In this document: positions 1-64,000 of the stretch, in pieces
Position numbering within the stretch: the stretch's first letter is position 1
How the letters are laid out: every line of letters begins with the position of its first letter
Assembly: GCA_045863395.1 (NCBI GenBank)
Contig: BTVJ01000024.1
Location: 31,996-95,995, forward strand
Direction of reading: 5' to 3'
Source: Myxococcales bacterium
Lineage (GTDB): Bacteria; Myxococcota_A; UBA9042; JABWCM01; BTVJ01
DNA: 64,000 nt
Notes under the pieces: model-generated
Database searches by the model: none
Told to the model about the DNA's origin: nothing
Seen by the model: only the letters and a program-made list of their open reading frames with translations
Position numbers and translations under genes: made by a program

Positions 1-939
1 CGCCACCAGCAGATCGAGCACGCCATCACCGTTCACATCCCCGGCCAGGATGACGCCCAGGTTCCCCGGGTCGTCGGGGAGCAGCGAGTCCGCCGCGACG
101 AGGTCGCCGGCGCAGTTGCCCGCGTAGGAGCGCCATCGGTCCTCGTGCGTCACCACCAGGTCCAGGCAGCCGTCCGCGTTCAGGTCCAAGGCGACGGCCG
201 CGCGGGCGGGCGGCGGCGGCTCCTCCACGGGCGGGAGCGGGCCTGCGTCCTCCGCTGTCTCCCCATCACTGGTGCCCCCGTCAGCGTCGCCGTCGGTGGA
301 GCCGGCGTCCGCGTCGATGGGGGGAGGGGGGACCGCGGGGAGCGTGAAGTTGCCGTTGCCGTCGTTGCGAAGCAGGACGGGCAGCCCGTCGGCGACGATG
401 ACCAGGTCCTGGTCGCCGTCCCCGTCCCAGTCATGGGCGACCGCCGCCTGGGAGTCCTTCTCCTTCAGGCCAGGGAACGCGTAGCTCGGCACCTCACCGT
501 AGGCCAGAGAGAGACCGCCCACGTGGAAGCTGCCCTCGAGGACGGCGCTCTGGCCCCCCGGGACGACCACCTCCACGTCGTGCGCCCCCGCCGGTAGCGG
601 CGGAGTCAGGACCCGCAGCGACGTCGGGTCGATCACCTCGAGCCCTGGCGCCTCGACCCCGCCGAAGCGCACGTTGGCGCCAGCGGCGAAGCCCGCGCCG
701 CTCACGATGACGAGCTCGCCACCGGAGGGGCGCCCTGATGACGGAGTCACCGCGGTCACCGCCAGTGGGACGGCCGGGTTCGCTGCATCCGTGGTGGCCA
801 CGCCGACGGCGTCCCCGGTTGGCGCTGCATCAGCGCCCGAGACCGTCTCGGGTTCATTGGCGGTGGTGGAGGCGGGCGACGTGCAAGCCGCGCAGGCCAC
901 GACCCCAGCGAGCGTCATCGCGACTCGAAACACATTCAT
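1..939 (-). CDS. Secreted/lipoprotein with IPT/TIG domain and FG-GAP (VCBS-like) repeats; runs off the window edge
   Basis: Manual translation from ATG 939 (RBS GAGAGG): MNVFRVAMTLAGVVAWAAC signal/lipobox, IPT motif VTAVTPSSGRPSGGELVIVSGAGFAAGANVRFGG, FG-GAP motif DWDGDGDQDLV. Not in the ORF track because it is open at base 1. Confidence 0.75.
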   Translation of the reverse strand, partial: MNVFRVAMTLAGVVACAACTSPASTTANEPETVSGADAAPTGDAVGVATTDAANPAVPLAVTAVTPSSGRPSGGELVIVSGAGFAAGANVRFGGVEAPGLEVIDPTSLRVLTPPLPAGAHDVEVVVPGGQSAVLEGSFHVGGLSLAYGEVPSYAFPGLKEKDSQAAVAHDWDGDGDQDLVIVADGLPVLLRNDGNGNFTLPAVPPPPIDADAGSTDGDADGGTSDGETAEDAGPLPPVEEPPPPARAAVALDLNADGCLDLVVTHEDRWRSYAGNCAGDLVAADSLLPDDPGNLGVILAGDVNGDGVLDLLVA

Positions 940-973
940 GTCTGCGGCGCCTCTCGGAGAGGAGAGCTTGGTG

Positions 974-2827
974 TCACGCACTGCGGCTGCCCCCCGTGCG
1001 GCGCGTCGCCCAGCCAAGAGCCAGGAGGAGCGCGAGGACAAGGCCTGGCTCGACGGCGCGGGAGCCACACCCGGCAGCGTCGGGAGAGGGCTTGGCGGCT
1101 TGGGCCGCCGTGGATTGCTCCGACGGCGTGGGAGCAGGCGCGGCTGGGCTCTGATCCGTCGCGGGGGCTGGCAGCTCCTCGCCGGATGGACCTCCCTGCT
1201 CTGGCGCCAGCGCCCCCGCGAAGGGCTGGAGGGCCTCGGGGACGACCAGAATCTCCACGTCGATGCTCGGGTGCGGGCACCGCATGGCGTCACCGCCCGC
1301 GCCCAGCAGCGTCAGGCGTGCGGAGACGACGCCCGTCGCCTTGAGGCTCACGGCGACCGGGAACTCGAGGCGCGCGATCTCACCGGGTGGTATGTCCGCG
1401 CCCGTGACGGCCGCCACGTTCCAGGCAGGCCACTGGCCCGGCGGCGCAAGCGGGCTCGGCTCGCCGGGACCGGCCCCGGTGGCCCCGAGCCACACCGCGC
1501 CCTTCTTCCACGTGGACGTGCCCATGTTGCGGGCCACGACCCAGGCGGTGCCTGCCGCACCGGGCGCCAGCATCTTCGGGTGGGACACGTCGAGCACGTC
1601 GGCCGCCCACGCTGGCGGTGGGTCCCCGAGCACCTTCGGCTCCGCCTCGTCCAGAGGCCCGTCGCAGTCGTTGTCCAGGTCGTCGCAGAGCTCGTCGCTC
1701 GGGTCCACCAGGCGCACGCAGGTCTTCCACCCCGCCACGCACCGCACGCGCCCATCTCTGCACACGCCCAGCTCCTGGGTGTCGCACACGAGGGTGCCGC
1801 CCTCCGGGTCTGGACCCTCGCAGGCCGACCAGCCCGCCCACTGGCAGTCGCCGCCGCAGGACCGGCCGTGGAGGCCGCAGTCACCGCAAGCCTCGGTCTG
1901 CGACGCACCGGGAGCGCAGGGGCCCTCGCCCATGCACCCGCTCCAGCCGCCCCAGCTACACCCTCCACCGCAGGTGCGCGTCTGGTGGCCGCAGTTGCCG
2001 CAGCCCTGCTGCTGCGTGGCGCCGGCCACGCACTCGCCCTGCGCCGCACACCCGCTCCAGCCGCCCCACTGGCAGGCGGCCGTGCAGGTCCGGCTCTGGT
2101 GGCCGCACGCGCCGCAGCCTTGGTTCTGCGTGGCGCCCGGGGCGCAGGGGCCCTGGCCGTTGCACCCCGTCCAGGCGCCCCAGGTGCTGCCCGACGTGCA
2201 GGTGCGGGTCTTGGCGCCGCACTGCCCGCACGCCTGGGACTGGACCTGGCCCGGGTTGCACTCCCCACCGCCGCCCCCGCCGCCCAGGTTGTGCCGGCGC
2301 GCAGCGGAGTAGCTGCTGCCCGCCGTGCGCACGTTGTGCACGCAGCCGTAGCTGCACCCCTTGCACTCGTAGGCCCAGTGGCTCCCCCACGGGTCGCCCG
2401 ACTCGTAGATCAGGACGTGGGTGCTGCTGGCCAGTGCGTCGCCCTTGAGCATGGACGAGCGGGAGATCTTGTCCCAGTAGGTCGCGCTCTTGGTGTACGA
2501 GGCCGCCACGTAGGGCCCGTGGCCGCAGGTGGAGGTGGAGATGGCGTTCGGGACCTGCCACACCTTGGTGGTGAAGCCGGAGCAGTCTGCGCCGTAGCTG
2601 CCCGAGTGGTTGCAGCTCGGGCAGTTCCCCGAGCAACTCCCCTTGCTGCACGAGAAGTTGGGAGAGCAGCCGTTGGAGCACCAGCAGCCGCCCCCCCAAT
2701 AGTAGGAGAACCCGACGCCCGACTTGGCGCGGCAGATGATCTCGTCCCGCGACATGGTGGGCAGCGCGATCGCGTCTGCTGCGAGCAGCGCGGCGAACGT
2801 GGTGACGGCCAGGCGCAACCCGCTCAT
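974..2827 (-). CDS. Secreted Cys-rich protein: NlpC/P60-like domain, 4x38-aa thrombospondin-like repeats, MopE-type motif, Ig-like domain, MYXO-CTERM-like tail
   Basis: Start MSGLRLAVTT overlaps the upstream stop (ATGA). Motifs SYYWGG...GADCSGF...GDAL...THVLIY; repeats CGxCGxxTRTCxxxCxWGxWxxC; C-terminus GCG-x-hydrophobic helix-RR. Confidence 0.7.
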   Translation of the reverse strand: MSGLRLAVTTFAALLAADAIALPTMSRDEIICRAKSGVGFSYYWGGGCWCSNGCSPNFSCSKGSCSGNCPSCNHSGSYGADCSGFTTKVWQVPNAISTSTCGHGPYVAASYTKSATYWDKISRSSMLKGDALASSTHVLIYESGDPWGSHWAYECKGCSYGCVHNVRTAGSSYSAARRHNLGGGGGGGECNPGQVQSQACGQCGAKTRTCTSGSTWGAWTGCNGQGPCAPGATQNQGCGACGHQSRTCTAACQWGGWSGCAAQGECVAGATQQQGCGNCGHQTRTCGGGCSWGGWSGCMGEGPCAPGASQTEACGDCGLHGRSCGGDCQWAGWSACEGPDPEGGTLVCDTQELGVCRDGRVRCVAGWKTCVRLVDPSDELCDDLDNDCDGPLDEAEPKVLGDPPPAWAADVLDVSHPKMLAPGAAGTAWVVARNMGTSTWKKGAVWLGATGAGPGEPSPLAPPGQWPAWNVAAVTGADIPPGEIARLEFPVAVSLKATGVVSARLTLLGAGGDAMRCPHPSIDVEILVVPEALQPFAGALAPEQGGPSGEELPAPATDQSPAAPAPTPSEQSTAAQAAKPSPDAAGCGSRAVEPGLVLALLLALGWATRRTGGSRSA

Positions 2828-3783
2828 CGCGCCCCTCCCAGGCGGCCGAAGCGCAGGACCTGCGGTCCGTGCGGGAGGATCGCGAGCTGGTAGAGGCCGC
2901 CGTCGCCGCCCAGGTCCAGCTCCCGGACCTGCTCGTACTCCGTGAGTACATGAGGGGACCGGGCCACCGGGCCGCGCTCGCCGATGGCCGAGAAGGTGTG
3001 GATCTCCGTGTGCTCCGCCACGACCTCGACGCCGCCCTCGTCGAAGCGCATGACGTGGAGCGCGATCATCAGGGAGCCGCGAGCGTCGTCCTCCAGCCAC
3101 GCGATGCGGGCGATGGGGCCCTCCGCCGTGATCGGGAGGCGCTGGAGCACCGCGCCCTCCCGCGAGACCCATTCCACCAGAGCGCCGCCCGCCCCGTCCA
3201 GGGCCGCGACGAGGCTGCGACCGGCTACCGCCGACGGGCGACCGGGAACCGCCGTGCGCTCGCACGGGTCGAGGCGGTCATCGAGGACGCGAACCGACAT
3301 GCGGTGCTCCACCTCGAGCCAGACGCCGTCAGCCCGCGCAAGCAGCGCAGTGACCGCGCCACCCTCGGGAATGTGCTCGCCGAGGATCGGCACCTCGCGG
3401 GAGGCGCCCGTCGCCTCGTCTGCGATGAGCACGCTCTGCCGCACGAGCCGGTCGAGGACCAGGAGGCGCCCGTCCGGGGCGATCTCGACGTCCTGGAAGG
3501 TGTCTCCGGGGAGCGAGATCTCGCCGACGACGCTGCCGTCCGGGCGGAAGTGGACGACCCGCGAGCTGACCTGATCCAGCACGTAGACGTCGCCAGTCGA
3601 GGCGACCGCGAAGCTCATGGGCCCCTCGGGGCTCGACTCGTTGCCATCCCGCAAGGCGATCATCGCGCCGCCGGACCCCCACGGGACCTGGAGCGCGATC
3701 TGGGCCGTCTGATGTGCGTCGACCTGTGGCGGGTCGCCAGTAAGGGCAAGGAGGAGCGCGTGGAGGAGTGCGATGGTGCCCAT
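2824..3783 (-). CDS. Secreted beta-propeller (NHL-like) protein
   Basis: Signal peptide; GPMSFAVASTGDVYVLDQVSSRVVHF and DVEIAPDGRLLVLD blades. Confidence 0.7.
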   Translation of the reverse strand: MGTIALLHALLLALTGDPPQVDAHQTAQIALQVPWGSGGAMIALRDGNESSPEGPMSFAVASTGDVYVLDQVSSRVVHFRPDGSVVGEISLPGDTFQDVEIAPDGRLLVLDRLVRQSVLIADEATGASREVPILGEHIPEGGAVTALLARADGVWLEVEHRMSVRVLDDRLDPCERTAVPGRPSAVAGRSLVAALDGAGGALVEWVSREGAVLQRLPITAEGPIARIAWLEDDARGSLMIALHVMRFDEGGVEVVAEHTEIHTFSAIGERGPVARSPHVLTEYEQVRELDLGGDGGLYQLAILPHGPQVLRFGRLGGAR

Positions 3784-3915
3784 AGTGGCCGCTACCTCGG
3801 CGCCCCCGGGAAGTTCAGAGCCTGGTGCGCAGGGATCACCTTACGGCGAGTCGTCGGCACCCGCGCATGGTAGGGCTCCGGCGCGCGTAGCGTCAAGCCA
3901 GAAGCCACCTCTGGC

Positions 3916-9498
<5,583 letters not shown>

Positions 9499-9717
9499 GG
9501 GGGACCTTCCTTGTGAGAAGCGTTGCGGTGTCGACCTCTACGGTACTCCTGAGCCGCCGGTGCCACAACTGCGTGTCACCCTTGACACACAAGGGCGGCC
9601 CGCCGCCCGCCGGAGCGCCGCAAGTCACCGAAAGCCAAGCCGCATCCGCCCGCACGTCAAGCTGGCGCCCTCCTTGCTATGCCTGGTCGGCGAGGACAAC
9701 ACACGAAGGAGGCAGCC

Positions 9718-12192
9718 ATGAACGCATGGATACGGTGGAGCATCCTGGCGGCGACCCTGATCGCGGCCCTGGCGGTGAGCGGCCCGGCGACCTCCGGGGA
9801 GCGCCCGGCCCTGGTCGGCCGCACGGCGGACGGCGCCGAGGCGGCGTTCACGCTGGCGAGGACCGAGGTCGCAGGCGAGATCCTCAGCGGGTGGGCCCGC
9901 ATCGCCGTCACACAGACCTGGGAGAACCCGTTCACGGCGCCCCTGGAGGGCGTCTACCGCTTTCCGCTTCCCCACGACGCCGCGGTGGACCGGGTCGCCA
10001 TGGTCGTCGGGACCCGGCTCATCGAGGGCCAGGTCATGGAGCGGGAGCGCGCCGAGCAGGTGTACGAGGCAGCGCGGGACGAGGGGCGCCACGCGGCGCT
10101 CACCGAGGAGGAGCGGCCCAACGTGTTCACCCAGACCGTCGCGAACGTGATGCCCGGGGAGACCATCCTCGTGACGCTGCGCTTCGTGATGCCGCTGGCG
10201 CTGGAGGACGGCGAGTACACCCTGGCGCTGCCGACGACCATCGGGCCCCGGTACGTCCCGGCCCACAAGGCTGGCGACCCGGCCATGGCGCGGGTGACGG
10301 CTCCGGTCCTGGCCGCGGGGGAGGACCCGGGCCACCGCCTCGACGTGACGCTGCGAATCCGCCCCGGCCTGCCGCTCTTGGGCGTCCACAGCCAGACCCA
10401 CTCCATCGCCGTGACCCACGCGGCGCCCGACGACGCGACGGTCACGCTGGACCCCGACGACCGGATCCCCGACAAGGACCTGGTGCTGCGGTACCGCGTC
10501 GCGTCCAGGGCACCGTTGGCAGGTGTCCTGGCGACCCGCAGCGGTGAGGGCCCCGGCACCTTCGCGCTGACCGTGGAGCCCCCGTCGCCGACGGCCGGGG
10601 TGGCGGTCCGCCCCCGCGAGCTGGTGTTCGTGGTCGACACGTCGGGCTCCATGATGGGCGAGCCCGTGGAGAAGGCGAAGGCCGTCATCCGTCGCGCCTT
10701 GGCGAACCTCGGTGCCGCGGACACCTTCCAGATCATCAACTTCTCGTCGTCTGCGTCCTCCCTGTCGCCCACGCCCCTCGACCGGTCTCCTCAGAACCTC
10801 CGGCGGGGCCTCCAGTACGTCGACCACCTGGCAGGGGAGGGGGGCACGGAGATGCTCGCCGGGGTCCGCGCGGCGCTGGCCGGGGCACCGCCGGCGGGGC
10901 GCCTGCGCATCGTGCTGTTCCTGACCGACGGCTACATCGGAAATGACGCCGAGGTCATCGACTACGTCGCGGCCCACATCGGCCAGGCGCGCCTGTTTGC
11001 GCTGGGCGTGGGCTCCAGCGTGAACCGGTATCTGCTCGACCGGCTCGCCGCGGCCGGGAGGGGCGCGGTCGAGTACGTCACCCCCTACGAGCCCGAGGAC
11101 GACGTCGCCGACCGCTTCAGCGCGCGCATCGACGCGCCGGTGCTCACGGACATCGAGATTGACTGGGGCGGTCTGCCCGTCCACGGGATCTCCCCGCTGC
11201 CGATCCCTGACCTGTTCATCGGGCAGCCGCTGCGGGTCCTCGGCCGGTACGAGCGGGCCGCCAAGGGCACGGTGCAGGTGCGGGGAGTCAGCGACGGGAA
11301 GGAGGTGACCATCGACGTCCCGGTGAGTCTCCCTGCGGTGTCTGCCGGCATGGAGATGATCGAGACCGTCTGGGCGCGTCGGGAGATCGACCGGATCACT
11401 GGCGACGCGACCCCAGAGCAGGTCCGCCGGGCGACGGATCTGGCCCTGGAGCACCGCATCCTGTCTCCGTGGACCTCCTTCGTCGCGGTGGAGCGTGACG
11501 CCGTGGCGAATCCGTCCCCCGAGCAGCTCAGGACAGCCCTCGCGGCCGTCTATCTGCCCGACGGTGTCGAACACGCCGGTATCTTCGGCGAGCCCAAGCC
11601 CCCGGCGCTGCTGACGCCCGACCGCATCATGCCCGGCGACCCGGACATCCTGGTCCACGCCCCGCGAGACGCCCGGCGGGTGTTTGCGCTGCTGCCGTGG
11701 GGGGAGCCGGTGATCTGCGTGTGGGTCGAGGGAGAGGGCGCGTTCATGGGACGCTTCCTCGTGCCGCGGGAGGCGGCGGAGGGGCTGTACCCCGTGAGGG
11801 TCTACGTGGAGCACGCTGACGGCACGAAGCAGTCCTACTCCCTGGTCTACCGGGTGGACTTCACGGCGCCCGTCATGGAGCTGGAGCTGCCGCGGGGGAT
11901 CCTCGCCGCCGGATCGGTGCTCTCCCTGCGCGCAATCCCGATCGAGGGAGTCTACGAGGGGAAGGCCGTCCGCAAGGTCGGCAAGGTGACCGTCCGCATG
12001 AGGACCGACGTCAAGCGCGTCTCGGTGAGGGTCGGCGACGTGCAGACGCTGCTCGCGCAGACTCCCCGGGGTGAGGCGTGGGAGGGGCACCTGCGGTTGC
12101 CGGAGACTCCGGGTGAATATGCCGTAGAGCTCGTCGTGACGGACTTCGCTGGGAACTCCATGCGCCAGACGGCGACCGTGGTGGTGCGATGA
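9718..12192 (+). CDS. VIT and vWA domain-containing protein
   Basis: RBS AGGAGG; VIT motif LEGVYRFPLPHDAAV; MIDAS DTSGSM, LFLTDG; WTSFVAVE. Confidence 0.9.
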   Translation: MNAWIRWSILAATLIAALAVSGPATSGERPALVGRTADGAEAAFTLARTEVAGEILSGWARIAVTQTWENPFTAPLEGVYRFPLPHDAAVDRVAMVVGTRLIEGQVMERERAEQVYEAARDEGRHAALTEEERPNVFTQTVANVMPGETILVTLRFVMPLALEDGEYTLALPTTIGPRYVPAHKAGDPAMARVTAPVLAAGEDPGHRLDVTLRIRPGLPLLGVHSQTHSIAVTHAAPDDATVTLDPDDRIPDKDLVLRYRVASRAPLAGVLATRSGEGPGTFALTVEPPSPTAGVAVRPRELVFVVDTSGSMMGEPVEKAKAVIRRALANLGAADTFQIINFSSSASSLSPTPLDRSPQNLRRGLQYVDHLAGEGGTEMLAGVRAALAGAPPAGRLRIVLFLTDGYIGNDAEVIDYVAAHIGQARLFALGVGSSVNRYLLDRLAAAGRGAVEYVTPYEPEDDVADRFSARIDAPVLTDIEIDWGGLPVHGISPLPIPDLFIGQPLRVLGRYERAAKGTVQVRGVSDGKEVTIDVPVSLPAVSAGMEMIETVWARREIDRITGDATPEQVRRATDLALEHRILSPWTSFVAVERDAVANPSPEQLRTALAAVYLPDGVEHAGIFGEPKPPALLTPDRIMPGDPDILVHAPRDARRVFALLPWGEPVICVWVEGEGAFMGRFLVPREAAEGLYPVRVYVEHADGTKQSYSLVYRVDFTAPVMELELPRGILAAGSVLSLRAIPIEGVYEGKAVRKVGKVTVRMRTDVKRVSVRVGDVQTLLAQTPRGEAWEGHLRLPETPGEYAVELVVTDFAGNSMRQTATVVVR

Positions 12193-13709
12193 GGACGCTG
12201 ATCGCAATCCTGCTCTGCGTGGCGGGCCAGGCGCAGGCGGGGCCCGTGTGCGAGACGGTGGCGTGGCCCGTCTACGGCGAGGCCCATTCGCCCGATCACA
12301 TCTACCGCGCGACGGCCGGTGGCCTGGAGGTCACAGAGAGAGACTCCGGTACGTCCCGCCTCCTGACCACCTGCGACGGCCTGCCGTCCACCCATGTCCT
12401 CGCCGTGACCGCCTACGGGGACGGGGCGGTCCTTGCCGTGCGCGGCGGGGGTCTGTGGCGGCTCTCCCCGGGCGGGCAGGTCACCCCTGTCGGGCCCTCG
12501 GAGCCCCTGCGCTGGGCGACGGCCGTCACCTCTCTGGGCGATGACCTGGTGGTCGGCACCGTATCGGACGGGGTGGTGCGCCTCGTGCCGGACGGCGCCG
12601 GTTGGCGTCTCACGCGCCCCTGGCCCAAGTGGTCGAAGGGCCGCACGACCGCCCTGCTCGCAAGCGAGGACGGCCTCTGGGTCGGGCGGGACCAACAGGG
12701 GCTCTGGACCCTCGACGCGCGAGGCCGGGAGCGGCGCGTGCTCCGCGGCAGCGTCCAGGGTCTCAGCAAGACGCCCGAAGGTCTGCTGGTCGACCGGGGC
12801 ATCGAGGTCTGCGTGGCGCGAGGCAACCGCTGCACGGCGTCCGAGGCTCCAGTCTCGGTAGCGCCCCCGGCCGGCCAACTCCCGTCCAATCACGTCACCT
12901 CCCTCGCCGTCTACCCGGGTCCAGAAGGGGCCCCGGCCCTCTGGGCGGGCACCTTCGACCAGGGCGTAGTGGTCCGCGTCGGTGAGCGCTGGGAGCGCCC
13001 CGACGTCGTCGGGGAGGCCCCGCGCTTCGTCAACCAGGTAGTGGCCGCCCCGGACGCGCTCTGGGTCGCCACCTCCACCGGCGCCTACCGGCTCCAGGAC
13101 GGTCGCTGGACGCGCTATGGCGAGCCGGCGGGGCTGCTGACGGACCGGGTGAACGGGCTCTCCGTCGACGACGGCCGGGTCTGGTTCGCCACGAGCCAGG
13201 GCCTCTCCGTGTGGGGCGAGCGCGGAATCTCGACGGTGACCCAGAGGGACGGGCTCCCGCACCGCATCGTCCACGCAATCACGAGCTGGGACGGGGCGGT
13301 CTACGCAGGGACGTCCGACGGCCTCGCCGTGATCCGGGACGGGCAGGTCACGGTGCTGAGGACAGAGGCCGGCGCGATCTCGGCCAACTGGATCACCGCT
13401 CTGCTGGCGACGCCGGACGGTGTCTTGAGCGGCACCTACGACCGCGGGGTCGACCACCTCACGGGGCCCCGCCCCACGCCACTCGAAGGGCTCGGTCCCG
13501 TGTGGGTGAACCCCCACGGTGTCTGGCAGGATCCGGCGGATGGCACGCTCTACGTGGCGACCCTCGGCGAGGGCCTGTGGCACGGAGAGGGAGCCGCCTG
13601 GTCGCGCGTGCAGGCGCCGCTACCGTCCAACGACGTCACGGCCGTAGCGCGCCTCGATGGGCTGTGGGTGGCGACGCGGGAGGGCTTGCTCCACCTGTCG
13701 GAGCTGTGA
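12189..13709 (+). CDS. Secreted protein with two-component-regulator propeller repeats
   Basis: Repeated GLPSN/T-x-V and LWVAT/WVGT blades; ATGA coupling to the vWA gene. Confidence 0.8.
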   Translation: MRTLIAILLCVAGQAQAGPVCETVAWPVYGEAHSPDHIYRATAGGLEVTERDSGTSRLLTTCDGLPSTHVLAVTAYGDGAVLAVRGGGLWRLSPGGQVTPVGPSEPLRWATAVTSLGDDLVVGTVSDGVVRLVPDGAGWRLTRPWPKWSKGRTTALLASEDGLWVGRDQQGLWTLDARGRERRVLRGSVQGLSKTPEGLLVDRGIEVCVARGNRCTASEAPVSVAPPAGQLPSNHVTSLAVYPGPEGAPALWAGTFDQGVVVRVGERWERPDVVGEAPRFVNQVVAAPDALWVATSTGAYRLQDGRWTRYGEPAGLLTDRVNGLSVDDGRVWFATSQGLSVWGERGISTVTQRDGLPHRIVHAITSWDGAVYAGTSDGLAVIRDGQVTVLRTEAGAISANWITALLATPDGVLSGTYDRGVDHLTGPRPTPLEGLGPVWVNPHGVWQDPADGTLYVATLGEGLWHGEGAAWSRVQAPLPSNDVTAVARLDGLWVATREGLLHLSEL

Positions 13710-13719
13710 TCCTGAGCCG

Positions 13720-15888
13720 CTACTCCGGGTCACAGGCCCCGTCGCAGGTCATGGTGACCACCCCGGTCTGCAGGAACTCCACCGCCATCTGGATCACCGG
13801 CATGTTCTCGAAGGGCTTGCCGTGGGGATCCGAGCCCTCTCGCATCGGCTGGTTGATGGTTGGGACGGGGGGGAGCCCGTAGTCCAGATCCACGAAGGCG
13901 GACCCAACGACGGGCGACGCCGCCCCGTCCAGCCCCCAGAGCGTCCGGTTCCCGGGCTGGATGTGGGGCACCCCGATGGCCCGCGCCATGACCTCGGAGC
14001 TCAGGTTCGGCACCTGGTGGTCGCCGATGGCCTCGATGAGCAGCACCTCGTGCGGCGGGGTCCCGGGCAGCGGGTCGCTCACGATGGAGTCGGAGTAGCC
14101 CGTCGGCTCGGCGCGGTCCCAGAGCATCTGCGCGACGCCCAGCAGGAGCTGGGTGTCGAGCGGCTGGAACACCCCCTTGATGATCGCCCAGAACGGGTCG
14201 AAGTGGACGCTCCTCGGCAGCATGAGACAGTACGGCTGGCCCGGGACCGCGAGGACCCCTCGCTGCACCTCCTGCGTCAACGCCATGTAGGAGGCGCCGT
14301 AGATGCCCCCCTGGCTGCCGCCGACGTAGCTGGGTCCCTCGACCGTCCACGCCGCGTGCCCCCCCACCTCGAACGTCGGGTCGTCCACCATGGTGGTCCG
14401 CATCGTCCTCATGAGGATGAGCATGTTCAAGAAGCCCTGGCGGCTCCGGTCGGGCACGGTGCGGAACTCGAGGACGTCCCCGCCTGCGATGGCCGCCGCG
14501 ATGGCCGGCGGGTCCTCGTGGGACATGCCGATCCAGTCCGTGGCGAACACCACGTAGCCGTAGGCGTCGGCGAGGAGCTGCATCTCCGTCGCGAGGGCCG
14601 CATCACGGCTCCCGAACAGCCCATGGCCGAACTGGATCAGCGGGCGCGGCTCCTCGACGGCGCTGTTCGGGATCATGACGACGAAGGGGTAGTCCGCCGT
14701 GCCGTTCTGGACGGGCATGCCGTCGCCATCGACGACCATCTTCCCCCCCGGGCCCGGCGCGTCCAGGTACAGGGGGACCGTGATGCGACCGCGCACGAGC
14801 CGCGCCACGTGGGGGCTCCAGTCGTCCTCCACCGAGTCGATCACATAGGGCGCGCCCCCGTCGCCCAGCGCGGCCAGGGAGTCGTCCCGCATTGTCAGCA
14901 TGGCCGCCGTGTTGTTCTCGCGGCTCGCCGTCGTGAAGTCCCAGGCGAGCTGCAGGTCCTCGCGGGGAACGCCCGCCGCCTCCAGGCGCGCGAAGATGTC
15001 CTCGTACCACTCTGCGCGGCGCTCGACCGACACGTCCTCCGAGGCGAGCCCGTCCCGCAGCGCCTTGAAGGTCGCCGAGGGCGGCAGCGGGGCGCCGTCG
15101 GCCCCCTCCACTCCCCGGATCGCCGCGATGTAGCGCGTCCCGTCCCGCAGGCGCTCGACCGGGCGTAGCATGAACGTGCGCCCGTCGTCGGCGTCCGGCC
15201 AGGTGTCCAGCTCGGCGAAGTGCGCGATGCGCCGCCCCGTCTCCACCTCCAGAATGACCGTCGGCGAGGCCGGGTCCAGCGAGTCCTCCGGGTGCCAGGG
15301 CGTCGCCAGGCCTGCCACCGTCGCTCCGGGCAGGTGCGCGAGCAGCGTGGCGCCCGGCGAGAAGCCGTCGCTGTACGAGAGCCACGTCGGGTCGGTGACC
15401 AGGAGGCCGCCAGCGAGGGTCAGCGTCGTCGGCCCGAGCTGGACCCGGCGCCCGGTCGCCGTCGTCGGGTCCTCCACGGACCACACATCCGAGGGGAAGG
15501 GGAAGGAGCAGACCGTGGGCACCAGCGGATCGCAGTCGCCACCGAGCCACCAGCCTGGACCGTCCTGGGGCGGCTCCTCACCATCTGGGGCGTCCTGGCC
15601 GCCGCTGTCGCCGTCTGCTGGCCCAGCAGCGTCGCCGGTGTCTCCTGGTGCGTCGCCGGAATCCCCTGCTGCGTCGCTGACCGTCCCTGCGTCGTCGCTC
15701 GCGTCTCCCCCGCCATCGGTCCCGCCCACGTCAGGGTCGCCGGCTGCGTCCGCCGCGTCTCCGGCCACCCCGGCGTCCGCGTCCGCGCTGCCCCCAGAAG
15801 CGTCACCCGCCCCGCCCGCGTCGTCTCCGCACGCCACCACCATCGCCGCGACGACTGCCGCCAGCACTCGAAGCCCACGAGCCACCAT
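13720..15888 (-). CDS. Lipoprotein, alpha/beta-hydrolase-fold (lipase-like)
   Basis: Lipobox VVAC; Asp/Gly linker; FPFPSD; FGHGLFGS oxyanion motif; nucleophile GGSQGG; GDHQV and DPH. RBS GGAGG before ATG 15888. Confidence 0.8.
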   Translation of the reverse strand: MVARGLRVLAAVVAAMVVACGDDAGGAGDASGGSADADAGVAGDAADAAGDPDVGGTDGGGDASDDAGTVSDAAGDSGDAPGDTGDAAGPADGDSGGQDAPDGEEPPQDGPGWWLGGDCDPLVPTVCSFPFPSDVWSVEDPTTATGRRVQLGPTTLTLAGGLLVTDPTWLSYSDGFSPGATLLAHLPGATVAGLATPWHPEDSLDPASPTVILEVETGRRIAHFAELDTWPDADDGRTFMLRPVERLRDGTRYIAAIRGVEGADGAPLPPSATFKALRDGLASEDVSVERRAEWYEDIFARLEAAGVPREDLQLAWDFTTASRENNTAAMLTMRDDSLAALGDGGAPYVIDSVEDDWSPHVARLVRGRITVPLYLDAPGPGGKMVVDGDGMPVQNGTADYPFVVMIPNSAVEEPRPLIQFGHGLFGSRDAALATEMQLLADAYGYVVFATDWIGMSHEDPPAIAAAIAGGDVLEFRTVPDRSRQGFLNMLILMRTMRTTMVDDPTFEVGGHAAWTVEGPSYVGGSQGGIYGASYMALTQEVQRGVLAVPGQPYCLMLPRSVHFDPFWAIIKGVFQPLDTQLLLGVAQMLWDRAEPTGYSDSIVSDPLPGTPPHEVLLIEAIGDHQVPNLSSEVMARAIGVPHIQPGNRTLWGLDGAASPVVGSAFVDLDYGLPPVPTINQPMREGSDPHGKPFENMPVIQMAVEFLQTGVVTMTCDGACDPE

Positions 15889-15993
15889 GCTCACCTCCCG
15901 GTTGTCGAGCCGGGCGCGAGCATAGCGGACGGGGGTGCTTGCGGAAAGGCGCGTCGGGCCCAGTGCGGTGACAGCGGGGAGGTGGCGTGCTCG

Positions 15994-16419
15994 TCAGGCG
16001 ATGCTCAGCAGGTAGGCGACCAGCACGGGCCAGAAGGACTGGAGGCTCCGGTCTTCGCAGAGCTCGATGCCGACGCGCCAGTCCGCCGTCCAGCCCTGTC
16101 GCACGCGGCTGAGGTGCACGGCCTTGCCCTTGAGGGCGTGCCGCCGCCCGCCGAGGTCGATGATGATGCTCACCATGTCCCCGACGGTGACGCGGCCGCC
16201 CTCCCAGAAGCGGAGCCGCAGGGACATGCCTCCGAGGGAGATGTCCTCGAGCGGTCGCTCCGAGATGCGCCACCCGGAGCCACCTGTCAGCTCCGCGGAG
16301 CCGGGTCGCTCCGGTGTCGGCTGGAGTCGTCGATAGCGGCGCTGCCCGGTGTCGTAGAGCACCGCCAGCGCGTCCTCCTGGTGCTTGAATTGGGGTGCAG
16401 CGTTCATGGGGGACCCCAT
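15994..16419 (-). CDS. PilZ domain protein
   Basis: QRRYRR and EDISLGGM c-di-GMP-binding motifs; VGIEL C-terminal strand. Confidence 0.75.
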   Translation of the reverse strand: MGSPMNAAPQFKHQEDALAVLYDTGQRRYRRLQPTPERPGSAELTGGSGWRISERPLEDISLGGMSLRLRFWEGGRVTVGDMVSIIIDLGGRRHALKGKAVHLSRVRQGWTADWRVGIELCEDRSLQSFWPVLVAYLLSIA

Positions 16420-16465
16420 CGGAAGGTCTCCGCGGGTCCATGAGCGAATTTTCGGCCCCCCCGGC

Positions 16466-17755
16466 TCAGACCCCTTCGAGGGCCTGCGCCAGGTCCGCAA
16501 TCACGTCCTGCGGGTGCTCGACGCCGACGGACAGCCGCACCATGCCGGGCGTGATGCCCAAGGCGGCCTGCTCCTCGGCGGGGACGTCCGCGTGGGTCAT
16601 GGTCGCCGGGTGCTCTGCCAGGCTCTCGGTGCCGCCCAGGCTCACCGCCAGCTTGACGAGCTGGAGGCCGTCGAGGAGCCGGAACGCCTCCGCCTCGCCT
16701 CCGTGCAATTCAAAGGAGAAGGTGCTCCCCGGCGAGCGGCACTGGCGCTGGTAGATGGCGTACTCGGGCTGCGACTCCTCCAGGAAGCCCAGGTAGCCCA
16801 CCTTCTTCACCTTGGGGTGCTCGGCGAGGAACTCGGCGATGTACCTGGCGTTCTTCATGGAGCTCGTCATGCGCAGCTTGAGCGTCTCCAGCGACCGCAT
16901 GAGGAGCCAGCCCGTGTGCGGGTCGCACATGGTGCCGAGGATGGTTCGCATCCCGCGGACCGGAGCGATCAGCGCCTCAGGCCCCAGGCAGGCGCCCGCG
17001 ATCACGTCGCTGTGCCCGCCCACGTACTTCGTCAGCGAGTAGACGACCAGGTCCGCGCCGTGGAGCAGGGGCTGCTGCCACAGGGGTCCGAGGAAGGTGT
17101 TGTCCACGATGAGCAGCGGCTTGCGGCCGGTCTCGGCGCCGAGCAGGGCGCACGCCTCCGCGCAGGCCGCCAGGTCCACGAGGCCGTTCGTGGGGTTGGC
17201 GGGGGTCTCGACGAAGACGACGCCGACCCGCCCGCGCTCCCGGGCCTCTCGGAGCGCCACGTCGAGGGCTCCCGGGGATGCTCCGGCGAGGAACCCGACG
17301 CGCTCCACCCCGAACTGGGGCAGCACGTTGTGCAGCAGGAACTCCGTGCCCCCATACACCGGGTCGCTGTGCACGACTACGTCGCCTGGCCTCAAGAAGC
17401 TGAGCAGCGTCGTTGAGATGGCCGCCATGCCGCTCGTGAAGACGAGGCCGCTCTCCGCCTCGTCCCACAGGGTCAGGCGGTCCTCCAGGATCTCCAGGTC
17501 CGGGTTGTTGAGGCGCGAGTAGATGAGGCCCGGCTCCTCGTGCGGGCGCTGCTCCCGCAGGCCGTAGGCCAGCTCGAAGAAGGCCTTGGCCTCGCTCGCC
17601 GAGCGGAAGGCGAAGGTGGACGTCTGGAACAGCGGGCACTTGACCGCGCCCTCGGACAGCCGGGGGTCGTAGCCGTAGCTCATCATCAGGGTCTCGGGGC
17701 GCAGCTTCTGACCGCCCACCACCCGATGACGGTAGCCCTTCTCCGGCTTGCTCAT
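16466..17755 (-). CDS. Cystathionine gamma-synthase / methionine gamma-lyase family PLP enzyme
   Basis: YSRLNNP, FTSGMAAI, ETPANP, VDNTF, SLTKYVGGHSD (PLP lysine), AVSLGGTESL. Confidence 0.92.
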   Translation of the reverse strand: MSKPEKGYRHRVVGGQKLRPETLMMSYGYDPRLSEGAVKCPLFQTSTFAFRSASEAKAFFELAYGLREQRPHEEPGLIYSRLNNPDLEILEDRLTLWDEAESGLVFTSGMAAISTTLLSFLRPGDVVVHSDPVYGGTEFLLHNVLPQFGVERVGFLAGASPGALDVALREARERGRVGVVFVETPANPTNGLVDLAACAEACALLGAETGRKPLLIVDNTFLGPLWQQPLLHGADLVVYSLTKYVGGHSDVIAGACLGPEALIAPVRGMRTILGTMCDPHTGWLLMRSLETLKLRMTSSMKNARYIAEFLAEHPKVKKVGYLGFLEESQPEYAIYQRQCRSPGSTFSFELHGGEAEAFRLLDGLQLVKLAVSLGGTESLAEHPATMTHADVPAEEQAALGITPGMVRLSVGVEHPQDVIADLAQALEGV

Positions 17756-18261
17756 CACGGGGCACCCCCGGGCTCGGCGTCGTGGGCGGGTCGCTCGCTG
17801 ACGATGAGGCCGTCCTCGTCGGCGTAGAGCCACGCTCCGGGCGTGAAGCGGACGCCCGCGAAGTGCAGCGGCACTGCGCGCTGCCCCTCCCCGTGCTTCA
17901 CGCTCTTCAGCGGGTGGGGGGCCAGCGCCAGGACGCCGAGGGGCAGCGAGCGCAGCGCCGACACGTCGCGCACGCAGCCGTTGATCACGACGCCGGTCCA
18001 CCCGTTGTGCGCCGCCAAGGCGCCGAGCTGGTCGCCGAGCAGGGCGCACCGCAGGGAGCCCCCGCCGTCCACCACCAGTACCCGTCCATCCCCCGGCTCC
18101 TCCAAGGCAGCGCGCACGAGCGAGTTGTCCTCGAACGCCTTGACCGTCGCGATGGGGCCCGCGAAGGCCGCGCGGCCGCCAAAGGAGCGCAGCACCGGGT
18201 CCGCCACCTGCACGCTCCCCGCGCTGGCGTCACACAAGTCGGTCGTCGTCCACGATTCCAT
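17755..18261 (-). CDS. rraA: RraA family protein (RNase E inhibitor / HMG aldolase)
   Basis: [42 protein letters not shown]. Confidence 0.92.
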
Positions 18262-18446
18262 CGGGCTCACCTCCTCCCGTTCTTGGGGGGGCGGACCCCA
18301 GGGTGAAGCCAGCGCCCCCGCGGCGCCCGCCACTGTAGCACGAAGGCGGGCGCCGCGGCGCGCTTGACCGCGCGCCCCGTCTCGCGGCACCCTGGCGCTG
18401 CAACCGAGGACCCCCGCACCAGGGCGCAAGAGCTTTCAGGAGTGAG

Positions 18447-19202
18447 ATGACACTCGTCGAGACCGTACAGGCACTGCGCGACAACTACGTACACCTGCTG
18501 CATGACCCCGCCACGGGCGCCACGGCCGCCATCGACCCGTCGGAGGCGGCGCCGGTGCTCACCGCGCTCGCGGCGAAGGGCTGGACCCTGACCCATGTGC
18601 TGTGCACGCACCACCACCCGGACCACACGGGCGGCAACGCGGCGCTCCGGGAGGCCACGGGCTGTGAGGTGGTCGGCGCGCGGGCGGACGCCGCCAGGAT
18701 CCCAGCGTTGACCGTGGCCGTGGACGACGGGGATCGGGTGCCGGTGGGCAGCGCGAGCGGGAGCGTCCTCACCATCCCGGGGCACACGAGCGGCCACATC
18801 GCGTACCACTTCGACGAGGGGCTGCTGTTCTGCGGCGACACCCTCTTCTCTCTGGGGTGCGGCCGCCTCTTCGAGGGGACGCCGGAGCAGATGTGGGCGA
18901 GCCTCTGCCGGCTCCGGGCGCTGCCGGGGGAGACGCGGGTCTACTGTGGCCACGAGTACACGCAGTCCAATGCCCGCTTCGCGCTGACCATCGAGCCACA
19001 GAACGAGGCGCTGCTGCGGCGCGTGGCGGAGGTGGAGCGGCTGCGGGCCGACGGGCGCCCCACCGTGCCGTCCGTGCTCGCGGAGGAGCGTGCCGCCAAC
19101 CCGTTCCTGCGCGCCGACGAGCCGGGTGTGCGTGCCGTGGTCGGGGGGGACTCCGACGTGCAGGTGTTCGCGGCGCTCCGGCGGCGAAAGGACGTGTTCT
19201 GA
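18447..19202 (+). CDS. gloB: Hydroxyacylglutathione hydrolase (glyoxalase II)
   Basis: DNYVHL, THHHPDHTGG, PGHTSGH, FCGDTLF, CGHEYT, ERAANPFLR. Confidence 0.95.
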   Translation: MTLVETVQALRDNYVHLLHDPATGATAAIDPSEAAPVLTALAAKGWTLTHVLCTHHHPDHTGGNAALREATGCEVVGARADAARIPALTVAVDDGDRVPVGSASGSVLTIPGHTSGHIAYHFDEGLLFCGDTLFSLGCGRLFEGTPEQMWASLCRLRALPGETRVYCGHEYTQSNARFALTIEPQNEALLRRVAEVERLRADGRPTVPSVLAEERAANPFLRADEPGVRAVVGGDSDVQVFAALRRRKDVF

Positions 19203-19302
19203 GGAGCGCGCGGCTGTTTTCAACCAATGATTGACCAGGGAGCGGACCGGGTCGAGGCGAACCGGACCGTAAGCGGCATGGGCGACCAAGGAGGCGATAT
19301 CC

Positions 19303-22580
<3,278 letters not shown>

Positions 22581-22651
22581 CTTTGGGGGAGAACCGGAAT
22601 CGCTCTGCGGGGCCAGGGCCATGCGAGTCCGTCGGACTCTGCGACCCGCGG

Positions 22652-23158
22652 TCACTCAGCCGCGACACGGTCCGCCGTGGCATCGAGAACGGCGGCGAAG
22701 TGTCTGAGGTCATTGACGGACGCGGCACCCACGGCGGTGTGGCTCCCAGCGACGGCGACGGGCTTCGTGGAGTCCAGCTCGACGACGAAGGCATCACGGA
22801 AGAAGTGGCGAAACCGAAGAAGATCACGGAGCCCCGCCTCTCGTGACGTGTTCATGATCGGCGGTCTGATTCCAGGGACGTCGAGCAAGGCTCCGGACAA
22901 CAGCTCGCCGTGCCACTCTGCACCCGATGGCACGAGATCGAAGAAGCGCTCAACCCGTTCGATGACGGCCTCGAACCCGGTGTACCACCGGTGCAGGTCG
23001 ACGGCGAGGACTGCTGCCAACGGGCGCTCATCTGGATGGTCGACGAGGGCGACCGCGTCCTTGTCGATTGCTGCGCCGACACGGTCGAGCACGTCCGCGT
23101 CTCGACGGATCTCCGCTGCCAGCAGCCTCAGCCTTCCCGGTGTCACTCCTCGCTCCAT
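22652..23158 (-). CDS. HepT-like HEPN ribonuclease toxin with an altered catalytic motif
   Basis: LHRWYTGFEAVIERV, PSGAEWHGELL, PGIRP, LLRFRHFFRDAFVVELD; directly downstream of an MNT gene. Confidence 0.8.
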   Translation of the reverse strand: MERGVTPGRLRLLAAEIRRDADVLDRVGAAIDKDAVALVDHPDERPLAAVLAVDLHRWYTGFEAVIERVERFFDLVPSGAEWHGELLSGALLDVPGIRPPIMNTSREAGLRDLLRFRHFFRDAFVVELDSTKPVAVAGSHTAVGAASVNDLRHFAAVLDATADRVAAE

Positions 23159-23502
23159 AGAACGACTCCTTCGTTCACGATGCGGTCCCACAGGTCTGCG
23201 TTCACCTCCTCCAGCCGAATCAGGTCCACGTGGTCCGTGCCGAGCGCCCGGCAGGCTGCGTCCAGGGCACGCCAGTAGCTCTCCGCAGGAAAGCCGACCG
23301 CGGCGAGGTCTACGTCCGACGCTGCGTGCGCCTGCCCCCAGGCCAGAGAACCGAAGAGGCACACGCGGGAAGCGCCGAACGCCGTGAGGGCATCTGCGGC
23401 GCTGCGACATCGTGTGCGGAGGCCGTCGACACGGCGCTCCTGTTGTGCGCGCCGTTGGCGCTCCATGGTGACAAACTGGGACAGGTAGCGATCCACGTCC
23501 AT
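23143..23502 (-). CDS. Minimal nucleotidyltransferase (MNT/MntA-type antitoxin)
   Basis: RVCLFGSLAWG-x5-SDVDLA (GS-x10-DxD) and VDLIRLE; overlaps the HEPN gene start. Confidence 0.85.
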   Translation of the reverse strand: MDVDRYLSQFVTMERQRRAQQERRVDGLRTRCRSAADALTAFGASRVCLFGSLAWGQAHAASDVDLAAVGFPAESYWRALDAACRALGTDHVDLIRLEEVNADLWDRIVNEGVVLWSEE

Positions 23503-23760
23503 GGGCCCATCGCAGCCCAAGTTGCCGGGCACCTCAACCGGGCACGAGAGCGGAGCGGCGCCGTGTTCGTCGGGGGGCTACGCGAAGTGGTGCTGCCCGT
23601 CGGGATGGAGCGGTGATCGGTCAGATCGACGAGCCTGACGTTGTCCAGCTCGTTCGAGGTCTGGAAACAGATACTGACATCGCTGCTGTGGTTGCGCACG
23701 GTGTCTCGTCCACAGGACACCTGTGCCGGGGTCGCTCATGACGAGCTCACGAACAGAGGA

Positions 23761-25194
23761 TCATGGGACAGCGCGAAGCTCATGCTGCGTGGCCAGGTCG
23801 CGCGCCACGAAGTACAGCACGTCTCCCGCGGAGACCGCCTCCCGGACGGCCGAGTCTGCCTCGTCGCGCGCGGAGAACAAGGCCAAAATGGGCTCGCCGC
23901 GGCCGTCGAGCTCGGCGGCGACGCGGGCCGCCCTCGACCGCAGACTCCGTAGATCGTGGTGCGTCACCTCTCCCCACTTGCACTCTGCAACGAGGACGCG
24001 CCCGTCCCCGTCCACGGCGACGACGTCAACCTGATCCCGCGAGTCCGAGTCCCACCACTCTCCGACGCGGAGCGGCCATATCGGGAGGCCCTCGCCCCGA
24101 CGCACGAACTCTCGACATGCCTCCTCGAACACGGGCCCGAGGTGCTCCGACAGTCGAACGGAGACCGACTCATCCCAAAGGCGCCGGGGCTCGACGAGGC
24201 CGATGCTCCCCGCGTGGAGGAGGGGCGCGATCCGCCCGTGCCACAGGGTGATGTAGGGATCCGTGATGCGGTGGAGGGCCCGTTTGGACCGGCGGGGATC
24301 CTTGTCCGTGATGGGGGCCACCCGCTGCACGAGCCCCATCTCCTCCAGCCATCGAAGAGGCCTCTGGAGGGAGCCACCGCTCTGACCGACACGCCTCGCG
24401 ATCCCGCTCCAGGTCCGGTCACCTGTCGCGATGGCCTCGAGGATGGAGTAGTGGACGCGCCCGTCCCCGACAAACGCGTCCAGCATGTGCTGAGCGTCGT
24501 CGACCAGGGGGCCGGACGGGTCCAGCAGCGCGGCGGAGGCGTTCTCCGCGACGCTCAGGGCCGGATCGATGAGCGCCAGGTGGCCCGGCAGGTTGCCGAA
24601 GAGCCCGTAGGCCGTGAGCTGGTCGAGGGGGGCGTAGCTGGGCATGAACCCCGTGGCTTCCTGAAAGGCAAAGGGGCCAAGAGCCAGACGCGCAGTCCGG
24701 CGACCATAGAGGGGCTGGTCCGCGCCCTCGAGGGCCCGCATCGCGCTGACGAACGACCCGCTCAGCACGACCTTCAGCCGGCTGCCGGCCCAGTCGTGAT
24801 CCCAGGCGCTCTGGAGGATGGACGGAAGTGCGGGGGTCGCCCCCACCAGATACGGGAGCTCGTCGAGGACCACGAGCAGCGGCTCGCTCCGGGCTCGCTC
24901 GGTCAGGTAGCCGAGGAGCGCCTCCCAGGACGGGAACGGGACGCCCTGCTTGAGCACCCCGTCGTCGAAGCGGTCCCCGACGATGCGGCTCAGGTGCGCG
25001 AGCTGCTCTGGCTCGGTGCGCCGAGTCGCCTGGTAGTACAGACCGCCGACCGCGCGAGCAAAGCGTGCGAGGACGAAGCTCTTTCCAACGCGCCGCCGCC
25101 CCAGCACAAACACGAGCTGTGGGCGGTCCTTGCGCCACATGGTCTCCAGCGTCCGCCACTCGGCATCCCTGTCGATGATCTCGGCGGGCTTCAT
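23761..25194 (-). CDS. ATP-binding protein (archaeal-type AAA ATPase, wHTH, DUF234 and C-terminal PD-(D/E)xK nuclease-like domain)
   Basis: IIDRDAE, Walker A GRRRVGKS, Walker B VVLDELPYL, LSGS, PLYGRRT, ITDPY, FEEACRE, GEWW, QVDVVA...VAECKW; RBS AAGGAAGG. Confidence 0.9.
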   Translation of the reverse strand: MKPAEIIDRDAEWRTLETMWRKDRPQLVFVLGRRRVGKSFVLARFARAVGGLYYQATRRTEPEQLAHLSRIVGDRFDDGVLKQGVPFPSWEALLGYLTERARSEPLLVVLDELPYLVGATPALPSILQSAWDHDWAGSRLKVVLSGSFVSAMRALEGADQPLYGRRTARLALGPFAFQEATGFMPSYAPLDQLTAYGLFGNLPGHLALIDPALSVAENASAALLDPSGPLVDDAQHMLDAFVGDGRVHYSILEAIATGDRTWSGIARRVGQSGGSLQRPLRWLEEMGLVQRVAPITDKDPRRSKRALHRITDPYITLWHGRIAPLLHAGSIGLVEPRRLWDESVSVRLSEHLGPVFEEACREFVRRGEGLPIWPLRVGEWWDSDSRDQVDVVAVDGDGRVLVAECKWGEVTHHDLRSLRSRAARVAAELDGRGEPILALFSARDEADSAVREAVSAGDVLYFVARDLATQHELRAVP

Positions 25195-25366
25195 GCGGGA
25201 CACCTTCCTTGGACGCTGATGACTCTTCACCCCGTGCCCACCCTCGGTGGGAGCGCCGTCGAAGAGCCAGCGGTGGAAGTTCCACCGGTGGAAGTTCCAC
25301 CGGTGGGACTTCCACCGGTGGAAGCTACAGCACGAGCGAACCCCGATCAAACAGCGCTCCGACCAA
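24531..25366. repeat. ~0.8-kb direct repeat, copy 1 (copy 2 at 63145-63950)
   Basis: Near-identical sequence at an offset of 38614 bp, differing mainly by two 15-bp repeat units. Confidence 0.93.
25271..25330. repeat. Tandem palindromic 15-bp array (CGGTGGAAGTTCCAC x4) upstream of the ATPase gene
   Basis: Units at 25271, 25286, 25301 (2 mismatches) and 25316 (degenerate); unit junctions form the palindrome TTCCACCGGTGGAA. Confidence 0.9.
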
Positions 25367-25547
25367 TTCGCCGAGCTGACCTGTGTTGCTGGCCCGTGTC
25401 CCTGTTGCGTTGTACGCCCCGCGCCGGGACTCGTTGCATCGACGCTGTCAGTGGGCCGGGGGGAAGCAGCCTGTGCGAGGATGGGGGCTGGGTGACGGCG
25501 GTCGGCTGTGGGCGTGAGTCCTTGTGGGGTCGTGGCTGGGACTGCGG

Positions 25548-25830
25548 TCAGGCGGTCCAGCCTTCGGGGGTTCTCCAAATGGCGCCGAGTGTGTGGAGCT
25601 TGGTGAGGGTGGCTTCGAGGTGCTGGTCTGCGGTAGCGAGGAGCTCCTGGAGGTGGCGGCGTGAGACGGGGCCGTCCTGGACCCGGAGCTGCTCGACGAG
25701 GCGGTCATCGAGGGTGGGGGGCTTCGAAGTCGGCTGCGATGAGGCGGGGGGGGGCGGCGGCCAGACAGAGGGAGACAGGCTCGGTGGGGGGTGACGCGAT
25801 GCCGTGCTGCGAGCATGACGGTCGCTTCCG
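25548..25830 (-). pseudogene. Decayed 3' remnant of an AAA ATPase gene with a C-terminal winged helix
   Basis: Fragments in different frames: EPVSLCLAAAPPRL then TLDDRLVEQLRVQDGPVSRRHLQELL...LGAIWRTPEGW; no start; poly-G tracts. Similar G-rich sequence near 63100-63140. Confidence 0.4.
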
Positions 25831-26056
25831 TGCGGGTGAGGAGGAGGGAGGAGTCCGCCCAGGCGAGCAGGTCGTGCGCGCCACGCGGTGCGGCGCGGTG
25901 ATCGGGTGGACTGCCGCCGGTCCGGGCGTGGTGACCTCATACATCCGTTCGCCAATGGTCGAGCTAGCGTGACGGCCGACGCCCCCCAACACGGCGGCAC
26001 GGTCTTGCGCCGCACGATGTTACCAGCTAACATCCGGCAGGGATGCCGAGGTGAGG

Positions 26057-26383
26057 ATGGCGGGCCGGAAGAAGAACCCGAAGCTGGACAAGGCGACCCT
26101 GCTCCAGCGTGTGCGGGCCGCCATCGCGACCGGCGAGTACCGCATCCTTCCCCACGCCCGCCAACGGTGCACCGAGCGGCACGTGTCGGCACCTGACATC
26201 GAGAACGCCCTGGAGGCGGGGCACCACGTTCCCCGGCGGGATCGGTACGACGAGCCCACCGGGTCGTGGAGCTATTGCTGCGAGGGTCCGTCGGTAGACG
26301 GCGACCTGCTTCGGGTCATCGTCGCGTTCGAGGACTGGATGCTTATGGTGACCGTCGTCCGGCTCGGCGGTGAGGAGGACTGA
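26057..26383 (+). CDS. DUF4258 (RelE/BrnT-like) toxin
   Basis: YRILPHARQRCTERHVS..DIENAL; WSYCCEG..VDGDLLRVIVAF..LMVTVV. Confidence 0.8.
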   Translation: MAGRKKNPKLDKATLLQRVRAAIATGEYRILPHARQRCTERHVSAPDIENALEAGHHVPRRDRYDEPTGSWSYCCEGPSVDGDLLRVIVAFEDWMLMVTVVRLGGEED

Positions 26384-26385
26384 GC

Positions 26386-26820
26386 ATGGCCAACGTCGTG
26401 TACGAGGAGCTTGGGTTTCCGATCCTCCTGCTGGACCCACCGATGGTCGAGGTTCGGGGCCACCAGGTGCCGGACCTGAACCTGCGGGAGCTTCAAGAGG
26501 CCGTCTTCCGGCTCCTCATCGTGAAGCCGGCCCGGCTCACCGGCGCCGAAGTCCGGTTCATCCGCAAGCACCTCCGGATGCGACAGGCCGATCTGGCCCG
26601 GGTGCTCAACATGGCGAACCACTCGGTCGTGTCGCAGTGGGAGGGCCGTGAGGACCAGTTCACCGGGATGGAGTACAACACCGAGGTGCTGCTCCGCGTC
26701 TGGATGGCGGCGAAGGTCGGGATGACCGACCAACTCCTGAACCTCCTGGAGGCGAAACTCAAGGACCTGGCCCCGGCCTCGGGTGAGCCGATGGCGGTCG
26801 AGCTTCCCCACGCGGCCTGA
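26386..26820 (+). CDS. XRE-family HTH antitoxin (MqsA/HigA-like)
   Basis: LTGAEVRFIRKHLRMRQADLARVLNMANHSVVSQWE; 2 nt downstream of the toxin; RBS GGAGG. Confidence 0.82.
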   Translation: MANVVYEELGFPILLLDPPMVEVRGHQVPDLNLRELQEAVFRLLIVKPARLTGAEVRFIRKHLRMRQADLARVLNMANHSVVSQWEGREDQFTGMEYNTEVLLRVWMAAKVGMTDQLLNLLEAKLKDLAPASGEPMAVELPHAA

Positions 26821-26982
26821 GTGCCGTATCCCGAGCGCAAGCCCTGTCTGAACGTCCCCAGCAAGTCCCCCGGCAGAGAGAGACGAGGAAGCGGCCCCGC
26901 CGGCGCCGTGATCACGTCGCGATCAGCGGCGCCGATGCAGGTCCCCCAAGATGCTGAAAGGAATGGTGAAATGGAAAAGGGT

Positions 26983-27007
26983 AGTGGAGGCGCCGGGAGT
27001 CGAACCC
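26983..27007 (-). repeat. att core, left end: tmRNA (ssrA)-type 3' fragment
   Basis: AGTGGAGGCGCCGGGAGTCGAACCC is identical to 60782-60806; the minus strand reads GGG-TTCGACT-CCCGG-CGCCTCC-A-CT (T-loop, acceptor 3' strand with U70, discriminator A). Confidence 0.88.
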
Positions 27008-27091
27008 TCCAAATCCGTCCTCCTTACCTGAGTCGGCTTTCGCCTTGCGTGTCGGGCGTTTAGCCTCGCGCCGAGGCCGCCTGACGAGGGA

Positions 27092-28318
27092 TCACGAGGG
27101 CTCAATCGGCGCCATTTGGTGTCCAGCCTGTGTCCGTGGCGTGTCCGAGATCCGGGGCGCCGGGCCTGCCCCATTGGGCTCCAGCAGATCGAGGGCAAAC
27201 ACCCATCCCGGGCCGTTCTTGTTCCGGTCATAGACCGAGATCGCCGGGTCGGCCTTGGGGAGGAGCACCTTCCCGCACTCGACGGCCACGGAGTTCGGCA
27301 CGGCCGGGAAGACGTGAATCCGCACGCCTGCGCCATGAACACGCCGGATGTCGTGAAGCGCCTGACGGAAGAGCCCGGCGAACTGGGCCAGCAGCCCGCG
27401 AGTCCTCACGAAGTCGGCCTGGGGTCGGCTCGCCGTGATGCGCCAGATAGGGACGCAGCCGGGTGGAGAGGCAAGGACCTCCTCGTCGTGAACCACGCCG
27501 CTGACGGACAAGACAAGCGCCACGTCGGGCGCGTCACCTGCGCAGTCCTCCGGCGGGTCGAGGGTGAAGCCGTCTCCGCCCTCTCCGGGCGCATCCTGCC
27601 ACGCCCAGGTGTCGGGGACTCGGAGCTTCTGGAAGACGTGGACGGAGGCGATGTCCCCGAGGGCTCGCCCCAGCACCATCAGGAGGGGGATCGGGGCAAG
27701 CGCGAACACCGAGATCGAGGTCGGAGTCGGGTTCCCGAGCGAGGCTCGAAGGGCATCGCGGACCTGGCGAACGATCTCCCCAGCAGTGAAGCTCCAGAAC
27801 TGCGGTTCGTCATCGCGCACGGCCAGGGTGGTCAGGTCGATCGTGAAGTCCCCGCGCTCGGGGTACAGCAAGAGCGGCAGCATCGCCGTCCGCGCCATGT
27901 CCCTCGACACGACGGTCGCCCGTCCTCCGATGTTGGCCTTCACGAAGACGAGCTTCGTCTTGTGGGTTGCCTGCATGTCGAGCAGGTTCGCCACCCGCAC
28001 TTCGTGCTCGCGCTTGAACCGCAGAAGCAGATCCTCGGGGTGCTCCTCTACGGCATCCACGTCGATGAGCCGGTGGTGGTCGAGGCAGAGCAGCATCAGG
28101 TTGGTGATGGCCTGGGCGAGTTCGGCCGACCTCGTCGCGTGTCCTCGCGGGCCTTTCGGGCTGTCGGCGACGATGTGGGCGAAGACCGACCTGTTCATGT
28201 CCCGCTCGGTCAGCTCGTCCACGTCCAGGCGCTTGTTGCAGCCTGGATACTCGCACCGGCCACCCGCTCGTCCGACGAGGGCGAGCTTCACGCTCGGGGA
28301 GATGTAGCTGCTCGACAT
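27092..28318 (-). CDS. cap5: CBASS effector, HNH-SAVED nuclease (Cap5-type)
   Basis: N-terminal CEYPGC...AHIVADSPKGPRG...NLMLLCLDHHRLID (HNH/Zn); SAVED motifs SVFALAPIPLLMVLG, LSVSG, IHVFPAVPNSVAVECG; 11 bp downstream of the CD-NTase. Confidence 0.92.
   Translation of the reverse strand: MSSSYISPSVKLALVGRAGGRCEYPGCNKRLDVDELTERDMNRSVFAHIVADSPKGPRGHATRSAELAQAITNLMLLCLDHHRLIDVDAVEEHPEDLLLRFKREHEVRVANLLDMQATHKTKLVFVKANIGGRATVVSRDMARTAMLPLLLYPERGDFTIDLTTLAVRDDEPQFWSFTAGEIVRQVRDALRASLGNPTPTSISVFALAPIPLLMVLGRALGDIASVHVFQKLRVPDTWAWQDAPGEGGDGFTLDPPEDCAGDAPDVALVLSVSGVVHDEEVLASPPGCVPIWRITASRPQADFVRTRGLLAQFAGLFRQALHDIRRVHGAGVRIHVFPAVPNSVAVECGKVLLPKADPAISVYDRNKNGPGWVFALDLLEPNGAGPAPRISDTPRTQAGHQMAPIEPS
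27119..27146 (+). repeat. Putative integrase arm-binding sites (GTGTCC x3, 11-bp period)
   Basis: GTGTCC at 27119, 27130 and 27141; the same motif occurs at 60709 and 60720, inverted at 60735. Confidence 0.65.
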
Positions 28319-28329
28319 GACCGTGTGGG

Positions 28330-29289
28330 CTACGCGGGGAAGTCCGGCCCGAACACGCGGGCGAGGCGACGGCAGGCTTCCGGCTCGTTCGACGAGGCGA
28401 GCGAAGCAGCGGCCGACAAGGCGTCACGGAGCGAGACCAGCCGCTGCTTGAACTCGACCATCTGCTGGTCGCTCATCCGGGCGAACAGGTCGTTGCCCGG
28501 AGGCAGCGGGAGTTGCACGGACAGGCGGCCCGACCACGAGAACGCGCTGATCATGGACGAGACGACTTGGTGAGTCGCGGACAGGTCGTCGTACTCGACC
28601 TTGTTGTTCCAGACATCCCAGACCGTCTTCTTGCCCGGCGTGAACCAGAGGTAGGCGCACGCGGTCAACGCGATGCCCCTCGGCGCCGCGTTCCCCTCCA
28701 CCGAGAACCCGAAGTCCTTCCACCGCTTCAGGTAGCGGATCACTCGGCGGAACTGGTCGGCGTCGTCGCCGGAGTGCTTCTTCGAGATGAGGTCCGTGAG
28801 GTCGCGTGGGCTCGACTGCACCCACTTCCGCTGGTCGGCCGATGAGTTCTGCTTCCCGGTGGCGAGGTGAAGTCCGCCCCGCATGTCCTTCGCGTACACG
28901 GCGAGATCGACATGGTACAAGGGCTCGCCGCCCTGGCTGTAGAACACTGTGATGCAGGGGCGGCGGAACCCGACCGGCTTCTGGGTGTGCCCGTTCACGG
29001 CGGTGAAGACCCATTCCTTCACCTTGACGGGATCGGGGTACTGGGCCTTGTCGATGTTGAAGACCAGCCCAACGTCGATGTCGAAGTCCCCGGCGACCGG
29101 CTTCACCCCGGTCCCCATGTCGTAGCTGCCCTGGTTGAACGGCTCGAAGGTCGGCCGCTGCGCCCTTGCGAGGCCGTCGCGGAGGCGAGTCAGGACGCGA
29201 TCCCGCTTCTCTCGGAGTTCCGCGTTCTCGTCGAACCGCTTGAGCTTGATGGCCTCGTCGAACGTCCTGAACTTGCTCTGGAGCCCCAC
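28330..29289 (-). CDS. cGAS/DncV-like nucleotidyltransferase (CD-NTase), CBASS synthase
   Basis: FNQGSYDMGTGVKP..GDFDIDVG, RRPCITV.Y, YHVDLAVY, RRVIRYLKRWKD, FGPDFP; GTG start with GGGAGG RBS. Confidence 0.92.
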   Translation of the reverse strand: MGLQSKFRTFDEAIKLKRFDENAELREKRDRVLTRLRDGLARAQRPTFEPFNQGSYDMGTGVKPVAGDFDIDVGLVFNIDKAQYPDPVKVKEWVFTAVNGHTQKPVGFRRPCITVFYSQGGEPLYHVDLAVYAKDMRGGLHLATGKQNSSADQRKWVQSSPRDLTDLISKKHSGDDADQFRRVIRYLKRWKDFGFSVEGNAAPRGIALTACAYLWFTPGKKTVWDVWNNKVEYDDLSATHQVVSSMISAFSWSGRLSVQLPLPPGNDLFARMSDQQMVEFKQRLVSLRDALSAAASLASSNEPEACRRLARVFGPDFPA

Positions 29290-29471
29290 GTCCGCCCTCC
29301 CAGGGTAGGTAGTGTCCGGCCAATGTAGGTACGGATCGCCCGTTGGCAAGGGGCATCCCGGCTGGCCCGAGTCACCGGGGCGCGCCCGGACACCCCGGGT
29401 CTGCGAGCGTGTCAGTGGCCGATGGGTATAGGTGGTGGCCGAGGGAACGCCTTGTCGCCCAGGAGACGCGC

Positions 29472-29657
29472 ATGACCACGAAGATCACGACCTACCTGAC
29501 CCTCCCCGAGCAGGTGCGCCGTATGGCGGGCATGGCTGCCACCCGCGCTGGGGTGACCCTCTCGGAGTACGTCTTGTCGTTGATCGTCGAGGACTGCCGC
29601 AGAACCGGCGTCGCGGACCTCGTGCCCCCGAAGCCGGAGGTGCAGGTCTCCGGCTGA
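29472..29657 (+). CDS. Small ribbon-helix-helix-like regulator
   Basis: RBS AGGAG; TTYLTLPEQVRRMAGMAATRAGVTLSEYVLSLI strand-helix-helix pattern. Confidence 0.6.
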   Translation: MTTKITTYLTLPEQVRRMAGMAATRAGVTLSEYVLSLIVEDCRRTGVADLVPPKPEVQVSG

Positions 29658-29715
29658 TCCGCAGCTCAGCCTCCACCGCTCGCGAGTAGCTCCTCTTGAA
29701 AGGAGGCCCTACTCG

Positions 29716-30648
29716 ATGTCCACGACCGCCACTACCGCCGACCGCCGCTCCGTCTACCAGACCGTCACCGACCGCATCGTCGCCGCTCTCGAACGCGGCG
29801 TTGCGCCCTGGGTGTGCCCGTGGGACAGGAGCGGCGGGCGGCCCCAGAACGGGGCCAGCGGCCACGTCTACCGGGGGATCAACGTAGTCCTGACCGGCAT
29901 GTCCGGGTACGGCGACGCCCGCTGGTTCACCTACAGGCAGGCCCAGCGGCTCGGCGGCCAAGTGCGCCGAGGCGAGAAGGGCACGCCGGTCGTGTTCTGG
30001 CAGTTCGTGGATCGCCGGGCCGTCGCCGACGGCGAGCACGAGGGCGAAGAGCAGCACTCGGGGCGGACCTCCCGGGTGCCGTTCGCCAAGACCTACGTGG
30101 TCTTCAACGCCGAGCAGATCGAGTGGACTGCCGACTCGCCGATGGCGGCCAAGGCCGAGGCCGAGCCCGTCGCGGTCGAGGCGTGGCAGCACGCCGCGAC
30201 GGGCCTGATTGCGGCGTGCGGGGCCGACATCCGGCACGGAGGCACGCGGGCGTACTACTCGCCCACCGAGGACTACATCCGGCTCCCCGAGGTCAGCCGG
30301 TTCAACGCCATCGCCGACTACCACGGCACCTGCCTGCACGAGTTGGCGCACTGGACGGGGCACGCAAACCGCCTCGGCCGGAACCTGACCGGCCGGTTCG
30401 GGGGCGAGGCCTACGCCGCCGAGGAGCTGGTCGCTGAGCTGGCCGCCGCGTTCATGTCGGCGGATCTCGGTGTCCCCGGCAAGCTCCAGCACGAGGAGTA
30501 CATCGGGAACTGGATCACCCTGCTGGGCAAGGACACGAAGGCGATCTTCACCGCCGCCCGCTTGGCCCAGGACGCCGCCGATTTCCTGCTCGGCAAGGTG
30601 CGCGGCCACGGCGTTGTGGCCGACGAGCACGTCGCCGAGGTGGCGTGA
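29716..30648 (+). CDS. ardC: ArdC antirestriction protein (ssDNA-binding domain + zincin-like domain)
   Basis: YQTVTDRIVAALERGVAPW, YRGIN, WFTYRQA, GEKG, VFNAEQ, AYYSP, LHELAHWTGH, YAAEELVAE. Confidence 0.93.
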   Translation: MSTTATTADRRSVYQTVTDRIVAALERGVAPWVCPWDRSGGRPQNGASGHVYRGINVVLTGMSGYGDARWFTYRQAQRLGGQVRRGEKGTPVVFWQFVDRRAVADGEHEGEEQHSGRTSRVPFAKTYVVFNAEQIEWTADSPMAAKAEAEPVAVEAWQHAATGLIAACGADIRHGGTRAYYSPTEDYIRLPEVSRFNAIADYHGTCLHELAHWTGHANRLGRNLTGRFGGEAYAAEELVAELAAAFMSADLGVPGKLQHEEYIGNWITLLGKDTKAIFTAARLAQDAADFLLGKVRGHGVVADEHVAEVA

Positions 30649-30950
30649 TGCACGCCACGCCGGTCATCGGCACCGAGACCATCTACACCGGCACCGAGCA
30701 CCCGTACCTGACCGGCCTCCGCGTGCGGATCGTCGCCGTGATGAAGGACGCCGCCCGCCCCGACCACGATCCCGACGCCGCCTACATCCGCGACGACGAA
30801 GACCTCGGCCACGTTGGCGGCGTGACCGCTGACGACCGAGTCGAGGTGCAGCCGTGGTTGGAGGCCGAGGGCCGGTACTCGTGGGTGACCAGCGACGCGA
30901 AGGCCATGGACCTCGCCCTCTTCGCCCATCTCCGGGAGTCCCCACCGTGA
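30648..30950 (+). CDS. Hypothetical protein
   Basis: TGATG coupling with ardC; coding-like codon usage. Confidence 0.65.
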   Translation: MHATPVIGTETIYTGTEHPYLTGLRVRIVAVMKDAARPDHDPDAAYIRDDEDLGHVGGVTADDRVEVQPWLEAEGRYSWVTSDAKAMDLALFAHLRESPP

Positions 30951-31438
30951 GCGACAAGCCCATCGACATCGAGCGCGAGCGGATCGCCTGCGTCTTCGGC
31001 CTCGGCGGTGGCGAGCTGCACGAGCCCCACCCCGAGTGTCCGGACGAGTGGGACGGCATGATCGCGTACTGGTACGACGGCGTACCCGACTCCGCGACCG
31101 AGCTGCGGGACGTGAACATCGTCGAGTGCTTCGCCTGCGCCGGGATCGGCTACGACGCCGACCGCGATGCCGACTGCCGTTCCTGCGACGGGATCGGGCA
31201 CCACGATCGCGAGGTGCGCACGGCGATCCTGGAGTGCCTCTATGGTGAGCCCGAGCCCCCCGAGGGGTGGGAGCGCATCGCGTCGTTCACGTCGAGCGGT
31301 GAGGCCGAGTGCTGGTGGTGCGGCGACGGCTCGGGCAACGAGGACGAGCGGGCCACCTGCAAGCTCTGCGAGGGCGACGGCCTCATCTACCTCGGCGACG
31401 GCTGGGCCGAGGTGGTGCTCCGCCGAACCTCGGCTTGA
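30947..31438 (+). CDS. Hypothetical protein with DnaJ-type CxxCxGxG zinc-finger motifs
   Basis: CFACAGIG, CRSCDGIG, CWWCGDG, CKLCEGDG; GTGA overlap with the upstream gene. Confidence 0.7.
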   Translation: MSDKPIDIERERIACVFGLGGGELHEPHPECPDEWDGMIAYWYDGVPDSATELRDVNIVECFACAGIGYDADRDADCRSCDGIGHHDREVRTAILECLYGEPEPPEGWERIASFTSSGEAECWWCGDGSGNEDERATCKLCEGDGLIYLGDGWAEVVLRRTSA

Positions 31439-31463
31439 GTACCACTCATTTGAGTGGTAGCAT
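31435..31463 (+). promoter_or_regulatory. Sigma70-type promoter with embedded palindromic operator
   Basis: TTGAGT (31435-40), 17-bp spacer, TAGCAT (31458-63); perfect inverted repeat TACCACTCA-TT-TGAGTGGTA (31440-31459); lexA ATG 8 nt after the -10. Confidence 0.72.
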
Positions 31464-31471
31464 TTCCGCGA

Positions 31472-32089
31472 ATGGAGCCCCTCACCGACAAGCAGCGCCG
31501 GGTGTACGACGAGGTGGAGGCCAGGATCTCTGCTGGTGGCCTCGCGCCGACGCTGCGGGAGCTGTGCTCGCACTTCCGATGGTCGTCCACCGGCACGGCT
31601 CGGGACGCCCTGAACGCCCTCGTCCGCAAGGGCTACCTGCAAGCGGCCGACGGCCGTGCTCGGGGCTACAGGCTCGTCCGCCGTCCGCCGTCCGCCCTGC
31701 GGGTGCCCCTGCTGGGCCAGGTGCCTGCGGGGGTTCCCGTCGAAGCCGTCGAAGTCGCGCATGGGGACGTGCCCGTGCCGGAGCCCATCGTTTCAGCCTC
31801 CGCGAACTTCGCGCTGCGCGTGACGGGCGACAGCATGACCGGGGCGAGCATCCAGGACGGCGACCTCGTGTTCGTTCGCCAGCAGGCCGTGGCCGAGCCC
31901 GGCCAGATCGTCGTGGCCCGCGTAGACGGAGAGGTCACGGTGAAGCGGCTCCGGCGCCAACGAGGACGCCTGGCGCTCGTCCCGGAGAATCCGAGCTACC
32001 GGCCGATCCCGGTCACGGCTGGAACGGAGATCGTCGGGGTCGTCGTCGGCCTCGTGCGCGGCTATGACGGCCGGTCGGTGAGGGTGTAG
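31472..32089 (+). CDS. lexA: LexA-family repressor (island-encoded paralog)
   Basis: LTDKQRRV...PTLREL wHTH; cleavage site VPAG; catalytic Ser in LRVTGDSM and Lys in VTVKRL; PENPSY. Confidence 0.92.
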   Translation: MEPLTDKQRRVYDEVEARISAGGLAPTLRELCSHFRWSSTGTARDALNALVRKGYLQAADGRARGYRLVRRPPSALRVPLLGQVPAGVPVEAVEVAHGDVPVPEPIVSASANFALRVTGDSMTGASIQDGDLVFVRQQAVAEPGQIVVARVDGEVTVKRLRRQRGRLALVPENPSYRPIPVTAGTEIVGVVVGLVRGYDGRSVRV

Positions 32090-32101
32090 AAGGAGGCTCT
32101 G

Positions 32102-32845
32102 ATGGGCGACAACAGCGGCATCGAGTGGACGGACGCGACATGGAACCCGACCGTCGGGTGCACGAAGGTCAGCCCCGGCTGCAAGCACTGCTACGCCGAG
32201 ATCATGCACCGCCGTCTCACGGAGATGGGGATGGCGAAGTACGCCGATCCCTTCAAGGTTGTGCGCCCGTGGGAACCGCACCTCGAAGAGCCCCTTCGGT
32301 GGAGGCAACCCCGGCTCATCTTCGTGAACTCGATGAGCGACCTCTTCCACGAGGACATCCCGTTCGACTACCTCCGGCGGGTCTTCGACGTGATGGTTCG
32401 GGCCCGCCAGCATCGGTTCCAGGTGCTGACGAAGCGCAGCGACCGCCTCCGAGAACTGGCTCCGGGCCTCCCGTGGGCGTCCAACGTGTGGATGGGGGTG
32501 AGCGTCGAGTCGGCGAAGTACGTCCACCGCGTCCACGACTTGCAGACCGTCCCCGCCGCCGTGAGGTTCTTGAGCGTCGAGCCCCTGCTCGGGCCGATCC
32601 CCAACCTGCCCCTGGACGGCATCCACTGGGTCATCGTGGGCGGCGAGTCGGGGTTCAGTGCGCGGCCGATGGCGCTCGACTGGGCCCGCGACATCCGCGA
32701 CCAGTGCGACGAGGCCGGGGCCGCGTTCTTCCTCAAGCAGCTCGGCGGAGTTCGCGACAAGCGGGGCGGCGACCGGGCGACGCTCGATGGTCGGCTCTGG
32801 CGGGATCTCCCCGACGCCTGGGCGGCTCAGATGGTGGCCGGATGA
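32102..32845 (+). CDS. DUF5131 / phage Gp37-Gp68 family three-Cys (radical-SAM-like) protein
   Basis: IEWTDATWNP..GCTKVSPGCKHCYA, FVNSMSDLFH, FQVLTKR, NVWMGVSVE, FLSVEPLL, WVIVGGESG, FFLKQ. Confidence 0.92.
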   Translation: MGDNSGIEWTDATWNPTVGCTKVSPGCKHCYAEIMHRRLTEMGMAKYADPFKVVRPWEPHLEEPLRWRQPRLIFVNSMSDLFHEDIPFDYLRRVFDVMVRARQHRFQVLTKRSDRLRELAPGLPWASNVWMGVSVESAKYVHRVHDLQTVPAAVRFLSVEPLLGPIPNLPLDGIHWVIVGGESGFSARPMALDWARDIRDQCDEAGAAFFLKQLGGVRDKRGGDRATLDGRLWRDLPDAWAAQMVAG

Positions 32846-34014
32846 TCCCGCCGGAGTACCAAGGACGCGAGCAGACGTGGCTCAAGCATCGCGTGCTCGA
32901 CGAGTACCTGAGCGGGTGGGCACACAAGCTGGGCTCCGTTGCCCGGAAGATGGCAGTGAAGCTCTGGTACGTGGACTGCTTCTCCGGCCCATGGAAAACG
33001 AGGACGACGGACCTCAGCGACACGTCGATCTTCCTGGGGCTCAACGCGCTCCAGGCGGCGAGGACGACGTGGGCGGAGAAGGGGGTGCTGATCCAGCTCG
33101 GCGCGATCTTCATCGAGAAGGACGCGACGGCGTTCGCGGAGCTTCAGAAGGTCGTTGCGCAGCACGCCACCGGCATCGACGCCCACACGTTCCACGGGCG
33201 CTTCGCGGATCATCTCGAAGACATCCAGCGGCTGGTCGGGAACGACGCCGCGTTCTTCCTCGTGGATCCGACGGGGTGGGACGGCGCAGCGATGAGGTAC
33301 ATCGCGCCCCTCGTGTCACGGGGTCGGCGTGACGTGCTGGTCAACGTCATGTTCGACCACATCAACCGCTTCAAGGACGACCCCCGGGCGTTCTTGCGCG
33401 AGCAGATGAAGGAGTTCTTCGGGCTGGCGGACGCAGACATCCAGGCCGGGCTCGGAGAAGAAGAGCTGATGGCGTTCTACCGCGAGCGCCTTCGCACCGT
33501 GTGCGGGCTGCCCTACACGGCGGACCTCGCAGTTCCGCACCCGACGGTCGAACGGACGAAGTTCCGTTTGGTCGTCGGCGGGCACCACCCGGAGGTTCTG
33601 CGCTTGTTCCGCGACGTGGAGCGCAAGGTCATGGGCGAGGAGGCCGCCGTGGTGCGAACGGAGGCCAAGGAGCGCGACCGGCTCGATCGAAGCGGCCAGA
33701 TGGCGCTCTTCGACCCGGCACCTCCGAAGGAGAGCCCACGGTACGCCGCACAGCGTGAGGAGGGGCAACGACAGGCGCGCAACCTCGTCCCCGCGTTGCT
33801 GCGAGAACGTGGCCCGCTGACGTACAAGACCATCTGGCCCATCGTCCTCCAGCAGTGCCACATCCCCGAGGGCGACCTGGCCCACCTGCTTGCTGAACTT
33901 CGGACGGATGGTGTCGTCGAGGTCGAGGGGCTCCGGCCTCGTGAGCGTCGGGTGAAGGACGAGCACCTCGTGCGCATCAACGTCGGGGCGGCCGACAACA
34001 CGCGGAAGCGGTAG
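32842..34014 (+). CDS. tcmP: Three-Cys-motif partner protein (SAM methyltransferase-like fold, C-terminal wHTH)
   Basis: EQTWLKHRVLDEYL, YVDCFSGP (SAM motif I-like), FIEKD, FFLVDPTGW, DVLVNVM; ATGA coupling to DUF5131. Confidence 0.87.
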   Translation: MIPPEYQGREQTWLKHRVLDEYLSGWAHKLGSVARKMAVKLWYVDCFSGPWKTRTTDLSDTSIFLGLNALQAARTTWAEKGVLIQLGAIFIEKDATAFAELQKVVAQHATGIDAHTFHGRFADHLEDIQRLVGNDAAFFLVDPTGWDGAAMRYIAPLVSRGRRDVLVNVMFDHINRFKDDPRAFLREQMKEFFGLADADIQAGLGEEELMAFYRERLRTVCGLPYTADLAVPHPTVERTKFRLVVGGHHPEVLRLFRDVERKVMGEEAAVVRTEAKERDRLDRSGQMALFDPAPPKESPRYAAQREEGQRQARNLVPALLRERGPLTYKTIWPIVLQQCHIPEGDLAHLLAELRTDGVVEVEGLRPRERRVKDEHLVRINVGAADNTRKR

Positions 34015-34053
34015 GCGGCCTATCGTCCTGCCCCTGGCAGGAGGCCGCCGCCC

Positions 34054-34662
34054 ATGAACGAAACCTGCCAGCACCACCCTGCCGATTCCCGAGTCGAGCG
34101 CCTCGCCACCTGGCTGCGTGAGCAGGGCGACGACGCCCCCGGCTTGATCGAGTCCGTCGCACGGGCGATCGGCCTCGACGTTCTGCTTCTCGAACGCGGT
34201 GACAAGCAGCACCGGCTCCACCGCGTCGGCCACGCCCTCGCCCACGAGATCCACCAGATCACGAAAGCGTGCGTCGGCCGTCAGGCCGCCTGCATCGCCG
34301 CCGCCGTCCGCGAGGTCGAGCGGGCCATCGTCGTGCTCCGCCGCGTCCGTGGCCGCCTCGACGACGGCGACCGGCACCCGATGGCGGACTATGCCAGGTT
34401 CTCCAGGCTGGCGGACGAGGCGGTGTCCCTGCTCGCCATCGCGGAGCGCGACGATCGCCAGCGGGCAATGATGGTCGTTCGGGCGCGGGAGCTGATCGCC
34501 GATCTGGAGGAGCAGCTCGTGAGGGTCGAGGACGCGAACCCAGACGACCCCTTGTGGGCAGGGCTCGACCCGCCAAGCGGAACGATTCTCGAGGTGTACG
34601 ACCAGCCAGGTCGGCGCCCGTCGGGAGCGGCTGAACCTGCCCGATCTACTTCGCAGGGCTGA
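34054..34662 (+). CDS. Hypothetical helical protein
   Basis: RBS AGGAGG; coding-like composition; no recognised motif. Confidence 0.6.
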   Translation: MNETCQHHPADSRVERLATWLREQGDDAPGLIESVARAIGLDVLLLERGDKQHRLHRVGHALAHEIHQITKACVGRQAACIAAAVREVERAIVVLRRVRGRLDDGDRHPMADYARFSRLADEAVSLLAIAERDDRQRAMMVVRARELIADLEEQLVRVEDANPDDPLWAGLDPPSGTILEVYDQPGRRPSGAAEPARSTSQG

Positions 34663-35864
34663 ACTCGAACGACCACGTCACGTCGCAGGTGCCGGTCTGC
34701 GGCTTCGCGTGGACGATCCGCTTCACGACACGGACTACGCAGTCGCCGATCTTCGCGTCTGCGACGGTACTGCTTGCCAGGGCAGCATCGGCGACACGCC
34801 CATCGGTACCGATCGCCCAGCGGACGCTTACCTGGCCGGAGAGCTTCGGGTTCACCTGGAGGCGCTGCTCGTAGCACGCCCGGATGGCGCTTGCTCTCCG
34901 ACGCACGGCGGCGGCGATGTCGTCGAGAGTGCACGAGCCCGTGTGCGTGCACTTGGGGTTCACCTTTGGTGCCCAGGCTCACGGTTGTGCCCTTACCGCC
35001 GCCGGTGTCGATCCGGCCCAACCCGTGGATGCCGCCGAATTCCTCGTCATCGGGTTCGCCTGGGCACGTCGCTCCCGCAGGCGTTGCCGTGCACCCAGCC
35101 CGCGACCAGTGCGCCTTCAAGGTTCCCCGGTCATCGAGTGGCGGGATACCGTCGAACGACAGTGCGTCGCAGGACGAGCTTGCCCCGGACGCCGCCCAGC
35201 ATGACCACGAACCGATTGGAGCGCCATCGTTGAACCTCCCCTTCGCAAGGAGGTGCCCACTTGGGTGCCACATCAGGAACGATCCGTCCCGCACCCCTTC
35301 CACGTATTCGCTCCGAACGTGCAGGCTGCCGTCCTTGAGCCAGTAGGTAAGGACGCCGTGCGGCTTTCCGCCGACGAGGTGCGCCTCGATCCGTCGCGTT
35401 CCGTTTGTGTACCAAGCCGCCCGGAGACCCCCTTGCTGACCGTCAACAAAGTCAGCGATCTCCGATAGTGTTCCGTTTTCGAGCCATCGAATCTGTCTTC
35501 CTTGCTCCTTCCCCTTGTCCCACGTCGTCACTTCGCGCCAGGTGCCGCTGCCCCAGCAGATCTGCTCGACGCCGTCCTTCACCTGCTCGACGACGGTCTC
35601 CTCCCGCAGGGCGGCCGGGTTGAAGTAGTCGTACTGCACCCACCTCCGACTCTCGTGCTCTACGTAGGCGGGCTTCTTCTCGCGGCAGGGAGCCCCGAAT
35701 CGCTCCTCCACCTCCGCCTTTGCCGCATCCATCACGGAGCCTACACCCAGAGGTTCGGTCGGCGAGTCAGCGCGAGGCAATTCCTCGGGCTCGCCCTGCG
35801 CATGTGCCGACGGAGCTAACGCCAAGATCGCGACGACAAAGCAGGTAGGGATCGAGTGCGTCAT
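34646..35864 (-). pseudogene. Secreted MORN-variant (YwqK-like) repeat protein with AgmX/PglI-type TonB C-terminal domain, split by a 1-nt frameshift
   Basis: Signal peptide; MORN-like repeats (GKPHG..TYW..DG); removing one T from TTT at 34965-67 joins the frame to IRACYEQRLQVNPKLSGQVSVRWAI...CVVRVV...TWSFEF. Confidence 0.7.
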
Positions 35865-35885
35865 TGTGCTCCTCGTTGGCGGTGC

Positions 35886-36473
35886 CTACTCCTCGACATC
35901 GGTGCTGCACGTCGCGAGGAACGCCTCCCGCGCCGCCTCCACGTCGATGCCCTTCTCTCGGTAGGCGTCGAGCACGCGGACGCCGCCGCTCTCCGCCGCC
36001 GCCACCTTCGTGCCGAGGTCGCCCAGTTGGTTGTTCAGGCGGCGAACCGTCGCCATGTCCCCGGCTTCCGCCGCCTTCCTCAGCCGGAGGATCGTTGACT
36101 TGACGGCCCACGCCGCCTTCTTGCAGTTCGCGATGTGGGGCTTCAGCTCGGCGAGCACCTTGGCCTGAACTGCTGGATCCGGCGCGACCGGCTTGGCCTC
36201 CTCGGTCGGCACTGCCTCGGGCGCCGAGGGCGGTGTCTTGGCGGGGGGCTCGTTCGGCTCCACCCGCTCCCCCAGTTCCTCCGTCGGCGCGGGCGGCGCC
36301 GGGGAGGGCGTCACCACCTTCGGCGTGGGGATCTGGGTGTTCGTCGCCGTCGGCTGGCGATCGGGTGGGACCTCGCTGCCTTCGTCCTTCGAGCAGCCAA
36401 AGGCGGCCATGGCGAGCACGGCCAACGTCGCTCTCCACGTCAGCGACCCCAAAGGAACCAGTTGCGTAACCAT
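35886..36473 (-). CDS. Lipoprotein with Pro-rich linker
   Basis: RBS GGAGG; lipobox AAFGC; helical C-terminal domain. Confidence 0.68.
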   Translation of the reverse strand: MVTQLVPLGSLTWRATLAVLAMAAFGCSKDEGSEVPPDRQPTATNTQIPTPKVVTPSPAPPAPTEELGERVEPNEPPAKTPPSAPEAVPTEEAKPVAPDPAVQAKVLAELKPHIANCKKAAWAVKSTILRLRKAAEAGDMATVRRLNNQLGDLGTKVAAAESGGVRVLDAYREKGIDVEAAREAFLATCSTDVEE

Positions 36474-36641
36474 CGCCGCCTCCACACGGGTCGCCGCTGC
36501 GGCCCCGGCCCGGAACGGATCAGGCCACCGCTCGTGCTCCACCGTGTGGGTGAGGGTGCACCTTGATGCGTATTCGATCAAGCGTGCTGCGCAAGGCGTC
36601 GTGGTCGAACCGCAGCCTCCACCTCGACGATGGAGGCCGCT

Positions 36642-36980
36642 ATGCCGCGCATCACGCACCAAGACCGCCGCATCCTCGAAGCCGTCGGCGAGCGTGTGCG
36701 TGCGGCTCGGCTCCAGCGCGGGCTCTCGCAAGAGCAGCTCGCCGAGAAGCTCGGCATCACGCCCGAGACCGTGTCGAGGTACGAGACTGGGGGGCTGCCG
36801 CTCTCCTTGTCGATGCTCCATCGGGTCGCCGACGTGCTCGACGTGGAGGCCGTAGCCCTGTTCGGCACATCGTCCAAGAAGAGCCGGGAGCCCGAGCAGG
36901 AGCTGGTCTCCAGGTGGCGGTTGCTCGATGGCGATGGCCAGAAGCTCGTCATCGACCTGCTTCGGCGGCTCGTGCGGTAA
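36642..36980 (+). CDS. XRE-family HTH transcriptional regulator
   Basis: VGERVRAARLQRGLSQEQLAEKLGITPETVSRYETG; RBS GGAGG. Confidence 0.92.
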   Translation: MPRITHQDRRILEAVGERVRAARLQRGLSQEQLAEKLGITPETVSRYETGGLPLSLSMLHRVADVLDVEAVALFGTSSKKSREPEQELVSRWRLLDGDGQKLVIDLLRRLVR

Positions 36981-36987
36981 GGCCCGG

Positions 36988-37311
36988 TCACCGGGCCGTG
37001 CGGAGCGCCGCCCAGGCGAGAGCCCACGCGACCTCGGCTGCCTGCACGAGCGCGGCGTTGACCGCGCCTTCGAGATCGAAGACCAGGCTTCGGTTCTCCT
37101 GCCCGAGGACGGCCTCGACGGCCGCCAGCGCCTCGGAGACGCCCCTGCGAGCCGCCTGGTAGGCTTCGTTGTGCTGGAGGGCGAGGTCCAGTGCCTCCTC
37201 GGGCAGAGCGGGCTGTGGGAGGCTCTGGGCGGCCGCCACGCGGGCGCCGAGCAACGCCCGGAGCGCGATGTCGAGCTGCTCGACAATCAGGTCCAGGTCG
37301 GGGGCGCCCAT
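36988..37311 (-). CDS. Hypothetical helical protein
   Basis: TGATG coupling with the upstream gene. Confidence 0.55.
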   Translation of the reverse strand: MGAPDLDLIVEQLDIALRALLGARVAAAQSLPQPALPEEALDLALQHNEAYQAARRGVSEALAAVEAVLGQENRSLVFDLEGAVNAALVQAAEVAWALAWAALRTAR

Positions 37312-37991
37312 CACGACGCCACCGCCTGCGCGCAGGCGGGGCACGTCGCCTTGTCGGCGACCTCGACGCCGGTGATTGCGGCGAACCCCTTGCTGGTCAA
37401 CGTCACCGTGGCCTGCGGCCAGTCGGCGGGGTACGCCGTCCGGCCGGGCTCGACGACGACGAGGCCCGCCTTCACGAGGCTCGACGACCCGTTGATGTAG
37501 CGGGCGAAGCCGAGACGCTGCTCGAAGGTGGCCTCGTTGAACGCGGCGATGATCTCGACCGTGGCGGAGCCGAGGCCGAAGCCGTGCGGGCCGATCGCCG
37601 CCATCTCGTCGAGCCAGTACGTGCCGATGCAGGGCGCGAGCGCCAGCAGGAGGGCCGACCGTTCGACGGCATCCAGCCCGTGAGCGTCGCAGACCCGGTC
37701 GAGCCCCAGGGCGATGCCCGCCTGCCGGGTGATGGCCATCCGGGAGTCCAGCTCACGGCGCAGCCCCTCCTCGATGGCCTTGAGGCTGGCGGCCCGGCGG
37801 CGCTGCTCGCTCGTGCCGGTCAGCTCTTCGTCTCCGACGACGGTCACGGGCCGCCGGGCGACTCGCGTGTCGGCGTCGGCCTCGATCTCGCGGAGCACGC
37901 CGAGGTAGCGGCATCGAGCGCGAACCCAGAGGAGTTCCTGCTCTACGAAGTCGGCGTTGGACTTGAACGGCAGGGGCAACGTGGTGGGCAT
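37311..37991 (-). CDS. Hypothetical protein resembling the N-terminal helical/winged-helix region of AAA ATPases
   Basis: RBS AAGGAGG; LDRVCDAHGLDAVERSALLLALAP...SSSLVKAGLV; no Walker motifs. Confidence 0.6.
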   Translation of the reverse strand: MPTTLPLPFKSNADFVEQELLWVRARCRYLGVLREIEADADTRVARRPVTVVGDEELTGTSEQRRRAASLKAIEEGLRRELDSRMAITRQAGIALGLDRVCDAHGLDAVERSALLLALAPCIGTYWLDEMAAIGPHGFGLGSATVEIIAAFNEATFEQRLGFARYINGSSSLVKAGLVVVEPGRTAYPADWPQATVTLTSKGFAAITGVEVADKATCPACAQAVAS

Positions 37992-38144
37992 GATGGCCTC
38001 CTTGCCGCGTCCTACTCGTGACCCCCGCCGGGCTGAGCCGAACGCCAGGCCGCTCGGCGCCGATCACGCCCCGAGAATCGGGCGGAGCTGGGGTTGTCGC
38101 CCAAGGTGCGCCGGTGTAGATAGCGGGGAGCGGAGGATGCGCAG

Positions 38145-39332
38145 ATGGCGGAGGATGGCTCTCAACATGACGAACCCCGACCGGCAGACGGGGAGCAACG
38201 CTACCTCGACCTTGCCCAGGCGGCCGTCGGCAGTGTGTGGCACGGCCGCTCCGGGTTCGGTGCCCTTCAGAAGCGAGAGCAGACCCTGCGCGATTCGGTA
38301 CGGCTGGCGTCGAGTTCTGGGCTGTTCTCCATGCGATCCCGCAATGCGGAGTGGCCCTGGATGGCCCTCGTGGATCCCGATTTCTTCCACTTCGCGTCTC
38401 GTCGGGGCCTGGGCGTACATCACCGAACGTTCTTCGAGCTGGCTCTCGGCAGGCCCTCGAACTACGAGCCCTCGTCCTTCTGGGCGTTGTTCTGGGCGAT
38501 GGCAAAGGCCGAACACGAGTTCCGGCGCCGGTACATCCCGTTCTGGAGCAACGAGGAGCGGCTGACCGGCCATTTCGTCTCCCAGATGATGGAGCGAGTG
38601 GAGGAGTTCGCATCGCCGTGGCGATCGCTGGCCACGGCAGGTGCAGGTGACGTTCACTGCCGCATCTGGTACGCAGACACCGCGACTGCCCGCCGAGAGT
38701 CAATCACAGGTGCCGATCTCGGCCTCGTCGTCCACGGGAAGATCCCTGGCCGAAGCGACTACTTCAAGGTCGTCCGGTTCCAGGCCAAGAAGGTGGGAAG
38801 CAAGGGCAAGGCGATGATCGATCTCGATCAGGTGGAGCGCCTGATCGAGACGGACTACCTGGGGTACTACCTGTTCTACCACCCGCTGGACCCGAACAAC
38901 TGGTGTCCCGCGCCGACGGTACGCAGTGCAACGCAGTTCAAGCACCAACTCGACGAAGCCAAGAAGAAGCAAGGCGAAGAACCGAAGGGAAAGCCGGGGT
39001 CGCAGAGTAGCCAGACCATCTTCGGCAAGCGCGTAGGCGAGCCTGACTCCTACGGCAAGACCTCAGCGGACGTGCGTGATGGCGGGTGGGACTTCGCCAC
39101 CTTCGTCACGTTCGGTGTCGCCGACCCGGCGGCCGAACACGGCGTGCTCTGCGACGACCCTCGTGAGGCCGCACGGACGTTGATGTCCTGCGCGAGGCCA
39201 GAGCCCAGCCGAGTCATGGTTATGACTCTTGGCCAGGGAGGCACGGTGGTTGACTGGCAGAACCTGCTGAAAGAGCATTTGGCGGTTCCCCGACAGGACC
39301 TCCAAGATGTGGGGCAGGACGACGAAGAGTAG
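38145..39332 (+). CDS. Putative PD-(D/E)xK restriction-endonuclease-like protein
   Basis: NEERLTG...ESITGADLGLVV...VRFQAKK...YYLFY core; RBS GGAGG. Confidence 0.62.
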   Translation: MAEDGSQHDEPRPADGEQRYLDLAQAAVGSVWHGRSGFGALQKREQTLRDSVRLASSSGLFSMRSRNAEWPWMALVDPDFFHFASRRGLGVHHRTFFELALGRPSNYEPSSFWALFWAMAKAEHEFRRRYIPFWSNEERLTGHFVSQMMERVEEFASPWRSLATAGAGDVHCRIWYADTATARRESITGADLGLVVHGKIPGRSDYFKVVRFQAKKVGSKGKAMIDLDQVERLIETDYLGYYLFYHPLDPNNWCPAPTVRSATQFKHQLDEAKKKQGEEPKGKPGSQSSQTIFGKRVGEPDSYGKTSADVRDGGWDFATFVTFGVADPAAEHGVLCDDPREAARTLMSCARPEPSRVMVMTLGQGGTVVDWQNLLKEHLAVPRQDLQDVGQDDEE

Positions 39333-39377
39333 GTGACGGCTAGAAGGGGCAGCCCGGCGGGGCTCTGGGCTTCCAGC

Positions 39378-42300
39378 TTATCCGATGGCCCCGAACTTCA
39401 TCCCCACGCTCTCGTTGAACGACCGGATGATCGACACGATGTTGTCGGCGTGGTCGTGGCTCGGGAACACGCCGTCGAGCCCCTCGTAGTGGAAGTCCGT
39501 GAACGGCGGCTCGTAGAGTATCCCCGGATCCATCACGCCGTTCTGCGTGAGGTAGTCGATCACCGTCTCGACGAAGCGGATCTGGTTGGCGCCGAATCCG
39601 GCGCCGTCGAGGTAGACCGCGAACGCCTGCTTCGCGGCGGCTCGGTCGAGCCCGACGAGCTTGCGGATGAAGACCACGAGCGACAGGTCCTTGCCGAAGA
39701 CCTGCTCGAACCGCTCGCGGCTCTCCACCTCCGGCGAGTCGAACAGCATCGACTCCAAGCTCGCCAGGTCGGCCGGGGTGAGCGGCAGGTTCCGCTTGAG
39801 CTTGGCGACGACGACGTGGTTCTCGTTTTCCCGGATGTACCGCTCGACCTTCTTCCGGTACTGGTACGGGCTGAACCCCGTCTGGGTCACGGGGACGGCC
39901 TTGTCCTCCACGTCCCCCATCTCGTCCTCGAAGTCGGTGATGATCGGCGGCCGGGCCGTGCGGTCGATGAACTGGATGAGGCCCCGGAGCTTGCGGCGCA
40001 CGTCCTCGACCATGGGCAGGGTCACGTCCGTCCACCACTCCTCGGCCTGGATGGCGACGATCAGCTCGATGTGCTCCGCCACCATCGGCACGTTCTTCTT
40101 CGCCTCCAGCCGGTCGGCGAGGTCGCGCACCTTGTCGCGCAGGGCCTCGAAGCCGTGGCCGCCGCTCAAAAGCGAGATCTGGATCTTGAGGCAGAGCAGG
40201 TCGAACTGCTGGGCCAGCACGTCCTCCGGCGGGAGGCCGTTAGGCAGCGGGGCGAGCACGTCGCCGATCGTGTGGGCGTCGGCCTCCGTGAGCCGGTCCC
40301 ACCGCTCCCGCTCGGAGAACTCTTCGACCGTGCGCAGGTGGCGGCGCACGAGGAAGTTCTGCGGCTCCATCGTCGCGACGTGCTGGTGCAGCTTCCCCAG
40401 GATGTCATGTCGGACTGCCTCGTCCGTTCCCGGCAAGATGTACGGGGGCGGCTTGGGCTCAGCGACCATGAGCACGCCCGGCGGAAGCTCGGGCTTGTCG
40501 TCCGGCTCGCCCGGCTTCCCCATCAGCAGGACGACCTCGGTGCGGGCCCTCACGATCCGGGCCGTCAGGCCGTCGGCGAGCGAGGGATCGGCCTCCGGCA
40601 GCTCCTGCTCGAAGTACTCCAGGTTGCCGCAGAGGTCGAAGACGAGGAACTCCGCCTTGTCCTTGCCCGGCCCGAGCAGGTCCCGGCAGAGCCGTGTGCC
40701 CCGCCCGATCATCTGGTTGAACTTCACCCGCGAGTAGACCGGCTTGAAGAAGACCAAGTTGACGACCTCGGGCACGTCCACGCCGGTGTCGAGCATGTCC
40801 ACCGACACGGCGATCGTCGGCTCCTTGGCGGGGTCGGAGAAGTCGTCGAGGAGCGCCTGGGCGTAGTCGTTGTGGCTGTCGATGACCTGGGCGAACTTGC
40901 CCTTGTACTTCGGGTAGTTCTTGTCGAACCGCTCGACGATGAACTCGGCGTGCTTGTGGTTCCGGGCGAAGATGATGGTCTTGCCGAGCTTCTCGCCATC
41001 GGCCACCCGGATGCCCTTGGTCATCACCAGCTCGATGGCCTTGTCTACGGTGTCGATGTTGAAGAGCCACTTGTTCAGGGCCTCGGCATCGACGCGGGCC
41101 GGTAGGTTGCCGTCGTCGTCGGCGAGCTTCTCCTCGTACTCCTCCTTCTCGTCGTCGGAGAGGTCCGCGTACTTCACGCCTTTCTGGATGAACTTGAACG
41201 GCACCGTGACCCCACGCGGAGGGACGAGGTAGCCGTCGCCCACGGCGTCGTTCAGCTCGTAGGCGAAGCTCGGGACACCGGGCTCCAGGTCGAAGGTGCG
41301 GTACGTGTCGCGGTGAACCTCCGACCTCGGCGTCGCCGTCAACCCGACGAGCAGGCCGTCGAAGTAGTCGAAGATAGCGCCGTACTTCTTGTAGATGGAG
41401 CGATGGGCCTCATCGACGATCACGAGGTCGAAGTAGCCGGGCCCGAACTGGCGCTCGCCCTCGACCACGTCGTTGATGCGGTTGAGCATCGTCGGGTACG
41501 TCGAGAGTATGACGGCGGCGTTCGAGGCGTCGCTCTTGGTGAGGTCCACCGCGACGGCGGACGGAAGATGAGCCTTGAAGGCCCGGAGCGCCTGGATCAG
41601 CAGCGCGTTCCGGTCGGCCAGGAAGAGCACCCGCTTCGCCCAGTCGGCCCGGCGCAGAAGATCGACGAGGGCGATCACCGTCCGCGTCTTTCCCGTGCCC
41701 GTCGCCATCACGAGCAGGGCCTTGCGGCCGTTCTTCTCGTCGAACGTCTCGGTGATGCGCCGGATGGCCTCGTGCTGGTAGGTGCGCTCGACGATCGCCT
41801 TGTCGGGCTGAACGAGGTGCAGACCCTTCCGGTTCGTCCGCCGATAGTGGAGCAACTCCAGCTCGTCCTTCTTGAGGAACCCCTGGATTGGCCTGGGCGG
41901 GTAGCGCACGTCGTCCCAGATCCAGTGCTCGTAGCCGTTCGAGTAGAAGATCACCGGCCGCCTGCCGAACTTCACTTGCAGGCAGTCGGCGTAGAGGCAC
42001 GCCTGCTTCTTCCCCTTGGCGGCGCTGAACGTCGTCTTCTTCGCCTCGACGAGGGCGAGGGGCTTGCCGTCGTCGCCCCAGAGCACGTAGTCCACGTAGC
42101 CGGTGCCCGTGTCGTTGGGCATCCCGGTGACCTCGTACTCCGTCCACTCAGGCAGGTGGATCGGCCAGCGGGCCTCCTTCAAGAGCACGTCGATGAGGTA
42201 CTTCCGGGTCTTCGCCTCGGAGTAGTCGTGGGTGTCGGGGACGCCGTCGTTGGCCTTCTTGAGCGCCGCTATCTCGGACTTGAGGCTCGCGATCTCGGCC

Positions 42301-42845
42301 TCGGTCTTGGCCGAGCGTTCCTCCGCGATGCGGAGCATCTCCTCGGCCTGGGACTTCTCCTTCTCCAGCTTCTGGAGCTGGGCGAGCGTGAGGTCGTCCT
42401 TCCCTTCCTGCGCGGGCTTCGGCAGGAGGCCCAGGTTGAACGTCACCGTCGGATGCGCGGCGGCGTTCGCGGAGTACGACCGGGACAGCCAGTAGAGGAA
42501 GTGGAATAGCTCGCCAACGACCTGCGCCGAGTCGCGGGAGGTCAGCGGGCGCTGATCGTGGGCCGCCTGGTTGCCGACCTTCACGATCGTCCGCACCTTG
42601 GCGAAGAGCCCCGGCGGCAGGTTGTCCTTGAACGTCTGCTCGTGGACGAGGGCCCCGAGCTGGTGGTCGTAGGGGAGGTCGAGGGCCGGATCGTTTTTGT
42701 AGAGCCACTGGACGGCGGCTTCGAGGGCGAAGCGGGCGTAGAAGCAGGACGCCCGTGGAGCCGAGTAGGTCAGCGCCTCAGCCTGCGCCGCGTGGGCGGC
42801 AAGGTCGGCGTGCTGGGGCTTCAGGAAGTCGAAGTTCGACGCCAC
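39378..42845 (-). CDS. hsdR: Type I restriction subunit R (EcoEI/EcoAI-like)
   Basis: SNFDFL N-terminus; nuclease GYVDYVL...VEAKK; MATGTGKT; DEAHRS; GLTATP; SVDMLDTG; QMIGRGTR; C-terminal LYEPPFT. Confidence 0.95.
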   Translation of the reverse strand: MASNFDFLKPQHADLAAHAAQAEALTYSAPRASCFYARFALEAAVQWLYKNDPALDLPYDHQLGALVHEQTFKDNLPPGLFAKVRTIVKVGNQAAHDQRPLTSRDSAQVVGELFHFLYWLSRSYSANAAAHPTVTFNLGLLPKPAQEGKDDLTLAQLQKLEKEKSQAEEMLRIAEERSAKTEAEIASLKSEIAALKKANDGVPDTHDYSEAKTRKYLIDVLLKEARWPIHLPEWTEYEVTGMPNDTGTGYVDYVLWGDDGKPLALVEAKKTTFSAAKGKKQACLYADCLQVKFGRRPVIFYSNGYEHWIWDDVRYPPRPIQGFLKKDELELLHYRRTNRKGLHLVQPDKAIVERTYQHEAIRRITETFDEKNGRKALLVMATGTGKTRTVIALVDLLRRADWAKRVLFLADRNALLIQALRAFKAHLPSAVAVDLTKSDASNAAVILSTYPTMLNRINDVVEGERQFGPGYFDLVIVDEAHRSIYKKYGAIFDYFDGLLVGLTATPRSEVHRDTYRTFDLEPGVPSFAYELNDAVGDGYLVPPRGVTVPFKFIQKGVKYADLSDDEKEEYEEKLADDDGNLPARVDAEALNKWLFNIDTVDKAIELVMTKGIRVADGEKLGKTIIFARNHKHAEFIVERFDKNYPKYKGKFAQVIDSHNDYAQALLDDFSDPAKEPTIAVSVDMLDTGVDVPEVVNLVFFKPVYSRVKFNQMIGRGTRLCRDLLGPGKDKAEFLVFDLCGNLEYFEQELPEADPSLADGLTARIVRARTEVVLLMGKPGEPDDKPELPPGVLMVAEPKPPPYILPGTDEAVRHDILGKLHQHVATMEPQNFLVRRHLRTVEEFSERERWDRLTEADAHTIGDVLAPLPNGLPPEDVLAQQFDLLCLKIQISLLSGGHGFEALRDKVRDLADRLEAKKNVPMVAEHIELIVAIQAEEWWTDVTLPMVEDVRRKLRGLIQFIDRTARPPIITDFEDEMGDVEDKAVPVTQTGFSPYQYRKKVERYIRENENHVVVAKLKRNLPLTPADLASLESMLFDSPEVESRERFEQVFGKDLSLVVFIRKLVGLDRAAAKQAFAVYLDGAGFGANQIRFVETVIDYLTQNGVMDPGILYEPPFTDFHYEGLDGVFPSHDHADNIVSIIRSFNESVGMKFGAIG

Positions 42846-42857
42846 GCCGACCTCCGC

Positions 42858-44093
42858 CTACAGCTCGCCACGGAAGGCGCGGTGGACGAGGGAGTCGAAG
42901 AGGCTCTCCGCTTCCCCTTGCCCTGCCACTTCCTTCCGATGCAGGCCTGCAAGCGCCTTGTGCGATGCCACGTACTCGTCCTGCAACGTGAGTGGCGGCA
43001 CGATGAGGCGCAACGACGACAGGCCCTGCGTGTTGATGTTGTAGTTGCCAGCCGTCGTCCTCGCCTGCTGGACGAGGTGCCGTCGGTACGTGGGAAACGA
43101 GACTACGTCTCGAGCGAAGGGCGCTCGGAGTGTGCTGTCGCGCTTGAACCGCGCTCGGATGAGGTAGGACGCGAACGCATAGCCCACAGCGGGCTCGTCC
43201 ACGACGGCGCACCGGGCGATGTACTCGGGGTTCCCGTTCGAGCGAACGAACAGGAGGTCGTCGTTCACGAGTTTCAGCCGATCGACCTCGGCCTCGTCGA
43301 GTGCCGCGAACTTGAGGTCATCGAGGCTGATCAGCTCGCCGACCACGTTCGGGATTCGCAGCACCCCGATCTCCCCGGGCCGACGAGACTCCGAGCACTT
43401 CTCGGATGTGCCGTACCTCAGCTCCTCCAGTTGAGAGCCGAGCGTGACCACGGGCCAGCCCGTCGGGTTCGTCACCGGGTCGCCGAACATCTCCAGGAAG
43501 ACCGCCTTCGTGAGGTCGTCCACGAGCCCGATGGCCTCTGCCCGCTTCCGGCGGACGGCGTCGGCCTTGTCGAGGATGTCGGCGATGCGGCGCTGCTCGG
43601 GCAACGGCGGCAAGGGCACTTCGAGCGCCCGCAACTTCTCGCCGTTGATCTTCGGCATGTTCCCCGCCGTCCCGGCGGCGAGGTTCCGAACACGCTTCCG
43701 AATGACCGGGCTGTTGAGGCAGCGCCACACCCACCTTGCGTCAGCCTGGGGCTGCATCCGAAGCCGCATGATGGTATCCGGGTACACGTAGGCATCCGAC
43801 GGGCCATCAAATAGGGCGGCCACGCCCACGAGTTCGCTCGTATTCGACCGCTGCACGAGCAGGTCGCCTGCTCGCAGCCAGTACTTCGAGTCGGGGGGAA
43901 GGCGCTCATCCAGGCGCCGCGTGGTGCGGGGGCTGATCTCCAGACGGCCAGACGTGGTGGCGCTCAGCCTCAGGCTCCAGGTCCCGTTCGCGTCTGCATC
44001 GCTCTTCGGCGACCAGCCGTTCGTCGGCCCCTCGGCGAGGATCTCCCCGAGCCGCACCATCCTCCAAGCGGGCTCGCGCCGGGGGCTGGTCAT
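42858..44093 (-). CDS. hsdS: Type I specificity subunit S
   Basis: Two target-recognition domains; VPLPPLPEQRRIADILDKAD, FLEMFGDP, IVPPLTLQ, SLVHRAFRGEL; ATGA overlap with hsdM. Confidence 0.93.
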   Translation of the reverse strand: MTSPRREPAWRMVRLGEILAEGPTNGWSPKSDADANGTWSLRLSATTSGRLEISPRTTRRLDERLPPDSKYWLRAGDLLVQRSNTSELVGVAALFDGPSDAYVYPDTIMRLRMQPQADARWVWRCLNSPVIRKRVRNLAAGTAGNMPKINGEKLRALEVPLPPLPEQRRIADILDKADAVRRKRAEAIGLVDDLTKAVFLEMFGDPVTNPTGWPVVTLGSQLEELRYGTSEKCSESRRPGEIGVLRIPNVVGELISLDDLKFAALDEAEVDRLKLVNDDLLFVRSNGNPEYIARCAVVDEPAVGYAFASYLIRARFKRDSTLRAPFARDVVSFPTYRRHLVQQARTTAGNYNINTQGLSSLRLIVPPLTLQDEYVASHKALAGLHRKEVAGQGEAESLFDSLVHRAFRGEL

Positions 44094-45643
44094 CCGAGCA
44101 TCTCCGCGAGCGCATCGAGGTCGGCCCGGATCTCGTCCTCGACCTTGCGGAGCCGCTCCAGGATGACCGTCGGGGCGTCGTGCTTGGCCTCCGTGTGCTC
44201 GACCTCGCGGTAGCGGTTCAACGACAGGTCGTAGCCCGCCGCGACGATCTCCGCCTTCGGCACGAAAAAGGACTTGCTCGTCCGATCGCTCGCCACCTTC
44301 GGATCGCGCCCCCTCCAACGCCGGAGTATGTCCGGGATGTCGTTGTCGGCGATCTCCTGGCGCTTGTCGTCGAGCGAGAGTCCGTCGGCCTCCATGTCGT
44401 AGAACCAGACGTGATCGGTGCCCCCGGCCCCGGTCTTCGTGAACACGATCACGGCCGTGGACACACCGCTGTACGGCTTGAACACGCCGCTCGGCATCGA
44501 GATGACGCCTTCGAGCTTGTGGCTCTCCATGAGCGCCCGGCGGATCGCCGTGTGCGCCCCCGTGGAGCCGAAGAGCACGCCGTCGGGAACGACGACGGCG
44601 GCCCGGCCGCCGATCCGCAGGAGGCGCAGCATGAGGGCGAGGAAGAGCAGCTCTGTCTTCGCCGAGGGCCCCTTCTTCTCGCCGTTCTTACCCTTGGCGC
44701 TCTGCCCCTTCTTGCCCGACTGCCCCGTCGCCTTCAGCAGGTCGTCGGCGACGACGGCCACGTCTACCGAGCCCTTGAACGGGGGGTTGGCGAGGACGAC
44801 GGACACCTTGCCTTCGAGCTGCGCGAAGACCTTGGCCTCGCGGGAGGTCTGCGCCAGGGAGTCCACCGGCTCGATGTTCGGGTTCTCCAACCCGTGCAAC
44901 ATCATGTTCATGCTGCCGATCCGCAGCATCGTGGCGTCGAAGTCGAAGCCGTGGAACATGCCGGTGTTGAAGTGCTGCCGGTGGCCGGGGGCGTTCAGCA
45001 CAAGGTTGCCGCTCGCGTCCTTCAGCTCCCGCAGGTGCTCGGCCGCCGCGACGAGGAATCCGGCGGTGCCGCAAGCGGGGTCGCAGATGATGTCGTCGGG
45101 TTTCGGCTCGACCAGCGCGACCATCATCTTGATGATGTGCCGGGGCGTCCTGAACTGCCCGTTCTGCCCCGCCGTTGTGAGCTTCGAGAGCATGTATTCG
45201 TAGAGGTCGCCCTTCGTGTCCCGGTCTTCGAGGGGCAGTCCGTCGATCTGATCAACGACGCTCGCCATCAGGGCGGGCGACGTGATGAGGAACACCGCGT
45301 CCCGCATGTGTCTGGCGTAGGACGTAGCGTCGTCCCCGCCGCCAAGGGTCTTGATGAAGGGGAAGACCTCGTCGCGCACGACGCGGAGCATCTGGTTGCC
45401 GTCGCCGAGGTGCTTGAACTGCGACCACCGCAGGTGCTGCTGCTTCGCGCCGAACCGTGGGTTCTCGACCTTGCGGCCGAGCCGCTGGGCCTTCTTCTCC
45501 TGGGCCAGTTCCAGGTCGTCGAGCCGCTTGATGAAGAGCAGGTACGAGATCTGCTCGATGACGGAGAGCGGGTTCGAGATCCCGTTGTTCCAGAAGGTCG
45601 TCCAGATCCGGTCAACCCGGTTCTTGATGTCGCCAGTGATCAT
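44090..45643 (-). CDS. hsdM: Type I N6-adenine methyltransferase subunit M
   Basis: GISNPLSVIEQISYLLF, GQFRTPRHII, DPACGTAGFL, LANPPF, VPDGVLF, YDLSLNRY. Confidence 0.96.
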   Translation of the reverse strand: MITGDIKNRVDRIWTTFWNNGISNPLSVIEQISYLLFIKRLDDLELAQEKKAQRLGRKVENPRFGAKQQHLRWSQFKHLGDGNQMLRVVRDEVFPFIKTLGGGDDATSYARHMRDAVFLITSPALMASVVDQIDGLPLEDRDTKGDLYEYMLSKLTTAGQNGQFRTPRHIIKMMVALVEPKPDDIICDPACGTAGFLVAAAEHLRELKDASGNLVLNAPGHRQHFNTGMFHGFDFDATMLRIGSMNMMLHGLENPNIEPVDSLAQTSREAKVFAQLEGKVSVVLANPPFKGSVDVAVVADDLLKATGQSGKKGQSAKGKNGEKKGPSAKTELLFLALMLRLLRIGGRAAVVVPDGVLFGSTGAHTAIRRALMESHKLEGVISMPSGVFKPYSGVSTAVIVFTKTGAGGTDHVWFYDMEADGLSLDDKRQEIADNDIPDILRRWRGRDPKVASDRTSKSFFVPKAEIVAAGYDLSLNRYREVEHTEAKHDAPTVILERLRKVEDEIRADLDALAEMLG

Positions 45644-46182
45644 CCCTGCCCGCCCTCGTGCTCTCCGGGCTCAGCCGCGCCGCCTTCCTGCACCGACACC
45701 GCGCCGCGACGGAGGCGCTCGGAGGAAGGTTGTTCCTGCGGCGGGGAACTGCCCAGGCCGGGCTCGGAAGCGGCACCGGCGGGCTCGGACTTCGTGGGAA
45801 TCCGTGCGGCTGCACTCGTGCGGAAGGCGTCGCCCTTTCGGGCACGGTTGCTGACCGTCTCGACGATCAGACCGACGAGCCGATCCGCATCCTTCCACTT
45901 CATGGCGAGGCGTGAGCGATCCATGCCGTGCTCCGCGACGATGTCCTTCAACTGCTCGATGTTGAGCGCCGAAAGCCCCTCGCGGAGTCGAGCGTCGCCC
46001 TCGCCATAGAGCTGGAACGGGTCAAGAACCGATTTGGCTCGCCGCTTTCCGGGGGTGGACCTCGGCGGTTCAGTGACCGCGCCGAGCGCCTTCTCCAAGC
46101 GTGCCGCGAACTCCGGGTTACGCCGCGCCTCGTCGAGGATGACCTTGAAGGCGCTTTCGAGGTTGCTCAGTCGGTCTGCCAT
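45640..46182 (-). CDS. Conserved-looking hypothetical protein between parA and hsdM
   Basis: DPFQLY...LNIEQLKDIVAEHGMD...KWKDADRLV...KGDAF; RBS GAGGA; ATGA overlap with hsdM. Confidence 0.75.
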   Translation of the reverse strand: MADRLSNLESAFKVILDEARRNPEFAARLEKALGAVTEPPRSTPGKRRAKSVLDPFQLYGEGDARLREGLSALNIEQLKDIVAEHGMDRSRLAMKWKDADRLVGLIVETVSNRARKGDAFRTSAAARIPTKSEPAGAASEPGLGSSPPQEQPSSERLRRGAVSVQEGGAAEPGEHEGGQG

Positions 46183-46189
46183 CGTGTCC

Positions 46190-47239
46190 TCACGCCTCGA
46201 CGGCGGCCAGCACCTCTTGCGCGAGTGCGAAGTAGGCGTCGAACTGCCCCTTGTAGCCGTACTTCTGCCGCAGGGTGGCGATGGGGCGGAACTCCATGAA
46301 CTCCGCCGACTCAGCGATCTGGTTGTTCTCGGCGATCACCGTCTCGAATACGCGAGGCGTCGCCCTTCGCCGAAGGTCGGTCGTCGTGTTCCGGTGGACG
46401 GTGGACTGGGCCCGGTACTTGCTGATGACGATGCCGAGCGGCTCGATGGTCTCGCCGATGTTCTCCGCGAACGCCGCGACGCGGGAGAGGATCTGCGGGA
46501 TGCCGTAGGTCGAGAGCACGTCCGGGATGGTCGGGATGATGTACCCGCCCGCGATCCGCAGACCGTTGAGCGTGATGATCCCCAGGTTGGGCGGGCAGTC
46601 CACGAGCACGATGTCGTACTCGTCGATGATGGGCTTGATCGCACGACGCAGGATGTCGGTTGGGTTGTTCGCGTAGAACTTCCCGCTTGGCATCGAGGCC
46701 AGACGGTCTTGTACGTCGATGAGATCGATGCTCGACGGCAGCAGATCGACGTTGCGCACCGCATCGACGTTCGACGCCCGCCGAACGAGCGCCTCGTCAA
46801 GGTCGAACAGGCGCTCGTCCGGATCCTCGGTCAGCGCGTCCTTGAAGAGCTGCGCGAGGGTCGCGTTGTTGTCGTTCTGCTGCTTCCACTTGGCCTCACC
46901 GATGAGCATGACCGTCGCGTTCGTCTGCGGGTCGAGGTCGATGACCAGGACGCGCTTGCCGAACTCCGCCGAGAGCAGTTCCGCGAGGGCCACCGTCGTG
47001 GTGGACTTGCCGACGCCGCCTTTCAGGTTGATGGTCGCGATCACATGCGCCACGTTCTTCCTCCTTCGTCGAAGCCATCGTCGGATGTCGGAGCGGCGGA
47101 AGACCGGCCCTGAGCGGAGATCCGCGACAGGACGCGGGAAGTCGGAAAAGCGAACCCGCCAGTTGGCAACTGCGGCTCGCGTCACACCCGCCATCTCCGC
47201 GACTTCGTGGACGCCGACCAGATCCTCTTCTTCTGCCAA
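46190..47239 (-). CDS. ParA/MinD-family ATPase with N-terminal MerR/AlpA-like HTH
   Basis: LVGVHEVAEMAGVTRAAVANWR..FPRP HTH; NLKGGVGKSTT, IDLDPQTNAT, VDCPPNL; probable TTG start after GAGGT. Confidence 0.88.
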   Translation of the reverse strand: MAEEEDLVGVHEVAEMAGVTRAAVANWRVRFSDFPRPVADLRSGPVFRRSDIRRWLRRRRKNVAHVIATINLKGGVGKSTTTVALAELLSAEFGKRVLVIDLDPQTNATVMLIGEAKWKQQNDNNATLAQLFKDALTEDPDERLFDLDEALVRRASNVDAVRNVDLLPSSIDLIDVQDRLASMPSGKFYANNPTDILRRAIKPIIDEYDIVLVDCPPNLGIITLNGLRIAGGYIIPTIPDVLSTYGIPQILSRVAAFAENIGETIEPLGIVISKYRAQSTVHRNTTTDLRRRATPRVFETVIAENNQIAESAEFMEFRPIATLRQKYGYKGQFDAYFALAQEVLAAVEA

Positions 47240-47278
47240 CCGGGCTACCTCACCCGCCCACCCGTTGTGAGCGTGGCT

Positions 47279-47310
47279 TTCACTGTGAACGATGCTCACG
47301 AACGCGTCAA
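47279..47310 (-). promoter_or_regulatory. Putative promoter/operator of the parA-hsd operon
   Basis: Minus strand TTGACG-N17-CACAGT; palindrome TTCAC-T-GTGAA (47279-89) and GTGA-N7-TCAC (47285-99) overlap the -10 and spacer. Confidence 0.45.
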
Positions 47311-47687
47311 GCGGAAAAAGGCCGCCGTCCAGAACACTCATGAATACAAGGCATTGCGCTCGAATCGCGATTGGTCGCGAAGGATGGCGGCGGCCACGCC
47401 GGTCGGGCCCGGTGGCCGGTGACGACGAGCCCGATGGCGGCCACGCCGGTCAGGACGGTGCCGGTGACGAGAGCTTTGTTGCACCGAGCACCGAGCAGGT
47501 AGACGACCTCATGCTGGTTGCTCTGGCCCTATTCCGACAGCGAACGACGAGCATGATGAGCGAGGCGTCCCCGAGAGCCGCTACGAGTCGAGTGACCAGC
47601 CCGCCGGTTGCCGTGGCGACGGCGGACAAGCTCGACCTCGTTCCGGCCATCGTCGAGGCGGACGACGAGGTGCTCGACGACTCGGTT

Positions 47688-48122
47688 TCAGGATCGCTCG
47701 CGCACCGCCCGACGAAGCTCCATGAGCCGTTGGGCGTGCTTCCACTCCGGGTACGAGCTGGCATCCGGTAGCGGGCGGTAACGCTCGCCCCGAGTGATCC
47801 ACGGCACGAGGCTGATGGCGGCCTTGTGCCCGGTCGGCTCCCACCGCGCCTCGGTCATCAGGGCCGACGTGCAGAGCCCGGCCAGGCGGCCGAGTCGCCC
47901 CCAGGGAAGATCCCGCAGTTCCCTCGGCACGATCTTCAGCCAGTGCTGAAGGTGGGCGTCGAGTAGCACGACGGCCCCGGTGAGGGCCGGGCGGTCGTAG
48001 AGGATCTCCGCGTCTTCAAGACGCTGCCGCATCCCGTCCGCGAAGAAGTGGACGACGGTGCGAACCCACGGCTCGTCCCTGAACCACGGCCGAACGTGAT
48101 GGCGCAGCTCGCCTTCCTTCAT
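47688..48122 (-). CDS. Hypothetical protein, paralog of 57090-57611
   Basis: Shared motifs TVxxFF, PAxxG, WxxTGxK, WxTxxERYxP. Confidence 0.62.
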   Translation of the reverse strand: MKEGELRHHVRPWFRDEPWVRTVVHFFADGMRQRLEDAEILYDRPALTGAVVLLDAHLQHWLKIVPRELRDLPWGRLGRLAGLCTSALMTEARWEPTGHKAAISLVPWITRGERYRPLPDASSYPEWKHAQRLMELRRAVRERS

Positions 48123-48584
48123 GCGACGAGCTGAGCACGCGGGGCTCATTAGAGCAAAAATTCGTCACTAATGCCCGCAGCCAGCCCGCGCCGTCGAAAA
48201 ATCGACATCGCGTAAGTGCACGTTCTGAGGGCACTTCCGGCTTGGCGACGAGTTTTCATGCTCATTCTTTCGCGGTCGCGGGCAGGTCGTGCGGACGCGG
48301 GACGAAGCGCAGCCGGAGGTTCCGGCGGCGGATTCTCCACAGAGCACGAGTCGCGGAGGGACACGATGGCTGCGAGAAAGTGGAGACACTTCGCTGAGTT
48401 GGTCGAGCAGGGGTAGCGGCCGGTCACGGGGCTCCCAAGATCGCGGAGTCCGACCCGTGGTCAGCCCCGTCCAGAAGTAGCGGCGTCCCAACCAGGTCCG
48501 CCGGGGCCCAGGTGCTTCACGAACGAGCCGCCGTGGTGGCGGCCGATGACGCGGGCTTCGAGCCCGCAACAGGAGAGGTGTGCC

Positions 48585-49283
48585 ATGAACTCGAACGGCA
48601 ACAACGGCAGCGAAATCAACAACTTCATCAGCGGAGGGATCAAGATGGACGACAAGAACCACGCCAACACGACCGACCTCGACCGCGACTTCACCACGAA
48701 CGTTGAGCTGGCCGCCCTCCACCTGGAGAAGGCGTCCAGCCTGCTCCGAGCCGGTAGCTCGCGGGAGCCGACGACGTTCCGTGTGCCCGAGAACGCCCTC
48801 GCGAATGCGACGCCGCTCGGCGCGAAGAACCTGGGCAGCACGGTGTGCCGGGCCGCCCCCACCGCCACTGCGGCGCCTCCGACGTGCCGGACCCACACGT
48901 CGGCGGACGCCCCCACGTTCGTCGGCGACGCGGCCGAGTTGGTCGCCGTCGTGCTGCTGGAGCGCGGCTACGCCTACAACACGGCCAGTGCGTTCCTTTC
49001 GGCGCTCCGAGCCCTCGACAACGTGCAGCCGGTGTTCGATCTCCTCCGTGCGACGCACATGCGCTTCCGCCTGGAGGAGAGCACGTCGCCCCGCCACCAG
49101 GAGACCATCTTCCAGTACTACCGGCTCTTCATCCAGGTGGCGGCCGAGCAGGGGTGGTGGATCGGCCGCGACCCCACCCGGTACGTGGAGACGAAGAACC
49201 TCCGCGTGGCCGCTCGGCGCACCCGGCGGTGCCTCAGCGCCGAGACCAAGGCGAACCTCAAGGCGATGCGGGGTGCCGCGTGA
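48585..49283 (+). CDS. Hypothetical protein
   Basis: RBS AGGAGAGG; first gene of the rightward replication-linked cluster. Confidence 0.6.
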   Translation: MNSNGNNGSEINNFISGGIKMDDKNHANTTDLDRDFTTNVELAALHLEKASSLLRAGSSREPTTFRVPENALANATPLGAKNLGSTVCRAAPTATAAPPTCRTHTSADAPTFVGDAAELVAVVLLERGYAYNTASAFLSALRALDNVQPVFDLLRATHMRFRLEESTSPRHQETIFQYYRLFIQVAAEQGWWIGRDPTRYVETKNLRVAARRTRRCLSAETKANLKAMRGAA

Positions 49284-50953
49284 ACTCCGACATCACGGAG
49301 ACCTCCCGCAGCGACCACGACTCCCCGGAGAAGGGCGAGGCGTTTCCGGCGAACGACGACATGATGCGAGAGGCCAGCGACGGGACGCTGACGATGGAGA
49401 GCGATCCCGGTCCCGCCGAGGATGACCTGGTCAGCGCGAAGTTCGCGGCGTCGCCCGTGCCCGAGTTCCTCAAGGCGCTGAACTTGATCGACGGTTCGGA
49501 CATCGACCCCGCCGCCGTCCCCGAGACGCAGATCCGCGCCTGGGTCGCGACGACCGAGACCCACCGCGAGCAGAGCTTCCTGCGTGGCTACCTGATCGGC
49601 CGGGCCCTCAAGGCCCAGAAGGCCACCATCAAGCACGGCCAGAAGGAAGCCTGGGCGCGCAGCCGTGGGCTCGCTCCGCAGTCCGTCAACGGCTACATCC
49701 GAGGCTTCGAGGCCATCGAGCAGGCGCTCCAAACCGAAGCCTGGGCTTCGATTCCGGCCGAGGTCTGGTTCACCAAGTGGGTCCGGCGGCTTGGGTCGAA
49801 GAAGACCGGCGAGCCCCCGAAGCCGACGGCCACTGGCGCTCTTGTGGCCGCGAAGGCCGCCCTCGTGAAGCTCGGCGCGCTGGACTCGACCGTCGAGTCG
49901 CTCGCGACGGAGGTGGACATCAAGATGTGGATCGGGGTCGCCGCCAACAACCTCTGCACCCTAGTCGGGCGCCTGACGACCACGAGTGGCGCCCCGGACC
50001 TCGATGCCGTCCTGGCGGACGCCACGAAGGCGGTGGCCGGGATGATGGCTGCATCGAAGCGCCTCAAGAGCACCACCGGGAACGGGGCGGCGAGCGGCAC
50101 CATCACGGCGGTTATCCCGGCCAACACGGCGGCGGCGTGCAGCGCCAGCACCAGCATCGAGGTCACCCAGGCAACGACCGCCCTTCCATCGACTCGGGAA
50201 CCGATCCAGTCGCTCCCAGTCAGGCTTCGCCCGACCCGGTTCGCCGACGTGCTCGGGAACGCCGACGCGAGAAGGGTGCTCCTCGGCGCCGTGATTGCGC
50301 GGAATGTCGGGCCGTTCCTTCTGCTGGGGCCCGCCGGAACGGGGAAGTCCGCCCTCGCCGGGATCTTCGCCCGCGCCTGGCTGTGCCTCGCCCCCGTGGC
50401 CGGAGAGCCATGCAGAACGTGCACCGCGTGCAAGGAAGGAGGTCGCGAGTGGCACATCGTATCGGGAGGCTCGATCGCCGTCATCGGGGCGGGCGACCAG
50501 CCCCCGGCCGACACGATCCAGCGCGTCCTCGACGCCATCCATCACGGCGCCGAGACGGTCATCGTGAACGAGGCCGACCTGCTGCTGCGCGAGCAGCGGA
50601 GCCTGCTCACCGTTCTGGAGTCCCCGAAGCTCAAGGCGCCGATCGTCTTCACGGCCGTCGGTGACGAGGCATTCCAGCGCCACGCGAACCAGTTCCCGAG
50701 CCGCCTCACCGTCCTGAAGACCGAACTGCTGCCGGACGAGGTGGTCGTCCGCCACATGCAGGAGGTCTACCGGCGTGAGGTCGGCCGCGACGGGCTCGCC
50801 GAGAAGGACGCCCTGGCGATCCTCGACGACCTCAAGGGTCGCGGCGTCGGCGGGCAGATGCGTGACGTGCTACGGGCACTCGACGCCCACATCCTCCGGG
50901 AGAAGGCCGCCCTGCTCGATGTCACCGCCCCGAGTCCGGCAGACGAGAAGTAG
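49280..50953 (+). CDS. DUF3102-like domain fused to a DnaX/HolB-like clamp-loader AAA+ domain
   Basis: IGRALKAQKATIKHG...W...YIR; RLRPTRFADVLGN, GPAGTGKS, Zn motif WLC...EPCRTCTAC, VIVNEAD, PSRL, GQMRD; GTGA overlap. Confidence 0.75.
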   Translation: MNSDITETSRSDHDSPEKGEAFPANDDMMREASDGTLTMESDPGPAEDDLVSAKFAASPVPEFLKALNLIDGSDIDPAAVPETQIRAWVATTETHREQSFLRGYLIGRALKAQKATIKHGQKEAWARSRGLAPQSVNGYIRGFEAIEQALQTEAWASIPAEVWFTKWVRRLGSKKTGEPPKPTATGALVAAKAALVKLGALDSTVESLATEVDIKMWIGVAANNLCTLVGRLTTTSGAPDLDAVLADATKAVAGMMAASKRLKSTTGNGAASGTITAVIPANTAAACSASTSIEVTQATTALPSTREPIQSLPVRLRPTRFADVLGNADARRVLLGAVIARNVGPFLLLGPAGTGKSALAGIFARAWLCLAPVAGEPCRTCTACKEGGREWHIVSGGSIAVIGAGDQPPADTIQRVLDAIHHGAETVIVNEADLLLREQRSLLTVLESPKLKAPIVFTAVGDEAFQRHANQFPSRLTVLKTELLPDEVVVRHMQEVYRREVGRDGLAEKDALAILDDLKGRGVGGQMRDVLRALDAHILREKAALLDVTAPSPADEK

Positions 50954-50962
50954 GAGGCCGCC

Positions 50963-51806
50963 ATGCTGCTCCGATACCCCGGCGGCCAGACGTTCCTCGC
51001 CCCGAAGATCCGGCACGCGCTGCCCCAGCAGCGCACCGAGCTGCGCGACCCCTTCTTCGGCGCGGGCGGGCTGCTCTTCGAGGCCGCCTCGACAACTGGG
51101 TCTGGAAGGCCGAACCGGAGTCGATCCGCATCAACGACAAGGACCCCGCCGTCGCCGCCTTCTGGACGGCCGTGATCCAGGCACCGGGTGACCTCTCCGA
51201 GCGGATCCGCGCCTACCGACCCAGGCGGCAGGACTTCTACGACTTCAAAGCCGAGTTGCTCCACGATCCGCCCGACGACCTGGTCGAGCAAGCGTTCAAG
51301 TTCCTGGTCGTGAACCGGCTCTCGCGGAACGGCTGGGGGCTCATGGCCGGTGCTCCGATGAAGCCGTTCGACGACCGATGGAGCCGGACTCGCTCATCAC
51401 CGGCGTTCGCGATGCGCACTGGCTCCTGGCCGGTCGCGTGCGCGGCAACGAGTGCACGAGCGACGATTTCGCGGCGGTACTCGACGAACCCGGCGACTAC
51501 TGGGCCGCCTGCGATCCCCCGTTCGTCGGTCAGGGCCACAAGCTCTACCGGCACTCGTTCACCGAGGCCGAGCACCGGCGGCTTGCCCGTGTCCTTCGAC
51601 GGGTTGGCAAGCCGTTCCTGGTGACCTACGACGACACGAAGCTCGTCCGCGACCTCTACGAGCCGTGGGCCGTCGTCGATGTGGCCGACATCTGGTTCGG
51701 CGACGACCGGAAGGCCGCGACCGGGCTTCTCATCCACCGGCGCGAGGATGCCGAGCAGGTGCGCTACCAGAGGATCGGGCCGATCCTCGACCTGTTCGGC
51801 GCATGA
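50963..51806 (+). pseudogene. Dam-family (D12 class) N6-adenine methyltransferase, split across three frames
   Basis: LRYPGG, DPFFGAGG, INDKD, NRLSRNG, DPPF, LYRHSF, LVTYDD in successive frames; shifts near 51085-51125 and 51380. Confidence 0.8.
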
Positions 51807-51920
51807 CGACCGTCGGCCCCTCGCCGAGCACCTCGTCGGCGGCCTCGACGAGCGCCAGGTCGGCATCGGTGAGCACCGCCTGCGACGGGCTCGGGCCGGA
51901 CGGGCCGTCGCCTTCGCCGT

Positions 51921-52257
51921 TGTTCCCGTTGTTCCCGTCGTGTTCCCGTTCGGAACGGCCCCGACGGGAACAGGCTTTCGGAAGCATTCTCAGGCACTTG
52001 AACAAGCTAGATCGTCTTGTTCCCGTTGTTCCCGTTCGCAGGATCAACCTTAACGCGAGGACGCCCTCCACGAGCAGGACGACGATCCCGAGGTCGATCG
52101 ACGATGAAGATCCCCCCAGACGTATAGAGGTAGATGCGGCGGAACGGGAACAGCGGGAACAAGGCCGGTTCTTTGGTTCAACAATCGGTTTTCAAAGGTG
52201 TTTCCTTGTTCCCGTCCGAACGGGAACAAGCCCCTCGCGAACGGGAACACGGGAACA
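51921..52257. repeat. Putative replication origin: 12 TGTTCCCG iterons in mirror arrangement
   Basis: Forward at 51921, 51930, 51941, 52018, 52027, 52207; reverse at 51965, 52145, 52154, 52221, 52242, 52250; upstream of the primase-helicase. Confidence 0.8.
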
Positions 52258-52378
52258 CGGTGGGTCCCCTCGCCGACCTCGCCCACGAGAAAAGTGAGGG
52301 CAGACCCCGGTAAAGAGCCAATACCCGCCGGGTATAGGTGGACGGGCGCTGACGCCCCGCCACCTGGAGGAACCCTCG

Positions 52379-52639
52379 ATGACCGTGAACGACATCGCCT
52401 CGTTGCTGACCACCTCGCAGCTCGCCCATGTGCTCGGGCGAAGCCCGGCGACCATCGTGTCTTGGGCGAAGAGCGGACGCATCCCCGTCGCCATGTGGGT
52501 GGGGCTCGACGTGCGCGGTGCCCGCTACCGCCTCGACGACGTGCTGGCCGCGCTCCAGCAGCCCCCGCCGTCCATCTGCACGCAGGCCGCGAGCGACGAC
52601 CACAACGACCGCGTCGGAGGCGTGCGAGCCGCTCGGTGA
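52379..52639 (+). CDS. Xis/AlpA-like HTH protein
   Basis: LLTTSQLAHVLGRSPATIVSWAKSGRIP...RYRLDDV; RBS GGAGG. Confidence 0.78.
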   Translation: MTVNDIASLLTTSQLAHVLGRSPATIVSWAKSGRIPVAMWVGLDVRGARYRLDDVLAALQQPPPSICTQAASDDHNDRVGGVRAAR

Positions 52640-52668
52640 GGAGCGAGGGGGACGAGAAGGAGGACGAG

Positions 52669-55600
52669 ATGAGCGACGAGATGGCCCCCGCCCCGGCGGC
52701 AACCGAGGCGGAGGCGAGCGGCAAGACGAACGCTGTGCCCGTTCTACCCGATGAGGGCGTCATCCGCAGCTACATCCAGTGGTTGCACGACGAGGACGAC
52801 CCCATCTGCGACGTGCTCCTGTGGGACGACCACCCGGGTCACAGGGGCCCGACGGGCGACCGCCGGGGCAGGCTCTCCGAGCTGCTGCCGGAACTGGTGA
52901 GGCTCAACGCAACCGGCACTGCGGTCGGCGTGCGCCTGGCGGTCTTCGAGGGCGAGGGCACCGACGAGGAGAACGTCGCCCGGGTGCTCGCCGTGTTCCA
53001 GGACTCCGACCGGGGAACGCTGCCAGGTGTCGAGGGCACCATGCACTCCCGGGGACGGCAGGGTGATCACCGCGTGCACCGGCTCCACAAGGACGACGGC
53101 AAGCGGTTCAAGGACATCAAGGACGTGGCGCTCCGCCTCGCCGTCCGCGACCGCACCGACCCGGCGACGACCCTGCTGAACCAGACGCAGCGGCTTCCGG
53201 GCAGCGTCAACTGGAAGAAGCCCGCGAGCCCCGTGCTCGTCACGCTCGTGGCTCCACTGCCCGATCGGAGCTGGCGTCTCGACGATCTGGCCGCGAAGAC
53301 GACGGCCCTCGACGACGAGGAGACGAAGTCGTACCGGGTCTGGTACGCCTCCCAGAAGCTCCGCGACAAGCTCGGTGGCGACGAGATCCCCGACTTCGGC
53401 ACCAAGAAGTGGGGCAAGGCCGAGCGGGTGGTCCGGGACTGGGTGACGGCCGACCGGGAGCGGACCCGCCTTCGCCGAGCCCTGCACGAGCGCCTCGCCG
53501 ACGAGGCCGTCGCCGAGGACGCTCCGAAGCTCGCCAAGGATCTCGGCCTCGAAGAGATCGCGGCGGAGCAGGAGCCCTTGGTCTACGCGCTGGACAAGGC
53601 GACGGCCGAGACCTGGCTCGGCGCGGCGAAGCCCGCGTCCTTCGATGCGACGAAGGACTGGACCCAGACTGCCGTGCTCGCCAAGCTCCGCTTCTTCTGC
53701 GTGACTTTCGGCTTCGACACCGCGAAGCCCCTGCCGCCCCAGCCGTGGGACAAGAAGACGGCGCTACGGATCGCCGTCGAGGCCGAGCACTGGATCGCTG
53801 CCTGCGAACGCTATCGCATCGCCCAGATGCGCATCCCCACGCTCTCCAACAATCCGGGCGGCGGCCGGTGGGAGGCGAGCCAGGTGCCGAAGCCGGAGCC
53901 CTTCGCCTTCGGCTCTGTCCCCGAGGACGTGCTGAAGGCCTGGAGCAAGACCCGCAAGTCGGCAGGGTCGAGATGGATCCTCACGACGTTCAAGGTCGCC
54001 GACTTCGTGAGGGACACGGGCATCCTGCTCGGCACCGGCAGCTACGGCACCTCGACCGTCTACCAGATCAACTGCCCGTGGGCCGACGAACACTCGGGGC
54101 CGTCGAGCCCGAGCACGACCTCCATCTTGCACACGCCGGGGGAGGTGCCGGGGTTCCGGTGCTTCCGGTCGTGCCACCAGGACAAGACCATCATCGACCT
54201 CGTGCGGCACTACGCGGACGCCCTCAGCGACTACTGCGAGGCTCGGTCCCCGTCCGACGCCGCAACGTCCATCACCGTGGACGACCGGAACATGACCATC
54301 CCGGCGGGCTACCGGGTCACGGACGCTGGGCTCATGCTCGTCCGAGTGACGGAGGCCGGGGAGGTCGAGATCCCCATCTGCCCGACTCCGGTCTACATCA
54401 TCGGGCTCGGCCGCGATGTGCTCTCGGGCCAGGAACAAGTCGAGCTGGCGTGGAAGCGGTACGGCGCCCGGCGCACGCTCGTTGCCGCCAGGCGGGACAT
54501 CGCTGACCGCACAAAGATCGTCGCCCTCGCTGACCGGGGGATCCCCGTGACGAGCGAGAACGCCCGCGACCTCGTGACGTGGTTCGCCAAGTTCGAGGAG
54601 GCCAACCCCGACCTCCCGAAGACGAGCACGACCTCGGTGATGGGGTGGACGCGGTGCCGTCAGGCGTTCGTCGTCGGCGACCGTGTGATCGGCACGCCCA
54701 AGGAGCCCGTCACGTTCGGCACGTCCGACCCCGGCACCGCCGATCTTGCCGCCGGGTTCGTGATGCGAGGCAACCTCGCCGAGTGGCGGGACCTCTTCGA
54801 GGAGGTGGTGAAGTCCAGCCCGCCTGCCGCGCTCGCGGTGTACGCCGCAGTAGCCCCGATTCTGCTGGAGCTGCTCGACATGCCCGGGTTCGCCGTCGAG
54901 TACGCAGGCGTGACGAGCACCGGGAAGACCACGGCCCTTCGGCTCGCCGCGTCCGTGTGGGGAACGCCCGACGAGGCGAGGAGGGGCTCAGTGCTGGGCA
55001 CCTGGAAGGCGACCCGCAACGCCATCGAGCGCATGGCCGCGTGCCGCTCCCACCTCCCGACCATCCTCGACGACTCGAAGGGGGCGGCCAGGCCGGAGAC
55101 GGTGCCCCAGGTCGTCTACGACCTCGTGCAGGGGCAGGGACGAGGGCGGGCGACCATCCACGGGCTCCAGCAGTCGGGGCACTGGAGGACGGTGGTCGTC
55201 ACGAGCGGGGAGGAGCCGTCCGCTACGATGGCCGGACACCGGGCCGGTGGGGCGTCGGCGCGGACGCTGCTGGTCTGGGGTTCACCGTTCGACGGAGTAC
55301 CCGCCGACAGGCAGAAGGCGCTCGTCGATCAGATCAACGGCGAGGTGCGCACCACCTACGGACACCTCGGCCCAGCTTGCGTCGAGCGGCTCATTCGAGG
55401 GCTCGAAGAGACGAAGTTCGATCTTCGCCCAGTGCACGCGATCGAGGCCGAGAGGCTCTTCAAGTCGTCGCCAGGGTCGGCCGTTGCGGGACGAATGGCC
55501 GACTCGATGGCCGTGCTTTCCCTCACGGGAGTGCTCGTCCACAAGGTCTTGCAGATCGAGCACATCAAGCCGCAGGCCGTCATCGACGCCTGCTGGCAGA

Positions 55601-56358
55601 CGATCGTCGGCGAGGCCAAGACCGCCGACGTGGCGAAGTCCGCCCTGGAGATCGTGTTCTCGACGGCGACGGCGCAACGGCACCGCTTCTGGGCCATCGG
55701 GAAGTCGGGGGACGCTCCCCATCTCGGATGGGGTGGCCGGTGGGACGACGCTCCCGACGCCGACCTCTGCATCACGCCGGAGTTCCTCACCCAGGCGTTG
55801 CGGGAGTCGAGGCACGACGTGAACGCCGTCGTGAGGACCTGGGCCGACCGCAAGTGGATCTCCGTTCAGGGCACCGACCGGCGGACGAAGAAGGTGCGCC
55901 TCTACGACGTGCTCACCAACTGCTACGTGATCCCGGCGGTCATCATCTCGGAGCAGGTGCTCGACGGCGGAGCCGTCATCGACCGCAAGTCGGAGCCCGC
56001 CGAGGACACCGGCGTCGAGGAGTTGTTGGAGAACCTCGCAGCGACAGCGGCACTGCTCCGTAAGAAGGGCGTGGAACCGCATCCTGGGGTACTACGGGCT
56101 CCGGAGCCCCAGTCCCCGACCGTGCGTGACCATACGACGCAAGCGGCGAACCGGGGAAACGACGACCAGGGCGAGGGCACCGACCCCGAGTCCCTGGCGA
56201 TCTTCGACGAGTTGAAGAAGTACGTGTGGCCAAGGTTCCCGCCCGGCGTGTTGGAGCCCCCGGGCCCCGAGTCGTCCCAGGAAGCCTTTCTCGATCACCG
56301 ACGCCGCCTGCTGGCCTACGTGAAGGCTCACGGCAAGCCTATCGGTCAGCAAGCGTAG
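52669..56358 (+). CDS. Multidomain primase-helicase: RepB-type primase, Zn finger, DUF927/Cch-like helicase
   Basis: VFQDSD...HSRG..GDH...DPA...QRLPGSVNWK primase motifs; CPWADEH...FRCFRSCH; MGW, GVTSTGKTT, ILDD, GQGRGR, WRTVVVTSGE, YGHLG; RBS AAGGAGG. Confidence 0.85.
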   Translation: MSDEMAPAPAATEAEASGKTNAVPVLPDEGVIRSYIQWLHDEDDPICDVLLWDDHPGHRGPTGDRRGRLSELLPELVRLNATGTAVGVRLAVFEGEGTDEENVARVLAVFQDSDRGTLPGVEGTMHSRGRQGDHRVHRLHKDDGKRFKDIKDVALRLAVRDRTDPATTLLNQTQRLPGSVNWKKPASPVLVTLVAPLPDRSWRLDDLAAKTTALDDEETKSYRVWYASQKLRDKLGGDEIPDFGTKKWGKAERVVRDWVTADRERTRLRRALHERLADEAVAEDAPKLAKDLGLEEIAAEQEPLVYALDKATAETWLGAAKPASFDATKDWTQTAVLAKLRFFCVTFGFDTAKPLPPQPWDKKTALRIAVEAEHWIAACERYRIAQMRIPTLSNNPGGGRWEASQVPKPEPFAFGSVPEDVLKAWSKTRKSAGSRWILTTFKVADFVRDTGILLGTGSYGTSTVYQINCPWADEHSGPSSPSTTSILHTPGEVPGFRCFRSCHQDKTIIDLVRHYADALSDYCEARSPSDAATSITVDDRNMTIPAGYRVTDAGLMLVRVTEAGEVEIPICPTPVYIIGLGRDVLSGQEQVELAWKRYGARRTLVAARRDIADRTKIVALADRGIPVTSENARDLVTWFAKFEEANPDLPKTSTTSVMGWTRCRQAFVVGDRVIGTPKEPVTFGTSDPGTADLAAGFVMRGNLAEWRDLFEEVVKSSPPAALAVYAAVAPILLELLDMPGFAVEYAGVTSTGKTTALRLAASVWGTPDEARRGSVLGTWKATRNAIERMAACRSHLPTILDDSKGAARPETVPQVVYDLVQGQGRGRATIHGLQQSGHWRTVVVTSGEEPSATMAGHRAGGASARTLLVWGSPFDGVPADRQKALVDQINGEVRTTYGHLGPACVERLIRGLEETKFDLRPVHAIEAERLFKSSPGSAVAGRMADSMAVLSLTGVLVHKVLQIEHIKPQAVIDACWQTIVGEAKTADVAKSALEIVFSTATAQRHRFWAIGKSGDAPHLGWGGRWDDAPDADLCITPEFLTQALRESRHDVNAVVRTWADRKWISVQGTDRRTKKVRLYDVLTNCYVIPAVIISEQVLDGGAVIDRKSEPAEDTGVEELLENLAATAALLRKKGVEPHPGVLRAPEPQSPTVRDHTTQAANRGNDDQGEGTDPESLAIFDELKKYVWPRFPPGVLEPPGPESSQEAFLDHRRRLLAYVKAHGKPIGQQA

Positions 56359-56361
56359 CGG

Positions 56362-56580
56362 TTACCGAGTCCGACCTGACCTGGTGAGCGCGGCCAACAC
56401 GTCCTCGAACCGGAACCTGACCGCACGTCGAAGCCGCACGACAGGGATCGCCCCTTCCCTGACGACACGGCGGATCGTGGAGACGCTCACCGAGAGCGCC
56501 TCGGCCAGTTCGCCGATGGTGAGTAGGCGATCCTTGTCGGATGTCCTGGTAGTCGTCGCCTCGGGCGTCGTGTTCGTCAT
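56362..56580 (-). CDS. Excisionase-family HTH protein
   Basis: LLTIGELAEALSVSVSTIRRVVREGAIPVVRLRRAVRFRFEDV; RBS AGGAG. Confidence 0.85.
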   Translation of the reverse strand: MTNTTPEATTTRTSDKDRLLTIGELAEALSVSVSTIRRVVREGAIPVVRLRRAVRFRFEDVLAALTRSGRTR

Positions 56581-56823
56581 CGTCGGCGTGCTCCTGGGCG
56601 AGTTGAATCCATACGAGATCGTCGCCCGATAGCCCGAGAACCGGGGTTGCGACGGTCAGGAGCAGTCCGGCGAGATCGGCGACGTGCTCGCGGACGCTGC
56701 CGTGGTCGTGCAACGGGTCGGGTTCAACGGGGGTTTGCATGGGGGATCATGGGCGTCGGCGACCGTTGCGGTCTGGGGCTGGCGACCCGTTCGGGCGCAG
56801 GTCGTCTCCATCCGGGCGGGAGA

Positions 56824-57090
56824 TCAGCTCGCCAGCAGCCGACGGGTCAGCTCGGCGCGTATTTCGTCCCCTGCGGAGGGGTCGCCCTCGTACACGAGCA
56901 GGATCGCGGCGTCCCCTTCGTCGCCAACGGCCTGGCGCGGGAACCACTCCTTCCAGGTCCAGTCCCCCGTAGCACGCTGGGCCTCCCACCGAAGCGCCAA
57001 GCCGTAGCGCGAGACCGTGCCATGCGCGCTGTACTCACCCGTCTCGGCGCCGTGGTGAACTTCGAGCACGTCGATGACCCTGGGCTCCAC
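56824..57090 (-). CDS. Hypothetical protein
   Basis: GTG start abutting the upstream stop; RBS GGAG. Confidence 0.5.
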   Translation of the reverse strand: MEPRVIDVLEVHHGAETGEYSAHGTVSRYGLALRWEAQRATGDWTWKEWFPRQAVGDEGDAAILLVYEGDPSAGDEIRAELTRRLLAS

Positions 57091-57611
57091 TACTCCACCT
57101 CGTCGCCGTCTCCACCCGTCTCCTCCGCCCCCGCCGTGCGCGGCTCCATGCCAGCAGGCCACCCGCCTCTGGGCTCGTACCGCTCGGTCTGCGTGAACCA
57201 CCGCGAGATGCCGGTTCGGTTGATGTAGACGCCCGGCGTCGTCGTACCGGGAGTCACCCTGGCCCGACGGCCGAGCGCCCCCTTCCTCCCCGTCTTGCGC
57301 CAACCCTCCTCCTCCATCGCCATCAGAATGACGACGCCCACGGCCTGCCTGAACCGCTGGGTCGTGTGGGCGTCGTTCGCCCGCAGGAAGTGGTCGATCT
57401 CGGGGATGCGCTCGAACTCCTTCACCACGCCCGCGAAGGCGGGGCTCTCGTGATGCAGCTCGCTCTCCTTCATGCGGCGCCGCGTGTCGTCTCGGTTGAA
57501 GAAGTCGAGGACGGTCTGGAACGGCGTGCGAGCGTCCCTCGGCACGTCCGTGAACAGGCGGCCAGTGCGGTGGTTGATGAAGTCCTGGGTCGTGACGGTC
57601 GTGACGGCCAT
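57090..57611 (-). CDS. Hypothetical protein, paralog of 47688-48122
   Basis: RBS GAGGAG; upstream TTGACG promoter-like AT-rich stretch near 57660-57692. Confidence 0.72.
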   Translation of the reverse strand: MAVTTVTTQDFINHRTGRLFTDVPRDARTPFQTVLDFFNRDDTRRRMKESELHHESPAFAGVVKEFERIPEIDHFLRANDAHTTQRFRQAVGVVILMAMEEEGWRKTGRKGALGRRARVTPGTTTPGVYINRTGISRWFTQTERYEPRGGWPAGMEPRTAGAEETGGDGDEVE

Positions 57612-57711
57612 GATGATCTCCTCACGGGAAGGCGGGCGACGCCATGTCGCTGCACGCCCGTGAATACATCACAGCGTTATTTTCGCGTCAAGAGGGGAGT
57701 CGATCCTTGGC

Positions 57712-58686
57712 CTACAAGTCCAACGCCCTCGCCGCGCACGCCTCGAACAACGTCCCCGCCTCGACGTAGCCCCTCAACACCTGCAACGACGAGTGCCCCG
57801 TCGTCCGGGCGATGTCCCTCTCGGACGCCCCGGCCCTGGCGGCCTCGGTAGCGAACCCCCGCCTGAGCGAGTGCCCGGCGAAGAGGACCGGGTCGAGACC
57901 AGCTCGGCGAGCGGCACGCTGGACGACATGTGCGACGGCACGGCCGTCGAGGCGGACGCGGGCGGCACCTGGGTCGAGGCGGACGAAGAGCGGCCCTTCG
58001 GTGATGGCCGCTGCATCGAGCCAGGCGCGAAGGGCACGCACCGGGCAGGTGGCCTCGTGGCGGCCCCGGGGCACGGCAACCTGACGGCCCTTGCCCTCCT
58101 GGTCACGCTTGCTGCGGCGGATCGTGACCACGGCACCCTCGGGCTCGAAGGCCACGTCGGCCACGTCGAGCCCGACGATCTCTGACCGGCGTATCCCGCT
58201 CACGAAGGCAAGCAGGACGATGGCCTTGTCCCGCGTGCCGACGAGGCCCTCGGGCATCGTGCCGACCATCTTGCGGACGTGCTCGACCCTGAGCGCCTTC
58301 TTGGGGTTCGCCGCCGTGCCCTTCGTCCTGCGAAGCCCGGCCATAACGAGCCTGACCGGCTCCGTCTGAACCGGGGAGGCGAACCCGGCGAGCTTGTGCG
58401 CCTGGGAGATGGCGGCCAGGTGCTTCTTGATCGTCTGCGGCCGGAGCTGCTCGGCCATGTCGGTGATGTACACGATGATCGTGTCCGGGGTCGCTGGGCA
58501 CGAAGCGAGCCCGCGAGACGAGCACCACGCCGTGAAGTTCCTCCAGACGGACTGGTAGGTTTTCAAGGTCGCCGACGCCTTCGATGCGCGGGCGTACTCC
58601 TTCGCCTTCTCGACGAGGGCCGCCGGGACGATCCCGGCGTAGTTGTCGTTGGTGATCTCGGCGGGGAGCAGGGCGTCCACGGGCAA
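57712..58686 (-). CDS. Cre-like tyrosine recombinase/resolvase
   Basis: N-terminal SAM-like domain (TLKTYQSVWRNF..WC); SGIRRSE (R), RRSKRDQ (K), GHSLRRG (HxxR), TGHSS, RGYV (Y). Confidence 0.92.
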   Translation of the reverse strand: MPVDALLPAEITNDNYAGIVPAALVEKAKEYARASKASATLKTYQSVWRNFTAWCSSRGLASCPATPDTIIVYITDMAEQLRPQTIKKHLAAISQAHKLAGFASPVQTEPVRLVMAGLRRTKGTAANPKKALRVEHVRKMVGTMPEGLVGTRDKAIVLLAFVSGIRRSEIVGLDVADVAFEPEGAVVTIRRSKRDQEGKGRQVAVPRGRHEATCPVRALRAWLDAAAITEGPLFVRLDPGAARVRLDGRAVAHVVQRAARRAGLDPVLFAGHSLRRGFATEAARAGASERDIARTTGHSSLQVLRGYVEAGTLFEACAARALDL

Positions 58687-58703
58687 GTGCCTCCGGGTCT
58701 GCG

Positions 58704-58759
58704 AGGTGCCGAGAACTTTCGATTCCCGGCACCTTCCCTACTCGTGGTTCCCGGCACCT
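58704..58759. promoter_or_regulatory. lox-like recombinase-binding site (12-bp arms, 7-bp spacer) plus a third arm
   Basis: AGGTGCCGAGAA-CTTTCGA-TTCCCGGCACCT (11/12 match); extra TTCCCGGCACCT at 58748-58759. Confidence 0.55.
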
Positions 58760-59255
58760 GAGCCGGAGAACTTCGGCCGAGGTTCGAGCGCAGGCGCTCC
58801 GAAGTTCGGTGCCGAAGTTTCGTAGGGTGCCCCTCGGAACTTTCGGGCCGAACTTCACGCCCCGACGTTCCACCTCGTTGGCGCCGTCGTCCTGCTCGTC
58901 GCCGTCGAGCAGGAGCACGAAGATCACCTCGTCGGCGCCCGACCCATCATCGAGCACGAGCACGACGCCGAGCGGGCCGCCGATGGCCTCGACGCTTCCG
59001 GGTCGATCCGTGACACCGCTTGGAAAACCCAATCGGGTTGATCGGGTAGCCAGATCCGCCGCACTCAACCTGCACGCAAAAAGCAACCGAGCGGGCCCAA
59101 CGGGGGCCTCGACTCCGTGGGGAGATGCTCAGCGGGTGCCCTGATGCGGGTAGCTCTGGGTTGGTGGGGTCATCTGCGCGCCCCGCCGGGTAACGTGTTC
59201 CAGGACGCCCTGGATCCCCCGGCAAGCCGGGGTGAAGGGGACGCGGAGGAGCGAC

Positions 59256-59774
59256 GTGGAGAAGGACAAGGACATCCTGGACGAGCTTGGCCTCGGCGGC
59301 GTCGTGTCCGGGCCGATGGAGGCCTTCGTCCTCGGGGAAGATGCACCCCAGAAGCGGGCGGGTTCGGCTGCGCGTGCATCCACGCAGGCGGACTCGACGT
59401 GGTGGACGCACACCGAAGTGCGCAACCACCTCCGCGTGGATGTCCGCACGCTCTTCGAGCGGATGCGGGACACCCCGTCGCACATCAAGCGGCCATGGGT
59501 GAACATCGGGAGCGCCAAGAAGCCCACCTACCGATGGCGCTCAGCGGTCGTGGACAACTGGTGGATCGAGGTGAACGAATGGCGAGCATCGACGATCGGG
59601 GCGACGGCTACCGGGTCCGTTGGCGCGACCCCGACGGTCAGGCGAGGTCGAGGCAGTGCCCAGACCTCGCGACGGCCCGGAGGCTCAAGCGCGAAATCGA
59701 GCAGGTCGTCGCCGAAGGACGACGCTGGGAGCCTCGTGACGCTCGTCCGCTCCCTGACCTCCGCGAGATCCTGA
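59256..59774 (+). CDS. Xis-like wHTH protein overlapping the integrase 5' end
   Basis: WWTHTEVRNHLRVDVRTL...PWVNIG...YRW...VDNWW; RBS GGAGGA. Confidence 0.58.
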   Translation: MEKDKDILDELGLGGVVSGPMEAFVLGEDAPQKRAGSAARASTQADSTWWTHTEVRNHLRVDVRTLFERMRDTPSHIKRPWVNIGSAKKPTYRWRSAVVDNWWIEVNEWRASTIGATATGSVGATPTVRRGRGSAQTSRRPGGSSAKSSRSSPKDDAGSLVTLVRSLTSARS

Positions 59775-60703
59775 CCGCGTACATCCGCGACAAGGCCCGC
59801 GTTCTGGCGTCGGGCACGGCCGAGCGGTACGCCCGCAACTTGGAGATCTTCCTCCGGTGGTTGCAGGAGCGGGAGGGGGCGCGGGGCAAGTTGTTTCCCG
59901 ACCTGCTCACGAAGAACCTGCTCGCCGAGTTCTACGAGGCGCTGGCGGGGGACGGACGGCATGGTCGGCCCCGGCGCGACTCGACGAGGCGCAAGATCGT
60001 CGAGGTCGTCCAGCTCGCCTGGGAGTGGGCCTACAACGAGGACGAGTGGAGCGCCTCCGTGCCGAGGCCGCGCAGCATCGAGATGCGCCGGGAAGAGGGC
60101 GAGCTGACCGTCGCCCCGACCTGGGCCGAGATGGACGCGGTGGTCCGCGCCTTCGACCAGGAGGCGTGGCACCACAAGCTCGGCATCGTGCTCCGCTTCA
60201 CCGGGCTCCGCGTGCAGCAGGTCATGGGCCTCACCTGGGAGGACTTCGACCTCGAACGGGCCACCCTCCGCGTGCGGGGCGAACTCTGCAAGAGCCGCCA
60301 AGAGCGGCGGGGCCGGATCATCCCCATCTCGAAGCACCTCGTGGACATCCTGTCCGGCTGGGGCCGCCGGGAAGGGTTCGTCATCACCACGAACCGGCGG
60401 GGCCGCCGCGAGCGGCTCGCCCGGCCGCGTGACCTCGACCGCGCCTGGACGCGGGCGGGGGTTCGGGCTTCCGCCTGGAAGGGGCGTCCCCACCACGCCT
60501 TCCGCAAGGGCTTCGTGTCCGAGCTTCGCCGGGCGGGGGCCGACCCGGACGCGGTCGAGTACCTCGTCGGGCACAGCCTCGGGCTGCGGGGCGTCTACAC
60601 GGATCCCGATGCGCTCGCGCTGCGCCAAGCGGTGGCGCTGATCCCTCCGCTCACCGCCACCACGGCGATCGTGAGCCTCGATTCGCGGCGGGCGGCGGAG
60701 TAG
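59579..60703 (+). CDS. Tyrosine integrase with N-terminal arm-binding domain
   Basis: MASIDDRGDGYRVRWRDPDG arm domain; FTGLR (R), CKS (K), HAFRK, VGHS, VYT (Y); next to att. Confidence 0.93.
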   Translation: MASIDDRGDGYRVRWRDPDGQARSRQCPDLATARRLKREIEQVVAEGRRWEPRDARPLPDLREILTAYIRDKARVLASGTAERYARNLEIFLRWLQEREGARGKLFPDLLTKNLLAEFYEALAGDGRHGRPRRDSTRRKIVEVVQLAWEWAYNEDEWSASVPRPRSIEMRREEGELTVAPTWAEMDAVVRAFDQEAWHHKLGIVLRFTGLRVQQVMGLTWEDFDLERATLRVRGELCKSRQERRGRIIPISKHLVDILSGWGRREGFVITTNRRGRRERLARPRDLDRAWTRAGVRASAWKGRPHHAFRKGFVSELRRAGADPDAVEYLVGHSLGLRGVYTDPDALALRQAVALIPPLTATTAIVSLDSRRAAE

Positions 60704-60708
60704 CTCGC

Positions 60709-60740
60709 GTGTCCGCCGCGTGTCCACGGACTCGGGACAC
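60709..60740. repeat. Putative integrase arm-binding sites
   Basis: GTGTCC at 60709 and 60720 (11-bp period); inverted GGACAC at 60735. Confidence 0.65.
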
Positions 60741-60781
60741 GCATCAAAACGTCAATAAATACAAGTGCTTGCGAGAAAAGA

Positions 60782-60808
60782 AGTGGAGGCGCCGGGAGTC
60801 GAACCCGG
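60782..60808 (-). repeat. att core, right end: ssrA-type 3' fragment with complete T-arm
   Basis: Minus strand CCGGG-TTCGACT-CCCGG-CGCCTCC-A-CT; 25 bp identical to 26983-27007. Confidence 0.88.
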
Positions 60809-60840
60809 TGCCAACCGCGTGATTTCAAGCACTTCTGCGA

Positions 60841-60906
60841 GATTTCGTTTCCCAACAGTGGCTCAACCAGCCGACATCCAAGCAGAATCTGGCGGGAAAC
60901 GAAATC
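60841..60906. repeat. Perfect 13-bp inverted repeat
   Basis: GATTTCGTTTCCC (60841-53) and GGGAAACGAAATC (60894-906), 40-bp spacer. Confidence 0.8.
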
Positions 60907-61834
60907 ACGGCGCGCTCGGCGGCCGCTCGGCCCAGCCGCCGCCGGGCCGCCACAGCGCGTCGAAAGCCCCGCTCCGTCGGATCCCCTCCAGCACGGGCAA
61001 CATGAAGTCGCCGAGGGCCGCCACGACGACCGACAGCGCGGGGGCCTCCAGACGGGTCTTCCGCAGGAAGGCGTTCCACTGGAGCTGCTTGGCCGCGTCG
61101 GTGCCGAACGTGGTCGTCAGCGCAAGCGGCGACCCTTCCGGAAGGGGCGTCCGCCGCCGCTCGAACGTGCGCCGGATGAACTCCCCAAGGATGCGCCCGT
61201 CGAACGCGAAGTCCCGCGCCAACACCCACACGTCGAAGAAGTCCTTCATCCGGCTGTTCGCGATCCCGAGCTTGACCATCGCCTGGAGCTTCTCGGCGAT
61301 CACCGTCTCCTTCGGGTATGCCATCAGCCGTGGCGAGCCCGTCCCCAGCAAGGACGGGACATCGACCTCGGCGGGCGCGGGGTAGATCACGTCGCCGATC
61401 CCGATGTCCACCTGGAGCGGAAGGCGGGCCTTCGCGAGCGTCGCGAGCATTGTCACCCGGACGCCCTCGTACTCCTCGTCCTCGCGGATGATGGTGCCCT
61501 CGATGGAGTCCAGGTCGAACAAGAGCCCGTCGGGCTCGATCTGGACACCGCACACGTCCCGGAACACGCGCACCATCTCGGCCATGCTGCTGTCGCCGGA
61601 GCCGAGCAGATCGAGATCGCGGGTCGTGCGGTGTGGCACGGTTGCCCACAACGAGAACAACGTCGCGCCCTTGAGCACGAACCGACCCGCATGCTGCGAG
61701 CGTTGGAGGCGGACAAGCACCCGCTCCAGTCCGTACCGGACGAGAACGGCGTTGAAGTCCTCGTTGCGCTCCTGCGCGAGCCGAAGGAGCCTCGCCCTCA
61801 CGGACGCGGTGATGTCGCGGGGGCCAGTGCCCAT
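60905..61834 (-). CDS. abiEii: AbiEii/AbiGii nucleotidyltransferase toxin (type IV TA)
   Basis: ASVRARL, YGLER, FVLKG, HRTTRDLD, QVDIGIGD, IAEKL, NSRMKDFFD. Confidence 0.93.
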   Translation of the reverse strand: MGTGPRDITASVRARLLRLAQERNEDFNAVLVRYGLERVLVRLQRSQHAGRFVLKGATLFSLWATVPHRTTRDLDLLGSGDSSMAEMVRVFRDVCGVQIEPDGLLFDLDSIEGTIIREDEEYEGVRVTMLATLAKARLPLQVDIGIGDVIYPAPAEVDVPSLLGTGSPRLMAYPKETVIAEKLQAMVKLGIANSRMKDFFDVWVLARDFAFDGRILGEFIRRTFERRRTPLPEGSPLALTTTFGTDAAKQLQWNAFLRKTRLEAPALSVVVAALGDFMLPVLEGIRRSGAFDALWRPGGGWAERPPSAP

Positions 61835-62463
61835 CAGGAGATCGCCTCCAGGTAGGGACGGATGACGGTGCTCACCCGAACACGCCTGGCGGCCTCCCAA
61901 AGGTCGTCCACGCCCCCGAGGCGTCGCTCGCGGTGCGTGCGCAGGGCGGCAAGCGCCACGTCCAGGCCCACCTTGTTGCGGTACTTGAAGCAGTCCACGA
62001 CGGTGCGCGTGGGGTTCGTGACGTGAACGGGCACCTGCTCGACGACGTGGACCTCGACTCCGAAGCTCAGCCCGGCGGGCGAGAACCGGACGATCCGCAG
62101 CGGCACGCCTTCCACCTTCGGCCGCCGCGCCTTTCGGTCGATGGCCATCCAGACCTCGAAGGGGTTCTCGGTCGTCATCTCGTGGAACCGCAGGGCGGAC
62201 AGCAGGCAGACGACGCCGCCGGGGACGGCGCGGCAGGCGGCCACGAGGGTGACGTGCTCCCCGAAGTCGGTCTCGGGGAGCGCGTAGAGGCCCCGGCCGA
62301 GCTTGAGGAGGAGCCCGCGTTTCGCCATCCGCCCGAGGTAGGCTCTCGGGATGCCGTGCTTGGTGAGGTCGGACGGGGTCACGATGCCGACCTGCCGCGC
62401 CATGTCGAGCACGCGACCCTCGTGGCCCGTGTCGGCGTCGGCGTGGTGCTCGTTGTTCCTCAT
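61834..62463 (-). CDS. abiEi: AbiEi antitoxin / transcriptional regulator
   Basis: LGRGLY, VVCLLSALRFHEMTT, RTVVDCFKYRNKVGLDVAL, IRPYLEA; TGATG coupling to abiEii. Confidence 0.92.
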   Translation of the reverse strand: MRNNEHHADADTGHEGRVLDMARQVGIVTPSDLTKHGIPRAYLGRMAKRGLLLKLGRGLYALPETDFGEHVTLVAACRAVPGGVVCLLSALRFHEMTTENPFEVWMAIDRKARRPKVEGVPLRIVRFSPAGLSFGVEVHVVEQVPVHVTNPTRTVVDCFKYRNKVGLDVALAALRTHRERRLGGVDDLWEAARRVRVSTVIRPYLEAIS

Positions 62464-62532
62464 CGTCGGCTTCCATGCGTAACTGCCGATGTTTTGTATC
62501 ACTACCGCAAGCCGCACGACAAGGCCGATGGT

Positions 62533-62817
62533 TCAGGCAACCGTGAGCGTGTGAGTCCACTGCGGGAGCCAGCCGCTCGCGAGGTAGCGCACGAGATCGG
62601 GTGTACCGAAGAAGCTGATCCGCCCGCCCTCCACGAACGCGAGGGCGGACTTGTCCACTTTCAGCCCTTCCATCCTCGCCCTGAGCGTGAGGTCACCGAG
62701 AAGGGCCTCACGGCTTCGGCTGCTGCGGTCGACGGTGTCGGTCTCGAAGATCGCGAAGTCGATACCTTGGTCGCGCAGGTGCCCTCTGTGTCCACAGCCC
62801 GCACCACCGTGAGCCAC
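62533..62817 (-). CDS. Small hypothetical protein, start uncertain or decayed
   Basis: HLRDQGIDFAIFE...KVDKSALAF...FFGTPDLVRYL...WTHTL looks protein-like; no clear RBS. Confidence 0.45.
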   Translation of the reverse strand: MAHGGAGCGHRGHLRDQGIDFAIFETDTVDRSSRSREALLGDLTLRARMEGLKVDKSALAFVEGGRISFFGTPDLVRYLASGWLPQWTHTLTVA

Positions 62818-62941
62818 GTCCTGTCCGTCCTCGGCCCCGGGCCCGGCCGGAAACCTGCCTCGTCATCACGGCGCGCGCCGAGGCATCAACTCGGGCGGGA
62901 TGCACACCGGCGTCCTTCCCTAAATTCGACACCGGGCAGTC

Positions 62942-63808
62942 TCAAAGTCGTTGACACGTTCCGGCGGAGCGGGGCCAAGTTGTGAACGAGCACTGAGAAC
63001 CGCGGAGATCGGTGCACGCCGTCAGGGTTTGGGGGGACGGGTCCGTGGACGGGCTGGTTCGGGGTGAGGAGTCGAGCGGCGCGGGGGGTGCGTCGGGTAG
63101 GCGGTGGGGGGGGCGGCGGTCAGGTCGGAGCCGGGACAGCGGGACGGCGGAGGCGTTCTCCGCGACGCTCGGTGCCGGATCGATGAGCGCCAGGTGGCCC
63201 GGCAGGTTGCCGAAGAGCCCGTAGGCCGTGAGCTGGTCGAGGGGGGCGTAGCTGGGCATGAACCCCGTGGCTTCCTGAAAGGCAAAGGGGCCAAGAGCCA
63301 GACGCGCAGTCCGGCGACCATAGAGGGGCTGGTCCGCGCCCTCGAGGGCCCGCATCGCGCTGACGAACGACCCGCTCAGCACGACCTTCAGCCGGCTGCC
63401 GGCCCAGTCGTGATCCCAGGCGCTCTGGAGGATGGACGGAAGTGCGGGGGTCGCCCCCACCAGATACGGGAGCTCGTCGAGGACCACGAGCAGCGGCTCG
63501 CTCCGGGCTCGCTCGGTCAGGTAGCCGAGGAGCGCCTCCCAGGACGGGAACGGGACGCCCTGCTTGAGCACCCCGTCGTCGAAGCGGTCCCCGACGATGC
63601 GGCTCAGGTGCGCGAGCTGCTCTGGCTCGGTGCGCCGAGTCGCCTGGTAGTACAGACCGCCGACCGCGCGAGCAAAGCGTGCGAGGACGAAGCTCTTTCC
63701 AACGCGCCGCCGCCCCAGCACAAACACGAGCTGTGGGCGGTCCTTGCGCCACATGGTCTCCAGCGTCCGCCACTCGGCATCCCTGTCGATGATCTCGGCG
63801 GGCTTCAT
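62942..63808 (-). pseudogene. Truncated second copy of the ATP-binding protein (nuclease half missing)
   Basis: Near-identical to 23761-25194 from the start to VAENASA (63145), then an unrelated Pro-rich tail. Confidence 0.88.
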
Positions 63809-63950
63809 GCGGGACACCTTCCTTGGACGCTGATGACTCTTCACCCCGTGCCCACCCTCGGTGGGAGCGCCGTCGAAGAGCCAGCGGTGGAAGTTCCACC
63901 GGTGGAAGCTACAGCACGAGCGAACCCCGATCAATCAGCCCTCCGACCAA
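63145..63950. repeat. ~0.8-kb direct repeat, copy 2, with 2 units of the 15-bp array (63885-63914)
   Basis: Alignment with 24531-25366. Confidence 0.93.
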
Positions 63951-64000
63951 GCTGCAGCGCCATCCAGAATTGACCCCATGTTAACCACGGGAGCTGACCC

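Follow-up and report, generated by a model that had tools for sequence, protein, structure and literature searches.

A strain-variable 33.8-kb defence island, probably from an unnamed family of integrative elements, at a tmRNA 3′-end copy in a Myxococcales bacterium

An integrative island within a tmRNA 3′-end copy

Within the window, i.e., the whole stretch of 64,000 nucleotides that we analyzed, positions 26983–60806 form a 33.8-kb site-specific integrative defence island, which lies in a copy of the 3′ end of the tmRNA gene (ssrA) and varies between strains. The island is bounded by a repeat that is exact over 25 bp and extends no further, with attR at 26983–27007 (−) and attL at 60782–60806 (−), and its sequence reads, in reverse complement, as the T-arm and acceptor end of the host tmRNA gene at C44:16472–16832. 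A search of the 186 contigs of the host genome identified six att-like copies with at most four mismatches, and these copies are identical to each other only from the T-loop onward. The tmRNA gene itself is located on a different contig from the island, where it is followed by two islands and then by host-like genes; the island contig, C24, ends at window position 64000. An Rfam gathering scan of the window returned no matches, and a tRNA-Gly called by ARAGORN at 52200–52292, which overlaps the iteron cluster described below, was rejected as spurious. The neighbors of the island are other att-bounded islands and islets, and islets that have no integrase, together with a truncated duplicate gene, occur on both of its flanks. 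We considered reading the flanking toxin–antitoxin islets as integron cassettes, and found no integron integrase. The sequence-only reading that preceded this work had recognized the exact repeats, and overlooked their origin in the tmRNA 3′ end, the neighboring att-bounded islands and islets, and a backbone layout common to distant genomes.

The tyrosine integrase gene (59579–60703, +) matches PF00589, its catalytic residues are intact by inspection, and its clade sits next to tmRNA and tRNA-Sec genes: homologues adjoin tmRNA in G022, G034:C3, G003, G032 and L067, and tRNA-Sec in G011, G034:C18 and G029. Many integrase remnants are present at the tmRNA of relatives. GTGTCC repeats, which we predict to be integrase arm sites, occur at both island ends, with three copies at 11-bp spacing at 27119–27146 (+) and two copies plus one inverted copy at 60709–60740 (+); three of the four genome-wide matches to the arm-type motif GTGTCC-N5-GTGTCC are located there (27119, 27130 and 60709). 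Three Xis-like genes were also found as previously claimed, two of which match HTH_17, i.e., an Xis/AlpA-like gene (52379–52639, +) and a gene for an HTH_17/MerR protein (56362–56580, −), with the third (59232–59774, +) resting on a weak PHROG match (E 0.0055) and keeping the same integrase neighbor in G022 and G011. Islander defines a tDNA-integrated genomic island by a tyrosine integrase inside the interval, a distal tDNA 3′ fragment, a length of 2–200 kb and a complete tDNA upstream within one array (PMC4383910); here the integrase lies within the interval, the distal fragment is present, and the length falls in this range.

The second recombinase (57712–58686, −) has Cre as its best PDB matches and closest solved structure, is 55% identical to a copy in the G198 island described below, and is matched in 3128 of the 72,556 plasmid records searched; we predict it to be a multimer resolvase. 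A lone integrase SAM-like (core-binding) domain without a catalytic domain is encoded at 48585–49283 (+), an assignment that is a lead from ESM Atlas cosines of 0.91–0.94. A 207-aa protein of G132 looked alike by eye, but its alignment to this SAM-like protein was not significant (E 0.051), and it was not counted as a counterpart.

Contigs from two other studies are 99–100% identical to the left flank: record 15 of X2 corresponds to 26664–27005 with two differences and record 22 of X3 to 26423–27004 with none, before each continues into other sequence, while X1 runs across att with no differences. Because the X2 and X3 contigs depart from the reference within the att repeat (at 27004/27005), the island is strain-variable and its boundary exact, and it is found in one of the three runs whose contigs match the left flank to att nearly exactly. 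Conservation of the region as a syntenic core in relatives, which the sequence-only reading had named, together with a missing excision junction, as grounds for abandoning its interpretation, is not what these contigs show. Its claim that the element excises and replicates was not borne out by X1, where the island contigs have depths of 19.0–21.4 and the flank contigs 16.1–23.1, values that are contig depths and not copy numbers; no loose attP end or excision junction occurs among the X1 matches listed, which are contigs only. The LexA–DUF5131–TcmP and WHD/o118 genes described below occur in X2–X4 at approximately 89–97% identity and in other arrangements, and no CBASS is present among the X2–X4 pieces listed, which says nothing on its presence in these strains.

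Predicted replication genes, a DnaX-derived protein and cargo

The gene proposed earlier to encode a primase-helicase (52636–56358, +) holds as a helicase of the DUF927/Cch self-loading type, with matches to DUF927 and the Cch HTH and with PDB 8tch and SCCmec Cch (5dgk) as its closest solved structures; its N-terminal primase is a prediction from motifs seen by eye, with no HMM match. Upstream, twelve GTTCCCG/CGGGAAC iterons in both orientations (51922–52256) are packed more densely than in any other 400-bp stretch of the genome, against a background of 0.17 per kb, in keeping with the origin put forward before. SaPI Reps self-load at 6–12 iterons (PMC9371898), but the SaPI ori lies downstream of the helicase gene, a point against the life cycle that we prefer below. 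No close relative of the helicase was found in IMG/VR and JGI metagenomes, and DUF927 was rejected as a diagnostic marker: homologues occur in 3 of 106 genomes of the class, one belonging to a complete prophage and another to a small tRNA-Arg element. The Dam-like methyltransferase (50963–51806, +) is homologous as claimed and is a pseudogene split over three frames. ParA is likewise present, as an HTH-ParA fusion with a 180-aa partner (45640–47341, −), and is probably cargo, because a homologue of this partner lies behind an AAA ATPase on a Methylocystis plasmid too.

The reported DnaX-like ATPase (49280–50953, +) matches TIGR02397 at E 3.9e-15, below the cut-off, and combines a fused N-terminal region of about 300 aa with an AAA+ domain that contains, in the alignment, the four-Cys Zn module of DnaX (tau/gamma). 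It has NE at Walker B and falls in a clade of 38 sequences that lack the collar domain after the lid and mostly also the Walker B DE of DnaX, with NE in 30 of 38 as against DE in 114 of 115 others; the clade members extend no further than 215 residues past Walker A (median 193, n = 37), versus a median of 494 in 113 other matches. We therefore class it as a collar-less DnaX paralogue, which is predicted to bind ATP but to hydrolyze it poorly. A single-sequence search of the phylum detected the protein in its own genome only (1 of 401); a search with the clade profile added one clear member (G132) and nine near-threshold matches that look like ordinary DnaX, and pattern scans for the clade gave weak, generic AAA matches only.

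Profile matches confirmed the CBASS, type I R-M, ArdC, LexA, DUF5131 and TcmP assignments. The CBASS locus consists of a CD-NTase cyclase (28330–29349, −; PADLOC E 1.9e-112) beside an HNH-SAVED effector (27092–28318, −; E 1.9e-116), with no further component. A 61-aa protein that is ribbon-helix-helix-like by eye (29472–29657, +; no HMM match) has a homologue in a G007 island. The ArdC anti-restriction protein (ArdcN plus MPTase; 29716–30648, +) is 55% identical to the I2 copy and 60% to the G302 copy, and is followed by two small genes (101 and 163 aa; 30645–31438, +) that both lie behind ArdC in G302 too, the second also occurring in I2. The LexA–DUF5131–TcmP module (31472–34014, +; PADLOC PDC-M41/M30) has 94–97% copies in contigs of other strains. 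A 202-aa protein (34054–34662, +; no HMM match) has a partial homologue in G087, and a MORN-repeat protein with a lipoprotein-like protein (34389–36425, −; lipoprotein signal by eye) occupies a variable surface-protein slot. An XRE HTH regulator (36630–36980, +) is convergent with o118 and a stand-alone WHD. The former (36988–37344, −) is a small all-helical protein from a 30-sequence family without a Pfam match, fused to the WHD in G198; its model (pLDDT 86) has no fold match above Z 6.4, which is not evidence for a new fold. The WHD (PF22977; 37311–37991, −) is elsewhere the N-terminal domain of proteins of approximately 750 aa. What had been read as an orphan nuclease (38145–39332, +) has no family match and retains a PD-(D/E)XK-like motif seen by eye. 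HsdM, HsdS and HsdR make up the type I system (39378–45643, −), and a 173-aa protein (57090–57611, −) has no HMM match and no usable Atlas match.

Sister islands and possible routes of transfer

We identified five more islands, two in the same genome and three from different classes within the phylum (I1, I2, G132, G302 and G198), which range from 14 to 43 kb. The six islands have a common layout of integrase, resolvase, swappable replication slot, stand-alone WHD (PF22977), XRE regulator (homologue in all six) and lipoprotein, with no conserved non-coding block beyond att. ArdC and the collar-less DnaX paralogue each occur in three of six, and the cargo is shuffled (CBASS, R-M, Argonaute, ABC-3C). 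The replication slot contains a DUF927/Cch helicase, DUF3987, a RepA-like HTH or an RT. The 33.8-kb island probably belongs to an unnamed family whose members depend on a helper for transfer from cell to cell.

In agreement with the sequence-only reading, no capsid, portal, TerL, relaxase or T4SS gene was matched by Pfam, PHROGs or NCBIfam in the called genes; PHROGs also matched none in 33 additional ORFs, most of them alternative frames. Two HTH proteins of 72 and 86 aa match TerS PHROGs over the N-terminal HTH part only, and profile searches found no full-length TerS.

Our preferred explanation, to which we give a probability of roughly 0.55, is that the island excises, replicates from its own iteron origin and travels passively in helper-phage particles. 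Int and Xis would excise a 33.8-kb circle with the crossover in the T-loop, the Cch/SaPI-type helicase would load at the twelve iterons, and the Cre-like recombinase, replaced by a small serine resolvase in four sisters, would resolve multimers, with LexA or XRE possibly gating induction. As a vehicle we tentatively suggest the full-size capsid of a temperate phage, e.g., of the resident, terminase-bearing prophage of approximately 33 kb on C2. A review describes DNA uptake by transformation and transduction in myxobacteria, with conjugation unobserved (PMC8538405). The match in size may be chance, because the sister islands range so widely, and the island and this prophage have no common sequence at E 0.01. 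Further points against the helper-phage explanation are the lack of a full-length TerS match or a capsid-redirecting gene, the Dam-like pseudogene, the lack of a depth excess in X1 and of an excision junction among the X1 matches listed, the lack of a close helicase relative in IMG/VR, the location of tmRNA on a different contig, and a replication slot that holds an RT domain in G302 and nothing recognizable in G198. ArdC, known mainly from conjugative elements (PMC6222260), also counts against a phage vehicle.

That occurrence of ArdC fits an integrative mobilizable element that rides on a conjugative helper through an unrecognized oriT or an atypical tyrosine-recombinase relaxase, a reading we consider rather unlikely. 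The second recombinase would then play the part of MpsA, a tyrosine-recombinase-like relaxase of SGI1 (PMC6414798), and the SAM-like protein that of MpsB, whose description it resembles; MOB_M relaxases and oriT-only islands are moreover reported to be common and missed by earlier profiles (bioRxiv 10.64898/2026.01.13.699239). However, the resemblance of the recombinase to Cre is clear along its entire length, the SAM-like gene is 8 kb away from it, the recombinase slot contains a small serine resolvase in four sisters, the host genome (97% complete) has no PF03135 (VirB4) match, and the six islands contain no conserved non-coding block outside att.

Alternatively, the island could be once mobile and now decaying or locked, its cargo modules spreading by recombination between co-resident islands and not by transfer of the island as a whole. 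The Dam-like pseudogene, the unamplified X1 depth, the flanking islets with their truncated duplicate gene, the integrase remnants at tmRNA and the rearranged modules in X2–X4 are consistent with this, but both atts, the arm sites and the iterons are intact, as are the integrase and helicase genes, and the presence of the island in one of three runs with a near-exact left flank points to recent gain or loss; we consider decay improbable. Movement of the excised or replicated circle as naked or vesicle-borne DNA, by natural competence or during cell contact and without a dedicated helper, is the route that we regard as least probable; the inefficient uptake of a complete 34-kb circle counts against it. 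This reading draws on the wide size range of the sister islands, the description of M. xanthus as naturally competent (PMC8538405), reports of competence-mobilized satellites (PMC13376191) and the search for tycheposons in capsids and vesicles (bioRxiv 10.1101/2020.12.28.424599).

Going beyond the helper-phage explanation, we raise as a speculation of low probability that these islands represent an undescribed family, spread across the phylum, of integrative elements that have no transfer genes and are recognizable by o118–WHD–XRE. In this view, many of them carry a domesticated, collar-less DnaX paralogue with poor hydrolysis, which would mimic a clamp loader and either draw the host replisome onto the excised circle or stall host or phage replication. 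If true, such a mimic would represent a novel means by which a mobile element controls DNA replication in bacteria. The DnaX clade is a concrete target for biochemistry; together with o118 and the stand-alone WHD it also provides markers for the whole family. It is an open question by what means most genomic islands that lack relaxase or capsid genes are transferred (bioRxiv 10.64898/2026.01.13.699239), and few replicating mobile elements are described for myxobacterium-like hosts (PMC8538405). The present island offers a case with exact boundaries and variation between strains, for which attP, arm sites and origin are predicted, and its myxobacterium-like host is common in samples from sludge and bioreactors.

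Comparison with known classes of element

We compared the island with known systems as described in the cited sources. Its replication module is like those of PICI/SaPI and SCCmec elements in the Cch/SaPI-type helicase, iteron origin, AlpA/MerR-like HTH genes and integrase (PMC10085698, PMC9371898; PDB 8tch, 5dgk). The integrase, regulator HTH and primase-replicase of a PICI are present, the primase half by eye only, but no full-length TerS was matched and no capsid morphogenesis gene was found (no head-protein PHROG or Pfam match among called and alternative ORFs), and its recombinases are tyrosine and not Ccr serine enzymes. PICIs have a median of 9.5 kb and a maximum of 28 kb from integrase to last core gene (PMC10085698), against 33.8 kb att-to-att here and an integrase-to-helicase span of approximately 8 kb. 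The satellite or tycheposon membership proposed earlier was not upheld.

Among conjugative systems, an ICE would encode VirB4, T4CP and relaxase, none of which was found in the island (one weak PF02534 T4CP match lies outside it, on C97), and no classical MOB relaxase of an IME was matched by Pfam or NCBIfam. SGI1 and oriT-only islands are alike in a second tyrosine-recombinase gene, lone SAM-like domain, resolvase and replication module (PMC6414798; bioRxiv 10.64898/2026.01.13.699239), whereas here the recombinase is Cre-like and away from the SAM-like gene, and tra genes are absent. The Dehalococcoides ssrA islands are likewise tandem and ssrA-specific, with no conjugation genes, integrase-less members and module swapping, but apparently have no independent replication genes, and carry dehalogenases (PMC3146451).

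As in cargo-carrying tycheposons, which contain an integrase, excisionase, primase/helicase and small recombinase at tRNA or tmRNA genes with leftover material around them (bioRxiv 10.1101/2020.12.28.424599), integrase, excisionase and replication genes occur here without capsid or conjugation machinery, as the sequence-only reading had it. In this comparison, made by gene layout, the island differs in size (33.8 versus 10–20 kb), phylum, habitat and cargo, which is defence and not nutrient. Pipolins are also integrative and tDNA-targeting, of approximately 20 kb, with a minimal core, exchangeable integrases, resolvases and heavy defence cargo, mostly without relaxase or T4SS (PMC11551731), but neither piPolB nor any other polymerase was matched among the called island proteins scanned, and the island is not assigned to that class. 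It works like a pipolin- or tycheposon-type element, a general kind already known, with a replication slot, o118–WHD–XRE module and DnaX paralogue of its own.

Target site, boundaries and strain variation

The window forms the final 64 kb of contig C24 in an 8.77-Mb assembly of 186 contigs (70.9% GC). We confirm that positions 26983-27007 and 60782-60806 are the same 25 bp exactly, as the sequence-only reading had it, and this att repeat matches, in reverse complement, the 3′ terminus of the host tmRNA (ARAGORN; C44:16472-16832). Six att-like copies are present in the genome, i.e., the tmRNA, C44:30666, C44:60680, C157:6110 and the two in the window, and aligning them demonstrated that the identity common to all begins only at the T-loop, which is one crossover sub-site among those tabulated for tDNA islands (PMC4383910). 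The proposed integrase also holds, being a tyrosine recombinase by HMM, and its predicted arm-site motif, GTGTCC-N5-GTGTCC, occurs four times genome-wide, three of these four at island ends. The island has a GC content of 67.7% vs. 71.4% in window 1-22580. On C44, two sister islands come after the tmRNA, I1 of 13.9 kb and I2 of 30.0 kb, with host-like genes beyond them.

Some match to the integrase is found in 34 of 41 genomes, with homologues adjoining tmRNA in G022 (73% identical), G034:C3, G003, G032 and L067, and adjoining tRNA-Sec in G011, G034:C18 and G029. This one integrase clade occurs with varied backbones, for example a tailed prophage (L064) and short helicase-less elements (L065 and L067). 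At G022:C5 (L016:5212-10917), the backbone beside the tmRNA differs, with ubiquitin-like, ThiF- and RadC-like genes recognized by eye.

Both flanks are toxin-antitoxin islets without an integrase, and they have in common a partly truncated ATPase gene. The left islet (22652-26820) carries HepT-MNT, an AAA-DUF234 ATPase and a DUF4258-HTH pair, and the right islet (60905-63950) carries AbiEi/AbiEii and the truncated, 95.6% identical ATPase copy. The DUF4258-HTH pair is also present with an att on C157 (87%). Repeats of ~185 bp and 70 bp at 62781-63039, possibly a small mobile repeat, sit at the truncation point of the duplicated ATPase and have 91-98% copies on C20, C91, C67, C128 and C40. A cluster of short direct and inverted repeats lies upstream of the islet ATPase (25258-25323), and the large host proteins encoded in window 1638-9030 contain cysteine-rich repeats present in hundreds of copies across the genome.

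Querying with 20501-30500 listed 21 sequencing runs from 8 studies, 20 of them with part of the query; the share of words present was 0.95 in one run and 0.52-0.60 in eight. Four runs from four studies (X1-X4), all as assembled contigs, were compared with window 18001-38000. The left att is traversed with 0 differences in X1, possibly the source sample itself. The match of X2 (record 15) covers 26664-27005 with 2 differences and that of X3 (record 22) covers 26423-27004 with 0 differences before each diverges into other sequence, in agreement with the view that the region is not conserved syntenic core. Flank pieces of both runs are 99-100% identical to the window, and since the match would extend to 27007 if the site were empty and ran on into the window's right flank, the left att in these strains likely borders one end of another island. 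The LexA-DUF5131-TcmP module is present in X2 and X3 at 94-97%, and X4 (record 29) combines a diverged att-arm copy with this module and two further island genes in opposite orientation: WHD (37311-37991), a stand-alone PF22977 domain, and o118 (36988-37344), a small all-helical protein.

Gene content and a DnaX paralogue

The cargo read as CBASS, type I R-M, ArdC and LexA-DUF5131-TcmP was confirmed by HMM searches, which matched HNH-SAVED, CD-NTase, HsdR/S/M, XRE and WHD in addition to ArdC, LexA, DUF5131 and TcmP. ParA, the DnaX-like ATPase, DUF927 with the Cch HTH, two tyrosine recombinases and HTH_17 proteins were likewise matched. Of the proposed primase-helicase and origin, the DUF927/Cch helicase stands, with 8tch ("pathogenicity island protein") and 5dgk as its closest solved relatives, as does a cluster of 12 GTTCCCG iterons in both orientations (51922-52250), the genome's densest of this kind; the primase half had no HMM match, and putative primase and zinc-finger motifs in the N-terminal half were discerned by eye. 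The second recombinase is as claimed, with Cre as its best match, and 3128 of 72,556 plasmid records contain matches to it; upstream of this gene, short direct and inverted repeats at 58700-58860 are a possible resolution site. The Dam-like gene survives only as HMM-matched fragments split across three frames, and a 232-aa ORF at 48585 resembles an integrase SAM-like domain standing alone. Capsid, large terminase, relaxase and T4SS families, as initially read, and portal families too, had no match among the called genes and 33 further ORFs (mostly alternative frames), and TerS profiles were matched by two HTH proteins (72 and 86 aa) over the N-terminal part only.

A profile from the two in-genome DnaX-like copies, searched against 1.84 billion representatives, gave 27 matches with E up to 1e-30, and the best 150 matches were analyzed. 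Thirty-eight sequences, including that of the window, form a single clade (FastTree support 1.0, midpoint-rooted tree), which retains Walker A, the arginine finger and a four-cysteine zinc module (absent in three). Clade members end a median of 193 residues past Walker A (maximum 215, n = 37) vs. 494 in 113 other matches, and the Walker B motif is NE in 30 of 38 vs. DE in 114 of 115 others. On established AAA+ principles, the missing collar should prevent normal clamp-loader assembly, and hydrolysis would be expected to suffer from the D-to-N substitution. N-terminal fusions are frequent, with one weak ParB-HTH match and one HTH_17 match. The three full members with genomic context are all in islands, and visual inspection picked out a remnant in the tmRNA island of G032.

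A backbone shared with sister islands

I1, I2 and the window island have in common a block of WHD, o118, a convergent XRE gene and lipoprotein/MORN. Our search for o118 identified it in 7 of 401 genomes, own genome included, and together with the DnaX-clade search led to three further islands from other classes of the same phylum (G132, G302 and G198). The G132:C2 island (43 kb, ~52% GC) has a 48-bp repeat at tRNA-Ala; clear att repeats were sought and not found at G302:C29 and G198:C74. XRE, WHD (five by tblastn, G302 by Pfam) and an integrase-adjoining resolvase (serine in four, Cre-like in two) are present in all six islands, o118 in five, and DnaX-like, type I R-M and ArdC genes in three each, counts that are no census, the islands having been picked through these same markers. 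A 295-aa protein of G198 (L239:17110-17997, i.e., G198:C74:47110-47997) is an o118-WHD fusion, which suggests that the two may act jointly. The replication slot differs, with DUF3987 in I1, a RepA-like HTH in I2, a primase match in G132, an RT domain in G302 and nothing recognizable in G198. Head, tail and conjugation families were absent from the scanned ORFs of the sister islands, which comprise most, not all, of the unknown ORFs.

I2 (G000:C44:30690-60680; L012 and L013) also encodes a prokaryotic Argonaute (Piwi) alongside ABC-3C, type I R-M, an AAA_15/AAA_21 ATPase and a DpnII-like nuclease. In G302 (C29:100224-103741; L231:10224-13741), the slot holds an 816-aa RT-domain protein and a 356-aa partner. 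Islands with other gene complements can carry stand-alone WHD as well, one of which (G007) has phage-like genes further along the contig, and o118 in G327 lies in a region built differently. Next to a full-length 737-aa WHD protein (G000:C17:100214-107933) are genes resembling metallopeptidases and ATPases, along with remnants of phage head genes (by eye), and stand-alone WHD in G057 and G058 has comparable neighbors. A gene that we take to be ychF-like adjoins several WHD- or o118-bearing islands (G014:C19, G022:C71, G058:C26, G302:C29 and G327:C1). The ychF gene is a reported pipolin site (PMC11551731).

Mode of transfer and known elements

Our best reading, with a probability of roughly 0.55, is that Int and Xis would produce an excised circle, the helicase would drive its replication from the iterons, multimers would be resolved by the Cre-like enzyme and the island DNA would be carried within helper-phage particles. 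We favor a helper phage because the host contains a ~33 kb prophage (G000:C2:214415-247697; terminase identified by HMM, and integrase, portal, capsid and tail genes recognized by eye), apparently intact and a candidate helper, because VirB4 has no match in the host genome, and because, according to one review, myxobacteria have not been observed to conjugate (PMC8538405). Counting against it are the lack of a full-length TerS match, of amplification and of any sequence found in common between the island and this prophage, and the presence of ArdC, described as mainly a conjugative-element gene (PMC6222260). ArdC would suit hitching on conjugation via an oriT or an MpsAB-like relaxase (PMC6414798; bioRxiv 10.64898/2026.01.13.699239), a rival that we consider unlikely, with the VirB4 result against it. 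For the attP circle anticipated earlier, X1 assembled contigs showed no junction among the loose ends listed, with 879 more beyond that list, and depth was no higher in island contigs (21.4, 20.6 and 19.0) than in flank contigs (23.1, 20.9 and 16.1), which we count against island activity. Decay in place, which this result would fit, we consider improbable, and spread by competence or vesicles about equally so.

Full-text searches of the open-access literature found no papers on such islands in Myxococcota or on an island-borne DnaX paralogue. The island resembles cargo tycheposons in its predicted way of working, and also pipolins, from which it differs in lacking piPolB. Its helicase is of the same type as in SaPI and SCCmec, and it carries no capsid gene. 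SaPI origins, described as 6-12 iterons, lie downstream of rep (PMC9371898), whereas the iterons of this island, at 51922-52250, are upstream of its helicase gene.

Follow-up and report, generated by a model that had tools for sequence, protein, structure and literature searches.

The locus analysed here raises the question of what a second LexA controls when it heads an operon of its own on a mobile island, and of what the two proteins encoded behind it, DUF5131 and TcmP, would do once released from repression.

A tight operon on a mobile island

Within the window, by which we mean the whole 64,000-nt stretch of DNA analysed, lexA, DUF5131 and tcmP are packed closely into one operon, with a perfect 20-bp palindrome ahead of them (Table 1). 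The original prediction of such an operon is borne out by the sequence: the lexA stop codon (32087-32089) is followed by a 12-nt gap containing AAGGAGG, and DUF5131 (end 32845) and tcmP (start 32842) overlap via ATGA. The palindrome claimed to fill the promoter does lie between TTGAGT and TAGCAT, which are 17 nt apart; this promoter is weak, with only 8 of 12 consensus bases matched and no call there by a promoter scan. A leaderless lexA, also proposed at the outset, is probable: the ATG at 31472 is 8 nt past the -10 box with no Shine-Dalgarno-like sequence in between, and 43 of the 50 operator-bearing clusters of relatives (see below) look leaderless as well.

Table 1. Features of the lexA-DUF5131-tcmP operon and boundaries of its island
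Feature	Position	Strand	Basis or remark
Left att-like 24-bp repeat, copy of tmRNA 3' end	26984-27007	-	Bounds 33.8-kb island
Predicted -35, TTGAGT	31435-31440	+	Overlaps stop codon of upstream Zn-finger ORF
Predicted operator, palindrome TACCACTCA-TT-TGAGTGGTA, core CCACTCA-N2-TGAGTGG	31440-31459	.	Perfect; conserved in relatives
Predicted -10, TAGCAT	31458-31463	+	Overlaps right arm of operator
LexA paralogue, 205 aa, likely leaderless, helix WSSTGTARDAL	31472-32089	+	Family profiles, residues, tree
Strong Shine-Dalgarno AAGGAGG for DUF5131	32090-32096	+	Sequence
DUF5131 (PF07505), 247 aa, radical-SAM fold, PADLOC PDC-M30B/M41B	32102-32845	+	Profiles, predicted structure
TcmP (TIGR04474), 390 aa, class I methyltransferase fold	32842-34014	+	Profiles, predicted structure
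Strong RNA hairpin past tcmP, no U-tract; possible end of operon	34015-34048	+	-30.1 kcal/mol, z -3.98
Right att-like 24-bp repeat	60783-60806	-	Adjoins tyrosine integrase 59117-60703

The hairpin past tcmP also covers an SD-like GGAGG of an unknown ORF at 34054; an Rfam search of the window gave no match. In one RNA-library run (X3), six pieces of 171-263 nt fall within lexA/DUF5131/tcmP, the first from 31486, and no long piece is listed across the neighbouring 20 kb. This run was selected by this very stretch and its contigs show neither starts nor levels, and we keep it outside our evidence base.

The island also encodes CBASS and type I restriction-modification (R-M) genes. Its host genome (G000, 8.77 Mb) has a separate LexA on contig C85, two recA genes and an SOS box, TGAACA-N2-TGTTCA, that is present at the host recA. 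Scanning the whole host genome with the operator PWM gave one site at 12 bits or more, the island one, and the pattern of a canonical SOS regulon is not seen, the private operator being absent at recA and at the host lexA. With a single operator site, and with a LexA, SOS box and RecA belonging to the host, the circuit would therefore be private. This agrees with the private LexA-type circuit first envisaged; the operator tracks the recognition helix and does not resemble the host box.

The repressor and its operator in relatives

The island LexA matches PF01726 (wHTH), PF00717 (S24 peptidase) and TIGR00498 (175 bits against a cut-off of 111). The Ala-Gly site and Ser/Lys dyad, previously described as kept, do align with E. 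coli, Ala86-Gly87, Ser121 and Lys158 corresponding to A84-G85, S119 and K156; helix positions N41, E44, E45 and H46 of E. coli LexA are G, R, D and A in the island protein. Among relatives Ala-Gly is retained in 66, Ser in 64 and Lys in 60 of 77 rows, the rows missing them being mostly truncated or frameshifted, and two full-length clusters with a dead protease both head a Zn-ribbon gene, not DNA-modifying cargo. In a quick, unrooted tree with SH-aLRT support only, the island LexA clade falls outside the host-LexA group, on a branch with support of 94 against 36 other LexAs. Nothing on this clade, and no lexA with a CCACTCA/TGAGTGG operator, came up in the literature searched. The clade was absent from the 20 best matches of a plasmid search (all about 40% identical) and from the best matches in 60 relatives searched, the helix pattern had no match in viral contigs, and a protein scan of the genome contigs gave three unrelated LexA-like proteins among the matches listed. 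The island LexA represents a LexA subfamily with a predicted operator not found in the literature searched.

Relatives were picked from metagenomes by the recognition-helix pattern only, and 76 of the 79 proteins so picked are LexA (54 clusters at 90%). The palindrome is found at the same position with at most four mismatches in 50 of the 53 clusters having upstream DNA, as opposed to 0 of 883 background windows; in 46 clusters it has two mismatches or fewer, and the best background window has five. A palindrome by itself is not rare, because the host genome holds 121 perfect 9-N2-9 palindromes (four of these at a GC of 45% or less), and what goes beyond chance is its positional conservation. 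Over the 50 sites, a TTG-starting hexamer lies 16-19 nt 5' of the -10 box in 41, and the first three -10 positions are T (0.96), A (0.98) and T (0.74). The GC of the related loci ranges from 0.44 to 0.72. In 311 kb of these loci there are no further operators. Of 401 phylum genomes, two have the helix and both have the operator; the gene order in genome G098 is box-lexA-SplB-like-tcmP. An operator-only scan of the 401 genomes yielded five matches besides G000 against 18 for a reversed control, which is chance level, and among these five just G098 has lexA. What is conserved is the repressor together with its operator, the cargo being swappable, and it is very likely that the island LexA binds the palindrome as a dimer and represses.

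Cargo and the DUF5131-TcmP pair

All 43 readable cassettes begin with a DNA- or nucleotide-modifying module, 6 of the 43 calls having been made by eye on short fragments: R-M methylases in 15 clusters, SplB-like radical SAM with TcmP in 10, TcmP/DUF5131 in nine, 5-hmdU-kinase-like modules in eight and a dCTP deaminase in one (L100). Classical SOS genes were not seen in these 43 cargos, nor was a polymerase, recA or uvr gene in the examined cargo, nor imuA/imuB/dnaE2 downstream of lexA in the window cassette (DUF5131-tcmP) or the 43 readable relatives. Cargo type switches several times across the LexA tree, and the cassettes occur in mobile contexts with recombinases, integrases and transposases. 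The idea that the triad is a fixed unit does not hold, as the DUF5131-type pair is present in only 9 of 43 readable clusters; of the two conservation checks proposed at the outset, that of the palindrome held (50 of 53 clusters) and that of the triad did not, lexA being found within 1.5 kb at none of 30 DUF5131 loci of the host phylum. In four R-M cassettes (L046, L096, L101, L099) the methylase follows lexA and the nuclease is convergent on the opposite strand, and in four cassettes an effector comes right after lexA (type IIG enzymes in L114, L120 and L123; the deaminase in L100); placing the protective arm only behind lexA is a tendency. Neighbours of TcmP pairs vary by locus (DUF6602, SduA-like, Cas3, AEP-TOTE, methylase, helicase) and, with no constant nuclease partner, no restriction-type self mark stands out.

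DUF5131 scores 315 bits with PF07505 and matches PDC-M41B (6.6e-106) and PDC-M30B (1.8e-100); TcmP scores 145.5 bits with TIGR04474 (cut-off 53) and matches PDC-M30A weakly (4.7e-7), and adjacent TcmP and DUF5131 fit the gene make-up of PDC-M30/M41. PDC systems are predicted anti-phage systems (bioRxiv 2024.01.29.577857), and no function of PDC-M30/PDC-M41 is shown in the literature searched. Like a radical SAM enzyme, DUF5131 has a three-Cys motif on a partial TIM barrel in its predicted structure; the motif (C20-x6-C27-x2-C30) is invariant in 119 sequences and its spacing is non-canonical for radical SAM. The family appears as a subgroup in RadicalSAM.org (PMC9477430). Its fold is matched best by spore photoproduct lyase (SPL; Z 13.1, rmsd 3.0, 196 aligned), with viperin second (Z 11.1); when compared with the SPL equivalog model, the window DUF5131 has no match to PF20903 or TIGR04070, and SplB-like relatives score 72-88 against a cut-off of 400. 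For TcmP the best match is RlmJ (Z 15.5, rmsd 3.2, 204 aligned), with a Z only 1-2 units above that of unrelated methyltransferases; the protein carries motifs D45-x-F47-x-G49, E92 and D142-P143-x-G145 and a C-terminal domain resembling a winged helix. At the motif IV position TcmP reads DPTG, where N6-adenine/N4-cytosine amino-methyltransferases carry a DPPY-type motif, (D/N/S)PP(Y/F). These predicted folds of nucleic-acid enzymes favour the Fe-S/SAM enzyme pair of the original prediction. A sequence search for solved structures of DUF5131 or TcmP found none, and the titles and abstract openings in the literature searched mention no functional study of either family.

The pair has a patchy distribution and is mobile: DUF5131 occurs in 65 of 301 phylum genomes and in 181 phage records, a temperate phage of Gordonia carries the pair between its integrase and its immunity repressor, the pair is often found without a visible dedicated repressor, and a natural DUF5131-TcmP fusion exists (P0240). 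Host-type SOS boxes lie in nine of the 30 DUF5131 loci, where 1.8 would be expected, six of them at the operon start. In mycobacteria, we take Rv2734 to be a DUF5131 protein and BCG_2748c to be Rv2735c. Mitomycin C induces M. tuberculosis Rv2734 3.7-fold and Rv2735c 6.2-fold (PMC5057432), and the latter gene shares a transcript with recA (PMC3062782).

Mechanism, alternatives and known systems

We favor, at a probability of roughly 0.6, the reading that the locus is a private LexA switch with a likely leaderless transcript, and that RecA would release a pair whose probable task is to modify DNA bases, in defence or as a self mark. In outline: (i) the island LexA would bind the palindrome between the -35 and -10 boxes and repress the lexA-DUF5131-tcmP transcript, from which lexA would be translated weakly (leaderless) and the cargo strongly (SD-driven); (ii) RecA-ssDNA would trigger the predicted LexA self-cleavage and release the radical-SAM/methyltransferase-fold pair; (iii) DUF5131 would make a 5'-deoxyadenosyl radical on a DNA base; (iv) TcmP would bind DNA and SAM, and transfer or position a group; and (v) the released pair would modify DNA bases for defence or self-marking. 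RecA-dependent induction of the operon is likely, and DNA is probably the substrate of DUF5131-TcmP. We lean towards a burst of expression upon entry into a repressor-free host. Whether DUF5131-TcmP would write a modification or reverse a lesion is evenly balanced in our judgment. Only tentatively would we extend this to a LexA subfamily (helix W-x-S-T-G-T-A-R-D, operator CCACTCA-N2-TGAGTGG) that acts as a portable, host-independent damage or entry switch for DNA-writing defence arms, with DUF5131-TcmP writing an undescribed base modification when induced.

The main rival keeps the same private SOS switch and makes the pair a direct lesion repair or tolerance system, an SPL-like enzyme reversing a base recognised by TcmP. 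Repair would account for SOS control and for an SPL fold just as well as modification does: SPL is the best fold match of DUF5131, TcmP pairs with SplB-like enzymes too, host-type SOS boxes lie ahead of the pair, the mycobacterial genes are induced by mitomycin C and adjoin recA, the pair lacks a fixed nuclease partner, and SplB is under SOS control in several species (PMC8565304). We nevertheless consider repair unlikely, since R-M methylases, 5-hmdU-kinase-like modules and an anti-phage deaminase occupy the same slot, where the examined cargo showed neither a polymerase nor a recA or uvr gene, since the pair is patchy and mobile, and since an SPL-like radical SAM enzyme, gp53 of phage M6, installs a DNA modification (PMC8989533).

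Three further explanations carry less weight. The repressor might mainly time establishment as R-M C proteins do, with cargo on in a naive host and then off and damage induction secondary. This would suit the leaderless autoregulated first gene and palindromic box, shared with C-protein operons (PMC4824078), the methylase-first, nuclease-opposite layouts and the mobile contexts; it is improbable in that a timer requires no protease, whereas the protease residues are kept and both full-length dead-protease clusters lack DNA-modifying cargo. The pair might instead target RNA or nucleotides, with a toxic or abortive effect, by viperin-like or RlmJ-like chemistry: viperin is the second fold match, RlmJ and Trm1 methylate RNA, a dCTP deaminase follows the repressor in one relative and tight repression would suit toxic cargo. 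Yet SPL is 2 Z units over viperin, the pair is frequent without a visible repressor and sibling cargo mostly acts on DNA, which makes this very improbable. Finally, the palindrome directly follows the upstream ORF stop, and similar palindromes occur in 21 viral contigs, none with lexA by tblastn, as might be seen if it were a hairpin terminating the upstream gene, or another protein's site. The eight viral cases inspected were read as unrelated to this system. Of 57 changed palindrome pairs in relatives, 51 break pairing and two compensate, a pattern in line with a protein site, not a hairpin; with the sequence and not the pairing conserved and the U-tract missing, the terminator was rejected. 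The operator's position is moreover fixed to lexA whatever the upstream neighbour, and the three clusters without it are N-domain-only or degenerate LexA proteins, leaving such explanations next to no likelihood.

The preferred reading, a private LexA switch over a DNA-modifying pair, shares with canonical LexA/SOS the wHTH and S24 protease, Ala-Gly, Ser/Lys and a 20-bp dyad overlapping the promoter, and the island operator and the host box have a central CA-N2-TG in common; unlike the canonical system (E. coli CTGT-N8-ACAG), the island LexA has one operator per genome, borne on the island. P. putida LexA2 is a duplicated LexA with a diverged box. In lexA2-imuA-imuB-dnaE2 cassettes, as here, a second LexA beside the host's heads its own operon with a private palindrome (PMC3765255, PMC8565304), and two lexA2-imu-type cassettes in class relatives (L014, L019) share a TTGACA-palindrome-ATG layout; they differ in helix and operator and carry mutagenic polymerases, in contrast to the lineage-exchanged DNA-modifying or defence cargo found here. 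Our analysis supplies a matched recognition helix and LexA operator, the latter not found in the literature searched, and so compact a repressor-operator pair could act as an orthogonal damage sensor.

R-M systems are reportedly under LexA control in Patescibacteria. CapH-CapP is a defence-island regulator, one family ahead of many defence systems. BrxR/CapW is likewise one regulator family ahead of many defence systems on mobile elements (PMC9122589); these regulators use WYL sensing or a separate metalloprotease, whereas in the island LexA a single protein is the predicted RecA-type autoprotease, and one operator is conserved. R-M C proteins also have a leaderless autoregulated first gene and a palindromic box (PMC4824078), and 15 of 43 relatives carry R-M cargo. 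However, C proteins lack a protease and it is usually the nuclease that they time, while a predicted self-cleaving LexA usually heads the methylase here and the nuclease is often convergent in LexA-headed R-M cassettes; in the window cassette the regulator is a 205-aa LexA and there is no restriction endonuclease. One repressor lineage is reused on mobile DNA ahead of five or more kinds of cargo that modifies DNA or nucleotides. This would put R-M and other defence enzymes under a RecA-type alarm independent of the host SOS box; unmodified sites are known to arise following damage and upon entering a new host (PMC4231737).

As for the pair itself, PDC-M30/PDC-M41 have the same two genes as cargo, here under a dedicated LexA and not the host's. 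The closest solved fold to DUF5131 is that of SplB and M6 gp53, whose radical chemistry targets DNA bases (PMC8989533), and from which DUF5131 differs in being shorter (247 aa), in its C-x6-C-x2-C motif, in its 12% identity and in its methyltransferase-fold partner. The findings as a whole suggest looking for the function of the widespread DUF5131-TcmP pair under DNA damage, with DNA bases as the substrate class.

The repressor and its predicted operator

The original prediction described a self-contained, damage-inducible module made up of lexA, DUF5131 and tcmP. We found the feature to be real, and its support is now firmer than before, but it does not behave as a fixed unit; judged by sequence comparison, the conserved entity is a LexA repressor and its predicted operator with exchangeable DNA-modifying cargo. 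Every element described for the operon and its promoter lies where it had been placed (see table), the LexA, like its two partners, scores above its curated family cut-off, and it retains the Ala-Gly site (A86-G87) and the Ser/Lys dyad (S121, K158) ascribed to it. Divergence of the recognition helix is also confirmed: it departs from that of E. coli LexA at N41, E44, E45 and H46. The window alone is not proof of an operator because the promoter holds only 8 of 12 consensus bases and was not called in a promoter scan, and because the host genome contains 121 perfect 9-N2-9 palindromes. A strong hairpin 3' of tcmP covers the SD-like sequence of an uncharacterised 202-aa ORF at 34054 (hairpin and ORF together, 34015-34662).

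Features of the lexA operon and of the island's left end (window positions)
Feature	Position	Strand	Basis
-35-like TTGAGT	31435-31440	+	sequence
-10-like TAGCAT	31458-31463	+	sequence
palindrome, predicted operator	31440-31459		sequence and comparison with relatives
lexA start ATG	31472	+	sequence
12-nt gap holding AAGGAGG	between lexA and DUF5131	+	sequence
DUF5131	32102-32845	+	family call above curated cut-off
tcmP, ATGA overlap with DUF5131	32842-34014	+	family call above curated cut-off
CBASS: CD-NTase, then HNH-SAVED effector	27092-29349	-	

A LexA search yielded a group of relatives with a common W-x-S-T-G-T-A-R-D helix, and a metagenome scan by this helix pattern only gave 79 loci, of which 76 matched LexA, in 54 clusters at 90% identity. 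With the window palindrome set beforehand as consensus and up to four mismatches allowed, 50 of the 53 clusters with upstream DNA carried it (mismatches: 0 in 13, 1 in 21, 2 in 12, 3 in 2 and 4 in 2), nearly always 120-145 nt upstream of the helix, versus none of 883 background windows, where the closest match had five mismatches. Conservation among relatives was found for the palindrome but not for the triad, whose cargo is swapped. In each of the three clusters lacking the palindrome (L050, L053 and L081) the protease domain is degenerate or absent. A TTG hexamer lies 16-19 nt upstream of the -10 in 41 of the 50 sites and an in-frame start codon 4-10 nt downstream of it in 43, a spacing consistent with the leaderless lexA mRNA that had been suggested. 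We also considered, and rejected, a hairpin; among 57 base pairs that differ, pairing is lost in 51, becomes G-U in 4 and is restored by a compensatory change in 2, and the palindrome is not followed by a U-tract, so the site is read as sequence. Comparison of relatives therefore makes the palindrome a real, if predicted, operator. The helix pattern occurs in 2 of 401 host-phylum genomes (the host, G000, and G098), both with the operator; operator-only matches elsewhere are at chance level.

The suggestion that the circuit is private to the cassette is borne out, as far as sequence can tell: (i) the host genome gives a single hit when scanned with a matrix built on the 50 sites; (ii) across 311 kb of related loci this matrix detects no additional site; (iii) the host encodes a separate LexA, 40% identical, on contig C85 and (iv) the host box, TGAACA-N2-TGTTCA, occurs at recA (two recA genes are present) and nowhere in the window at two mismatches or fewer. 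A quick tree, left unrooted, contains a branch (SH-aLRT 94) that separates every W-x-STGTARD protein from 36 other LexAs, including the host's. Across 77 rows Ala-Gly is kept in 66, Ser in 64 and Lys in 60, the misses being mainly contig ends or frameshifts. L063 and L082 keep the operator, have lost Ala-Gly and Ser/Lys, and head an FmdB-type Zn-ribbon gene; their repressors are, by sequence, a predicted non-cleavable derivative. Class relatives L014 and L019 and the G098 locus L169 have another LexA paralogue (helix FR[AS]VQ[ST]A[AR]xHL), which has a separate palindrome directly after TTGACA; in L014 and L019 this palindrome is GCAGACA-N2-TGTCTGC and the paralogue heads genes that, by eye, are imuA/imuB-like.

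The cassette sits inside an island of 33.8 kb that has a 24-bp copy of the tmRNA 3' end at each edge (26984-27007 and 60783-60806), the tmRNA gene itself being on contig C44. Besides two tyrosine recombinases/integrases, the island encodes ParA, ArdC and a replication protein of the DUF927/Cch kind, together with CBASS and type I restriction-modification (R-M). The closest relative fetched (L085:2096-4752) has ArdC, a Zn-finger gene, lexA and DUF5131 in common with the window and AbiEii in place of CBASS. An archaeal-type ATPase/DUF234 gene is duplicated 38.6 kb apart (23761-25578 and 62942-63934; 98-100% over matched stretches); its 5' end bears a tandem palindromic repeat of 15 nt, and HepT/MNT, DUF4258-HTH and AbiEi/AbiEii toxin-antitoxin pairs are found nearby.

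Exchangeable cargo

We dropped 11 of the 54 clusters (unreadable downstream, 6; degenerate without a box, 3; dead protease with a Zn-ribbon gene, 2) and called cargo in 43, 37 by profile or tblastn and 6 by eye from fragments. The first cargo was R-M methylases or type IIG enzymes in 15, SplB-like radical SAM proteins in 10 (TcmP next in all 8 of sufficient length), TcmP/DUF5131 in either order in 9, 5-hmdU-kinase-helical-domain modules in 8 (2 showing an AcpS-like gene only; some including AcpS-like and thymidylate-kinase-like genes) and an anti-phage dCTP deaminase in 1. Starred tree branches force at least four label changes for R-M, three for TcmP/DUF5131 and two each for SplB-like and kinase-like cargo, so cargo has been exchanged repeatedly; as kin carry the same labels, these changes are no test of co-evolution. 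At L046, L096, L101 and L099 a methylase follows lexA with a nuclease convergent on the opposite strand; at L114, L120, L123 and L100 the effector itself comes directly after lexA. At L075, L077, L102, L112 and L122 an HMUDK_hel gene, in some with AcpS-like and thymidylate-kinase-like genes, is convergent with a MazG_C gene; neither gene had a PADLOC match in the copies tested, and the module is a recurrent candidate modification/defence system.

The triad is no more fixed from the DUF5131 side. Among best hits from 30 of 65 positive genomes (301 searched), no lexA lay within the ±1.5 kb inspected. A host-type SOS box was present at 9 of the 30, where 1.8 would be expected, and in 6 cases it stood at the start of the operon. 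The pair has thus been wired to LexA repeatedly, through the host box or its own repressor.

Predicted enzymes and a working model

The DUF5131 model (pLDDT 91.3; C20, C27 and C30 invariant) resembles radical SAM barrels, with spore photoproduct lyase on top (Z 13.1, rmsd 3.0, 196 aligned) and viperin second (Z 11.1); its Foldseek match is weak (best E 1e-3). The TcmP model (pLDDT 94.4; D45-F47-G49, E92 and D142-P143-G145 invariant) resembles class I methyltransferases, and its top match is RlmJ, which methylates adenine N6 in RNA (Foldseek 3.8e-6, Z 15.5); the secondary structure of the C-terminal domain resembles a winged helix, and PF22560 is found in some homologues. One protein, P0240, is a natural fusion of the two, and 181 phage records match DUF5131. 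Positions between integrase and immunity repressor in phages hold defence genes, and at such a position the Gordonia temperate phage ThankyouJordi (MK801727.1; L170:2992-5570) carries both genes, annotated as hypothetical and methyltransferase. Of nine phage records matching its TcmP, eight are Gordonia phages. A conjugative Pseudomonas plasmid (NZ_CP124633.1; L171:3495-7012) carries two genes annotated as tcmP, separated by roughly 1 kb.

In our working model a LexA dimer most likely occupies the spacer between the promoter boxes and keeps expression of the operon low; little repressor would be made by leaderless translation, and the strong SD would give much cargo per transcript. RecA-ssDNA would provoke LexA cleavage, and in a newly invaded host the operon would fire until repressor accumulates. 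The cargo would probably act on a DNA base by radical chemistry, TcmP providing both the contact with DNA and the SAM-dependent transfer. That DUF5131 and TcmP are repair enzymes rather than writers of a mark is the main rival reading and seems to us the less likely of the two; the genes associated with the cargo favour a mark, and the cargo of the 43 readable clusters showed neither recA nor uvr genes nor a translesion polymerase. We favor, from these associated genes, a mark written for defence or self-protection.

Comparison with known systems

We take Rv2734, Rv2735c and BCG_2748c to be DUF5131/TcmP genes. Mitomycin C induced Rv2734 3.7-fold and Rv2735c 6.2-fold, in a cluster with recX-recA (PMC5057432), recA and Rv2735c are co-transcribed (PMC3062782), and BCG_2748c has a three-Cys-motif partner domain (PMC7387457). 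SplB is under SOS regulation according to a study that reports 17 LexA motifs and links their divergence to lexA duplication (PMC8565304); our operator is unlike the part of these motifs quoted there. The SPL-like M6 gp53 puts a modification on DNA (PMC8989533), a RadicalSAM.org table lists DUF5131 as a subgroup (PMC9477430), and PDC systems were predicted on the grounds that they lie embedded in BREX/DISARM/R-M (bioRxiv 2024.01.29.577857). Points of comparison are lexA-imuABC (PMC3765255), BrxR (PMC9122589), C proteins (PMC4824078) and restriction alleviation (PMC4231737). The operator, sought by both halves with lexA and SOS box, was absent from the literature searched; the logic is the known one of lexA2-imuABC, here carried to the head of defence and modification cassettes.
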